Shown piece after piece: positions 1 to 50,523 of a stretch of DNA of 50,523 nucleotides. A program made the position numbers and the translations under genes. Position 1 is the first letter of the stretch. Each line of letters begins with the position of its first letter. The stretch comes from Cyanophora paradoxa CCMP329. Taxonomy: Eukaryota; Plantae; Glaucophyta. The stretch lies in assembly GCA_004431415.1 (NCBI GenBank), contig QPMI01000340.1:1-50523 (forward strand). Direction: 5' to 3'. The notes below the pieces were generated by a model. The model did not search any database, had not been told where the DNA came from, and was given only the letters and a program-made list of their open reading frames with translations.

Positions 1-3000
1 CACCCTGCCCAGCAGAGGCCTTACGAGGCTCTGCCCTTCCAAGTGGACCCCCACCAAGTGTTTGGGACTTGAATGTTTCCTGGGTCACTCCCTGTTAGCG
101 CTGGTCAGTTTGAATTCCGTTGGGCCACAAAAGTGAGGTCAGGTGCACAGAAAACCTTTCTAGGGGAACATGCACAAGGCGTAGCCTTAGGCAGGTGCAC
201 CCTGCCCAGCAGAGGCCCTGTAGGAGGCTCTGCCCTTCCAAGTGGGAGCCCCCCCAGTGTTGGGGACTTGAATGTTTCCTGGGTTCACTCCCTCTTAGCC
301 TGGTCAGTTTGATTCCCGTCGGGCCCACAAAAGCAAGGTCAGGTGCACACAAAAACTTTCCAGGGGAACATGCACAAGGCGCTAGCCTTCGGCAGGTGCA
401 CCCTGCCCAGCAGAGCCCTGTACGAGGCTCTGCCCTTCCAAGTGGGACCCCCACCATGTGTTTGGGACTTGAATGTTTCCTGGTTCACTCCCTCTTAGCC
501 CTGGTCAGTTTGAATTCCCGTCGGGCCCACAAAAGCAAGGTCAGGTGCACACAAAAACTTTCCGGGGGGAACATGCACAAGGCGCTAGCCTTAGGCAGGT
601 GCACCCTGCCCAGCAGAGGCCCTGTACGAGGCTCTGCCCTTCCAAGTGGGACCCCCACCAAGTGTTTGGGGACTTGAATGTTTCCTGGGTTCACTCCCTG
701 TTAGCGCTGGTCAGTTTGAATTCCCGTTGGGCCCACAAAAGTGAGGTCAGGTGCACAGAAAACCTTTCTAGGGGGAACATGCACAAGGCGGTAGCCTTAG
801 GCAGGTGCACCCTGCCCAGCAGAGGCCCTGTAGGAGGCTCTGCCCTTCCAAGTGGGAGCCCCCCCAGTGTTTGGGGACTTGAATGTTTCCTGGGTTCACT
901 CCCTCTTAGCCCTGGTCAGTTTGAATTCCCGTCGGGCCCACAAAAGCAAGGTCAGGTGCACACAAAAACTTTCCAGGGGGAACATGCACAAGGCGCTAGC
1001 CTTAGGCAGGTGCACCCTGCCCAGCAGAGGCCCTGTACGAGGCTCTGCCCTTCCAAGTGGGACCCCCACCATGTGTTTGGGGACTTGAATGTTTCCTGGG
1101 TTCACTCCCTCTTAGCCCTGGTCAGTTTGAATTCCCGTCGGGCCCACAAAAGCAAGGTCAGGTGCACACAAAAACTTTCCAGGGGGAACATGCACAAGGC
1201 GCTAGCCTTAGACAGGTGCACCCTGCCCAGCAGAGGCCCTGTACGAGGCTCTGCCCTTCCAAGTGGGACCCCCACCAAGTGTTTGGGGACTTGTATGTTT
1301 CCTGGGTTCACTCCCTGTTAGCGCTGGTCAGTTTGAATTCCCGTTGGGCCCACAAAAGTGAGGTCAGGTGCACAGAAAACCTTTCTAGGGGGAACATGCA
1401 CAAGGCGGTAGCCTTACGCAGGTGCACCCTGCCCAGCAGAGGCCCTGTAGGAGGCTCTGCCCTTCCAAGTGGGAGCCCCCCAGTGTTTGGGGACTTGAAT
1501 GTTTCCCTGGTTCACTCCCTCTTAGCCCTGGTCAGTTTGAATTCCCGTCGGGCCCACAAAAGCAAGGTCAGGTGCACACAAAAACTTTCCAGGGGGAACA
1601 TGCACAAGGCGCTAGCCTTAGGCAGGTGCACCCTGCCCAGCAGAGGCCCTGTACGAGGCTCTGCCCTTCCAAGTGGGACCCCCACCATGTGTTTGGGGAC
1701 TTGAATGTTTCCTGGGTTCACTCCCTCTTAGCCCTGGTCAGTTTGAATTCCCGTCGGGCCCACAAAAGCAAGGTCAGGTGCACACAAAAACTTTCCAGGG
1801 GGAACTTGCACAAGGCGCTAGCCTTAGACAGGTGCACCCTGCCCAGCAGAGGCCCTGTACGAGGCTCTGCCCTTCCAAGTGGGACCCCCACCAAGTGTTT
1901 GGGGACTTGAATGTTTCCTGGGTTCACTCCCTGTTAGCGCTGGTCAGTTTGAATTCCCGTTGGGCCCACAAAAGTGAGGTCAGGTGCACAGAAAACCTTT
2001 CTAGGGGGAACATGCACAAGGCGGTAGCCTTAGGCAGGTGCACCCTGCCCAGCAGAGGCCCTGTAGGAGGCTCTGCCCTTCCAAGTGGGAGCCCCCCCAG
2101 TGTTTGGGGACTTGAATGTTTCCTGGGTTCACTCCCTCTTAGCCCTGGTCAGTTTGAATTCCCGTCAGGCCCACAAAAGCAAGGTCAGGTGCACACAAAA
2201 ACTTTCCAGGGGGAACATGCACAAGGCGCTAGCCTTAGGCAGGTGCACCCTGCCCAGCAGAGGCCCTGTACGAGGCTCTGCCCTTCCAAGTGGGACCCCC
2301 ACCATGTGTTTGGGGACTTGAATGTTTCCTGGGTTCACTCCCTCTTAGCCCTGGTCAGTTTGAATTCCCGTCGGGCCCACAAAAGCAAGGTCAGGTGCAC
2401 ACAAAACCTTTCCAGGGGGAACATGCACAAGGCGCTAGCCTTAGGCAGGTGCACCCTGCCCAGCAGAGGCCCTGTAGGAGGCTCTGCCCTTCCAAGTGGG
2501 ATCCCTGCAGAGTGTTTGGGGACTTGAATGTTTCCTGGGTTCACTCCCTCTTAGCGCTGGTCAGTTTGAATTCCCGTCGGGCCCACAAAAGTGAGGTCAG
2601 GTGCACACAAAAACTTTCCAGGGGGAACATGCACAAGGCGCTAGCCTTAGACAGGTGCACCCTGCCCAGCAGAGGCCCTGTACGAGGCTCTGCCCTTCCA
2701 AGTGGGAGCCCCCCCAGTGTTTGGGGACTTGAATGTTTCCCTGGTTCACTCCCTCTTAGCGCTGGTCAGTTTGAATTCCCGTTGGGCCCACAAAAGTGAG
2801 GTCAGGTGCACACAAAAACTTTCCAGGGGGAACATGCACAAGGCGGTAGCCTTAGGCAGGTGCACCCTGCCCAGCAGAGGCCCTGTACGAGGCTCTGCCC
2901 TTCCAAGTGGGACCCCCACCAGTGTTTGGGGACTTGAATGTTTCCTGGGTTCACTCCCTCTTAGCCCTGGTCAGTTTGAATTCCCGTCGGGCCCACAAAA

Positions 3001-6000
3001 GCAAGGTCAGGTGCACACAAAAACTTTCCAGGGGGAACATGCACAAGGCGCTAGCCTTAGGCAGGTGCACCCTGCCCAGCAGAGGCCCTGTAGGAGGCTC
3101 TGCCCTTCCAAGTGGGATCCCTGCAGAGTGTTTGGGGACTTGAATGTTTCCTGGTTCACTCCCTCTTAGCGCTGGTCAGTTTGAATTCCCGTCGGGCCCA
3201 CAAAAGCAAGGTCAGGTGCACACAAAAACTTTCCAGGGGGAACATGCACAAGGCGCTAGCCTTAGACAGGTGCACCCTGCCCAGCAGAGGCCCTGTACGA
3301 GGCTCTGCCCTTCCAAGTGGGAGCCCCCCCAGTGTTTGGGGACTTGAATGTTTCCCTGGTTCACTCCCTCTTAGCGCTGGTCAGTTTGAATTCCCGTTGG
3401 GCCCAGAAAAGTGAGGTCAGGTGCACACAAAAACTTTCCAGGGGGAACATGCACAAGGCGGTAGCCTTAGGCAGGTGCACCCTGCCCAGCAGAGGCCCTG
3501 TAGGAGGCTCTGCCCTTCCAAGCGGGATCCCTGCAGAGTGTTTGGGGACTTGAATGTTTCCTGGGTTCACTCCCTCTTAGCGCTGGTCAGTTTGAATTCC
3601 CGTTGGGCCCACAAAAGTGAGGTCAGGTGCACACAAAAACTTTCCAGGGGGAACATGCACAAGGCGCTAGCCTTAGGCAGGTGCACCCTGCCCAGCAGAG
3701 GCCCTGTACGAGGCTCTGCCCTTCCAAGTGGGAGCCCCCCAGTGTTTGGGGACTTGAATGTTTCCTGGGTTCACTCCCTCTTAGCCCTGGTCAGTTTGAA
3801 TTCCCGTCGGGCCCACAAAAGCAAGGTCAGGTGCACACAAAACTTTCCAGGGGGAACATGCACAAGGCGCTAGCCTTAGGCAGGTGCACCCTGCCCAGCA
3901 GAGGCCCTGTACGAGGCTCTGCCCTTCCAAGTGGGACCCCCACCATGTGTTTGGGGACTTGAATGTTTCCTGGGTTCACTCCCTCTTAGACCTGGTCAGT
4001 TTGAATTCCCGTCGGGCCCACAAAAGCAAGGTCAGGTGCACACAAAAACTTTCCAGGGGGAACTTGCACAAGGCGCTAGCCTTAGACAGGTGCACCCTGC
4101 CCAGCAGAGGCCCTGTACGAGGCTCTGCCCTTCCAAGTGGGATCCCTGCAGAGTGTTTGGGGACTTGAATGTTTCCTGGGTTCACTCCCTCTTAGTGCTG
4201 GTCAGTTTGAATTCCCGTCGGGCCCACAAAAGCAAGGTCAGGTGCACACAAAACTTTCCAGGGGGAACATGCACAAGGCGCTAGCCAAGGCAGGTGCACC
4301 CTGCCCAGCAGAGGCCCTGTACGAGGCTCTGCCCTTCCAAGTGGGACCCCCACCATGTGTTTGGGGACTTGAATGTTTCCTGGGTTCACTCACTCTTAGC
4401 CCTGGTCAGTTTGAATTCCCGTTGGGCCCACAAAAGTGAGGTCAGGTGCACACAAAAACTTTCCAGGGGGAACATGCACAAGGCGCTAGCCTTAGGCAGG
4501 TGCACCCTGCCCAGCAGAGGCCCTGTACGAGGCTCTGCCCTTCCAAGTGGGATCCCTGCAGAGTGTTTGGGGACTTGAATGTTTCCTGGGTTCACTCCCT
4601 CTTAGCGCTGGTCAGTTTGAATTCCCGTCGGGCCCACAAAAGCAAGGTCAGGTGCACACAAAAACTTTCCAGGGGGAACATGCACAAGGCGGTAGCCTTA
4701 GGCAGGTGCACCCTGCCCAGCAGAGGCCCTGTAGGAGGCTCTGCCCTTCCAAGTGGGATCCCTGCAGAGTGTTTGGGGACTTGAATGTTTCCTGGGTTCA
4801 CTCCCTGTTAGCGCTGGTCAGTTTGAATTCCCGTCGGGCCCACAAAAGCAAGGTCAGGTGCACACAAAAACTTTCCAGGGGGAACATGCACAAGGCGCTA
4901 GCCTTAGACAGGTGCACCCTGCCCAGCAGAGGCCCTGTACGAGGCTCTGCCCTTCCAAGTGGGACCCCCACCATGTGTTTGGGGACTTGAATGTTTCCTG
5001 GGTTCACTCCCTGTTAGCGCTGGTCAGTTTGAATTCCCGTTGGGCCCACAAAAGTGAGGTCAGGTGCACACAAAAACTTTCCAGGGGGAACATGCACAAG
5101 GCGCTAGCCTTAGGCAGGTGCACCCTGCCCAGCAGAGGCCCTGTACGAGGCTCTGCCCTTCCAAGTGGGAGCCCCCCAGTGTTTGGGGACTTGAATGTTT
5201 CCTGGGTTCACTCCCTCTTAGCCCTGGTCAGTTTGAATTCCCGTCGGGCCCACAAAAGCAAGGTCAGGTGCACACAAAACTTTCCAGGGGGAACATGCAC
5301 AAGGCGCTAGCCTTAGGCAGGTGCACCCTGCCCAGCAGAGGCCCTGTACGAGGCTCTGCCCTTCCAAGTGGGACCCCCACCAAGTGTTTGGGGACTTGAA
5401 TGTTTCCTGGGTTCACTCCCTCTTAGCCCTGGTCAGTTTGAATTCCCGTCGGGCCCACAAAAGCAAGGTCAGGTGCACACAAAACTTTCCAGGGGGAACT
5501 TGCACAAGGCGCTAGCCTTAGACAGGTGCACCCTGCCCAGCAGAGGCCCTGTACGAGGCTCTGCCCTTCCAAGTGGGATCCCTGCAGAGTGTTTGGGGAC
5601 TTGAATGTTTCCTGGGTTCACTCCCTCTTAGCGCTGGTCAGTTTGAATTCCCGTCGGGCCCACAAAAGCAAGGTCAGGTGCACACAAAAACTTTCCAGGG
5701 GGAACATGCACAAGGCGCTAGCCAAGGCAGGTGCACCCTGCCCAGCAGAGGCCCTGTACGAGGCTCTGCCCTTCCAAGTGGGACCCCCACCATGTGTTTG
5801 GGGACTTGAATGTTTCCTGGGTTCACTCACTCTTAGCCCTGGTCAGTTTGACTTCCCGTTGGGCCCACAAAAGTGAGGTCAGGTGCACACAAAAACTTTC
5901 CAGGGGGAACATGCACAAGGCGCTAGCCTTAGGCAGGTGCACCCTGCCCAGCAGAGGCCCTGTACGAGGCTCTGCCCTTCCAAGTGGGATCCCTGCAGAG

Positions 6001-8169
6001 TGTTTGGGGACTTGAATGTTTCCTGGGTTCACTCCCTCTTAGCGCTGGTCAGTTTGAATTCCCGTCGGGCCCACAAAAGCAAGGTCAGGTGCACACAAAA
6101 ACTTTCCAGGGGGAACATGCACAAGGCGCTAGCCAAGGCAGGTGCACCCTGCCCAGCAGAGGCCCTGTACGAGGCTCTGCCCTTCCAAGTGGGACCCCCA
6201 CCATGTGTTTGGGGACTTGAATGTTTCCTGGGTTCACTCACTCTTAGCCCTGGTCAGTTTGAATTCCCGTTGGGCCCACAAAAGTGAGGTCAGGTGCACA
6301 CAAAAACTTTCCAGGGGGAACATGCACAAGGCGCTAGCCTTAGGCAGGTGCACCCTGCCCAGCAGAGGCCCTGTACGAGGCTCTGCCCTTCCAAGTGGGA
6401 CCCCCACCATGTGTTTGGGGACTTGAATGTTTCCTGGGTTCACTCCTTCTTAGCCCTGGTCAGTTTGAATTCCCGTCGGGCCCACAAAAGCAAGGTCAGG
6501 TGCACACAAAAACTTTCCAGGGGAACTTGCACAAGGCGCTAGCCTTAGACAGGTGCACCCTGCCCAGCAGAGGCCCTGTACGAGGCTCTGCCCTTCCAAG
6601 TGGGACCCCAGCAAGTGTTTGGGACTTGAATGTTTCCTGGGTTCACTCCCTGTTAGCGCTGGTCAGTTTGAATTCCCGTTGGGCCCACAAAAGCAAGGTC
6701 AGGTGCACACAAAACCTTTCCAGGGGGAACATGCACAAGGCGCTAGCCTTAGGCAGGTGCACCCTGCCCAGCAGTGGCCCTCTAAGAGGCTCTGCCCATC
6801 CAAGTGGGATCCCTGCCGAGTGTTTGGGGACTTGAATGTTTCCGGGGTTCACTCCTTCTTAGCCCTGGTCAGTTTGAATTCCCGTCGGGCCCACAAAAGC
6901 AAGGTCAGGTGCACACAAAACCTTTCCAGGGGGAACATGCACAAGGCGCTAGCCTTAGGCAGGTGCACCCTGCCCAGCAGAGGCCCTGTACGAGGCTCTG
7001 CCCTTCCAAGTGGGACCCCCACCATGTGTTTGGGGACTTGAATGTTTCCTGGGTTCACTCACTCTTAGCCCTGGTCAGTTTGACTTCCCGTTGGGCCCAC
7101 AAAAGTGAGGTCAGGTGCACACAAAAACTTTCCAGGGGGAACATGCACAAGGCGCTAGCCTTAGGCAGGTGCACCCTGCCCAGCAGAGGCCCTGTACGAG
7201 GCTCTGCCCTTCCAAGTGGGATCCCTGCAGAGTGTTTGGGGACTTGAATGTTTCCTGGGTTCACTCCCTCTTAGCGCTGGTCAGTTTGAATTCCCGTCGG
7301 GCCCACAAAAGCAAGGTCAGGTGCACACAAAAACTTTCCAGGGGGAACATGCACAAGGCGCTAGCCTTAGGCAGGTGCACCCTGCCCAGCAGAGGCCCTG
7401 TACGAGGCTCTGCCCTTCCAAGTGGGACCCCACCATGTGTTTGGGGACTTGAATGTTTCCTGGGTTCACTCACTCTTAGCCCTGGTCAGTTTGAATTCCC
7501 GTTGGGCCCACAAAAGTGAGGTCAGGTGCACACAAAAACTTTCCAGGGGGAACATGCACAAGGCGCTAGCCTTAGGCAGGTGCACCCTGCCCAGCAGAGG
7601 CCCTGTACGAGGCTCTGCCCTTCCAAGTGGGACCCCCACCATGTGTTTGGGGACTTGAATGTTTCCTGGGTTCACTCCTTCTTAGCCCTGGTCAGTTTGA
7701 ATTCCCGTCGGGCCCACAAAAGCAAGGTCAGGTGCACACAAAAACTTTCCAGGGGGAACTTGCACAAGGCGCTAGCCTTAGACAGGTGCACCCTGCCCAG
7801 CAGAGGCCCTGTACGAGGCTCTGCCCTTCCAAGTGGGACCCCCAGCAAGTGTTTGGGGACTTGAATGTTTCCTGGGTTCACTCCCTGTTAGCGCTGGTCA
7901 GTTTGAATTCCCGTTGGGCCCACAAAAGTGAGGTCAGGTGCACAGAAAACCTTTCCAGGGGGAACATGCACAAGGCGCTAGCCTTAGGCAGGTGCACCCT
8001 GCCCAGCAGAGGCCCTTTAAGAGGCTCTGCCCTTCCAAGTGGGATCCCTGCCGAGTGTTTGGGGACTTGAATGTTTCCTGGGTTCACTCCTTCTTAGCCC
8101 TGGTCAGTTTGAATTCCCGTTGGGCCCACAAAAGCAAGGTCAGGTGCACACAAAAACTTTCCAGGGGGA
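1..8169 (+). repeat. SatA tandem satellite array, ~206-bp monomer, ~40 copies, open at the window start
   Basis: TTCCAAGTGGGA and CACAAGGCGCTAGCCTTAGGCAGGTGCAC recur every 205-206 bp (e.g. 1261, 1467, 1671, 1877, 2083). Monomers differ by only a few substitutions. Confidence 0.98.
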
Positions 8170-8179
8170 TTTAAAGTAG

Positions 8180-8482
8180 ATGAAAAAAATTGATGATTTG
8201 CGCTCGGAGATTAAGCGCACAAATAATGCAGTTCTTGATAAGTTGGATCAAATTGGGCGCCAAATGAGTTCTCGCCCCCAGGGTGACTCTTGGCGTGGCA
8301 ATTATAATTTTGGACGTGGAGGATATGGAGGTCGCGGTCGTGGGCACTATACCCAGCGCGATTCTCATGATTCTGGACATTATTCTGGTGGTGGTGATCG
8401 CGGTCGCTCCGTTGAGCGCCGTGGGTCTTCTTCTGACCCTAAGGGTCGGGGCGGTTCGCAGCCCCGCCCGAAAAACGCCTAA
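8180..8482 (+). pseudogene. gag: gag C-terminal fragment (RGG-rich)
   Basis: Homologous to the end of the 419-aa ORF at 30022-31281 (RGRSxERRGSSxDPKGRGGSQPRP). Confidence 0.88.
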
Positions 8483-8562
8483 ACCAGCCTGTTTCTGCCC
8501 GCCAGGCTGGGGCGGCGTCTAAACCAGCCACTTTCGGAGCAGCTGTTCTTGGACTTTGTAAT

Positions 8563-10740
8563 TTGATCCCTTTGATTTCATTTAATGAATTTCTTCGGCG
8601 AATTGGAAAACAAGTCAACAGTTGTTCTGATATCCCTTCTCCCTCTTCTATTTCATCATCCAATTGTTCCCAAACTTCCAACCTCCCTATCGTTGCCAAT
8701 GATGAGAAAGATGCTAGTAGTTGTAGAATTGATTCTTTTGGTACAATTCCGGACAATTTGCCGGATGGTCAGCCGCATTTGCGTAGTTTTGCTCCTCAAA
8801 TTTCGAGTGGAAAGGGGGATTCTCCCCGTGGGGTGCTTGTGTCAAAAAGTTTTGGGCAGTTCGAGAGAGGCCACTTTGGCACTTTCATTTCGGCTACTTC
8901 AAGACTTCGCGAGCATTCGCACTCGCGCAAGCATTTCATTCCTCTCGAGAGACATCGAAAAATTGTATCACTTGGAATTAGTTTCAACAATGATGGCCGT
9001 GCTTCACTTCAAATATGTTCCTTGGACTCCCACAATAATGCTCCAGCTGAGCGGCGATTTGCGCAGGCTCCAGGGAGATCGATTGTGGAAGTTATCATCC
9101 AAGGAAAGCCTCACTCTTTCTTATTGGACAGCGGGGCAGATGTTTCTTTTATCCTCTCTAAAACTGTTTCCCAACTTGGACTTAATCACAAAGTGTTTCG
9201 CAACCATTTCACTCCATCTGTTAAGTTGCCTAATTCAGCATTGGTGTCTGTACCTGGTGAGATCAGCTTATCGGCCACAATTGGGCCGCTCACCAAGAGT
9301 TTTCCGTTGCTTGTAGTGGATTTTCCTGGCTATGCGCTCGATGGCATTTTGGGTCAGGATTTCTTCACCGAGAATGGAGTCACTTATGCGAATGTTGGCC
9401 CTACGGATCGGACTTTGACTTTTGCCCGATTTCCGGACAAGCCAGTTCAGTGCAAGGTTCTTCCTGTGCTGGGCGGCGCATCAGAGCAGCCATCATCTTC
9501 GCAAGATGCTCAAGACAATATTCCTTCGGAGAGTTCCAGCATTCGCAGAATTCCTGAAGATCATGGAATTGTCTTGGAAGTTGCTAAGGATGCTAAAATT
9601 GAGCCTGGATTTCAGCGGATGGTAGAGTTTAGAGTTCGTGGCAATCATTATGTGCCGGATTGTGATGGTTTCCTGAAAGAGTTCTACATATGGGACGGCA
9701 ACCCAGAGGTCCGCGTAGCGGCTGGGCCGACGGCGTGCCGTGGAGGTCGAGTTCATGGAATGGTTTCTAACTTTAGCAGTCGCTTTGGAGAGAAACCAGT
9801 TCTTTTGCATAAAGGCTTGAAGCTTGCTACTTTTGTTCCTGATTCCCGCTTCAAAGCTGAATTGTATGACCTTGGAATTAAATTGAGTTATGATCAGGAG
9901 GGAAAAGGAGAGTATGTGAAGGATGAGAAACCAAAAGAAGTTCCCCCTTCGGTACCAACATATGTCTCTGAGTACGCCTGCGCAGACTCAATCCAAGTCA
10001 ACTTGACCGATGCCAAGTTGAATTCTACTGACAAGTCGAAGAAAGAAGCTAGTCCAGAAGCTAGACCTCAATCTTCAACTGAGTTTTCTGATGGACTTCC
10101 CGAGTGCAAATATCCATTTACAGATAGAATGAAAGAGTTTTCGCATCTACATACAGTTCCAGTCGAAAATGCTTCAGAGCTTATTTATGATGAAATTCGC
10201 CAGCGATATGGGCAAAATATTTTGGATTTTCTTAAGAGTGTTGATATCGGCAGCCCTGAGGACAAGGCTGACGAGCGCACTGTTATGCTGGATTTCCTTG
10301 CTGGGAATTTGGATCGTGCCAAGGCTGAGCTACCGCCTTATGATCCTGATGGACAACACTTGCCCATCAAGCATACTATTCAAACTGGAGATGCTCGTCC
10401 GATCGCAGAGCCCCCTCGCAGACATTCTCAGCAGGAGCGTGATTTAATTGTTAATGAGACCAAGAAGTTATTGGGTCGCAATTTAATTCGTCCTTCTCGG
10501 TCGCCCTGGGCCGCCCCTGTGGTCTTGGTGCGCAAGAAGGATGGAACTTTGCGATTTTGCATTGACTATCGAAAATTAAATGCTGTTACTATGGATGATG
10601 CTTATCCGCTCCCTCGAATTGACGATGCTCTGGAAGCTTTATCAGGTTCTATATATATATCAGCTATGGACGCGCCGGATGGTTATTGGGGTGTTGAGAT
10701 GAAGGAGGAGGACAAGGAGAAAACTGCTTTCAGGACTCCT
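8563..10740 (+). pseudogene. pol: pol N-terminal half (protease, linker, RT start). The -1 frame is open back to the slip site at ~8470.
   Basis: Motifs as above. The last ~20 codons of the listed ORF (after 10740) are satellite read-through. Confidence 0.93.
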
Positions 10741-11102
10741 AGCGCCTTGTGCATGTTCCCCCTGGAAAGTTTTTGTGTGCACCTGACCTTGCTTTTGTGG
10801 ACCTGACGGGAATTCAAACTGACCAGCGCTAAGAGTGAGTGAACCCAGGAAACATTCAAGTTCCAAAAACTCGGTGGGGGTCCCACTTGGATGGGCAGAG
10901 CCTTTTAGACAGCCGTTGCTGGGGAGGGTGCACCAGCCTAAGGCTAGCGCCTTGTGCATGCTCCCCCTGGAAAGGTTTTGTGTGCACCTGACCTTCCTGT
11001 TGTGGGCCCGACGAGAATTCAAACTGACCAGGGCTAAGAGGGAGTGAACCCAGGAAACATTCAAGTCCCCAAACACTTGGTGGGGGTCCCACTTGGAAGG
11101 GC
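10741..11102 (-). repeat. ~1.8 inverted SatA monomers
   Basis: Reverse complement of the SatA consensus, somewhat diverged. Confidence 0.95.
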
Positions 11103-11279
11103 TGTCCCGAAGTACACTATGGGTTCACACGCTGATGTACCAGGACAAGTTCCTGGACACCACACTGTATTTCCACCCAACACACCAACTGAGGGGCAAG
11201 CCCCTACACATCAGACTAGGCTAGGGTACATCAGGGGGTACTATGACACACTGACTTAGGCGAACTACGCTTCAGCTCA
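11103..11279 (-). mobile_element. 3' LTR (~177 bp) of the family 1b element
   Basis: On the minus strand it reads TGAGCTGAAGCGTAGTTC...CGGGACA. The start resembles TGTTGCGAAGCGTAGTTC of the intact element, and it is preceded by the same GGACGT...TTTTCTTAC plus purine-rich tract. SatA follows directly. Confidence 0.8.
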
Positions 11280-11337
11280 ACTCGCTCTGTAGTAAGAAAA
11301 GGCGACGTCCTCGCTCGCCAATAAGTAAAGAAAGAAA

Positions 11338-13678
11338 CTATTCAGTCCAAGGCGCCATCCTGGAAGCATGAACCATAATGCGAGATTTCAATTTAGGCGC
11401 ATCGCGAGCCTTAGGTCCAGCATACTCCACAAGGAAAGTTACACCTTTTCCATGAGAAACTTCTTTCAAGATAATCCAAGGCCCAGTATAGCGAGGGGAC
11501 AACTTGTCAGAGCGACGAGTCGATGGGATCCAAACTTTCACAAATTCTCCAGGGAGGTACAACTGCTTAAGATTCGTTTGAGTAGCCAAATAGTCATTCT
11601 TAACTCCTTGGATGTCCGAATAAATCCGCGAAAATCTGCGAGCCAACTGCTGCGGGTATGAACCAGCATCAGTAGGATCCAGAACAAGTTCAGGAGTCAC
11701 CAACAAATCGGTCGGCAACACACAAGGCCGTCCATAAACCATTTCGAAAGGAGTATTACCAGTCGAAGGGTTTTTATAGTTGCGCACAGCGAGAAGTGCG
11801 AAAGGTAAATGTTTGTCCCAAGTCTTGGGATTGTCCTCAATGTAAAAACGAAGTCGAGTGACCAAAATGTCGTTGAATTTCTCGACTGCACCCTGAGACT
11901 GCGGGTGATAGGCGGAAGACCTAATAGGCTTTATTTTAAAGAGCCGCTCCAACTCGGCAAGTAAGAAATTGCTAAATTCACCGCCTTGATCAGACGAAAT
12001 TTTTACCGGTACTCCGTGCAACGGGATCCAGTGATCAAATAACGCTCGAATAACAGAATGCGCAGATTTGGTTCGAGCGGGAACCGCATGACTCCAACGA
12101 GTGAAAACATCGGTAATCGTAATCAAATATTCGTTTCCAGCTGAAGTTCTAGGAAGCGGACCAACGATATCAATTTCGATGTGTTGCATAGGTCCGTCGG
12201 AATGGATCTGAAATTGCGGAACATCTTTCGGTTGCTTCGATACCTTGATGCGCTGACAATCGGCGCACCGAGAAACCAAATCAACTACGTCGGCGAACAT
12301 GTTCCGCCAATAATAACGCCGCTTAATGTGATCGAACATTTTTCCAATTCCAGGGTGTCCAAGAGAACGATGAACTGTACTAAGAACTGTTTCGCGCAAA
12401 TGCTCCGGTACGCAAATACGCGTAAGTGCACCAACTGCACGCTGATGAACCAGTACGCCATCGCGAAGAGCAAACTTGTTTGTTTTCAAGAGGCGCTCGG
12501 CCTCCTTGTTGGGTCCAAGGGGCTCGACAGTAATGTCGGCCTCCAAATATTTGATCATGTCCGATAAAATAACATCTTTTAATTGCTCAAGTCTTATCTG
12601 AGCCGGCGATAAACTCAACTGTATTTCTACTGCGTCCAAAAATGCGGATAAAGTGGGCGAAGTCACCTCCATCGCCTCTAGAGATTGTACGGTCGTCCGC
12701 ACAAGTCTGGACAGAGCGTCGGCATCGGCATTTGCCTTGCCGGGCTTGTACTCCAAATCAAAATCAAATTGCTGCATGCCCAAAATCCATCGAGTAATTC
12801 TAGCATTCGGCAAATTCTTGGCCGATTTCAAATATTGAAGAGCTGAGTGATCAGACTTGATCACAAACTTCTGGCCACGAAGATAGTGGGGGAACTTCTT
12901 GGTTACAGCCCACCAGATCGCATACAACTCCTGCTCCGTGACAGTCCATTTTTGCTGCTCCTCAGTAAGTGGTTCAGCTGCATACTCAATAACAATTTCT
13001 CGACTCCAATTCTTCTCCGCAGATGTAAACTTGTGGGAGGCAAAAGAAACAAACTTTTCATTTCCATCCTTATCCAATTGAGAAAGCACCGCCCCTACTC
13101 CAACTTTTGAGGCGTCGGTCTTCAGAATGAAAGGCTTGCTGAAGTCAGGAAGTGCCAAAATAGGCGCTGAACACAATAACTCTTTAAGTCTCCGAAATGC
13201 CAAATCTTCTCGAGGACCCCAATAAAAGGGAGATCCTTTGGAGCACAAATCATGTAAAGGAGCTGCAATCAATGCACAGCTCATAATGAAAATTCGATAA
13301 TATCCTACCATACCTAGAAAAGTGCGAACTTCTGATACAGATCTCGGTGTGGGAAATTTCCTAACTGCTTCTACTTTTGCTGGAGAAGGCTTGATTCCAG
13401 TTCTAGTAACTGTAAAGCCAAGGTATTCCAGTTCTGCCTTGAAGAATTTTGATTTCTTGGGCTTAAAGAACAAGTTAGCCCGTCTCATAGCTTCAAATAC
13501 CCACTGAAGATCAGCAAGGTGCTGCTTCAGGGATTTCGAAAAGACACATATATCATCAAGGTAGACCAGAACAAAGATATATAAATAAGTCCCTAATACT
13601 GAATTCATCATAGTTTGAAACGTCGCCGGGGCTGTCTTCAATCCTTGGGGCATCACATTCCATTCAAACAACCCAAGA
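11338..13678 (-). pseudogene. pol: pol C-terminal half (RT, RNase H, integrase), inverted
   Basis: YLDD; TDAS; integrase zinc finger H-x3-GH...CADC; DIVGPL, SDQG and PQSQGAVE; KLSPRYTGPW (GPY/F-like). The frame is uninterrupted. The first ~25 codons of the listed ORF are SatB. Confidence 0.95.
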
Positions 13679-13906
13679 GTGCATCTTTGTTCTTTTTTCT
13701 GGCAGATTGGAACCCTGGGGCCTTTGACTGAGTGACTTGCTGGTGGGTGGGTCATCTGCCTAAGGCTAGCGCCTTGTGCATATTCCCCCAGACAGATTTG
13801 GGGTGCATCTTTCTTCTATTTTCAGGCAGATTGGAAACCTGGGGCCTTCGACTGAGTGACTTGCTGGTGGGTGGGTCATCTGCCTAAGGCTAGCGCCTTG
13901 TGCATA
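13679..13906 (+). repeat. ~2 SatB monomers
   Basis: Match the 124-bp consensus of the right-hand array in the same orientation. Confidence 0.93.
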
Positions 13907-14194
13907 GGGTTTGACTAGGCTAGGCTAGCGCTAGCTGCCACGCTTTGATATATTTCTAGCCAGAACGTGTACGCCAGAGCCAGCCTGGCAAATCTTTGGT
14001 GGCGATCTGGCTCTAGATCTCTAGTTCTGCTAGCTGGGCGAGAACTGGGCTAGCCATGGCTCTCTAGCAGTCGGGCTGAGAAGTGTGTGGGGATCCGTAA
14101 TGACGCCCTCCGCCTGCGTACGCATATACGTATATATACGTAAACTGGTACGCTAGTCCGGTGCGCGGCTCCAATCGTCACTTTTGGCTCCCGG

Positions 14195-14318
14195 CCCAAA
14201 TACTCGGTGGGGGTCCCACTTGGAAGGGCAGAGCCTCTTAGAGGGCCACTGCTGGGCAGGTTGCACCTGCCTAAGGCTAGCGCCTTGTGCTCGTTCCCCC
14301 TGGAAAGTTTTTGTGTGC
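14195..14318 (-). repeat. Partial inverted SatA monomer
   Basis: GGGGTCCCACTTGGAAGGGCAGAGCC...CCTAAGGCTAGCGCCTTGTGC. Confidence 0.9.
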
Positions 14319-14749
14319 TCTGTAATTAAAGAAGTACCCGAAGGGGCCGCACGCTCCATCTAGCACGAGCCTGCTCCCAGGTGGGAAGAAATTTCAGGAC
14401 GAAGCGGCGCAGTGTCTTCCGTTCTGTGCAGCTGGAGACCCGTTTGTTGCCGAGCATTCCCTTTTGTTGCCGAAATTGCGAAACTTACGAGAATCTGCTT
14501 TTGTCAGTTTCGCTTAGGTCACGCAACCAGTTCCGGGGCAGATCGATCTGCTGACCATGATATCGATTATGACTACGGCGAAAGGGCAATGAGAAGTGAG
14601 CTGCGCGACAACTCGGCTGTCAGTCAAGGTACAAGCTCTCAGTCGCAACAAGGTACAATCGCGACAACTGAGTAAGACAAGGTACAAGCTCTCGGTCGCA
14701 ACAAAGTACAGAGGAAGTAATTTAAATACCGAATCCACCGAAGAAGCCG

Positions 14750-15622
14750 ATGAACCGAAGGCGAATTTTTTTGTACTGTGTCGGATTAAGCTGCGCCTTA
14801 CTTTCAATTTCTGTCCTGCAAAAAAAAGAGAGTTGCGAGCCGCTTCAGACCACTTCGTTGTGGGAACCAACTCAAAGCTGCTGTGGTGTCGCCGTCCTAG
14901 TTGAAACCCGACATTCAGGACACTTTTTCGCCGTTGTTCATAATTTCAATCGCAAACTGCCAGCTTGTTGGTGTATCCAGCTTTTCTATCCTTCCGATTC
15001 CATCCCATTTCTCCGTAAATCTTTCCGAGAGCAAATTCACATGGGAAGAATTGTTTTGTCTGAAATAAATGCCACGTTTTTGCCGATGAGCATCGCAAAC
15101 TACAATTTTTACATGACGTCGTATGAGTTTTGGATGTCTTGCATCCACGACAGAGTTCTCATATTTCAGCTCGATTCATTTTTGTGTGAGTCTTCATCGC
15201 AGTCAATCGATGACTGGACTCTGTTCGATCTGGTTGGCGCTCCATGGCGACTTCCTGTTGCTCACCCAGTCGTCGGCAATGGAGGTCTATCTTACCGCAA
15301 CCGAAGTTTTATGATACGAATTCTTGATGAATTTGGGGAGCACTTCTCGGATGAAGCAAAGTTTAGAAATGCGACGAAGCGTTATGCCACATGGAGATCA
15401 GCACGTGGAATGAGTGTTACTGTCACGGAAGCAAATGAGGATGCATGTTTCGCTTTTGCATGCCATGCATTAGGTTGCAGAATGCCGTCAGTTGAATTAG
15501 CAAGACAGTTCGCAGTCGAAACCTTTTTTCACCCGCGTCCCTTAGGAATACACAAGTACTGGGCATATCAAACTGGTCAGGAACTGAACACGCTTAAAGA
15601 GTTTTGTATGGATCCATTTTAA
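14750..15622 (+). CDS. DUF5672-family putative glycosyltransferase with N-terminal signal anchor (290 aa)
   Basis: Basic residues then a hydrophobic N-terminus. Motifs VLIFQLDS, DLVGAPW, VGNGGLSYRN, NEDACF, ARQFAVET and LGIHKYW. Paralog at 36466-37299. Confidence 0.85.
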   Translation: MNRRRIFLYCVGLSCALLSISVLQKKESCEPLQTTSLWEPTQSCCGVAVLVETRHSGHFFAVVHNFNRKLPACWCIQLFYPSDSIPFLRKSFREQIHMGRIVLSEINATFLPMSIANYNFYMTSYEFWMSCIHDRVLIFQLDSFLCESSSQSIDDWTLFDLVGAPWRLPVAHPVVGNGGLSYRNRSFMIRILDEFGEHFSDEAKFRNATKRYATWRSARGMSVTVTEANEDACFAFACHALGCRMPSVELARQFAVETFFHPRPLGIHKYWAYQTGQELNTLKEFCMDPF

Positions 15623-15737
15623 AAAAACTGTCGTATGTCGATGTAACTAACCTGCATGCATGCATGCATGCAAAAATGAACGAAAAACTCGGTTACTAAC
15701 CTGCATGCATGCTTCGTTTGATTCTCAAGGGCACTGT

Positions 15738-16071
15738 AGGGGCAGGGGCCGCTTGCTTTCTCAAGAGCACTCTGAAAGGATTGCATGTCAAAGGGAGTTT
15801 CTTTTTCTTGTTTCCAGTTTGTGGTCCTGGCTCCCCATCACCCCCCCAAAATCTTACCGGGGGCCCCATCCACACAGACCAGGGGGCAGGGGCCGCTTGC
15901 CTACTCCAGGACACTCTGACAGAATTGCATGACAAGCGGAGTTTCTTTTTCTTGTTTCTAGTTTGTGGTCCTTGCTACCCCATCCACACAAAACAGGGGG
16001 CAGGGGCCGCTTGCCTACTCAAGAGCACTCTGATAGGATTGCATGACAAGCGGAGTTTCTTTTTCTTGTTT
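15738..16071. repeat. Three-copy local tandem repeat (spacing ~144 and ~114 bp)
   Basis: GGGGCAGGGGCCGCTTGC...CACTCTGA...ATTGCATG...GGAGTTTCTTTTTCTTGTTT at ~15740, ~15884 and ~15998. Confidence 0.88.
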
Positions 16072-16402
16072 AGTTCACGAATCTTTGTGTCAACCACTTG
16101 GCTGCAGATACTAAATGTTTTACTGACTTCAACTTTTATAGTTTCATTGACAAGCTCACGCCTAGTGCACGCCTGCCTAGTGAATCATTGATTTCCAAGG
16201 GAATCCCAGTGGGGTAGGGTGCACCTGCCTTAGGCTAGCACCGTGCGCAGTCTCCCCAGAAAGAGATTGTGGGCACGTTGACTTAATTTGGGGGGCCCCA
16301 GTGAACAAATGATGTCAGAGGGAGTATCAGCGGTATGGGGTGCACCCTGGTGGGGTGGGAAACAAACAATAAACAAGGAGAAATAAATTTCAAGAAAGAG
16401 AA

Positions 16403-17248
16403 TCAGTCAATGATTGCAGTGATATGTACACAAAATTCTTTTACCATCACTTCCTCGATCCGGTACTGGACACTGTTAAATCCATCAATTTCCATCTTCT
16501 CTCGAATTCTACCAAGCAATTCGAATCTATCTTCAGCAACTTGATTGGTTCCTGGATGTGCAAGGTCAGCATACTCCCCTTCACAATGTGGATTTAAACG
16601 TTTAACAGGAAGCTTCTTGACCGAGAACCGTCCTCCAAAGTCATCATCCTCGCCACCCCAACCCCAGTAGGAGTTGGAATGTCCGTTGACCAAAGTATAA
16701 TCCTTGATTGAAACAAGAAAAACGCCACCAGAATAAGATTCATATGGTAGCTTGTAATTGAACTTCTGTACACAGCTTGCAAGGTGGATAGGCTGATCGG
16801 AGAACAAGTACGTATTGTTGCGTCGAGTTGGCAGTAAATCGACATCATGCAATGCAACGTAATCAAAGTGAGACCGCGTTACGTTAACACCGACGTTGAA
16901 CAGTTTTCCCCTATTGAACTTTCTATTTCCATTTTGCTCGATCAAAAAGATTTGAAAGTTCACTTTCTGCATAACAAGCCAGTGATGCATGTAGAAAGTG
17001 AACACGGAAGCCTGAGCATCTCTCGCACGGACAGGCACAATGACTGCTAGCTTATGTTCCATGTGCGGGTTACAAACCACGATAGGTAGTTGAGGAACGG
17101 CATCGACGCTCTCAACGATAACATGGCACGAACTGGAAGGGGCTTGAAAAGAAGGCGTAGTTAGAGAGCTTGAGAAATCCGAATGCAACAAGGAGCCTAA
17201 CACGATAGCGTTCAAGACAAGCGCACCTAATAAGTAAGCAAGTTTCAT
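16403..17248 (-). CDS. GT7-family beta-1,4-galactosyltransferase-like type II membrane protein (likely start MKLAYLL)
   Basis: KLAVIVPVR, FNRGKLFNVG, HDVDLLP (DxD), GGV, NGHSNSYWGWGGEDDD and DGFNSVQY are hallmark GT7 motifs. N-terminal transmembrane segment. Confidence 0.93.
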   Translation of the reverse strand: MKLAYLLGALVLNAIVLGSLLHSDFSSSLTTPSFQAPSSSCHVIVESVDAVPQLPIVVCNPHMEHKLAVIVPVRARDAQASVFTFYMHHWLVMQKVNFQIFLIEQNGNRKFNRGKLFNVGVNVTRSHFDYVALHDVDLLPTRRNNTYLFSDQPIHLASCVQKFNYKLPYESYSGGVFLVSIKDYTLVNGHSNSYWGWGGEDDDFGGRFSVKKLPVKRLNPHCEGEYADLAHPGTNQVAEDRFELLGRIREKMEIDGFNSVQYRIEEVMVKEFCVHITAIID

Positions 17249-17419
17249 TTTAGGATGGTACAGGCTTTCAACCTGGTCACCTGGTCGGTGGGATGAAAGC
17301 AAAGGGCGCCCAGCTGGAGACCTGCATGTAGCTCAGCCATTCCGAATGGGACGCCCAGGGAGTGTTTCAGGATTTGAAGGTTTGAGCTCCACGCTGGCCC
17401 CGACATCCTGTCCTAGTAC

Positions 17420-17843
17420 CCCTGCTAAGCGCATCAAGTTATCGAAGAAGTCGCAGCAGATTCCGCAATTCGAAATCCATGCCGACGGACCTATGAAGCA
17501 TATTGAAATTGATATTGTTGGTCCGCTTCCGAAGACTTCTACTGGGAATCAATATTACAATCACGGATGTTTTCACTCGTTGGAGTCATGCAGTTGCAGC
17601 TCGAACCAAGTCAGCGCATTATGTTATTCGAGCTCTATTTGATCACTGGATCCCGTTGCACGGATTGCCGGTGAAGATTTCATCTGATCAAGATGGTGAA
17701 TTTGATAGTTTTCCATTTTTCGAGCTTGAGCGGCTCTTTAAAATAAACATGTTCTCTCTTCGTCATACCACCCGCAATCTTAGGGTGCGGTCGAAAAAAT
17801 TCATTGATGTTCTCGTCACTCGACTGCGTTTGTATATTGAGGA
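17420..17843 (+). pseudogene. Degenerate gypsy integrase core fragment (family 1)
   Basis: PQFEIHADGPMKHIEIDIVGPLP and DHWIPLHG...SSDQ, interrupted by frameshifts. Confidence 0.88.
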
Positions 17844-18290
17844 CCGCGATCACCGCCACCAGAATAATTTCCAAAATCACGAGAATCGCGCTGGGAATAA
17901 TTGCCATTCCCACGACCGCGACCTTCAAAATTTCCACGATTAAAATTGCCAAAGTGCCAAAGTGGCCTCTCTCGAACTGTCCAAAACTTGTTGAAACAAG
18001 CACTCCCCGGGACGAGTCCCCTTTTCCACTCGAAATTTGAGAATGTGAAGCACGCAAATGCGGTTGACCATCCAGCGCACTGCCTGGGATTGTATCCAAA
18101 GAATCAATTCTACAACTACTAGCATCTTTCTTTGCATTGGCAACGATAGGGAAATTGGTTGATTGGGAAATAGTGGATGGTGAAAGGGAAGAAGAAGAGA
18201 GATGATCAGAACAACTGCTGACTTGCTTCGAAGTTCGTCAAAGGAATTCATTCAAAGATATTACAGGAATAAAATTTGCGTGAAGGGAAA
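17844..18290 (-). pseudogene. Scrambled gag-tail and pol N-terminus fragment (family 1b)
   Basis: GQPHLR...SSGKGDSSRGVLVSTSFGQFERGHFGT matches the 8563 ORF. It is fused to sequence matching ~8295-8405 (gag). Confidence 0.85.
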
Positions 18291-18292
18291 GA

Positions 18293-18750
18293 TTGTTTTT
18301 GTGTGCACCTGACTTCCTGCTGTTGGCCCAACGGGAATTCAAACTGACCAGGGCTGAGAAGGAGTGAACCCCACCACTGAGTGAAGGAGTGAAATTAAGC
18401 AACACAGTCCCAGAGCTCTTGGTCTTCTCCACTCAGCCATTCGGAATGGGACTCCCACTGAGTTTTAAGGGATTTGAATGTTTCCTGGGTTCACTCCTTA
18501 GCGATGGTCAGTTTGAATTCCCGTCGGGCCCACAACAGGAAGTCAGGTGCACACAAAAACTTTCCAGGGGGAACATGCACAAGGTGCTAGCCTTTGGCAG
18601 GTGCACCCCGCCCAGCAGAGACCCTGTAAGAGGCTCTGCCCTTCCAAGCGGGATTCTCGCCGACTGTTTCAGGACTTGAATGTTTCCTGGGTTCACTCCT
18701 CAGCCTGGTCAGATTGAATTCGCGTCCGGCCCACAACAGGAAGTCAGGTG
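18293..18750. repeat. SatA fragments in both orientations
   Basis: Inverted at ~18293-18370 and forward at ~18432-18750; diverged. Confidence 0.88.
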
Positions 18751-19222
18751 CCTCTCGAGCAGTCCAATGAAAATGAGAACTCTTGGCGCAAAGATCATAG
18801 AGTGGCGCCGCAAGAACTGCATATAAAGGTACAAAGATTCTATAATATCCAGTCATGCCGAGAAAAGTCCTAACTTCTGATACAGATTTGGGGGTCGCAA
18901 ATTTGCGAGCTGCCTCCATCTTTGTGGCAGAGGTCTTGATGCCCTGTCTAGTAACCACAAATCCAAGATACTCCAATTCAGCCTTGAAGAATTTCGACTT
19001 CTTGGTCTTAAAGAAGATGTTTGCCCATCTCATAGCACCAAAGACCCACTGAAGGTCTGCCAAGTGCTGTTTCAGATATTTCGAAAATACACATATATCA
19101 TCCAAATATACCAATAAATAAGTTCCAAGAACGCTGTTTATCATCATCTGAAAAGTGGCCGGGGCTGTCTTCAAGCCCAAGTCCAAGGGGAGACCGAAAA
19201 GCAGTCTTCTCCTTGTCCTCCT
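18751..19222 (-). pseudogene. RT fragment close to the intact element (family 1a)
   Basis: TAPATFQMM..VYLDDICVFSK..RTFLGMTGYYRIFVPLYAVLAAPLYDLCAKSSHFHWTARE is nearly identical to the 31592 ORF, with small deletions. Confidence 0.9.
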
Positions 19223-19400
19223 CGTACAGGGCCTCTGCTGGGCAGGGTGCACCTGCGTAAGGCTAGCGCCTTGTGCACGTTCTCCCTGGAAAGTTTTTGT
19301 GTCCACCTGACCTTGCTGTTGTGGGCCCAAGGGGAATTCAAACTGACCAGGGCTAAGAGGGAGTGAACCCAGGAAACATTCCAGTCCCCAAACACTCGGC
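19223..19400 (-). repeat. Inverted SatA monomer
   Basis: Reverse complement of the consensus. Confidence 0.9.
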
Positions 19401-19652
19401 GTAACAAGTTAACACGCTAACAGCACAAGATGCATATATCAACACAACCACACACACTCCAAACACACCAGATCCCCACAACAAACCCGAACAGCTTCTG
19501 CCCCGCCCTCTCTAAGCCTCTGATTCCCCTGCTACCCTATCAACTCCCTCTCCACTTAAGAGAGGTGCCACGTAGGGCCACATGCGATCCACATGTGTAA
19601 TAAAGGAAACTTGGGCTGTTCTGAATCCCAACGAAGATAGTTCACAGCCGAC

Positions 19653-20932
19653 ATCCCCGGAGAGATTTGGAAAGCATCCATCTTCTATTTTATGACAGAT
19701 CAGAAACCTGGGGCCTCCGACTGGGTGACTTGCTGGAGGGTGGGTCATCTACCTAAGGCTAGCGCCTTGTGCATATTCCCCCAGAGAGATTTGGGGTGCA
19801 TCCTTCTTCTATTTTGTGGCAGATCGGAAACCTGGGGACTTTGACTGAGTGGCTTGCTGGTGGGTGTGTCATCTGCCTAAGGCTATGGACTGATGCATAT
19901 CCCCCCAGAGAGATTTGGGGTGCATCATTCTTCTATTTTGCCACAGATCAGAAACCTGGGGCGTTCGACTGAGTGACTTGCTGGTGGGTGGGTCATCTGC
20001 CTAAGGCTAGCACCTTGTGCATATCCCCCCAGAGAGATTTGGGGTGCATCTTTCTTTCTTTTTGTGGCAGATCAGAAACCTGGGGCCTTTGACTGAGTGA
20101 CTTGCTGTTGAGTGGGTCATCTGCCTAATGCTAGCGCCTGATGCATATCCCCCCAGAGATTTGGGGTGCATCTTTCTTCTTTTTTGCCACAGATCGGAAA
20201 TCTGGGGCCTCCGACTGAGTGATTTGCTGGTGGGTGGGTTCATCTTCCTAAGGCTAGCGCCTTGTGCATATTCCCCCCCAGGGAGATTTGGGGTGCTTCT
20301 TTCTTGTAGTTTCTGGCGACTTGCTAGCGCCTTGTTCATATTCCCGCAGAGAAATTTGGGGTGCATTTGTCTTCAATTTTGTGGTGGATCGGAAACCTGC
20401 GGCCTTTGACTGATTGCCTTGCTGGTGGGTGGGTTCATCTTCCTAAGGCTAGCGCCTTGTGCATATTCCCCCGGAGAGATTTGGGAAGCATCCATCGTAT
20501 ATTTTTTGACAGATCAGAAACCTGGGGCCTCCGACTGAGTGACTTGCTGGTGGGTGGGTCATCTTCCCAAGGCTAGCGCCTTGTGCATATTCCCCCAGAG
20601 AGATTTGGGGTGCATCTTTCTTCTATTTTGTGGCAGACCGGAAACCTGGGGCCTTCGACTGAGTGACTTGCTGGTGGGTGGGTCATCTGCCAAAGGCTAG
20701 TGCCCTGTGCATATTCCCCCAGAGAGATTTGGGGTGCATCTTTCTTCTATTTTGTGGCGGATCGGAAACCGGAGGCGTTTGACTGAGTGACTTGCTGGTG
20801 GGTTGGTCATCTTCCTAAGGCTAGCGCCTTGTGCATATTCCACCACAGAGATTTGAAATGCATCTTTCTTCTATTTTGTGGCAGATCGGAAACCTGGGGC
20901 CTTCGACTGAGTGGCTGGCTGGTGGGTGGGTC
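19653..20932 (+). repeat. Internal block of ~10 diverged SatB monomers
   Basis: ~124-bp period of GGAAACCTGGGGCC..GACTGAGTGACTTGCTGG, with more substitutions than the main array. Confidence 0.95.
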
Positions 20933-23900
20933 GTGCCCCGACCCAGAATGCCGGCTGCCTAACTGACCCTCGCAGCCATTCGAGCACTGGGCCGACATGC
21001 TCGCTGACCTTGGCCTCGAGGACACGCTCCGCCGCCTAAGAAAACATTGCTTCGGCAGATGCATCGTGGCTCGACTACATTTTCCTCGACCCTGCGCTGT
21101 CCGACCGCGCCGCCTACCTTGATAGGTCAGTGGTCGAGCCCTTAGGCTGATATCCCCCCTCGGGGGGGAACGGACCCAGTCTTGGTAGACTTGTTTTTTT
21201 CTGTCTTGTGTCTTTTTGTTTTGTTTGCGGTGCTACCACCATTTGTGGTAGCATCGGTAGGCTTTCCAATCTGAAACTAAGAAGTGGAAAATCGCTTGCC
21301 AGTGCAGTTGTGGAGGAGGTGGCCTCTGAAAACGTGGACAATAGTTTAGAGGACGAGGAACCTCAGGTAGAAATCGAGGAAATGGCAGAAGAAATTCTTG
21401 CTAGACAGAAGCTTGTTAATCTTTTAGAGAAAAAAGCCTCCAAATTTCAATTTTCTGGTGTGTGTCTTAACCCAGACGGGTTTTCTGGAGTTGATGACTT
21501 GAAAATAAAAATGGAAAATGTCATTCTCAAGGGGGTACCAGGTCTCTCACAAGATGAAAAGTTTTCTGTTTTGCTAGCGGCTACAACGGGTGTTGCTCAT
21601 GATTTTCTTTGTCAGCTTGACCACCCAGAACCCTTGCCAGCAACTTTTTTTGATGATGTTGTTAATCAATTGAAAGCGCGATTCAATCCCAGTAAAGACG
21701 ATGCTCGGGCGTATTTCTACAATCTCAATCCATGGACACCAGACCTCAGTTCAAACATCAATGGATTTATTGATACGTCCCTCAAGGTAGCCAGAGTTGC
21801 ATTCCCAGGAGAGGTGGACAAAAATCTGGTGGAGTATATTCTGAAGCTGGCATCATCGAAGCACTACAAATATTTTAACATGCTTGGAATCTCCTCTTTG
21901 AATGATTTCCGCACCAAATTAGAGCAGGCAGAGGCCCAGAGGTGTTACGATCCCCCTGATCCCAAATTGATTCAGTCTCTTTTTCGATCACAAGTGATGT
22001 CTCAAAATTCAGCAGCCACTGGACAGTCTGGAAACAATCTAAATTTTCGGGTGACCGATCAGTCTGACAGATCGCGTCGCTATTGCACCCACTGCCGTAA
22101 AACTGGACACACTGAACCGTATTGTCATGACAAATATCCGGAACTGAAAAAAAAGATGTTTGCTAATTTGCGGCGAATAAATCCTCGCCCCAATCGAGTG
22201 CAGGTACTTATTAGGGGTGTGAAATATGAAGGTAATGAGCTTGACGATGGATCTTATGCAGTAGATGTTCCTCTTGCACCTGTGGAAAATGCAAACAAGT
22301 CTGAGTACCTCATAGCTAAGCCAAAAAGGGTTTACCCAAGGGAGGTGTTGCTGGGGTACAGACAACAGGAACAGTGTCCAGCAGGCACTGTACCTGTGGC
22401 CATCAATGGAATTAAGACCAGAGCCATGCTTGACACAGGTGCAGACGTCTCCCTAGCAACTAAGAAAGTTACTGTCAAGGCTGGCTCAAACATATCTTCT
22501 GCTGGCCCATTGCTTTCTGGTTTTTCTAATGACACTATAAAACTTCTTGGAACAACAGTTTTGGATGTTAGCTTAGGGCCTCTTTCCACAAAAGAAAAGT
22601 TAGTGGTTCTCGAAGACATGTCACATGATGTTATTCTTGGAAGAGACTATTGCATTAAACATGGAATTGACATCTCACATTCTAAGGGGGTTGTGACTTC
22701 AGCTAGCACTCAAGATATGAGCATCCCTCTTTCTCTTGATGAATCTTCAAATCTGCCTCTATGTATTTCGGAAGACATAATAGTGCCAGGAAACAGTGGT
22801 GTTGCAGTCTCGCTCTCTAATCCTGCACTTTCAGGAGCAGGATGTATTATTTTTGACAACAAGAAATTGCATCCAAAGAATCTGTTTGGCATAAATGGCC
22901 AGACGGTGCCTGAAGGAAAAGATGTGTTTGCAATTGTTTTCAATGGTAGTGATAATGAGATGATGCTAAAGAAGGGTGATGTTTTGGCATCCTGGATCCA
23001 AGAAGCAAATCATGAAATTCTCTCACTCAATCTCCATAAAGGCAAAGAAAATGTGACATCAACAATTGATCCTTCTTTTGACAGAGCTTACTTTGATAGC
23101 ATAGAGTCTCAACTGGATTTTGGTTTTTCTGGAGCAACTGTAGAACAGAAACAAATAATGAAAGAATTGTTTAGGAACAACTGTGATATTTTTGAGAACA
23201 AGTTCGTATTTTCTGAAGACAAGTGCTTGCCTGGAGAACACAGCATTGATACTGGTGATCATCCTCCTATCAAATCGAGGCCTTTACACCATTCCCCCAA
23301 GGACCGAGAATTGTTCAAAACGACTTTGGAAGACATGCTTGCTCGAAATTTAGCAGCACAGTCCCAGAGCTCTTGGTCTTCTCCAGCTTTCTTTGTCAGC
23401 AAGCATGATACGTCTGAAATGCGGCTCGTAGTTGATTATAGACACCTGAATGCAGCAACCAAGAAAAATGTTTATCCATTGCCTAATATACAAGATATGT
23501 TGGACGCACTTCAGGGAAGTCGGTTCCTTTCGAATATGGATCTGGACACTGGATTTTGGCAAGTTAAGATGAAGCCATCTGACCGGGAGAAAACCGCCTT
23601 TAAAACCCCTTATGGCTTGTTTGAAATGAAGGTTATGCCCATGGGACTTACAAATGCCCCCCCCCACATTTCAGGCCATCATGGAAAATATTTTCTATGA
23701 TTATCTCTGGATGTTTGTTCTCGTTTTCATTGATGATCTTATTACATATTCCAAGACTTTTGAAGAGCACTGCAGAGACTTGCAAAATACATTCAACAGG
23801 CTACGTGCCAACAACGCGAAGCTCAAGCCCAACAAGTGTCACTTCTTTAAAATGGAGCTCAAGTTTCTTGGTCACATTGTAGATAGAAATGGCAGGCGCC

Positions 23901-24275
23901 CTGACCCTGCAAAACTGGAAGCAATTGAAAAAGTTCCGATTCCAGATAATGCTACTGAGCTGCGGTCATTTCTTGGTTCCTGTAACTATTACAGAGATAA
24001 TGTCGACAAGTTTTCTATTATAACTGCTCGTCTCTACGATTTAACACAGAAAGATGTTCCTTTTGTTTGGACAGAGGAGCATACCAGGGACTTCATGAAT
24101 CTGAAGAAAGAATTGCTGAAGTCCATTATTCTCCACTATCCTGATTTCAACAAACCGTTTATTATTGAAACAGATGCCTGCGAGAAGGGTGCTTCTGGCA
24201 TTCTCTTTCAGGAACAAGTAGGTGTTTTGAAGCCCGTTTGCTTTTACAGTCGCAAATGGAGAGGTTCTGAGAAAG
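20933..24275 (+). mobile_element. Truncated Ty3/gypsy element, family 2: single gag-pol frame, ends within RNase H; 5' boundary uncertain
   Basis: PBS-like TGGTAGCATCGG at 21246. Zinc knuckle CTHCRKTGHTEPYC, protease LDTGA, RT VVDYRHLN and FIDD, RNase H TDAC, then inverted SatB. Confidence 0.92.
21382..24275 (+). pseudogene. gag-pol of family 2 with a one-base frameshift in a C9 run at 23657-23665
   Basis: ORFs 21208-23700 and 23654-24355 join as GLTNAPPTFQ if one C is removed. This may be a homopolymer sequencing error. The first in-frame ATG is at 21382. Confidence 0.88.
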
Positions 24276-24915
24276 ACCCCAGGTTTCCAATCTGCCAGAA
24301 AATAGAAGAAAGATGCACCCCAAATCTCTCTGCGGAAATATACCCAAGGGGCTAGCCTTAGGCAGAGGATCCACCCAAAAGAAAGTAGCTCAGTCAAAGG
24401 TCCCAGGTTTCCGATCTGCCAGAAAATAGAAGAAAGATGCACCCCAAACATTCAAGTCCCCAAACACTCGGTGGGGGTCCCACTTAGAAGGGCAAGCCTC
24501 TAGAGCCTCCACTATGCTAGCCCCTTGTGCATGTTCCCCCTGGAAGTTTTTGTGTGCATCTAACTTTCTGTTGTGGGCCTGCCAGAAATTCAATTCAATC
24601 TGACCAGGGCTAAGAAGGAGTGAAACCAGGAAACATTCAAGTCCCAAAACACTGGGTGCGGGTCCCACTCGGAATGCTGAAGCCTCTTACAGGGCCGCTG
24701 GAAAGTTTCCGTGCCCCCCTCTAACAGGCTCTGCCCTTCCAAGTGGGACCCTCACCGAGTGTTTGGGGACTTGAATGTTTCCTGGGTTCACTCCTTAGCC
24801 CTGGTCAGTTTGAATTCCCGTCGGGCCCACAAGAGCAAGGTCAGGTGCACACAAAACCTTTCCAGGGGGAACATGCTCAAGGCGCTAGCCTAAGCCACGT
24901 TCACCGTGCCCAGCA
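24276..24915. repeat. Mosaic of inverted SatB, inverted SatA and forward SatA
   Basis: SatB(-) ~24276-24448, SatA(-) ~24446-24695, SatA(+) ~24725-24915. Confidence 0.9.
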
Positions 24916-24977
24916 GATGCCCTGCAAGAGGCAGAAGGGGCAAGCCTAAGGGAACGGCAGTCATTATGCATCCTCTT

Positions 24978-25916
24978 CTACTTCACCCGAATCATATAAT
25001 GATCCTGGAATGTCGTTGTCTCAGCATTCCAAATCCGCTGGTCTTTGACAAGCTTAAACGAATCATTCTTCTCCAGAAATTTGAACACAGATTCCCATGG
25101 ACTCGTAGCTTCGACTTTAATAGGATGGTTGTGTGCTGTGTCCTCTACAATCAGATAGCTGCCCACCGACACAAATGCTGAATACATATTCAGTTCTTCA
25201 GTAACGTATTGCTCGTCGTGTCGTGAATCCAAAATAACCAGACATTTTTTGCCTTCAACCTTAGCCTTCACGGTCGCGAAAATGTTCGGGTCAGTAGAAC
25301 TTCCGATCATGAGATCCACGCGCTCCCAAGCAGGTAGGTTTTTGGTGGTCGCCTCCACGCGATCTACAACATCAATTGCGATTACTTTTCCGTCTGGGTT
25401 AATTTGACCTAGAACGGTTGAATACATCACAGCACTTGCACCACGGAATACACCTGTTTCGACGATAACATCTGGCGCCACTTCGGAAATCACAAGCTGC
25501 TGGGTCCAGAAGTCGAAGGGATTCTTCAAGCTGACAACGTTACAAAAAGAGCTGTAATGCATACCCCGGAGGCTGTAGAGCAGCTGGAGATCGCCCATGA
25601 AAGCATTCATATCCATGGCTGCAAAACGCTTGATATCATTTTGATCATAAGGAATAAGCTCACTTCGCATCGGGAACGGATTCGAGGCAGTTGGCTGCAC
25701 CGATCCCAGACGCTCAACACTTTTCAAACTTTCGGAATTTTCACGAGAAGGAAGAGGTTTGCGAGAAACGTGTGGTACACCGGCATTCTTTTCGAGAGTT
25801 CCAAGAGATGACGAGACGACTGTGCCCTCACCGGCAGAGTAGGAACCGATGAAGTAGCCGACAACAAAAACCAAGATACAAAAACCGGCAGTTTTGATGT
25901 TCGAAGAAACAAGCAT
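24978..25916 (-). CDS. CmcI (cephalosporin hydroxylase) family / rhamnosyl O-methyltransferase-like SAM-dependent enzyme with N-terminal TM (312 aa)
   Basis: KNPFDFW..Q.VI.EVAPDVIVETGVFRGASA, KVIAID, GSSTDP, LVILDSRH..V..EL..Y...VSVGSYLIVEDT. Hydrophobic anchor followed by a low-complexity stem. Confidence 0.9.
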   Translation of the reverse strand: MLVSSNIKTAGFCILVFVVGYFIGSYSAGEGTVVSSSLGTLEKNAGVPHVSRKPLPSRENSESLKSVERLGSVQPTASNPFPMRSELIPYDQNDIKRFAAMDMNAFMGDLQLLYSLRGMHYSSFCNVVSLKNPFDFWTQQLVISEVAPDVIVETGVFRGASAVMYSTVLGQINPDGKVIAIDVVDRVEATTKNLPAWERVDLMIGSSTDPNIFATVKAKVEGKKCLVILDSRHDEQYVTEELNMYSAFVSVGSYLIVEDTAHNHPIKVEATSPWESVFKFLEKNDSFKLVKDQRIWNAETTTFQDHYMIRVK

Positions 25917-26276
25917 TTTTTTACCTAAAGTCGGTTTCGCAGATTAGTCTGCCCCCGTCCGTCTACAATGCCTGGCTTCAGTCCGGTTGGCGGCACCGAA
26001 CCCGCGCGTGGGGTCCCACTCGGAATGGCGGAGCCTCCTCATACAGGGCCCCAGCTGGGCAGAGTGCACCTAGCCGAAGGCTAGCCAGATAAAATTAAAA
26101 TCCCACAAAACTCAGTGGGGGGGTGGCTGGATTTCAGTCCCATCTGAGTTCGAGGGGGCGTAGCCCTGAACCCAAAATTGATCCTTGAGAGTCCCAGCAC
26201 TCCGTGCATGCTCCTGCCTGATCGGGAGCTCTGGGCTTTTTGGTTGCTGTGGGATGATTGGGCGGGGGGCTCTGCG

Positions 26277-27152
26277 ATGTTTTCCTACAGAAAACTTATT
26301 CAACTCTTTTTCTTAGTTCTTCTGACCGTATCAGTGGCACGTAATTTTCACCTCAATTGGAGATACTCTGCCTGTGCGGACCATGTATCTAAAACAGCCC
26401 GCACGTGTATTCTCATGGCAAGCGCTCCATTTTCCCAGTTCCGCGACGGTTCAGTCGAATCAGCAAAGAAGGCTCTTTTATTGCGTCCCCACTCTATTTT
26501 CAATAAAGCTATCTTTGCGTCTTTGCACGGATACTCTTTCCGCTTTGAAATTGTCCCACCACCGTTGGACTGGAGCAGACATTGGAGTAAAATCACCGCC
26601 ATTAAACGAGCACTTGAGGAATTTACATGGGTGCTGTGGTTCGACGTGGATACGATAATCGTCGATCTAAGTATGAACTTGGAGAATATTCTGCGTTCTA
26701 TTCCTTTGCGAGAACCTGAATTGATTGGTTGTTGCTGCTCTGTTTCAGATGAGGGTATCGATTTTCTCAAGAGTTTCAAGCCAGGAGAACATTTAAACTC
26801 AGGGGTGCTTCTAATACGTTCGACAAGTTGGACAAATGCGCTGTTTAGTCTGGTTCTCGAAAATGGCCCGATTGCTGGACACGTGTGGAATGATCAAATA
26901 GGTATCATTCATGCGTTGGAAATTCTTCAACGACGTAACAAAACTGAAGTAATGGAGAAGGTTTACTGCTTGCACGATATGGCGTACCTTAATGCTTACG
27001 GGGATGGTCAATCAGTCACTTCGCTGTTCGTGTCTCATTTTCCAGGTGACTTCTGCCCCTCGGGGGGTTGTGCTGAGCTTTTCAAGCAAATGTCGCTTGA
27101 GATCCTGTCGAATGCATCCACAATATTTGATGAAGTACTGCAACAACCTTGA
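26277..27152 (+). CDS. GT34 (GMA12/MNN10-like) glycosyltransferase, type II membrane (likely start MFSYRK)
   Basis: NK..FASLHGY, WSKITAIKRAL, WVLWFDVDTII (DxD), LNSGVLLIR, WNDQ, SHFPG; TM LIQLFFLVLLTVSVA. Confidence 0.88.
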   Translation: MFSYRKLIQLFFLVLLTVSVARNFHLNWRYSACADHVSKTARTCILMASAPFSQFRDGSVESAKKALLLRPHSIFNKAIFASLHGYSFRFEIVPPPLDWSRHWSKITAIKRALEEFTWVLWFDVDTIIVDLSMNLENILRSIPLREPELIGCCCSVSDEGIDFLKSFKPGEHLNSGVLLIRSTSWTNALFSLVLENGPIAGHVWNDQIGIIHALEILQRRNKTEVMEKVYCLHDMAYLNAYGDGQSVTSLFVSHFPGDFCPSGGCAELFKQMSLEILSNASTIFDEVLQQP

Positions 27153-27209
27153 TGGAGTACTGGAACAACCTCCCATCACCCAGTCAGTGGCTATCTTGAT
27201 CCCGCCCGC

Positions 27210-27522
27210 CCCCATCAGAAGCAAGGTGCACACACAAAGTTTCTGTGGTGGAGATGGCACAAGGCAGGAGCTCCCCCATTGCCCACCCGCCTGACCCCTA
27301 TTGGGCAGGGTGCACCTGCCTAAGGCTAGTGCCTAGTGCATGTTCCCCCTGGAAAGGTTATGTGTGCACCTGACCATGCTGATGTGGGCCCGACGGGAAT
27401 TCAATTCAAACTGACCAGTGCATGCCCAAGGCGCTAGCCTTAGGCAGATGACCCACCCACGAGCAAGTCACTCAGTCGAAGGCCCCAGGTTTCCAATCTG
27501 CTAGAAAATAGAAGAAAGATGC
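27210..27522. repeat. SatA and SatB fragments
   Basis: Diverged SatA(+) ~27210-27250, SatA(-) ~27303-27417, SatB(-) ~27427-27522. Confidence 0.85.
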
Positions 27523-27526
27523 CCCA

Positions 27527-28527
27527 GTGCCCAGCGCAAGTCGAGCAGCCCTCACAGACATCAGCAACACTCCCCAGCAACGACAGGAAGTCCCGGCTGC
27601 AGCCCCAAGAGCCCGGACACGGGGCAGTATCAATGGGAAACGACCATGGTCGACGTCCCGCGTAAACGACAGAGAGAGCTCTGATCTCAACAGCAGCAGG
27701 GCGACGCCGCGGCGATCGTGCATAGATGCACGAGCCCGTACAAGCTTAAGTGCACGTGAGGCTGCTATTAGCGCTAGCGCTGACCAGGAGCCGCCCCCCA
27801 GCCCAAGCAGGAGCTCTAGCCGGCACCTTAATCCCAGGCTTCGGGCTCCCGCACGCTCCAATCATAATGATGATGAGCTCGAAGCCGAGCCCGGGACAGG
27901 AACCGCCAGGGCAGTCTCGGAGCCGCAGGAACCCGAAATCGAAGCCGCACACGCGCTGCTCAGCCTCGCAAGCATGAACTCGGCCTCTAACATTAACCCA
28001 AGCACCGGCCAAGTCGGTGCGGTAGTGCTAGCTATAGCTGACGACCTGGGCGGCGGCCCGGTCGACGTCGAAGCCCCCGCGGCGCCGGCCACGGTGAACG
28101 AGGACCAGCAGAATCCGCATCGGCACAAACGCCAGGTAGCATCCAAGCGCAAATGAGTACTGCAAGAGGCACTAGCATCTAGGGGCGCAAGTGCACACCC
28201 CTGCTGTCGGACGTGCCGCCAACGCATTCAGACGGACCCGAATATGCACCCCCACGCTCCACCCCAGGAAGCCCATGTATGCTGGAGTGACCCACCTCCG
28301 GATACGGTGCTATGGGAAGCTCATGCGGCTTCCGAACAGGTGCTGCACACAGGGGAACTGCCCATACTGATGCCTCATAGGTGACTGACAGATGCGTGCG
28401 ATATAGTCGGAGGTGCTCCCCCCTGTGAGCTTCAGGCCACAGGGGCCCGGGCTAACCAGGGTCTGGGCGAGGGGGGCGACTTTAAACCAGGCCCTGGGCT
28501 CGCCCGGGGTACCCGAGCACACACACC
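27527..28527 (+). other. ~1-kb unique GC-rich insert with a 5'-truncated low-complexity ORF; origin unknown (gene or TE remnant)
   Basis: 209-codon open frame lacking an ATG start, bounded by SatB on both sides. Confidence 0.35.
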
Positions 28528-29222
28528 TCGAAGGCCCCAGGTTTCCGATTTGCCACATAATAGAAGAAAGATGCACCCCAAATCTCTCAAGGCATATTCC
28601 CCCAGAGAGATTTGGGGTGCATCTTTCTTCTATTTTCTGGCAGATCTGAAACCTGGGGCCCTTGACTGAGTGACTTGCAGGTGGTGGCTGCCCAGCAGAG
28701 GCCCTGTACGAGGCTCTGCCCTTCCAAGTGGGATCCCCCCCAGTGTTTGGGGACTTGAATGTTTCCTGGGTTCACTCCCTCTTAGCGCTGGTCAGTTTGA
28801 ATTCCAGTTGGGCCCACAAAAGCAAGGTCAGGTGCACACAAAAACATTCCAGGGGGAACATGCACAAGGCGCTAGCCTAAGCCAGGTTCACCCTGCCCAG
28901 CAGATGCCCTGCAAGAGGCAGAAGGGGCAAGCCTAAGGGAACGGCAGTCATTATGCATCCTCTTCTACTTCAACCGAATCATATAATGATCCTGGAATGT
29001 CGTTGTCTCAGCATTCCAAATCCGCTGGTCTTTGACAAGCTTTAACGAATCATTCTTCTCCAGAAATTTGAACGTTCCCTGGGTTCACTCCTTCTTAGCT
29101 CTGGTCAGTTTGAATTCCCGTCAGGCCCACAAAAGCGAGGTCAGGTGCACACAAAAACATTCCAGGGGGAACATGCACAAGGCGCTAGCCTTAAGCAGGT
29201 GCACCCTGCCCACAGAGGCCCT
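28528..29222. repeat. SatB/SatA mosaic containing a duplicate of the CmcI gene 3' end
   Basis: ~28712-29073 is nearly identical to ~24725-25087. Confidence 0.9.
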
Positions 29223-29224
29223 CT

Positions 29225-29266
29225 ATTCGCTACGGCAAAAGGGAAGGGGAACTACGCTTCGCGACA
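29225..29266 (-). mobile_element. Inverted 42-bp LTR 5'-terminal remnant (family 1a)
   Basis: The reverse complement TGTCGCGAAGCGTAGTTCCCCTTCCCTTTTGCCGTAGCGAAT matches the start of the LTRs at 29395 and 35990. Confidence 0.9.
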
Positions 29267-29394
29267 GGGCCTTCGACTGAGTGACTTGCTTTTAGGTGGG
29301 TCATCTGCCTAAGGCTAGCGCCTTGTGCATATTCCCCCGGAGAGATTTGGGGTGCATCTTTCTTCGATTTTGTGGCAGATCGGAAACCTGGGGC

Positions 29395-29595
29395 TGTTGC
29401 GAAGCGTAGTTCCCCTTCCTTTTCGCCGTAGCGAATGTAGCATGTACGCTAGGGATACTCCGTCCCTTGTGTAGGGGTATGTTATTCAATCATACGCGGA
29501 TATTACGCGTGTGTGCGCGTGCGTCCCGGCACGGCACTGCGCCGTGTGCGGAAGTGGCTAGAACCCATCGTATAGCTATTAGCAGCTTCTTATCA
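29395..29595 (+). repeat. 5' LTR
   Basis: TGTTGCG...CTTATCA; 4 differences from the 3' LTR by manual comparison. Confidence 0.97.
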
Positions 29596-30111
29596 TCGGG
29601 GCTGCCGCCGGAAGCCATTGTATTTCGTGGCAGCGGTGGAATGTTCGACGCAAAGTGTTCGACACAGCGGTCTCACAGCGTCTGCGCATCGTTCTTCTGA
29701 TTGCGTATACGCTTACAGTGCGTTCTGCAGCGATTTGCGCACTGCGACCTTTCATTGTCGATTCCGCCATTCTGCGGAGAACATAAGCTTGTTGCATCGC
29801 GATTCACTCATGGATCTCATTTTCGAAGCTCTGTGCACTCTTGGCCGGCTGGCCGAGGTCGTTTGCTTGTGATACCTCCGTTTTCCGTGGAATTCCGCGA
29901 GTTTCCGGAGTTGTCTCTTTTCTCTCCTTTTGGAATCTCTCTTTATCTCTCTTTCTTTCTTTTGGAACGATCTGAAATGCTTTCTTGAACACTGGCCTCG
30001 TCAAGCGACACTATTCGTGCTGTGTACCGTCGTAGGCTTGGGCCCTTCGCTAGGTCCTTAGTTAACGACTGTATTAATAAAGCTATCCTGCTCTCCGCAC
30101 AGGCAGGAAGG

Positions 30112-31281
30112 ATGGCCGACGAGGACAACGTTTCTGTGGACATTGACCAGGAGGACATCATGGCTGCCCAGCCTAGGGTGGACATGATTAAGCCGCTCCT
30201 GCGCAACCTTAATCTGCCCAAATTCGAGTATTCTGCTCCTTCTAGATTCCTCAAAAACGTTCGTGACGTGTTGAAGGCGATCTATGTCCTTCCCACTGCG
30301 GACACCACTCCCTACTCCACATGGACGGCTCAGGCAAAGGTTGATTTTGACTATGCTTGGCCGCATGTGCAGTTGAAACTCCAGTCTGTCTTCAACGAGG
30401 CAGCTGGGGCCCATGACTTTTCTCGAGTGGTCCTTGAATGTGACAATTGGACGACTTTTCTTAAGAAGTTCGAGGATCACTTTATGCATTCGGATGTCCA
30501 GACGGATTCTGCTCGCAATTTCTGGTCCTACACATACCAGAGTGCTTGTCTCCAGGCTGGTACTCAAGTCAATTTTGAGGACTTTGCTGTGGAGAAGATG
30601 AAGCGGGCGGAAGAAGCTGGCATTCTCGAGAAAGTTGTGGTGAAACAAATTTGGAGTGATGATCTTAAGTTGGGTGAGCTGCCTGCTGAATTGGACGACA
30701 ATAAACTTCGCTTTTTGCGTCGGCTGCGCAGTCTTTGGACCGATCGCACTTCCTCTTTTTCTTCGGTTTCTCCTTTTGGAATTGCTTCTCTTCCTTTTGG
30801 ATCGCCGAAAAACGTTTCTGGATTGAACGCTCTCACTTCGGAGCGTATTGAGTCTTTGATTGATGAGCGGGTTGAATCGAAGCTCAAACAGTTTTCTTTG
30901 AAGGTGGATGATAAGCTTGATGCACTTCGTGACGAAACTCGCCGCCAATTGAGCGAGATTCGGCACGAAGCTCGCCAGCAGTTCGATGAGTTGCTCGACG
31001 ACTCTCGTCGCACTTCTTCTATTATTTTGGATTGCATGGACCAGTTGTCTCGCCAGTTGCAGTATCGCCCTCGCGGTGATAGCTGGCGTGACCAGCCTCG
31101 TGGAAATTACAATTTTGATCGCAATCGTTCGAATGACAAATTTGGTAATTCTGGAAATGATTCTCGCAATTTTGGAAATTCTTCTTGTGGTTATCGCGGT
31201 CGCTCTGCTGAGCGCCGTGGGTCGTCGGCTGACCCTAAGGGTCGGGGCGGTTCGCAGCCCCGCCCGGCGGGAAAAGCCTAA
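30112..31281 (+). CDS. gag: Gag (no zinc knuckle; coiled-coil-like segment and R/G/N-rich tail)
   Basis: Long ORF between the 5' LTR and pol; first ATG at 30112; tail conserved in the 8180 copy. Confidence 0.88.
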   Translation: MADEDNVSVDIDQEDIMAAQPRVDMIKPLLRNLNLPKFEYSAPSRFLKNVRDVLKAIYVLPTADTTPYSTWTAQAKVDFDYAWPHVQLKLQSVFNEAAGAHDFSRVVLECDNWTTFLKKFEDHFMHSDVQTDSARNFWSYTYQSACLQAGTQVNFEDFAVEKMKRAEEAGILEKVVVKQIWSDDLKLGELPAELDDNKLRFLRRLRSLWTDRTSSFSSVSPFGIASLPFGSPKNVSGLNALTSERIESLIDERVESKLKQFSLKVDDKLDALRDETRRQLSEIRHEARQQFDELLDDSRRTSSIILDCMDQLSRQLQYRPRGDSWRDQPRGNYNFDRNRSNDKFGNSGNDSRNFGNSSCGYRGRSAERRGSSADPKGRGGSQPRPAGKA

Positions 31282-31320
31282 CCCAGCCTGTTGTTGCCCG
31301 CCAGGCTGGGGCGGCCAAGA
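31269..31320 (+). promoter_or_regulatory. -1 programmed ribosomal frameshift signal
   Basis: G_GGA_AAA heptamer in the gag frame, 6-nt spacer, then a 9-bp stem CCCAGCCTG/CAGGCTGGG. The -1 frame is open and homologous to the other copy. Confidence 0.8.
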
Positions 31321-31591
31321 AACCAGCCATTTTCGGCGCAGCGAATGGACTTCGATCGTTGTTGCCTTTGATTACTCTCAATGAGTTCTTGAAGCGGCAG
31401 TCGTTGTCGGTCGCTCGCGCTTTCCCTTTCCCTTCCTTGGATGCTTCTCAATCTTCTTCTCCTATTTCTTCTTCTGGTCCCGATGTTACCCTTCAAGAGA
31501 ATGATCCCATTCTCCATGAGGTTGCTTCAGTGGAAATTCGCCCAGACATTCTGGTTTTGGTCAAGCGCATTCGCGTGAAATTAAAAATGTT

Positions 31592-34500
31592 TTGGATGAT
31601 TCGAAAAGTGCTAGTAGAGTAGTGGTAGTTAGTGGAAATCGTGGAAAATTGGAACAGAAATCCCTTTCGAATTTCTTTTCTGATGAGCTGCGATGGAAAC
31701 GAGATGCCCCTGCTAAAAAGCATTTTATATCATCTGCAAACAATTCGAAGCCGGTTTCCCTGAAGTTGTCTTTTGATGATAATGGCCGAGCCTCAATTGA
31801 AATTTGTTCTCTGGACTCCCAGAGCCCTCCTGCTGAGCCTGCATTCGCAGGGCCGCGTCGCTTCATGACCTCAGCTCCGGGGAGGTCAACTCTGGACGTT
31901 GTCATTCAGGGCAAACATCACAAATTCCTTCTCGACAGCGGGGCAGATGTCTCTTTCATTCTTTCTTCTACAATCTCTTCTCTTGGACTTCAAAATAAGG
32001 TGTTTAGAACTATTCACACTCCTTCTGTCAAGCTCCCGAATTCTGCATTGGTGGCTGTTCCTGGTGAGGTTCATGTGGCTGCTACTATTGGGCCCCTCAC
32101 CCGGAGTTTTCCTTTTCTTGTGGTTGATTTCCCGGGATACGCATTCGATGGCATCTTAGGCCAAGATTTCTTTTCTGATAATGGAGTCACCTATTGCAAT
32201 AAGGACGCTGACAACCGATTTGTGGTCTTCGCCAAGCACCCAGACAAGCCAGTTAAGTGTGGAATTCTCTCTTTCTTACCTGGCACCTCTACGCAGCCGA
32301 GTTCTCTGTCGCCGGAGACACCGGAATCTGACCCCTTGGACGACTCCAGCGCTCGCAGAGTGTCCAAGGAGCATGGTCATATTCTGGAGGTTGCAAGGGA
32401 GGTTAAAATTGAACCTGGTGTGCAACGGAAGGTTGAACTGCAAGTCGGAGGCAACCACTATTTGCCGGATTGTGAAGGTTTTCTTGTCAACTTCTACAAA
32501 TGGGACGACAATCAGGAGGTCCGTGTGGCAAACGGGCTTGCTGCGTGTCGTGGAGGCAAAGTATATGCTTTAGTTTCGAATTTGAGCAATCGTTTTTCTG
32601 AGAAACCAGTTGTTTTGAAGAAGGGCCGTGCAATCGCACGATTTGTCCCTGAGAAAAATCTCGAAGCTGAAGTATTTGACTTGGCTCTAAATTTGAGTTA
32701 TGATCAAGATGGGAACGGCAAGTATGTGAAGGTCGACCGGCCTGGCGAGGTTCCGTCGCCTTCGAGCTCAACATACTCTGCTCAGTACACTTGCGCAGAC
32801 TCATTGCAAGTCAACTCTGCCGATGCCAAACATGTTGACAATTCTTTCGTGGAAATCGCGCCTCCAAAACGTTCACCGGAGTCCGAGAATGCTTCGAAAA
32901 ATGTTTTTGATAGAGTAGGTCTTCCCGAGTGTTCATATCCATATGAGGAGAAGTTAGGTAGTTTTTCGCATTTGAACGCTGTTCCGATCGATCAAGCTTC
33001 GACTGTTATTTTTGATGAATTGCGGCAACGATATGGCGCCGACATTATTGATGCTCTCCGGGCCGTCGACATTGGCAGTCGGGATGATACGCCTGCGGAG
33101 CGTGCTGTTATGGCTGACTTCCTTGCACAGAACTGGGACTTGGCCAAGGCTGCGCTACCTCCGTACGACCCAAGTGCGCCTCATCCCCCGATCAAGCAAT
33201 CGATCAAGACTGGGGACGCCCGCCCCATCGCGGAGCCCCCTCGGAGGCACTCGCAGACTGAACGAGAATTAATTATCGATGAGACCAAAAAGTTGCTTTC
33301 TCGCAATCTTATTCGTCCCTCTCGCTCACCTTGGGCCGCTCCTGTGGTCCTTGTGCGCAAGAAGGATGGATCTCTTCGATTTTGCATTGATTATCGCAAA
33401 TTGAATTCAGTTACTGCGGACGACGCTTATCCTTTGCCTAGAATTGATGATGCTCTTGAAGCTTTGACTGGAGCAATTTATATTACTGGTATGGATGCCC
33501 CTGATGGCTATTGGGGAATTGAAATGGAGGAGGAGGACAAGGAGAAGACTGCTTTCCGGTCTCCCCTTGGACTTTTTGAATGGAATGTTATGCCCCAAGG
33601 CCTAGAGACGGCCCCTGCCACTTTTCAAATGATGATGAACAGCGTTCTTGGCACTTATTTATATGTATTCATTTTGGTATATTTGGACGACATATGTGTA
33701 TTTTCGAAATCCTTGAAGCAGCACCTTGCTGATCTTCAGTGGGTGTTTGATGCAATGAGACGGGCAAACATCTTCTTTAAGCCCAAGAAATCGAAGTTTT
33801 TCAAGGCTGAATTGGAGTATCTTGGATTTGTAGTTACTAGACAGGGCATCAAGCCCTCTGCCACAAAGGTGGAGGCTGTTCGCAAGTTTGCGACACCCAA
33901 ATCTGTATCAGAAGTTAGGACTTTTCTTGGAATGACTGGATATTATAGAATCTTTGTACCTCTATATGCAGTTCTTGCGGCGCCACTTTATGATCTTTGC
34001 GCCAAGAGTTCACATTTTCATTGGACTGCTCGAGAGGATCTGGCTTTTCGAAAATTAAAAGAGTTGCTTTGTTCTGCTCCCATCCTTTCGCTTCCTGATT
34101 TCTCTAAATCTTTCATTCTCAAGACTGATGCTTCTAAGACCGGAGTTGGTGCGGTCCTTTCTCAATTGGATGAATTTGGGAATGAAAAAGTTGTTTCTTT
34201 CACTTCTCACAAATTCTCATCTCCTGAGAAGAAATGGAATCGGGAAGTTGTTATTGAATATGCAGCTGAGTCCCTTTCTGATGAGCAGCAGAAGTGGACG
34301 GTCGCGGAGCAAGAGTTGTATGCAATTTGGTGGGCTGTCACCAAGAAGTTCCCTCAGTATCTCCGTGGCAAGAAGTTCATTATCAAGTCGGATCACTCGG
34401 CTCTTCAATATTTGAAATCGGCTAAGAAGTTGCCCAGTGCTCGCATCACTCGCTGGATTATGGATATGCAGGAGTTTGATTTCGAGATCCAGCACAAGCC

Positions 34501-35917
34501 TGGCAAATCTAATGCCGATGCGGATGCTCTTTCTCGCCTTGTGCGAGTAGCAGTTCTTTCCTTGGAAGCGATGGAGTTTTCTTCTAATTTTTCGAGCGCT
34601 TTCTTGGATGCGATTGAGTTGCAGTTGAGTTTGCCCCCGGCTCGAATTCGGGATGAGCAGATAAATGATGTTATTTTGGCGGATATGATCAAGTATTTTG
34701 AATCGGATATTACAATTGAACCACAAGGTGTCAACAAGGAGGCCGAACGCCAACTCAAGAGTGGCAAGTTTTCTGTGCAAGATGGCGTTCTCGTCCACAC
34801 TCGGCCTTCGGACGAACTTGTGCGTATTTGCGTACCCGATCAACTTAAATCGATTATTGTGTCTTCGGTACACCGCACGCTCGGACATCCCGGAGTCGGC
34901 CAGATGTACAATCATCTCAAGCGGCGGTACTATTGGCGGAGCATGTTCTCTGATGTCGCTACATTTGTTTCGACATGCGCCGATTGCCAACGTGTCAAGA
35001 ATTCCAAGACTGTTCAAGCGGTTCCTCAATTTGAGATTCATGCTGACCGGCCGATGCAACACTTGGAAATTGACATCGTCGGGCCTTTTCCGAAGTCGAA
35101 ACAAGGCAACAAGTATCTGATTACTATTATCGATGTTTTTACGCGTTGGTGCCATGCGGTGCCCGCGCGAACGAAGTCGGCTATGTTTGTCGTTCGGGCG
35201 TTGTTCGACCACTGGATTCCCCTGCATGGAGTCCCCGCCAAGATTTCGTCGGATCAGGGCGGCGAATTCAAGAATTTGCTTCTTAATGAACTGGAGCGTC
35301 TTTTCGGAATAAAGGCGGTCTTTTCTTCTTCTTATCATCCGCAGTCTCAAGGTGCTGTGGAAAAATTGAATGACACTTTGGTTACTCGTCTACGGTTTTA
35401 TATTGACAAAAACGCTTCAACATGGGATCTCTCTCTTCCATTTGCGCTCTTCGCAGTGCGCAATTTCGTTAATCCTACCACGGGCTACACTCCTTTCGAA
35501 ATGTTGTACGGAAGGCCTTGTACTCTTCCTGTGGACTTGCTGGCTACTCCTGAAGTTCAAGTGACAACTTCGGAGCCTACTGGTTACCCAGCCGTGTTGG
35601 CTCGGCGGTTCTCTCGCATTTATACCGATATTCAGCAAGCTAAGGAGGAATATCTTGCCAAGCAGCAGCAGCGGCCTTCTCAACCAGTTTTCATTCCTGG
35701 AGAAGTTGTTGCTGTGAAGACCCCTTCCACTCGGCGGTCTGATAAGCTTTCCCATCGTTTCACTGGACCTTGGACGGTGCTTAAAGATGTTTCTCATGGC
35801 AAGGGAGTTACTTTCTTGCTGGAGTATTCTGGGCCTAAGGAGCGTGGTTCTCCTGCTGAGGGCTCGCGTCAGATGGTTCATGCCTCTCGGCTCAAGCCTT
35901 GGAGGGACCCTGATTGA
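31592..35917 (+). CDS. pol: Pol polyprotein (protease, RT, RNase H, integrase with GPY/F-like tail, no chromodomain). The true N-terminus lies upstream, across a 1-bp lesion at ~31548.
   Basis: LLDSGA, YLDD, TDAS, HHCC, D-D-E motifs and KLSHRFTGPW; 1441 uninterrupted codons. Confidence 0.97.
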   Translation: MDDSKSASRVVVVSGNRGKLEQKSLSNFFSDELRWKRDAPAKKHFISSANNSKPVSLKLSFDDNGRASIEICSLDSQSPPAEPAFAGPRRFMTSAPGRSTLDVVIQGKHHKFLLDSGADVSFILSSTISSLGLQNKVFRTIHTPSVKLPNSALVAVPGEVHVAATIGPLTRSFPFLVVDFPGYAFDGILGQDFFSDNGVTYCNKDADNRFVVFAKHPDKPVKCGILSFLPGTSTQPSSLSPETPESDPLDDSSARRVSKEHGHILEVAREVKIEPGVQRKVELQVGGNHYLPDCEGFLVNFYKWDDNQEVRVANGLAACRGGKVYALVSNLSNRFSEKPVVLKKGRAIARFVPEKNLEAEVFDLALNLSYDQDGNGKYVKVDRPGEVPSPSSSTYSAQYTCADSLQVNSADAKHVDNSFVEIAPPKRSPESENASKNVFDRVGLPECSYPYEEKLGSFSHLNAVPIDQASTVIFDELRQRYGADIIDALRAVDIGSRDDTPAERAVMADFLAQNWDLAKAALPPYDPSAPHPPIKQSIKTGDARPIAEPPRRHSQTERELIIDETKKLLSRNLIRPSRSPWAAPVVLVRKKDGSLRFCIDYRKLNSVTADDAYPLPRIDDALEALTGAIYITGMDAPDGYWGIEMEEEDKEKTAFRSPLGLFEWNVMPQGLETAPATFQMMMNSVLGTYLYVFILVYLDDICVFSKSLKQHLADLQWVFDAMRRANIFFKPKKSKFFKAELEYLGFVVTRQGIKPSATKVEAVRKFATPKSVSEVRTFLGMTGYYRIFVPLYAVLAAPLYDLCAKSSHFHWTAREDLAFRKLKELLCSAPILSLPDFSKSFILKTDASKTGVGAVLSQLDEFGNEKVVSFTSHKFSSPEKKWNREVVIEYAAESLSDEQQKWTVAEQELYAIWWAVTKKFPQYLRGKKFIIKSDHSALQYLKSAKKLPSARITRWIMDMQEFDFEIQHKPGKSNADADALSRLVRVAVLSLEAMEFSSNFSSAFLDAIELQLSLPPARIRDEQINDVILADMIKYFESDITIEPQGVNKEAERQLKSGKFSVQDGVLVHTRPSDELVRICVPDQLKSIIVSSVHRTLGHPGVGQMYNHLKRRYYWRSMFSDVATFVSTCADCQRVKNSKTVQAVPQFEIHADRPMQHLEIDIVGPFPKSKQGNKYLITIIDVFTRWCHAVPARTKSAMFVVRALFDHWIPLHGVPAKISSDQGGEFKNLLLNELERLFGIKAVFSSSYHPQSQGAVEKLNDTLVTRLRFYIDKNASTWDLSLPFALFAVRNFVNPTTGYTPFEMLYGRPCTLPVDLLATPEVQVTTSEPTGYPAVLARRFSRIYTDIQQAKEEYLAKQQQRPSQPVFIPGEVVAVKTPSTRRSDKLSHRFTGPWTVLKDVSHGKGVTFLLEYSGPKERGSPAEGSRQMVHASRLKPWRDPD

Positions 35918-35989
35918 TCTCTTTCTTTTCTTTTCCTTCCTTGGGCTTGGCCAGCGCGGACGTGGCCTTTTTCTTACTTGGAGGAGAGT

Positions 35990-36190
35990 TGTTGCGAAGC
36001 GTAGTTCCCCTTCCCTTTCGCCGTAGCGAATGTAGCATGTACGCTAGGGATACTCCGTCCCTTGTGTAGGGGTATGTTATTCAATCATACACGGATATTA
36101 CGCGTGTGTGCACGTGCGTCCCGGCACGGCACTGCACCGTGTGCGGAAGTGGCTAGAACCCATCGTATAGCTATTAGCAGCTTCTTATCA
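35990..36190 (+). repeat. 3' LTR
   Basis: Direct repeat of 29395-29595, preceded by the PPT. Confidence 0.97.
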
Positions 36191-36455
36191 GGGCCTTTGA
36201 CTGAGTGACTTGCGGGTGGGTGGGTCATCTGCCTAAAGCTAGCGCCTTCTGCATATTCCCCCAGAGAGATTTGGGGTGCATCTTTCTTCGATTTTGTGGC
36301 TGATTGGAAACCTGGGGCCTTCGACTGAGTGACTTGCAGGTGGGTGGGTCATCTTTCTAAGGCTAGCGCCTTGTGCATATTCCCCGGAATGAACCCAGAA
36401 ATCAGTCAAATCCCTAAAGAGTCTGTGGGTGTCCCACTCGGAATTTCTGAGCCTC
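36191..36455. repeat. ~1.6 SatB monomers followed by a strongly diverged inverted SatA piece
   Basis: SatB to ~36385, then TGAACCCAG..GTCCCACTCGGAA..GAGCCTC. Confidence 0.85.
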
Positions 36456-36465
36456 TTCCAACAAA

Positions 36466-37299
36466 TTAAAACGGGTCCTGGCAGAAGGACTTGATTATAG
36501 ATTGCTCTGCAGGGGATAAGTAGGCCCAGTACTTGTGGACAGCAAATGGTTTTTCGTAAAAAACTGTTTCAACAGCAAATCGCATAGCAGTTTCAGGGCT
36601 TGGGAGCCTGCAACCGAACTCTTCTGCATGGGTTTGACATATTATTCCCCACAGACAGTCTTCAGCCCCATCAATGTGTGAACCATACCTCTCATAAGCA
36701 ACATCTTCGACTTTTTTGAACCCATCCCCCAAGCTGTCGAGAATGCGCAACATCATGGACTTGTTCCGATAAGACAGCCCACCATTCCCTACACGAATAC
36801 GTCCACTTTTCCATGGTGCTCCAACAATATCATAGGAATTCCAGTTCTCGATAGAATCGACGCTTGATTCGCAGAGAAAAGAGTCAGACTGGAATATAAG
36901 AACCTTCTCGGTTTCAATGACACTCCAAAACCACACAGTTTTCAGTAAATGATTGTAAAGCGACAAAGATAACGGTTGAAACTTTTGTGGTAACGGAACG
37001 AGCTTTATTTTACCAAAACGCACATTAAGCCCGAAACTGTTTCGAAGAAAGCTTTCTTTGTCAATATCGTACATAATTACAATGCACCAATTATCAGGCA
37101 ACTTTCGAAGTATATTCGCAATGATTGAAAAAAGCTGTTTGGACACCGGCCCAAGTGTTGTTACGGCTGTTCCGCCGGAGCAATCATGCCCTTGTACGCT
37201 TCTATCAACCGAGGACTGTGGATTATTGGTGAGGGTGTGATGAAGTAAAGTGAAGAGACAAAGAGTCAAACACAACACCAGCAGTCTCAATTTTATCAT
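36466..37299 (-). CDS. Second DUF5672-family putative glycosyltransferase with signal anchor (277 aa)
   Basis: VLIFQSDSFLCESS, YDIVGAPW, VGNGGLSYRN, AEDCLW, RFAVET, HKYWAY and a terminal FCQDPF, shared with 14750-15622. Confidence 0.87.
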   Translation of the reverse strand: MIKLRLLVLCLTLCLFTLLHHTLTNNPQSSVDRSVQGHDCSGGTAVTTLGPVSKQLFSIIANILRKLPDNWCIVIMYDIDKESFLRNSFGLNVRFGKIKLVPLPQKFQPLSLSLYNHLLKTVWFWSVIETEKVLIFQSDSFLCESSVDSIENWNSYDIVGAPWKSGRIRVGNGGLSYRNKSMMLRILDSLGDGFKKVEDVAYERYGSHIDGAEDCLWGIICQTHAEEFGCRLPSPETAMRFAVETVFYEKPFAVHKYWAYLSPAEQSIIKSFCQDPF

Positions 37300-37336
37300 G
37301 TTTGAGACTCGTTTGGAGACTTGTTTGGGTGTTTGA

Positions 37337-37875
37337 CTTAGGCAGATGACCCACCCTCCAGCAAGTCACTCAGTCGAAGGCCCCAGGTTTCCGATGTGCC
37401 ACAAAATAGAAGAAAGAGGCACTTCAAATCTCTCTGGGGGGATATGCACAAGGCGCTAGCCTTAGGCAGATGACCCACCCACCAGCAAGTCACTCAGTCA
37501 AAGGCCCCTGGTTTCCGATCTGCCACAAAATAGAAGAAAGATGCACTTCAAATCTCTCTGGGGGAATATGCACAAGGCTCTAGCCTTAGGCAGATGACCC
37601 ACCCACCAGCAAGTCACTCAGTCGAAGGCCCCAGGTTTCCGATCTGCCACAAAATAGAAGAAAGATGCACCCCAAATTTCTCTGGGGGAATATGCACAAG
37701 GCGCTAGCCTTAGGCAGATGACCCACCCACCAGCAAGTCACTCAGTCAAAGGCCCCAGGTTTCCGATCTGCCACAAAATAGAAGAAGGATGCACCCCAAA
37801 TCTCTCTGGGGGAATATGCACAAGGCACTAGCCTTAGGAAGATGAACCCACCCACCAGCAAGTCACTCAGTCGAG
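37337..37875 (-). repeat. ~4.3 inverted SatB monomers
   Basis: Reverse complement of the main array monomer. Confidence 0.95.
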
Positions 37876-37974
37876 GGTCATCTTCCTTGCTGGTGCTGGT
37901 GTCACTCACTCAGAGGCCCCAGGTTTCTGATCTCTGACAAAAAAGAAGAAAAATGCACCCCAAATCACTCAGTC

Positions 37975-40900
37975 CTGGGGCCTTCGACTGAGTGACTTGC
38001 TGGTGGGTGGGTTATCTGCCTAAGGCTAGCGCCTTGTGCATATTCCCCCAAAGAGATTTAGGCTGCATCTTTCTTCTATTTTCTGGCAGATCGGAAACCT
38101 GGGGCCTTTGACTGAGTGACTTGCTGGTGGGTGGGTCATCTGCCTAAGGCTAGCGCCTTGTGCATATTCCCCCAGAGAGATTTGAAGTGCATCCTTTTTC
38201 TATTTTCTGGCACATCGGAAACCTGGGGCCTTCGACTGAGTGACTTGCTGGTGGGTGGGTCATCTGCCTAAGGCTAGCGCCTTGTGCATATTCCCCCAGA
38301 GAGATTTGAAGTGCATCCTTTTTCTATTTTCTGGCACATCGGAAACCTGGGGCCTTCGACTGAGTGACTTGCTGGTGGGTGGGTCATCTGCCTAAGGCTA
38401 GCGCCTTGTGCATATTCCCCCAGAGAGATTTGAAGTGCATCCTTCTTCTATTTTGTGGCAGATCGGAAACCTGGGGCCTTTGACTGAGTGACTTGCTGGT
38501 GGATGGGTCATCTGCCTAAGGCTAGCGCCTTGTGCATATTCCCCCAGAGAGATTTGAAGTGCATCCTTTTTCTATTTTCTGGCACATCGGAAACCTGGGG
38601 CCTTCGACTGAGTGACTTGCTGGTGGGTGGGTCATCTGCCTAAGGCTAGCACCTTGTGCATATTCCCCCAGAGAGATTTGAAGTGCATCCTTTTTCTATT
38701 TTCTGGCAGATCGGAAACCTGGGGCCTTTGACTGAGTGACTTGCTGGTGGGTGGGTCATCTGCCTAAGGCTAGCGCCTTGTGCATATTCCCCCAGAGAGA
38801 TTTGAAGTGCATCTTTCTTCTATTTTCTGGCAGACCGGAAACCTGGGGCCTTCGACTGAGTGTCTTGCTTTTGGGAGGGTCATCTTCCTAAGGCTAGCGC
38901 CTTGTGCATATTCCCCCAGAGAGATTTGGTGCATCTTTTTCTATTTTCTGGCAGATCGGAAACCTGGGGCCTTCGACTGAGTGACTTGCTGGTGGGTGGG
39001 TCATCTGCCTAAGGCTAGCGCCTTGTGCATATTCCCCCAGAGAGATTTGAAGTGCATCTTCTTCTATTTTGTGGCAGATCGGAAACCTGGGGCCTTTGAC
39101 TGAGTGACTTGCTGGTGGGTGGGTCATCTGCCTAAGGCTAGCGCCTTGTGCATATTCCCCCAGAGAGATTTGAAGTGCATCCTTTTTCTATTTTCTGGCA
39201 GATCGGAAACCTGGGGCCTTCGACTGAGTGACTTGCTGGTGGGTGGGTCATCTGCCTAAGGCTAGCGCCTTGTGCATATTCCCCCAGAGAGATTTGAGGT
39301 GCATCCTTCTTCTATTTTGTGGCAGATCGGAAACCTGGGGCCTTCGACTGAGTGACTTGCTGGTGGGTGGGTCATCTGCCTAAGGCTAGCGCCTTGTGCA
39401 TATTCCCCCAGAGAGATTTGAAGTGCATCCTTTTTCTATTTTTGGCAGATCGGAAACCTGGGGCCTTGACTGAGTGACTTGCTTGGGGGGTCATCTGCCT
39501 AAGGCTAGCGCCTTGTGCATATTCCCCAGAGAGATTTGGGTGCATCTTCTTTATTTTTGGCAGATCGAAACCTGGGGCCTTCGACTGAGTGACTTGCTTG
39601 TGGGTGGGTCATCTGCCTAAGGCTAGCGCCTTGTGCATATTCCCCCAGAGAGATTTGGGTGCATCTTTCTTCTATTTTGTGGCAGATCGGAAACCTGGGG
39701 CCTTCGACTGAGTGACTTGCTGGTGGGTGGGTCATCTGCCTAAGGCTAGCACCTTGTGCATATTCCCCCAGAGAGATTTGGGTGCATCCTTCTTCTATTT
39801 TTGGCAGATCGAAACCTGGGGCCTTCGACTGAGTGACTTGCTGGTGGGTGGGTCATCTGCCTAAGGCTAGCGCCTTGTGCATATTCCCCCAGAGAGATTT
39901 GAAGTGCATCTTTCTTCTATTTTGTGGCAGATCGGAAACCTGGGGCCTTCGACTGAGTGACTTGCTGGTGGGTGGGTCATCTGCCTAAGGCTAGCGCCTT
40001 GTGCATATTCCCCCAGAGAGATTTGGAGTGCATCTTTTTCTATTTTGTGGCAGATCGGAAACCTGGGGCCTTCGACTGAGTGACTTGCTGGTGGGTGGGT
40101 CATCTGCCTAAGGCTAGCGCCTTGTGCATATTCCCCCAGAGAGATTTGGGTGCATCTTCTTCTATTTTGTGGCAGATCGGAAACCTGGGGCCTTTGACTG
40201 AGTGACTTGCTGGTGGGTGGGTCATCTGCCTAAGGCTAGCGCCTTGTGCATATTCCCCCAGAGAGATTTGGGTGCATCCTTTTTCTATTTTGTGGCAGAT
40301 CGGAAACCTGGGGCCTTCGACTGAGTGACTTGCTGGTGGGTGGGTCATCTGCCTAAGGCTAGCGCCTTGTGCATATTCCCCCAGAGAGATTTGGGTGCAT
40401 CCTTCTTCTATTTTGTGGCAGATCGGAAACCTGGGGCCTTTGACTGAGTGACTTGCTGGTGGGTGGGTCATCTGCCTAAGGCTAGCGCCTTGTGCATATT
40501 CCCCCAGAGAGATTTGAAGTGCATCTTTCTTCTATTTTGTGGCAGATCGGAAACCTGGGGCCTTCGACTGAGTGACTTGCTGGTGGGTGGGTCATCTGCC
40601 TAAGGCTAGCGCCTTGTGCATATTCCCCCAGAGAGATTTGGGTGCATCCTTCTTCTATTTTTGGCAGATCGGAAACCTGGGGCCTTCGACTGAGTGACTT
40701 GCTGGTGGGTGGGTCATCTGCCTAAGGCTAGCGCCTTGTGCATATTCCCCCAGAGAGATTTGGGTGCATCTTTCTTCTATTTTGTGGCAGATCGGAAACC
40801 TGGGGCCTTCGACTGAGTGACTTGCTGGTGGGTGGGTCATCTGCCTAAGGCTAGCGCCTTGTGCATATTCCCCCAGAGAGATTTGAAGTGCATCTTTCTT

Positions 40901-43900
40901 CTATTTTGTGGCAGATCGGAAACCTGGGGCCTTTGACTGAGTGACTTGCTGGTGGGTGGGTCATCTGCCTAAGGCTAGCGCCTTGTGCATATTCCCCCAG
41001 AGAGATTTGAGTGCATCTTCTTCTATTTTGTGGCAGATCGGAAACCTGGGGCCTTGACTGAGTGACTTGCTGGTGGGTGGGTCATCTGCCTAAGGCTAGC
41101 GCCTTGTGCATATTCCCCCAGAGAGATTTGGGGTGCATCCTTCTTCTATTTTGTGGCAGATCGGAAACCTGGGGCCTTCGACTGAGTGACTTGCTGGTGG
41201 GTGGGTCATCTGCCTAAGGCTAGCGCCTTGTGCATATTCCCCAGAGAGATTTGGGTGCATCTTTCTTCTATTTTTGGCAGATCGGAAACCTGGGGCCTTC
41301 GACTGAGTGACTTGCTGGTGGGTGGGTCATCTGCCTAAGGCTAGCGCCTTGTGCATATTCCCCCAGAGAGATTTGAAGTGCATCCTTTTTCTATTTTGTG
41401 GCAGATCGGAAACCTGGGCCTTGACTGAGTGACTTGCTGGTGGGTGGGTCATCTGCCTAAGGCTAGCGCCTTGTGCATATTCCCCCAGAGAGATTTGAAG
41501 TGCATCTTTCTTCTATTTTGTGGCAGATCGGAAACCTGGGGCCTTCGACTGAGTGACTTGCTGGTGGGTGGGTCATCTGCCTAAGGCTAGCGCCTTGTGC
41601 ATATTCCCCCAGAGAGATTTGGGTGCATCTTTTTCTATTTTGTGGCAGATCGGAAACCTGGGGCCTTGACTGAGTGACTTGCTGGTGGGTGGGTCATCTG
41701 CCTAAGGCTAGCGCCTTGTGCATATTCCCCCAGAGAGATTTGGGTGCATCCTTCTTCTATTTTGTGGCAGATCGGAAACCTGGGCCTTTGACTGAGTGAC
41801 TTGCTGGTGGGTGGGTCATCTGCCTAAGGCTAGCGCCTTGTGCATATTCCCCCAGAGAGATTTGAAGTGCATCCTTTTTCTATTTTGTGGCAGATCGGAA
41901 ACCTGGGGCCTTCGACTGAGTGACTTGCTGGTGGGTGGGTCATCTGCCTAAGGCTAGCGCCTTGTGCATATTCCCCAGAGAGATTTGGGTGCATCTTTCT
42001 TCTATTTTGTGGCAGATCGGAAACCTGGGGCCTTCGACTGAGTGACTTGCTGGTGGGTGGGTCATCTGCCTAAGGCTAGCGCCTTGTGCATATTCCCCCA
42101 GAGAGATTTGGGGTGCATCTTTCTTCTATTTTGTGGCAGATCGGAAACCTGGGCCTTGACTGAGTGACTTGCTGGTGGGTGGGTCATCTGCCTAAGGCTA
42201 GCGCCTTGTGCATATTCCCCAGAGAGATTTGGGTGCATCTTTCTTCTATTTTGTGGCAGATCGGAAACCTGGGGCCTTGACTGAGTGACTTGCTGGTGGG
42301 TGGGTCATCTGCCTAAGGCTAGCGCCTTGTGCATATTCCCCAGAGAGATTTGAGTGCATCTTTCTTCTATTTTTGGCAGATCGGAAACCTGGGCCTTGAC
42401 TGAGTGACTTGCTGGTGGTGGGTCATCTGCCTAAGGCTAGCGCCTTGTGCATATTCCCCCAGAGAGATTTGGGTGCATCTTTTTCTATTTTGTGGCAGAT
42501 CGGAAACCTGGGGCCTTGACTGAGTGACTTGCTGGTGGTGGGTCATCTGCCTAAGGCTAGCGCCTTGTGCATATTCCCCCAGAGAGATTTGAAGTGCATC
42601 TTTCTTCTATTTTGTGGCAGATCGGAAACCTGGGGCCTTCGACTGAGTGACTTGCTGGTGGGTGGGTCATCTGCCTAAGGCTAGCGCCTTGTGCATATTC
42701 CCCCAAAGAGATTTGGGGTGCATCCTTCTTCTATTTTTGGCAGATCGGAAACCTGGGGCCTTCGACTGAGTGACTTGCTGGTGCGTGGGTCATCTGCCTA
42801 AGGCTAGCGCCTTGTGCATATTCCCCCAGAGAGATTTGAAGTGCATCCTTTTTCTATTTTCTGGCACATCGGAAACCTGGGGCCTTGACTGAGTGACTTG
42901 CTGGTGGGTGGGTCATCTGCCTAAGGCTAGCGCCTTGTGCATATTCCCCAGAGAGATTTGGGTGCATCTTTCTTCTATTTTTGGCAGATCGGAAACCTGG
43001 GGCCTTGACTGAGTGACTTGCTGGTGGGTGGGTCATCTGCCTAAGGCTAGCGCCTTGTGCATATTCCCCAGAGAGATTTGGGTGCATCTTTTTCTATTTT
43101 TGGCAGATCGGAAACCTGGGGCCTTGACTGAGTGACTTGCTGGTGGGTGGGTCATCTGCCTAAGGCTAGCGCCTTGTGCATATTCCCCAGAGAGATTTGG
43201 GTGCATCTTTCTTCTATTTTGTGGCAGATCGGAAACCTGGGGCCTTCGACTGAGTGACTTGCTGGTGGGTGGGTCATCTGCCTAAGGCTAGCGCCTTGTG
43301 CATATTCCCCAGAGAGATTTGGGTGCATCTTTCTTCTATTTTGTGGCAGATCGGAAACCTGGGGCCTTGACTGAGTGACTTGCTGGTGGGTGGGTCATCT
43401 GCCTAAGGCTAGCGCCTTGTGCATATTCCCCCAGAGAGATTTGGGTGCATCTTTCTTCTATTTTGTGGCAGATCGGAAACCTGGGCCTTGACTGAGTGAC
43501 TTGCTGGTGGGTGGGTCATCTGCCTAAGGCTAGCGCCTTGTGCATATTCCCCCAGAGAGATTTGGGTGCATCTTTCTTCTATTTTTGGCAGATCGGAAAC
43601 CTGGGGCCTTGACTGAGTGACTTGCTGGTGGTGGGTCATCTGCCTAAGGCTAGCGCCTTGTGCATATTCCCCAGAGAGATTTGGGTGCATCTTTCTTCTA
43701 TTTTGTGGCAGATCGGAAACCTGGGGCCTTCGACTGAGTGACTTGCTGGTGGGTGGGTCATCTGCCTAAGGCTAGCGCCTTGTGCATATTCCCCCAGAGA
43801 GATTTGAGGTGCATCTTTCTTCTATTTTGTGGCAGATCGGAAACCTGGGGCCTTCGACTGAGTGACTTGCTGGTGGGTGGGTCATCTGCCTAAGGCTAGC

Positions 43901-46900
43901 GCCTTGTGCATATTCCCCCAGAGAGATTTGGGGTGCATCCTTCTTCTATTTTGTGGCAGATCGGAAACCTGGGGCCTTCGACTGAGTGACTTGCTGGTGG
44001 GTGGGTCATCTGCCTAAGGCTAGCGCCTTGTGCATATTCCCCCAGAGAGATTTGGGGTGCATCCTTCTTCTATTTTGTGGCAGATCGGAAACCTGGGGCC
44101 TTCGACTGAGTGACTTGCTGGTGGGTGGGTCATCTGCCTAAGGCTAGCGCCTTGTGCATATTCCCCCAGAGAGATTTGGGTGCATCCTTCTTCTATTTTG
44201 TGGCAGATCGGAAACCTGGGGCCTTCGACTGAGTGACTTGCTGGTGGGTGGGTCATCTGCCTAAGGCTAGCGCCTTGTGCATATTCCCCAGAGAGATTTG
44301 GGTGCATCTTTCTTCTATTTTGTGGCAGATCGGAAACCTGGGGCCTTCGACTGAGTGACTTGCTGGTGGGTGGGTCATCTGCCTAAGGCTAGCGCCTTGT
44401 GCATATTCCCCAGAGAGATTTGGGGTGCATCTTTCTTCTATTTTGTGGCAGATCGGAAACCTGGGGCCTTCGACTGAGTGACTTGCTGGTGGGTGGGTCA
44501 TCTGCCTAAGGCTAGCGCCTTGTGCATATTCCCCAGAGAGATTTGGGTGCATCTTTCTTCTATTTTGTGGCAGATCGGAAACCTGGGGCCTTCGACTGAG
44601 TGACTTGCTGGTGGGTGGGTCATCTGCCTAAGGCTAGCGCCTTGTGCATATTCCCCCAGAGAGATTTGGGTGCATCTTTCTTCTATTTTGTGGCAGATCG
44701 GAAACCTGGGGCCTTGACTGAGTGACTTGCTGGTGGGTGGGTCATCTGCCTAAGGCTAGCGCCTTGTGCATATTCCCCCAGAGAGATTTGGGTGCATCTT
44801 CTTCTATTTTGTGGCAGATCGGAAACCTGGGGCCTTGACTGAGTGACTTGCTGGTGGGTGGGTCATCTGCCTAAGGCTAGCGCCTTGTGCATATTCCCCA
44901 GAGAGATTTGGGTGCATCTTTCTTCTATTTTGTGGCAGATCGGAAACCTGGGGCCTTGACTGAGTGACTTGCTGGTGGGTGGGTCATCTGCCTAAGGCTA
45001 GCGCCTTGTGCATATTCCCCAGAGAGATTTGGGTGCATCTTTCTTCTATTTTGTGGCAGATCGGAAACCTGGGGCCTTCGACTGAGTGACTTGCTGGTGG
45101 GTGGGTCATCTGCCTAAGGCTAGCGCCTTGTGCATATTCCCCAGAGAGATTTGGGTGCATCCTTCTTCTATTTTGTGGCAGATCGGAAACCTGGGGCCTC
45201 TGACTGAGTGACTTGCTGGTGGGTGGGTCATCTGCCTAAGGCTAGCGCCTTGTGCATATTCCCCCAGAGAGATTTGGGGTGCATCTTTCTTCTATTTTGT
45301 GGCAGATCGGAAACCTGGGGCCTCTGACTGAGTGACTTGCTGGTGGGTGGGTCATCTGCCTAAGGCTAGCGCCTTGTGCATATTCCCCCAGAGAGATTTG
45401 GGTGCATCTTCTTCTATTTTGTGGCAGATCGGAAACCTGGGGCCTTGACTGAGTGACTTGCTGGTGGGTGGGTCATCTGCCTAAGGCTAGCGCCTTGTGC
45501 ATATTCCCCAGAGAGATTTGGGGTGCATCTTTCTTCTATTTTGTGGCAGATCGGAAACCTGGGGCCTTGACTGAGTGACTTGCTGGTGGTGGGTCATCTG
45601 CCTAAGGCTAGCGCCTTGTGCATATTCCCCAGAGAGATTTGGGTGCATCTTCTTCTATTTTGTGGCAGATCGGAAACCTGGGGCCTTGACTGAGTGACTT
45701 GCTGGTGGGTGGGTCATCTGCCTAAGGCTAGCGCCTTGTGCATATTCCCCAGAGAGATTTGGGTGCATCTTTCTTCTATTTTGTGGCAGATCGGAAACCT
45801 GGGGCCTTGACTGAGTGACTTGCTGGTGGGTGGGTCATCTGCCTAAGGCTAGCGCCTTGTGCATATTCCCCAGAGAGATTTGGGTGCATCTTTCTTCTAT
45901 TTTGTGGCAGATCGGAAACCTGGGGCCTTCGACTGAGTGACTTGCTGGTGGGTGGGTCATCTGCCTAAGGCTAGCGCCTTGTGCATATTCCCCCAGAGAG
46001 ATTTGGGTGCATCTTTCTTCTATTTTGTGGCAGATCGGAAACCTGGGGCCTCTGACTGAGTGACTTGCTGGTGGGTGGGTCATCTGCCTAAGGCTAGCGC
46101 CTTGTGCATATTCCCCCAGAGAGATTTGGGTGCATCTTTCTTCTATTTTGTGGCAGATCGGAAACCTGGGGCCTCTGACTGAGTGACTTGCTGGTGGTGG
46201 GTCATCTGCCTAAGGCTAGCGCCTTGTGCATATTCCCCCAGAGAGATTTGGGGTGCATCTTTCTTCTATTTTGTGGCAGATCGGAAACCTGGGGCCTTGA
46301 CTGAGTGACTTGCTGGTGGGTGGGTCATCTGCCTAAGGCTAGCGCCTTGTGCATATTCCCCCAGAGAGATTTGGGGTGCATCTTTCTTCTATTTTGTGGC
46401 AGATCGGAAACCTGGGGCCTTCGACTGAGTGACTTGCTGGTGGGTGGGTCATCTGCCTAAGGCTAGCGCCTTGTGCATATTCCCCCAGAGAGATTTGGGG
46501 TGCATCTTTCTTCTATTTTGTGGCAGATCGGAAACCTGGGGCCTTGACTGAGTGACTTGCTGGTGGGTGGGTCATCTGCCTAAGGCTAGCGCCTTGTGCA
46601 TATTCCCCCAGAGAGATTTGGGTGCATCTTTCTTCTATTTTGTGGCAGATCGGAAACCTGGGGCCTTGACTGAGTGACTTGCTGGTGGGTGGGTCATCTG
46701 CCTAAGGCTAGCGCCTTGTGCATATTCCCCCAGAGAGATTTGGGGTGCATCTTTCTTCTATTTTGTGGCAGATCGGAAACCTGGGGCCTTCGACTGAGTG
46801 ACTTGCTGGTGGGTGGGTCATCTGCCTAAGGCTAGCGCCTTGTGCATATTCCCCAGAGAGATTTGGGTGCATCTTTCTTCTATTTTTGGCAGATCGGAAA

Positions 46901-49900
46901 CCTGGGGCCTTGACTGAGTGACTTGCTGGTGGGTGGGTCATCTGCCTAAGGCTAGCGCCTTGTGCATATTCCCCAGAGAGATTTGGGTGCATCTTTCTTC
47001 TATTTTGTGGCAGATCGGAAACCTGGGCCTTGACTGAGTGACTTGCTGGTGGGTGGGTCATCTGCCTAAGGCTAGCGCCTTGTGCATATTCCCCAGAGAG
47101 ATTTGGGTGCATCTTTCTTCTATTTTGTGGCAGATCGGAAACCTGGGGCCTCTGACTGAGTGACTTGCTGGTGGGTGGGTCATCTGCCTAAGGCTAGCGC
47201 CTTGTGCATATTCCCCCAGAGAGATTTGAGGTGCATCTTTCTTCTATTTTGTGGCAGATCGGAAACCTGGGGCCTTCGACTGAGTGACTTGCTGGTGGGT
47301 GGGTCATCTGCCTAAGGCTAGCGCCTTGTGCATATTCCCCCAGAGAGATTTGGGTGCATCTTTCTTCTATTTTGTGGCAGATCGGAAACCTGGGGCCTTT
47401 GACTGAGTGACTTGCTGGTGGGTGGGTCATCTGCCTAAGGCTAGCGCCTTGTGCATATTCCCCAGAGAGATTTGGGTGCATCTTTCTTCTATTTTGTGGC
47501 AGATCGGAAACCTGGGGCCTTGACTGAGTGACTTGCTGGTGGGTGGGTCATCTGCCTAAGGCTAGCGCCTTGTGCATATTCCCCAGAGAGATTTGGGTGC
47601 ATCTTTCTTCTATTTTGTGGCAGATCGGAAACCTGGGGCCTTGACTGAGTGACTTGCTGGTGGGTGGGTCATCTGCCTAAGGCTAGCGCCTTGTGCATAT
47701 TCCCCCAGAGAGATTTGGGTGCATCTTTCTTCTATTTTGTGGCAGATCGGAAACCTGGGGCCTTCGACTGAGTGACTTGCTGGTGGGTGGGTCATCTGCC
47801 TAAGGCTAGCGCCTTGTGCATATTCCCCAGAGAGATTTGAGGTGCATCTTTCTTCTATTTTGTGGCAGATCGGAAACCTGGGGCCTTCGACTGAGTGACT
47901 TGCTGGTGGGTGGGTCATCTGCCTAAGGCTAGCGCCTTGTGCATATTCCCCCAGAGAGATTTGGGTGCATCTTTCTTCTATTTTGTGGCAGATCGGAAAC
48001 CTGGGGCCTTCGACTGAGTGACTTGCTGGTGGGTGGGTCATCTGCCTAAGGCTAGCGCCTTGTGCATATTCCCCCAGAGAGATTTGGGTGCATCTTTCTT
48101 CTATTTTGTGGCAGATCGGAAACCTGGGGCCTTCGACTGAGTGACTTGCTGGTGGGTGGGTCATCTGCCTAAGGCTAGCGCCTTGTGCATATTCCCCCAG
48201 AGAGATTTGGGTGCATCTTTCTTCTATTTTGTGGCAGATCGGAAACCTGGGGCCTTGACTGAGTGACTTGCTGGTGGGTGGGTCATCTGCCTAAGGCTAG
48301 CGCCTTGTGCATATTCCCCCAGAGAGATTTGGGTGCATCTTTCTTCTATTTTGTGGCAGATCGGAAACCTGGGGCCTTGACTGAGTGACTTGCTGGTGGG
48401 TGGGTCATCTGCCTAAGGCTAGCGCCTTGTGCATATTCCCCAGAGAGATTTGGGTGCATCTTCTTCTATTTTGTGGCAGATCGGAAACCTGGGGCCTTGA
48501 CTGAGTGACTTGCTGGTGGGTGGGTCATCTGCCTAAGGCTAGCGCCTTGTGCATATTCCCCAGAGAGATTTGGGTGCATCTTTCTTCTATTTTGTGGCAG
48601 ATCGGAAACCTGGGGCCTTCGACTGAGTGACTTGCTGGTGGGTGGGTCATCTGCCTAAGGCTAGCGCCTTGTGCATATTCCCCAGAGAGATTTGGGGTGC
48701 ATCTTTCTTCTATTTTGTGGCAGATCGGAAACCTGGGGCCTTCGACTGAGTGACTTGCTGGTGGGTGGGTCATCTGCCTAAGGCTAGCGCCTTGTGCATA
48801 TTCCCCCAGAGAGATTTGGGTGCATCTTTCTTCTATTTTGTGGCAGATCGGAAACCTGGGGCCTCTGACTGAGTGACTTGCTGGTGGGTGGGTCATCTGC
48901 CTAAGGCTAGCGCCTTGTGCATATTCCCCCAGAGAGATTTGGGTGCATCTTTCTTCTATTTTGTGGCAGATCGGAAACCTGGGGCCTTCGACTGAGTGAC
49001 TTGCTGGTGGGTGGGTCATCTGCCTAAGGCTAGCGCCTTGTGCATATTCCCCAGAGAGATTTGGGTGCATCTTTCTTCTATTTTGTGGCAGATCGGAAAC
49101 CTGGGGCCTCTGACTGAGTGACTTGCTGGTGGGTGGGTCATCTGCCTAAGGCTAGCGCCTTGTGCATATTCCCCCAGAGAGATTTGGGTGCATCTTTCTT
49201 CTATTTTGTGGCAGATCGGAAACCTGGGGCCTTCGACTGAGTGACTTGCTGGTGGGTGGGTCATCTGCCTAAGGCTAGCGCCTTGTGCATATTCCCCCAG
49301 AGAGATTTGAGGTGCATCCTTCTTCTATTTTCTGGCAGATCGGAAACCTGGGCCTTCGACTGAGTGACTTGCTGGTGGGTGGGTCATCTGCCTAAGGCTA
49401 GCGCCTTGTGCATATTCCCCCAGAGAGATTTGAAGTGCATCCTTCTTCTATTTTGTGGCAGATCGGAAACCTGGGGCCTTTGACTGAGTGACTTGCTGGT
49501 GGGTGGGTCATCTGCCTAAGGCTAGCGCCTTGTGCATATTCCCCCAGAGAGATTTTGGGTGCATCTTTCTTCTATTTTCTGGCACATCGGAAACCTGGGG
49601 CCTTCGACTGAGTGACTTGCTGGTGGGTGGGTCATCTGCCTAAGGCTAGCGCCTTGTGCATATTCCCCAGAGAGATTTGGGTGCATCTTTCTTCTATTTT
49701 GTGGCAGATCGGAAACCTGGGGCCTTGACTGAGTGACTTGCTGGTGGGTGGGTCATCTGCCTAAGGCTAGCGCCTTGTGCATATTCCCCCAGAGAGATTT
49801 GGGTGCATCTTTCTTCTATTTTGTGGCCGATCGGAAACCTGGGGCCTCTGACTGAGTGACTTGCTGGTGGGTGGGTCATCTGCCTAAGGCTAGCGCCTTG

Positions 49901-50523
49901 TGCATATTCCCCCAGAGAGATTTGGGTGCATCTTTCTTCTATTTTGTGGCAGATCGGAAACCTGGGGCCTCTGACTGAGTGACTTGCTGGTGGGTGGGTC
50001 ATCTGCCTAAGGCTAGCGCCTTGTGCATATTCCCCCAGAGAGATTTGGGTGCATCTTTCTTCTATTTTGTGGCAGATCGGAAACCTGGGGCCTTCGACTG
50101 AGTGACTTGCTGGTGGGTGGGTCATCTGCCTAAGGCTAGCGCCTTGTGCATATTCCCCCAGAGAGATTTGGGTGCATCTTTCTTCTATTTTGTGGCAGAT
50201 CGGAAACCTGGGGCCTTTGACTGAGTGACTTGCTGGTGGGTGGGTCATCTGCCTAAGGCTAGCGCCTTGTGCATATTCCCCCAGAGAGATTTGGGTGCAT
50301 CTTTCTTCTATTTTGTGGCAGATCGGAAACCTGGGGCCTTCGACTGAGTGACTTGCTGGTGGGTGGGTCATCTGCCTAAGGCTAGCGCCTTGTGCATATT
50401 CCCCCAGAGAGATTTGGGTGCATCTTTCTTCTATTTTGTGGCAGATCGGAAACCTGGGGCCTTCGACTGAGTGACTTGCTGGTGGGTGGGTCATCTGCCT
50501 AAGGCTAGCGCCTTGTGCATATT
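37975..50523 (+). repeat. SatB tandem satellite array, 124-bp monomer (120-124 as assembled), ~100 copies, open at the window end
   Basis: CGGAAACC at 38092, 38216, 38340 (period 124), continuing to the window end. Confidence 0.98.

What the first reader, a model, noticed from the sequence alone, without database searches (positions are those of the whole stretch)
14750..37299. Five intact, intronless Golgi-type glycan-modifying genes hidden inside the satellite/retroelement island
Seen: every recognisable non-TE gene in the window is a 277-312 aa protein with an N-terminal signal anchor: DUF5672 x2, GT7, GT34 and a CmcI-like methyltransferase. All frames are intact although the surrounding TEs are shattered. 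Known: GT7 and GT34 are Golgi GT-A enzymes, and CmcI-family members include sugar O-methyltransferases. Inference: a functionally coherent cluster that builds and methylates one surface glycan, kept by selection in repeat-rich chromatin. Position-effect silencing or satellite-mediated rearrangement could then vary the glycan, as in a contingency locus.
Basis: partly seen in the sequence, partly recalled or inferred. Interest (0 to 1): 0.82.

Follow-up and report, generated by a model that had tools for sequence, protein, structure and literature searches.

The report
Sugar-enzyme gene cassette inside satellite DNA
Five intact, intron-free genes for membrane-anchored sugar-chain enzymes (four predicted sugar transferases and one methyl-adding enzyme) really do sit in small islands inside satellite and jumping-gene DNA of what is probably the alga Cyanophora paradoxa, but they look like late arrivals and nobody has yet shown that they are switched on.

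Summary
Pfam confirms five single-exon ORFs: DUF5672 (14750-15622 +), GT7 (16403-17248 -), CmcI/RMNT methyltransferase (24978-25916 -), a divergent GT34 (26277-27152 +) and a second DUF5672 (36466-37299 -). Each has one N-terminal hydrophobic anchor and keeps every family-invariant residue I could test.

New here: the DUF5672 model is a GT-A glycosyltransferase fold, so the set is four GT-A enzymes plus one SAM methyltransferase. About 6.3 kb of unique DNA carries them. It is split into three pieces by satellite blocks and Ty3/gypsy copies.

The genes are compositional outliers. They have 43-46% GC and no introns, against the published 67.6% GC and 9.2 introns per gene for C. paradoxa. That species identity comes from earlier scan notes and I did not verify it.

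No close relative exists for any of the five (best 35-50% identity). No sampled virus or metagenome locus carries the same gene set. The DUF5672 pair groups with cellular sequences, not viral ones.

Best reading: a block-acquired or compartment-confined glycan-extension and O-methylation cassette, probably functional. One neighbouring gypsy copy is intact, so not all nearby TEs are shattered.

Earlier scan notes report other gene islands beside satellite DNA in this genome.

The parts
14750..15622 (+). DUF5672 gene 1 (290 aa), single exon, N-terminal anchor at residues 6-24. Predicted GT-A glycosyltransferase.
   Evidence: Pfam PF18922 at 93.8 bits. All 15 family-invariant columns kept. 42% identical to gene 2. 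Hydropathy.
16403..17248 (-). GT7 beta-1,4-galactosyltransferase-like gene (281 aa from the ATG at 17248; the mechanical ORF starts at a TTG at 17302).
   Evidence: Pfam 7N and 7C domains. E 7.7e-42 to bovine b4GalT1 over 210 residues, with the DVD and WGWGGEDDD motifs kept. Anchor at residues 3-21.
24978..25916 (-). CmcI/RMNT-family SAM methyltransferase gene (312 aa): anchor, then a stem of about 100 aa, then the catalytic domain.
   Evidence: Pfam PF04989 at 125 bits. All 33 invariant columns kept against 19 relatives.
25917..26276 (.). 360-bp shared upstream region of the divergently oriented methyltransferase and GT34-like genes. It contains a 76-nt satellite-like piece at 26010-26085.
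   Evidence: Coordinates. Any promoter function is inferred only.
26277..27152 (+). Divergent GT34-like GT-A glycosyltransferase gene (291 aa from the ATG; the mechanical ORF starts at a TTG at 26178).
   Evidence: Pfam PF05637 at 41.4 bits. DxD (D123, D125), W121, G176 and H254 kept. AF2 model with pLDDT 77.7 is nearest to XXT1 and PBCV-1 A64R domain 1.
36466..37299 (-). DUF5672 gene 2 (277 aa). Only 37 bp separate the ATG from the satellite, and the stop codon abuts satellite-derived DNA.
   Evidence: Pfam 100.2 bits. Sequence read. AF2 model pLDDT 86.8 with GT-A matches at Z 12-13.6.
28702..29073 (.). Duplicate of 24717-25086: satellite plus the last 36 codons and 3' flank of the methyltransferase gene. 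A truncated gene fragment.
   Evidence: 94.4% identity over 373 nt, with 2 differences in the 154 non-satellite bases. tblastn gives 38 aa at 87%.
29395..36190 (+). Intact Ty3/gypsy element that splits the cassette: 201-nt LTRs, gag at 30022-31281, pol at 31592-35917.
   Evidence: Pfam PR-RT-RNaseH-INT. LTRs 98% identical. TG..CA ends and a GGGC target duplication inside a satellite unit.
8563..13755 (.). Two broken gypsy pieces in opposite orientation, left of the cassette.
   Evidence: Pfam. 69-79% nucleotide identity to the intact copy. CpG o/e 0.79.
17346..19330 (.). Gypsy fragments starting about 100 bp upstream of the GT7 start codon.
   Evidence: ORFs. RVT_1 hit. CpG o/e 0.70.
21208..24355 (+). 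Broken gypsy copy of another lineage (gag-PR-RT-RNaseH), lying between gene segments.
   Evidence: Pfam. No nucleotide match to the intact copy. CpG o/e 0.46.
1..8169 (.). 206-bp satellite array (39.8 copies) bounding the island on the left.
   Evidence: TRF.
37337..50523 (.). 123/124-bp satellite array (over 100 copies) bounding the island on the right. Its orientation flips near 37.9 kb.
   Evidence: TRF. Orientation map.

Best explanation
The five ORFs are real, complete genes for secretory-pathway (Golgi-type, type-II anchored) glycan enzymes. They form one compact glycosylation cassette.

Components:
- a beta-1,4-galactosyltransferase-like GT7
- a retaining-type GT34-like transferase
- two old paralogues of a so far uncharacterised GT-A family (DUF5672)
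- a CmcI/rhamnosyl-O-methyltransferase-family SAM methyltransferase

Proposed mechanism (inferred). In the Golgi lumen the transferases would extend a glycan on a glycoprotein or glycolipid with galactose and other sugars. The methyltransferase would then cap a terminal sugar with an O-methyl group.

Proposed origin (inferred). The cassette is not an ordinary resident gene set of the presumed host, because it is intronless and about 20 points lower in GC. It most likely entered as a block from an unsampled donor (virus, mobile element or another eukaryote), or has long been confined to the low-GC, non-recombining satellite compartment. Satellite growth, inversions and gypsy insertions later cut it into three pieces without breaking any frame.

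Shown: gene integrity, family membership, conserved catalytic residues, predicted folds and topology, composition, and architecture.

Inferred: Golgi location, enzyme activities, joint action on one glycan, acquisition as a block, and present-day activity.
For: Family membership
- Pfam hits are above the curated cut-offs for all five.
- GT7: E 7.7e-42 to bovine b4GalT1, with DVD, WGWGGEDDD, the Tyr before the GGV motif and the aligned metal-binding His kept.
- GT34-like: the invariant W121, D123, D125, G176 and H254 are kept. The model is nearest to XXT1 (E 1e-8) and PBCV-1 A64R-D1 (TM 0.72 by target).
- Methyltransferase: 33 of 33 invariant columns kept.
- DUF5672: 15 of 15 invariant columns kept in both copies.
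- DUF5672 fold: model pLDDT 86.8. Every listed Foldseek hit bar two is a GT-A glycosyltransferase; the two exceptions are IspD-type nucleotidyltransferases of the same broad fold. VIA Z is 12-13.6 over about 200 residues.

Topology: one N-terminal anchor in each protein and no other hydrophobic segment.

Age of the paralogues: the two DUF5672 copies are each other's nearest kin (SH-aLRT 98-99) at only 42% identity. They are therefore old paralogues that both stayed intact.

Co-occurrence elsewhere
- DUF5672 lies next to two GT7 genes and an O-FucT-like gene on viral contig L026.
- Two DUF5672 genes lie next to a WbsX GT on L094.
- A GT34-methyltransferase fusion exists (P0301).

Composition
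- Genes: GC 43-46%, GC3 43-48%, GC2 34-43%, CpG o/e 0.81-1.06.
- Broken gypsy copies have CpG o/e 0.46-0.79 and the satellites 0.24-0.34.
- Published host values are 67.6% GC and 9.2 introns per gene (PMC6704402).

Local assembly looks sound: there is a clean LTR pair with a target-site duplication.
Against:
- None of the five exact proteins is in the 15-billion-protein collection. No near-identical protein came up in the searches of three of them. I therefore have no sign of a transcript or of an annotated gene model.
- Very short unique upstream DNA for two genes: 37 bp for DUF5672-2 and about 100 bp for GT7.
- Intact frames exclude neutral drift only beyond roughly 2% divergence. P(no stop in any of the five) is 0.15 at 1% and 0.02 at 2%.
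- The original contiguity of the three segments is assumed, not shown.
- Best-hit affinities are mixed: DUF5672 cellular or viral, methyltransferase bacterial, GT7 near animals. That fits piecemeal assembly as well as block transfer.
- The host identity, and so the GC and intron contrast, rests on earlier scan notes plus a paper, not on my own test.
Confidence: 0.45

Rival explanations
1. Silent relic of an endogenous virus or other large mobile element. On this view the five genes are the glycosylation module of an integrated giant-virus-like or unknown element. They are intact only because they arrived recently, are not used by the host, and are on the way to decay.
For: - The genes are intronless and low in GC in an intron-rich, GC-rich host.
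- Giant viruses commonly carry clusters of GTs plus sugar methyltransferases (review PMC9614988).
- DUF5672 is abundant in giant-virus contigs: 114 relatives, many with an N-terminal anchor and the same Cys pair.
- L026 combines GT7 and DUF5672.
- The GT34-like model resembles chlorovirus A64R-D1.
- Frame integrity is uninformative for young insertions.
- An earlier scan note (s1-528584) judged another satellite-side gene island in this genome a patchwork of probably silent arrivals.
Against: - No viral hallmark gene lies in the island. The roughly 6.3 kb of unique DNA is almost filled by the five genes.
- The DUF5672 pair falls with fungal and other non-viral sequences, and is split (SH-aLRT 98) from all 66 viral-type rows.
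- GT7 sits on its own long branch and is closer to animal enzymes (about 40% identity) than to the viral L026 copies (about 30%).
- The methyltransferase's relatives are bacterial. Only 8 phage-sized viral contigs have one.
- None of 163 viral or metagenome DUF5672 loci carries the methyltransferase or GT34, and only one carries GT7.
- CpG is not depleted in the genes, unlike in the old TE fragments.
Confidence: 0.25
2. Ordinary, vertically inherited host genes. On this view they are old glaucophyte Golgi enzymes that happen to lie in a satellite-rich (perhaps pericentromeric) region. Low GC and lack of introns would reflect the local mutation and recombination regime, not foreign origin.
For: - All five are deeply divergent from anything sampled. 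The best GT34 hit in 1.84 billion representatives is E 5e-14, and GT7 and DUF5672 sit on long private branches. This is expected for a deep, poorly sampled lineage.
- The families are eukaryote-type Golgi families with type-II topology.
- The DUF5672 duplication is old.
- The gypsy copies in the same compartment are equally low in GC.
Against: - Per PMC6704402, even bacterial-derived genes in this genome have gained 13-27 introns, and the mean is 9.2 per gene. Five of five genes without a single intron is therefore unexpected.
- GC at first and second codon positions is also low, and the amino-acid make-up is FYMINK-rich. This implies a long history at low GC.
- A neighbouring unique ORF (27527-28156) has 62.8% GC in the same compartment.
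Confidence: 0.2
3. On this view heterochromatin spreading, or satellite-mediated rearrangement, switches the cassette on and off or reshuffles it, so that cells vary a surface glycan.
For: - The genes lie within 5-450 bp of satellite DNA.
- A recent satellite-associated duplication truncated a copy of the methyltransferase gene.
- Satellite orientation flips around each gene segment.
- From memory, not checked here: telomeric galactosyltransferase (SCG) genes of Leishmania set surface lipophosphoglycan side chains, which would be a precedent of this kind.
Against: - No evidence of variable expression.
- No archive of alternative gene copies. The window holds only one 42%-identical pair and one dead fragment.
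- No simple-sequence tracts inside or just upstream of the ORFs that could slip.
- The idea is compatible with the data but not indicated by them.
Confidence: 0.06
4. Artefact: a misassembled contig, or DNA of a contaminating eukaryote in the culture.
For: The composition is unlike the published host average. None of the proteins is found in the public protein collection.
Against: - The internal structure is coherent: an LTR pair with a target duplication, continuing the satellite phase.
- The same satellites occur on both sides and between the gene segments.
- Earlier scan notes report the same kind of satellite and gypsy islands next to other gene sets elsewhere in this genome.
Confidence: 0.04

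Closest known systems
Animal beta-1,4-galactosyltransferases (CAZy GT7; B4GALT1-7, BRE-4)
   Same: Both Pfam GT7 domains are present. The protein is 38-42% identical to insect, mollusc and nematode enzymes, and E 7.7e-42 to bovine b4GalT1. The DVD, WGWGGEDDD and aligned metal-binding His are kept, and it has the type-II anchor.
   Different: It is shorter (281 aa), with a minimal stem. It lies on a long branch outside the animal sequences, together with two unlabelled metagenome proteins. It is in an alga and has no introns. Acceptor and donor sugars are untested.
GT34 retaining transferases (plant xyloglucan xylosyltransferase XXT1, yeast Mnn10/Gma12) and chlorovirus PBCV-1 A064R domain 1
   Same: Pfam PF05637 is above its cut-off. 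The DxD and C-terminal His are kept. The predicted fold is nearest to XXT1 and A64R-D1. In PBCV-1, A064R joins such a domain to a sugar O-methyltransferase domain (PMC9614988), which echoes the GT34-methyltransferase gene pair here.
   Different: Sequence similarity is very low (19-28% identity). An exhaustive search of 1.84 billion representatives gives a best E of 5e-14. Here the methyltransferase is a separate, divergently oriented gene of the CmcI family, and I did not compare it with A064R-D3.
CmcI / rhamnosyl O-methyltransferase family (Pfam PF04989)
   Same: Strong Pfam hit (125 bits). The catalytic part is 42-50% identical to bacterial members, and all 33 invariant columns are kept, including the glycine-rich SAM loop.
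   Different: It carries an anchor plus a stem of about 100 aa and sits in a eukaryotic nuclear contig beside glycosyltransferases. Its substrate is unknown. According to a 2020 review, no glycan O-methyltransferase of microalgae has been characterised (PMC7773692).
DUF5672 (Pfam PF18922) of giant viruses, fungi and other eukaryotes
   Same: Both copies hit above the cut-off and keep the LxFQxD, GxxxxNGGLSxR, ED and FxxE motifs. They share the anchored form with a conserved Cys pair, which is seen in fungal proteins and in many giant-virus proteins.
   Different: They are at most 35-37% identical to any relative. They form their own clade inside the non-viral group. The only paper I found that mentions the family does so once, in a Streptococcus suis T7SS effector study that I did not open. 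The GT-A assignment made here is from predicted structure only.
Glycosylation gene clusters of giant viruses (for example the Mimivirus 9/12-gene cluster and the CroV 38-kb cluster)
   Same: Several GTs and a sugar methyltransferase are packed together, without introns and at lower GC than the host (PMC9614988). One viral contig combines GT7 and DUF5672.
   Different: There are no nucleotide-sugar synthesis genes and no viral core genes. All products carry secretory-pathway anchors. The phylogenies do not place the genes inside sampled viral clades.

Membership tests
CAZy GT7 / beta-4-galactosyltransferase family | Both Pfam halves (Glyco_transf_7N and 7C) score above their gathering scores | tested here: met
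   76.1 and 72.5 bits against cut-offs of 27 and 23.
CAZy GT7 / beta-4-galactosyltransferase family | Metal-binding DVD motif, the WGWGGEDDD catalytic loop, and the C-terminal metal-binding His | tested here: met
   All three align with bovine b4GalT1 in the HMMER alignment. Residue numbering in the literature is from memory.
CAZy GT7 / beta-4-galactosyltransferase family | Transfers Gal or GalNAc in beta-1,4 linkage from a UDP-sugar | not testable with these tools
   Needs an enzyme assay.
CAZy GT34 | Pfam PF05637 above its gathering score, with nearest relatives in the same family | tested here: met
   41.4 bits against a cut-off of 23. All ten best exhaustive-search hits that I scanned carry PF05637.
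CAZy GT34 | DxD motif and GT-A fold close to solved GT34 members | tested here: met
   D123 and D125 are invariant columns. Foldseek's top hit is XXT1 at E 1e-8, with model pLDDT 77.7.
Pfam DUF5672 (PF18922) | Domain hit above the cut-off and family-invariant residues present | tested here: met
   93.8 and 100.2 bits. 15 invariant columns are shared by both copies.
GT-A fold glycosyltransferases (as a class, for DUF5672) | Rossmann-like GT-A fold with an acidic motif after the central strand | tested here: met
   Predicted structure only. Z 12-13.6 at rmsd 3-4 A over about 200 residues to LARGE1, UGGT, BoGT6a, glycogenin and LgtC. The conserved FQxD follows a strand. Activity is not testable here.
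CmcI / rhamnosyl O-methyltransferase family (PF04989) | Domain hit above the cut-off and the SAM-binding glycine-rich loop kept | tested here: met
   125 bits against a cut-off of 23.2. E153, G155, G159, S161 and A162 are among the 33 invariant columns kept.
CmcI / rhamnosyl O-methyltransferase family (PF04989) | Methylates a sugar hydroxyl | not testable with these tools
   The family also holds non-sugar enzymes (CmcI), so an assay is needed.
Golgi type-II membrane glycosyltransferase architecture | Short cytosolic tail, a single N-terminal anchor, then a luminal catalytic domain | tested here: met
   By hydropathy only. A helix at 2-25, then a low-confidence linker, then the domain in the DUF5672 model. 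Localisation is untested.
Contingency / phase-variable locus | Switchable expression, or a set of alternative gene copies that are exchanged | tested here: not met
   For alternative copies inside the window, there is only one 42%-identical pair and one truncated fragment. Switching itself could not be tested.
Endogenous giant-virus element | Viral hallmark genes (capsid, polB, VLTF3, A32 and the like) in the same island | tested here: not met
   ORFs of 150 aa or more give only gypsy domains and the five enzyme families. There is little unique DNA left over.
Endogenous giant-virus element | The genes nest inside viral clades | tested here: not met
   The DUF5672 pair is split from all 66 viral-type rows at SH-aLRT 98. 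This was tested for DUF5672 only, on a quick tree.
Processed retrogene | Poly(A) tract and target duplication at the 3' end | tested here: not met
   No A-run beyond 5 nt is seen downstream of any of the five stops.

The most novel reading that the evidence does not exclude
The cassette is a domesticated, horizontally acquired 'glyco-island' that gives this alga a lineage-specific O-methylated, galactose-bearing surface glycan. Its anchored CmcI-family enzyme would be the first identifiable Golgi glycan O-methyltransferase of an alga, a class of enzyme that reviews say has not been characterised. DUF5672 would be a new glycosyltransferase family shared by giant viruses, fungi and protists.
Probability: 0.2. 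Interest if true: 0.7.

Novelty: new variant of a known kind. Interest (0 to 1): 0.45.

Why it matters
If the genes are active, three things follow.

1. They give a concrete candidate for the glycan O-methyltransferase that algal glycobiology lacks. O-methylated N-glycans are common in Archaeplastida microalgae, yet no enzyme is known (PMC7773692).

2. They put a function (GT-A sugar transferase) on DUF5672, a family that is widespread in giant viruses and fungi and has no literature to speak of.

3. They show that a eukaryote can keep a compact, operon-like set of glycan enzymes alive inside satellite DNA. That bears on how foreign genes are taken up and on whether heterochromatin can host working genes in protists.

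If the genes are silent, the island is still a useful dated example of foreign DNA parked in satellite arrays.

Tried and rejected
Expression and public records
No place was reported to me as human-like.
- Exact look-up of the five proteins found none in the collection.

Searches for relatives and for the same gene set
- The viral scan with a single DUF5672 protein found no relative. The alignment-based scan worked.
The narrower A4 worked but found nothing closer than about 34-40% identity and no co-located GT7, methyltransferase or GT34.
- PDB sequence search for the methyltransferase gave no hit at E <= 0.01.

Selection and origin tests
- dN/dS between the DUF5672 paralogues is not usable because dS is saturated (NG86 and YN00 fail; LWL85 gives dS 2.7).
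- I looked for a shared upstream motif or poly(A) tails at the five genes and found none.
- Retrogene origin is rejected for lack of poly(A).
- Recent transfer from animals for GT7 is rejected by the tree.
- The 'secretory-type Cys pair shows cellular origin' argument is rejected, because many giant-virus DUF5672 proteins have the anchor and the Cys pair too.

Literature and earlier notes
- One paper search timed out. Searches for DUF5672, PF04989, Cyanophora O-methylated glycans and Cyanophora satellites gave nothing useful.
- The search of earlier findings by sequence was blank, which means nothing according to the operators.

Not checked
- Species identity was not independently verified.

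Full report
**What is there.** The window is bounded by two large satellite arrays: a 206-bp array at 1-8169 and a 123/124-bp array at 37337-50523. The two satellites share a module of about 74 nt.

Between them lies a 29-kb mosaic with three kinds of content:
- Ty3/gypsy copies: broken pieces at 8563-13755, 17346-19330 and 21208-24355, and one intact copy at 29395-36190.
- Short satellite blocks in both orientations.
- Four stretches of unique DNA: 14319-17345, 24933-27301, 27526-28527 and 36386-37336.

Three of the unique stretches carry the five reported ORFs, which fill about 69% of them. No other non-TE family turns up among ORFs of 150 aa or more.

One correction: one gypsy copy is intact. 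It has a 1441-aa pol ORF, LTRs 98% identical, TG..CA ends, and a GGGC target duplication that continues the satellite phase.

**Are the genes complete and sound?**
- *Topology.* Each protein starts with a single hydrophobic segment within residues 1-26 and has no other. Each ends where its family ends, so none needs a further exon.
- *GT7.* It aligns with bovine beta-4-galactosyltransferase 1 over 210 residues (E 7.7e-42). It keeps the DVD metal site, the WGWGGEDDD loop, the Tyr before the GGV motif and the aligned His.
- *Methyltransferase.* It keeps all 33 columns that are invariant among 19 relatives, including the SAM loop.
- *GT34-like.* This is the weakest case by sequence (41 bits). Still, it keeps the five invariant columns of its nearest relatives, including DxD and the C-terminal His. 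Its AlphaFold model (pLDDT 77.7) is closest to xyloglucan xylosyltransferase XXT1 and to domain 1 of chlorovirus A064R.
- *DUF5672.* Both proteins keep all 15 invariant columns. The model of copy 2 (pLDDT 86.8) matches almost only GT-A glycosyltransferases. VIA Z is 12-13.6 over about 200 residues against LARGE1, UGGT, BoGT6a, glycogenin and LgtC.

The only paper I found that mentions DUF5672 does so once, in a Streptococcus suis T7SS effector study that I did not open. The set is therefore four predicted GT-A transferases plus one SAM methyltransferase.

**Where do they come from?** None of the five has a close relative.
- *DUF5672-2.* Best hits are 35-37% identical. Many sit on giant-virus contigs beside Pox_VLTF3 and GMC oxidoreductase genes, and 114 relatives are found in the viral collection. 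However, a 77-row tree puts the window pair, as sister paralogues, inside an 11-row group with the fungal and other non-viral sequences. That group is split at SH-aLRT 98 from all 66 viral-type rows. This is a quick tree with long branches, so the placement is provisional.
- *A rejected argument.* I first thought the anchor and a conserved Cys pair marked the cellular type. I dropped that, because many viral proteins have both.
- *GT7.* It is closest to animal enzymes (about 40% identity) but sits on a long private branch outside them.
- *Methyltransferase.* It is closest to bacterial, often membrane-anchored, "cephalosporin hydroxylase"-annotated proteins, at 42-50% identity over the catalytic part.
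- *GT34-like.* Its best hit among 1.84 billion representatives is E 5e-14.

I then asked whether the same combination exists elsewhere. Among 83 viral and 80 metagenome loci with a DUF5672 gene and up to 10 kb of flank, none has the methyltransferase or the GT34-like gene. Only one, L026, has GT7 genes nearby. The cassette is therefore not a copy of any sampled viral cluster.

Three associations elsewhere do support the view that these families work together on glycans:
- L026 carries 2 x GT7, an O-FucT-like gene and DUF5672.
- L094 carries 2 x DUF5672 and a WbsX GT.
- P0301 is a GT34-methyltransferase fusion.

**Composition and gene structure.**
- The five genes have 43-46% GC, GC3 of 43-48% and GC2 of 34-43%. 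Their amino-acid make-up is FYMINK-rich.
- Earlier notes of this scan identify the genome as Cyanophora paradoxa. I could not verify that from this window.
- For that species the published figures are 67.6% GC, "intron-rich genes" with a mean of 9.2 introns per gene, bacterial-derived genes with 13-27 introns, and only 1.77% LTR elements (PMC6704402).
- On those figures, five intronless genes in a row at about 45% GC are strong outliers. The low GC reaches the non-synonymous positions, so it is old.
- CpG is not depleted in the genes (o/e 0.81-1.06). It is depleted in the broken gypsy copies (0.46-0.79) and the satellites (0.24-0.34), and not in the intact gypsy copy (0.99).

This pattern fits genes that are either young in this place or protected.

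**Selection.** Frame integrity is weak evidence. If all five drifted neutrally, the chance that none acquires a stop is 0.15 at 1% divergence and 0.02 at 2%. These are roughly the ages suggested by the LTR pair (2% between LTRs) and by the duplicated methyltransferase fragment (1.3%).

dN/dS between the two DUF5672 copies is not usable because dS is saturated. Their retention of all invariant residues at 42% identity shows long purifying selection, but not where it took place.

If the three gene segments were once contiguous, the cassette predates the decayed gypsy fragments that now separate them. In that case it has been preserved in place. That contiguity is an assumption.

**Rearrangement.**
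- A 373-nt stretch, made of satellite plus the last 36 codons and 3' flank of the methyltransferase gene, is duplicated 4 kb to the right. It shows only 2 differences in its 154 non-satellite bases.
- Gene segments are bracketed by inverted satellite modules. Three of three is not significant.
- DUF5672-2 has only 37 bp between its ATG and the satellite.

That this serves to vary a glycan is not indicated by anything I could test.

**Verdict.**
- *Most likely (0.45):* an intact glycan-extension and O-methyl-capping cassette of secretory-pathway enzymes. It was either acquired as a block from an unsampled donor or has long been confined to the low-GC satellite compartment. It is probably still functional.
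- *Main rivals:* a silent relic of a viral or mobile element (0.25), and ordinary old host genes (0.20).
- *Minor rivals:* the contingency-locus idea (0.06) and an artefact (0.04).

**Limits.**
No tool reported any stretch as human-like.
- The retroelements here are those of an alga. I built no consensus and repaired nothing.

Noticed in passing
window 24717-25086 and 28702-29073: Recent direct duplication of a satellite piece plus the last 36 codons and 3' flank of the methyltransferase gene. There are 2 differences in the 154 non-satellite bases, against 19 in the 216 satellite bases.
   Followed up: partly
window 29395-36190: Apparently intact Ty3/gypsy element: 201-nt LTRs 98% identical, TG..CA ends, and a 4-bp GGGC target duplication exactly within a 123-bp satellite unit.
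   Followed up: partly
window 1-8169 and 37337-50523: The 206-bp and 123/124-bp satellites share a module of about 74 nt at 81-82% identity. The right-hand array changes orientation near 37.9 kb.
   Followed up: partly
window 14198-14318 / 18549-18669; 24798-24912 / 27302-27421; 36191-36385 / 37337-37877: Each gene-bearing unique segment is bracketed by satellite modules in inverted orientation (85-87% identity for the first two pairs). This could reflect inversion breakpoints or foldback-type mobilisation. Three of three is not significant on its own.
   Followed up: no
window 27526-28527: A 1-kb unique stretch with 62.8% GC and a 209-aa low-complexity, Gly/Ala/Arg/Pro-rich ORF (27527-28156) without a Pfam hit. 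Its composition is quite unlike that of the five enzyme genes next to it.
   Followed up: partly
window 15739-16071: A local tandem repeat of about 114-144 nt (77-92% identity) between the DUF5672-1 and GT7 genes. It is unrelated to the two big satellites.
   Followed up: no
window 8563-36190: CpG observed/expected falls with apparent TE age: intact gypsy 0.99, broken copies 0.79, 0.70 and 0.46, satellites 0.24-0.34. This hints at cytosine methylation of old repeats, while the five genes stay at 0.81-1.06.
   Followed up: partly
L026:4081-10642: A giant-virus-collection contig with two tandem GT7 genes, an O-fucosyltransferase-like gene and a 569-aa protein ending in a DUF5672 domain, all within 7 kb. 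This is a viral glycan cluster using two of the families seen in the window.
   Followed up: partly
L092:1839-3161 (protein P0301): A natural fusion of a GT34 domain with a Methyltransf_24/TylF-type methyltransferase domain, on a 30.6% GC compact contig that also encodes GT2, UDP-glucose dehydrogenase, a sulfotransferase and an alanyl-tRNA synthetase. Whether it is a virus or a bacterium was not determined.
   Followed up: partly
L094:1-5915: An 8-kb environmental contig (58.6% GC) with two DUF5672 genes 3 kb apart, next to a WbsX-family glycosyltransferase.
   Followed up: no
window 47610-50494: ORFs that run through the 123-bp satellite give low-score Pfam hits (YacG, HTH_58, T3SS_ATPase_C) with zero significant stretches. 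These are artefacts of translating a tandem repeat.
   Followed up: yes

Follow-up and report, generated by a model that had tools for sequence, protein, structure and literature searches.

Recurrent GGGC Junctions of a Young Ty3/gypsy Family in Two Satellites of the Glaucophyte Cyanophora paradoxa

Satellites and Elements at the Locus

The window, the whole 50,523-nt stretch of Cyanophora paradoxa DNA analyzed here, is mostly satellite and is rich in inversions and fold-back junctions. Its main constituents are (i) large arrays of two satellites, SatA and SatB, (ii) an apparently intact LTR retrotransposon, E2, (iii) a short inverted LTR fragment, E1, located one monomer upstream, and (iv) a second subfamily, designated b, which is present as two parts in opposite orientations (Table 1). 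No further LTR termini of the E2/b family occur within the 50,523 nt. A search of the literature found no study on Cyanophora satellites or centromeres.

Table 1. Coordinates of satellites, elements, and insertion junctions in the window
Feature	Positions	Strand	Description
SatA array	1..8169	+	~40 monomers of 206 bp; no element insertion
Subfamily b 5′ part (end of gag to RT)	8170..10738	+	Opposite orientation to 3′ half
Subfamily b 3′ LTR	11103..11279	-	177 bp, TG...CA; outer end adjoins SatA GGGC (11099-11102)
Subfamily b 3′ half (RT to integrase)	11280..13677	-	Open frame; 74% aa identity to E2
E1, oppositely oriented remnant of an earlier copy	29225..29266	-	LTR positions 1-42, inner side truncated
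Lone SatB monomer separating E1 from E2	29267..29394	+	124 bp + 4 bp; GGGC at both ends
Left TSD copy of E2, GGGC in SatB	29391..29394	+	
E2, apparently intact Ty3/gypsy LTR retrotransposon	29395..36190	+	6,796 bp; LTR pair, open gag/pol, Pfam domains
E2 5′ LTR	29395..29595	+	201 bp, TG...CA termini
E2 gag ORF	30112..31281	+	389 aa, without zinc knuckle, RG-rich tail
E2 pol open frame	31592..35917	+	1,441 codons: PR (DSG), RT (YLDD), RNase H, integrase HHCC + DDE + GPY/F-like C-terminus
E2 3′ LTR	35990..36190	+	201 nt; purine-rich tract (PPT) just before
Right TSD copy of E2, GGGC in SatB	36191..36194	+	
SatB array	37974..50523	+	~102 monomers of 123-124 bp; no element insertion

The two satellites share a conserved box of ~90 bp, and GGGC/GCCC occupies 0.8% of positions in SatB and 2.8% in SatA. 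SatB contains this tetranucleotide exactly once per monomer, with 103 sites of a single phase over 12,550 nt, and because it is unique, insertion at the same position and insertion at the same tetranucleotide are inseparable there. All-G/C tetramers as a class number 7 per SatB monomer and 17 in SatA. On alignment of the two satellites, the SatB GGGC falls at coordinate 90 of the SatA reverse complement and the GGGC adjoined by subfamily b at coordinate 158; the sites are non-homologous, which favors sequence preference over monomer phase. Approximately 18 non-LTR satellite boundaries in the window are scattered across the monomer, with the GGGC cut hit only by a fold-back junction near 37877.

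Structure and Target Site of the Intact Element

The pol product of E2 contains the Pfam domains Asp_protease_2 (residues 102-193), RVT_1 (588-747), RT_RNaseH (811-962), Integrase_H2C2 (1081-1137), and rve (1152-1250). This PR-RT-RNase H-integrase order is that of Ty3/gypsy elements (Metaviridae), and the LTRs with TG...CA ends and a 4-bp TSD are likewise those of a Ty3/gypsy LTR retrotransposon. There is no room for env, because the pol stop is followed by the 3′ LTR after 72 nt. A candidate PPT, the purine-rich GGAGGAGAG, lies immediately 5′ of the 3′ LTR (~35980-35989), and the bases following the 5′ LTR start differently from the usual TGG of a primer-binding site. The two LTRs differ at 4 positions over 201 nt (98% identity), three of which are CpG transitions.

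The left flank of E2 ends in ...AACCTGGGGC and the right flank begins with GGGCCTTTGAC. The duplication is 4 bp long, since flanks of 3 or 5 bp mismatch, and excision of E2 together with one GGGC gives back the exact SatB consensus, that is, the empty site.

Further Insertion Junctions

E1 matches the reverse complement of LTR positions 1-42 with 93-95% identity and carries private changes, which include LTR positions 4 and 30 and CpG changes. It ends in ...CGCGACA, which is followed by GGGCCTTCGAC at 29267, and the GGGC at this junction lies exactly 124 bp ahead of that of E2 (29391). At LTR position 42 the fragment breaks and is joined to SatA-like sequence (~29221). An inverted or tandem copy of the E2 5′ junction was considered as the source of E1 and is ruled out by orientation, because the LTR is inverted but the satellite flank remains on the + strand. 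On the basis of sequence, E1 and E2 represent two independent integrations into the same SatB site, observed at opposite flanks.

The third junction belongs to subfamily b, in which the LTR 3′ end, ...GGGACA, touches GGGC at 11102|11103. The 5′ LTR is missing, and GGGC is thus seen at one edge only and not as a TSD pair. The 5′ part and the 3′ half are broken at the same element position (~4171), consistent with an inversion. That a subfamily with 74% pol identity to E2 also has a GGGC edge suggests a family-conserved trait.

The original prediction had placed E2 in SatB with a GGGC TSD, an inverted second LTR terminus one monomer upstream at the same GGGC, and the subfamily b LTR against GGGC in SatA; all three clear LTR edges of the window are present as it described, including the 124-bp spacing. 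Its argument that E1, with its own substitutions and opposite flank, is no copy of the first junction likewise holds.

Junctions were also sought in short Logan contigs from four public sequencing runs, which are mostly <350 nt and satellite-dominated and for which part of the output was listed. This screen could show junctions with SatA or SatB only. An exact 84-nt contig from a 2019 run covers 29367-29450 and with it the E2 5′ junction, while no E1 or subfamily b junction is found among the contigs listed from the four runs. All four runs contain a fourth LTR edge, in which an intact LTR 3′ end abuts TTGT, followed by GGGCC, in SatA. This joint lies 4 bp from a GGGC, at a third satellite position. 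GGGC adjoins three of the four LTR edges known from window and contigs, and TTGT adjoins the fourth, from which it follows that GGGC is not obligatory and that any preference is not absolute. Contig depths, which do not equal copy number, hint at several internal copies and additional LTRs. The element is present in about 19 independently sequenced samples.

Integrase and Relatives

Homology links the E2 integrase to those of PFV and Ty3 (Ty3: PDB 7q5b); it is an ordinary PFV/Ty3-like DDE enzyme without a recognizable targeting domain. The pol protein stops ~40 aa past the GPY/F-like FTGPW motif, in agreement with the predicted ending of the integrase soon after this motif. No chromodomain (PF00385) match was obtained in pol, even at E=5, and the integrase C-terminus has neither the chromodomain nor the CR motif that defines chromoviruses and CRM elements.

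Neither the spacer between PR and RT nor the integrase tail matches a Pfam family, and the protein atlas returns only unnamed retroelement-like clusters for them. The best protein matches are unnamed metagenome proteins with 31-45% identity, the nearest relatives also being devoid of a chromodomain; no protein with >45% identity was found in a collection of 5.8 billion proteins. An invariant 21-nt LTR pattern had no match in metagenome or prokaryote genome collections. A CmcI-like ORF shows distant bacterial-type matches only.

Proposed Sequence Preference, Retention, and Alternative Explanations

The reading preferred here, with a probability of about 0.5, is that this young family has a G-rich, GGGC-type sequence preference and that its residence in satellites is explained by retention at least as well as by targeting. 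The family, which comprises subfamilies a and b, has entered two related satellites in several independent events; its DDE integrase, of the retroviral type, cuts with a 4-bp stagger. The integrase itself may prefer a G-rich target, of which GGGC would be the commonest form. Because SatB has one GGGC per 124-bp monomer, such a preference would bring independent insertions to one and the same place in the monomer, whichever way they face. The one-monomer spacing of E1 and E2 probably stems from array shrinkage by unequal monomer exchange that kept the register, and tolerance or retention in heterochromatin could account for the satellite location at least as well as active targeting. No motif beyond GGGC is common to the three insertion sites on inspection by eye. 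GGGC is non-palindromic, unlike the known sequence-specific gypsy targets, and this was counted against a preference.

A conceivable though somewhat doubtful alternative is that the family has no specificity and lands in GC-rich, tolerant DNA, the three GGGC edges being a post hoc coincidence in a small sample. The window yields n=3 junctions and the hypothesis was framed after they were seen; with this in mind, the joint p for the second and third GGGC matches is ~2.4e-4 under a uniform-insertion null, which speaks against coincidence, and ~0.05 under a bias toward all-G/C tetramers, which leaves room for it. The fourth junction at TTGT also fits an absence of specificity, as do the satellite flanks, which are expected in a window that is mostly satellite. 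However, both SatB insertions used the same one of seven all-G/C tetramers, and subfamily b too is at GGGC among the 17 such tetramers of SatA. Taken together, the data point to a real preference for GGGC, which is plausible; active homing to satellites is unproven.

True homing to the satellites by monomer phase appears unlikely. In this view the integrase would be tethered, for instance, to a nucleosome in a fixed position, possibly a centromeric one, or to a protein that occupies the conserved box, as for Tal1 with CENH3 chromatin or Ty3 with TFIIIB. The identical phase of both SatB insertions, the location of all four known LTR edges (the contig joint included) in SatA or SatB, and the distances of 46 and 49 nt that separate the GGGC sites from the box are in line with such tethering. 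Phase and sequence are nevertheless confounded in SatB, the alignment does not pair the SatA site with that of SatB, the contig joint occupies yet another position, and neither a chromodomain nor any other tethering module can be recognized. The two large arrays, together ~142 monomers, contain no insertion at all, and satellite-only flanks are an ascertainment effect. The original prediction of sequence- or phase-specific integration is accordingly retained as a plausible sequence preference and considered unlikely with respect to phase. Its description of a candidate satellite-targeting element cannot be inferred, since the satellite location proves no targeting in a window that is mostly satellite and the contig screen saw satellite junctions only, and the guidance by a satellite-bound protein or phased nucleosomes that it proposed is made less likely by coordinates 90 and 158, which argue against a common phase or a common bound protein. 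Little probability is likewise given to near site-specific integration at GGGC, mainly or only in the two major satellites, by a chromodomain-less glaucophyte Ty3/gypsy lineage whose targeting module would reside in an integrase of ordinary appearance or in the 390-aa region between PR and RT, which has no assignment.

Finally, E1 is very improbable as a by-product of rearrangement (inversion, fold-back, or duplication) or an assembly error: inversions and fold-back junctions abound here, identical TSDs in satellites can result when an element is tandemly duplicated along with its flank (bioRxiv 10.64898/2026.09.17.752431), and the fragment is just 42 nt long with a junction absent among the listed contigs, but the inverted LTR next to a non-inverted satellite flank would arise only if an inversion broke precisely at the two ends of the element, and E1 has a complete TG terminus and substitutions of its own.

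If a GGGC preference or homing is true, target-specific integration would reach a deep-branching algal lineage and an integrase without an obvious targeting domain, and one 124-bp monomer with one site would provide a simple system for how a retroviral-type intasome reads DNA or chromatin. If not, E2 would be a young gypsy element of the ordinary kind that lies in heterochromatin.

Comparison with Known Systems

Most work on elements that seek centromeres or satellites has been done in plants. Like E2, the plant centromeric chromoviruses (CRM, Cereba/Quinta) and the centrophilic LTR retrotransposons ATHILA and Tal1 (Ty1/copia) lie inside satellite arrays. CRM has a chromodomain-derived CR motif, whereas the E2 integrase ends shortly after GPY/F, and the TSDs of Athila are reported as not widely common to copies. 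The available passages of the Tal1 study state that integration follows CENH3 chromatin via the integrase C-terminus and give no fixed position within the monomer (PMC11735389).

Repeated insertion at one position of a tandem unit is known from R1/R2 (rDNA), TRAS/SART (telomeric repeats), and Utopia (U2 genes), as given in the available passages of PMC4640811. These site-specific non-LTR elements employ an endonuclease and target-primed reverse transcription with near-absolute specificity, whereas the E2 family employs a DDE integrase.

Yeast Ty3, with its homologous integrase (PDB 7q5b), illustrates that precision to the base pair is attainable for Ty3/gypsy integrases. Ty3 owes this precision to a protein complex bound at tRNA genes, whereas the SatA and SatB sites of the E2 family are non-homologous. 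Dictyostelium DGLT-A and TRE elements integrate position-specifically by tethering to Pol III factors.

Among LTR retroelements, integration at a specific sequence has been reviewed as exclusive to insect errantiviruses and their two-ORF derivatives (PMC5408687). In Drosophila, these elements (gypsy, ZAM, Idefix, and the 297/17.6 groups) have recurrent 4-bp TSDs (TATA, CGCG, or ATAT), a recurrence attributed to the target choice of the integrase itself, and strict choice of a short sequence is documented (PMC5408687). Errantiviruses have palindromic targets, an integrase without GPY/F, and env in the founders, whereas the E2 family has the non-palindromic GGGC, a GPY/F-like module, no env, and a glaucophyte host; its putative GGGC preference draws on three junctions and has one exception. 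What the two groups have in common is their Ty3/gypsy affiliation and a 4-bp TSD, which in the E2 family may likewise recur between copies.

Integration edges at GGGC

E2, an apparently intact Ty3/gypsy element, lies in SatB, the 123-124-bp satellite, with flanks that end in ...AACCTGGGGC on the left and start with GGGCCTTTGAC on the right. Taking out the element and one GGGC recreates the SatB consensus, and the flanks do not match over 3 or 5 bp; the target-site duplication (TSD) is therefore the 4-bp GGGC, and E2 was inserted with a 4-bp stagger.

E1, an inverted LTR remnant, corresponds to LTR positions 1-42 in reverse complement, terminal TG included, and is directly followed, at 29267, by GGGCCTTCGAC, 124 bp upstream of the left GGGC of E2. 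Two positions, 4 and 30, set it apart from the E2 LTRs, each a CpG/TpG difference. On the inner side it is truncated and, near 29221, runs into sequence resembling SatA, the 206-bp satellite. Since the LTR is inverted and its satellite flank is not, E1 cannot have come from copying or inverting either junction of E2. In other genomes, elements duplicated in tandem along with their flank come to share a TSD (bioRxiv 10.64898/2026.09.17.752431); as the source of E1, such an event is ruled out by the opposite orientation. E1 and E2 are two integrations into the same SatB site in opposite orientations.

The third edge belongs to subfamily b, a sister of the E2 subfamily with an open pol that is 74% identical to that of E2 over the RT-integrase region. 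Its LTR terminus, ...GGGACA, abuts a SatA GGGC (11099-11102), and because the 5′ LTR is absent, the TSD is deduced rather than seen. Subfamily b is split at element position ~4171 into halves of opposite orientation separated by 364 bp of SatA, as would be expected had the 3′ half and the adjoining SatA been inverted as one piece. The break in a third fragment is at element position 4136, only ~35 nt from that of subfamily b. The window holds no other termini of the family. The original prediction is borne out on all three edges: E2 in SatB with a GGGC duplication, E1 as a separate event, and the subfamily b LTR at a GGGC in SatA.

Coordinates of the satellites, elements and other features of the window
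Feature	Position (strand)	Description
SatA array	1-8169	8.2 kb, 206-bp unit
Subfamily b, + half	8170-10738 (+)	
Subfamily b, - half	11103-13677 (-)	
Subfamily b LTR	11103-11279 (-)	177 bp
Intronless ORFs	14750-15622 (+), 16403-17302 (-), 24978-25916 (-), 26178-27152 (+)	amid satellite/transposon debris
Third fragment	18741-19223	
Third gypsy family	21208-24355	unrelated; protease, RT, RNase H
GC-rich piece	27526-28527	1 kb; 209-aa ORF without Pfam match
E1	29225-29266 (-)	LTR remnant
E2	29395-36190 (+)	two 201-bp LTRs, TG...CA ends
E2 LTRs	29395-29595, 35990-36190	
E2 gag-pol gap	31282-31591	~300 nt
E2 pol residues 197-587	32180-33352	~390 residues
Possible intronless ORF	36480-37270 (-)	
Inverted SatB	37337-37974	~540 bp, inverted relative to main array
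Fold-back junctions	~37877, ~37913, ~37971	short; few bases of microhomology
SatB array	37974-50523	12.5 kb, 123-124-bp unit

The E2 element

E2 encodes a gag ORF of 389 aa and an open pol frame of 1,441 codons in the Ty3/gypsy order: protease (DSG), RT (YLDD), RNase H, and integrase (HHCC finger and DDE core). The gag-pol gap contains stops in the continuing frame, and the stretch between protease and RT matches no Pfam family. The E2 integrase has PDB matches to those of PFV and Ty3, carries a GPY/F-like FTGPW motif ~40 residues before its end, and has no chromodomain. Just 72 nt lie between the stop of pol and the 3′ LTR, so the element lacks env. Among 5.8 billion proteins, the best matches are 31-45% identical, and the closest likewise lack a chromodomain. 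The E2 family is best described as a lineage-specific, non-chromovirus gypsy.

Window layout and the two satellites

The ~30 kb between the two arrays, which are oppositely oriented, is made up of transposon remains, a few intronless ORFs, and short patches of satellite in either orientation. Consensus sequences, made for SatA and SatB only, show that the satellites are homologous: the SatB unit aligns full-length to reverse-complemented SatA, which is longer by ~82 extra bases, and both contain a strongly conserved box of ~25 nt, CCTAAGGCTAGCGCCTTGTGCAT. The third gypsy family is truncated within RNase H at the start of inverted SatB (24273), and on the left it meets SatB at 20932 without an LTR end. 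The GC-rich piece is bordered on both sides by inverted SatB, and the monomer phase of one side does not carry on in the other, so a simple insertion does not account for it. The intronless ORFs encode sugar-modifying enzymes (DUF5672, galactosyltransferase family 7, a CmcI-type rhamnosyl O-methyltransferase, and GT34) and may be fragments of a gene island of foreign origin, viral or bacterial-type, within heterochromatin; the top database matches of the methyltransferase are bacterial-type, at ≤50% identity.

Junctions in public read contigs

About half of the sampled E2 words are contained in 24 runs of one organism, stored as short assembled contigs. Contigs of four runs were compared with 29000-30000, a screen that detects only junctions with satellites in that stretch and is not a census; being so limited, it provides no evidence of satellite preference. 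An exact 84-nt contig from a 2019 run covers 29367-29450 and, by spanning the 5′ junction of E2, confirms it outside the source assembly. Among the contigs listed, all four runs join an intact LTR 3′ end (position 29595), in a variant with a 1-nt insertion, to opposite-strand SatA at 29132, where the flank reads TTGT and then GGGCC. This joint is a further satellite integration at a third monomer position, with a presumed TSD of TTGT 4 bp from a GGGC. A GGGC preference, if real, is therefore not absolute.

Target sequence, chance, and satellite homing

The SatB array contains 103 GGGC in 12,550 nt, all in a single phase, and zero GCCC; one GGGC/GCCC site per monomer corresponds to 0.8% of positions, compared with ~5.7 per monomer (2.8%) in SatA. 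With E2 set aside as the hypothesis-generating case, the second SatB match and the SatA match have a joint p of ~2.4e-4 under uniform insertion, which speaks against coincidence, and of ~0.05 if the enzyme merely prefers G/C-only tetramers (7 per SatB monomer, 17 per SatA monomer), which leaves coincidence with mere GC bias unlikely but a serious competitor. As an internal control, ~18 non-LTR satellite boundaries of the window were mapped onto the monomer. They scatter over SatB coordinates 4 to 120, and just one, the fold-back junction near 37877, falls at the integration cut; four are found at a distance of 4-10 nt from the GGGC, a slight grouping that may be chance.

True homing to the satellite, guided by monomer phase or a bound protein, is a less probable account. 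Every LTR edge seen is in SatA or SatB, and Tal1 shows that for an integrase with an ordinary tail, minor alterations of that tail can be enough (PMC11735389; bioRxiv 10.64898/2026.09.17.752431). Yet the non-transposon DNA of the window is nearly all satellite, the ~142 monomers of the two large arrays contain zero element insertions, and no tethering domain was recognised in the integrase. Since GGGC is unique in SatB, "same position" and "same tetranucleotide" coincide there, and the pair of SatB insertions does not tell one from the other. In the consensus alignment, however, the SatB GGGC corresponds to a GGGC at coordinate 90 of reverse-complemented SatA, whereas subfamily b sits at coordinate 158; the sites are non-homologous, so the common feature of the three is the tetranucleotide rather than a place in the repeat. 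This alignment weighs against guidance by phase or by a protein at a conserved place, although the argument is not airtight because the distances of both sites from the conserved box, 46 and 49 nt, are similar. Of the earlier proposal of sequence- or phase-specific integration, the tetranucleotide is retained and a shared phase becomes less likely; that of satellite targeting keeps its satellite edges, set against a satellite-dominated window with empty large arrays. An artefact of rearrangement or assembly is very improbable given the orientation of E1.

The family copies sit in the scrambled zone between the arrays, beside another gypsy family and other debris, a distribution also expected if copies pile up passively in methylated heterochromatin that tolerates them. 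Of the four differences between the E2 LTRs, three are CpG transitions, and the two changes private to E1 are likewise CpG/TpG (CpA). This bias fits cytosine methylation of the region, and LTR divergence therefore overstates the age of E2.

The integrase inserts with a 4-bp stagger. The reading we favour, at a probability of about 0.5, is that the intasome of the family favours a G-rich target, most commonly GGGC. The same SatB monomer position would then be reused since GGGC is unique there, and satellite enrichment would mainly reflect retention. Unequal monomer exchange may have removed units between E1 and E2 with the register kept, so that their one-monomer spacing needs no special explanation.

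Comparison with known systems

Literature searches found no papers on Cyanophora satellites, centromeres, or the E2 family. Chromovirus/CRM membership is ruled out, as a chromodomain was tested for in the E2 integrase and is absent. The closest functional analogy is with errantiviruses, a group of Drosophila gypsy elements, which integrate at the short sequences TATA, CGCG, or ATAT with 4-bp TSDs (PMC5408687). Sequence-specific integration has been called exclusive to that group, in which targets are palindromic and integrases lack GPY/F (PMC5408687). In contrast, the E2 family has a non-palindromic target and a GPY/F-like motif, and it lacks env. If confirmed, the GGGC preference would add a new form of target-specific LTR integration, from a lineage with none described.
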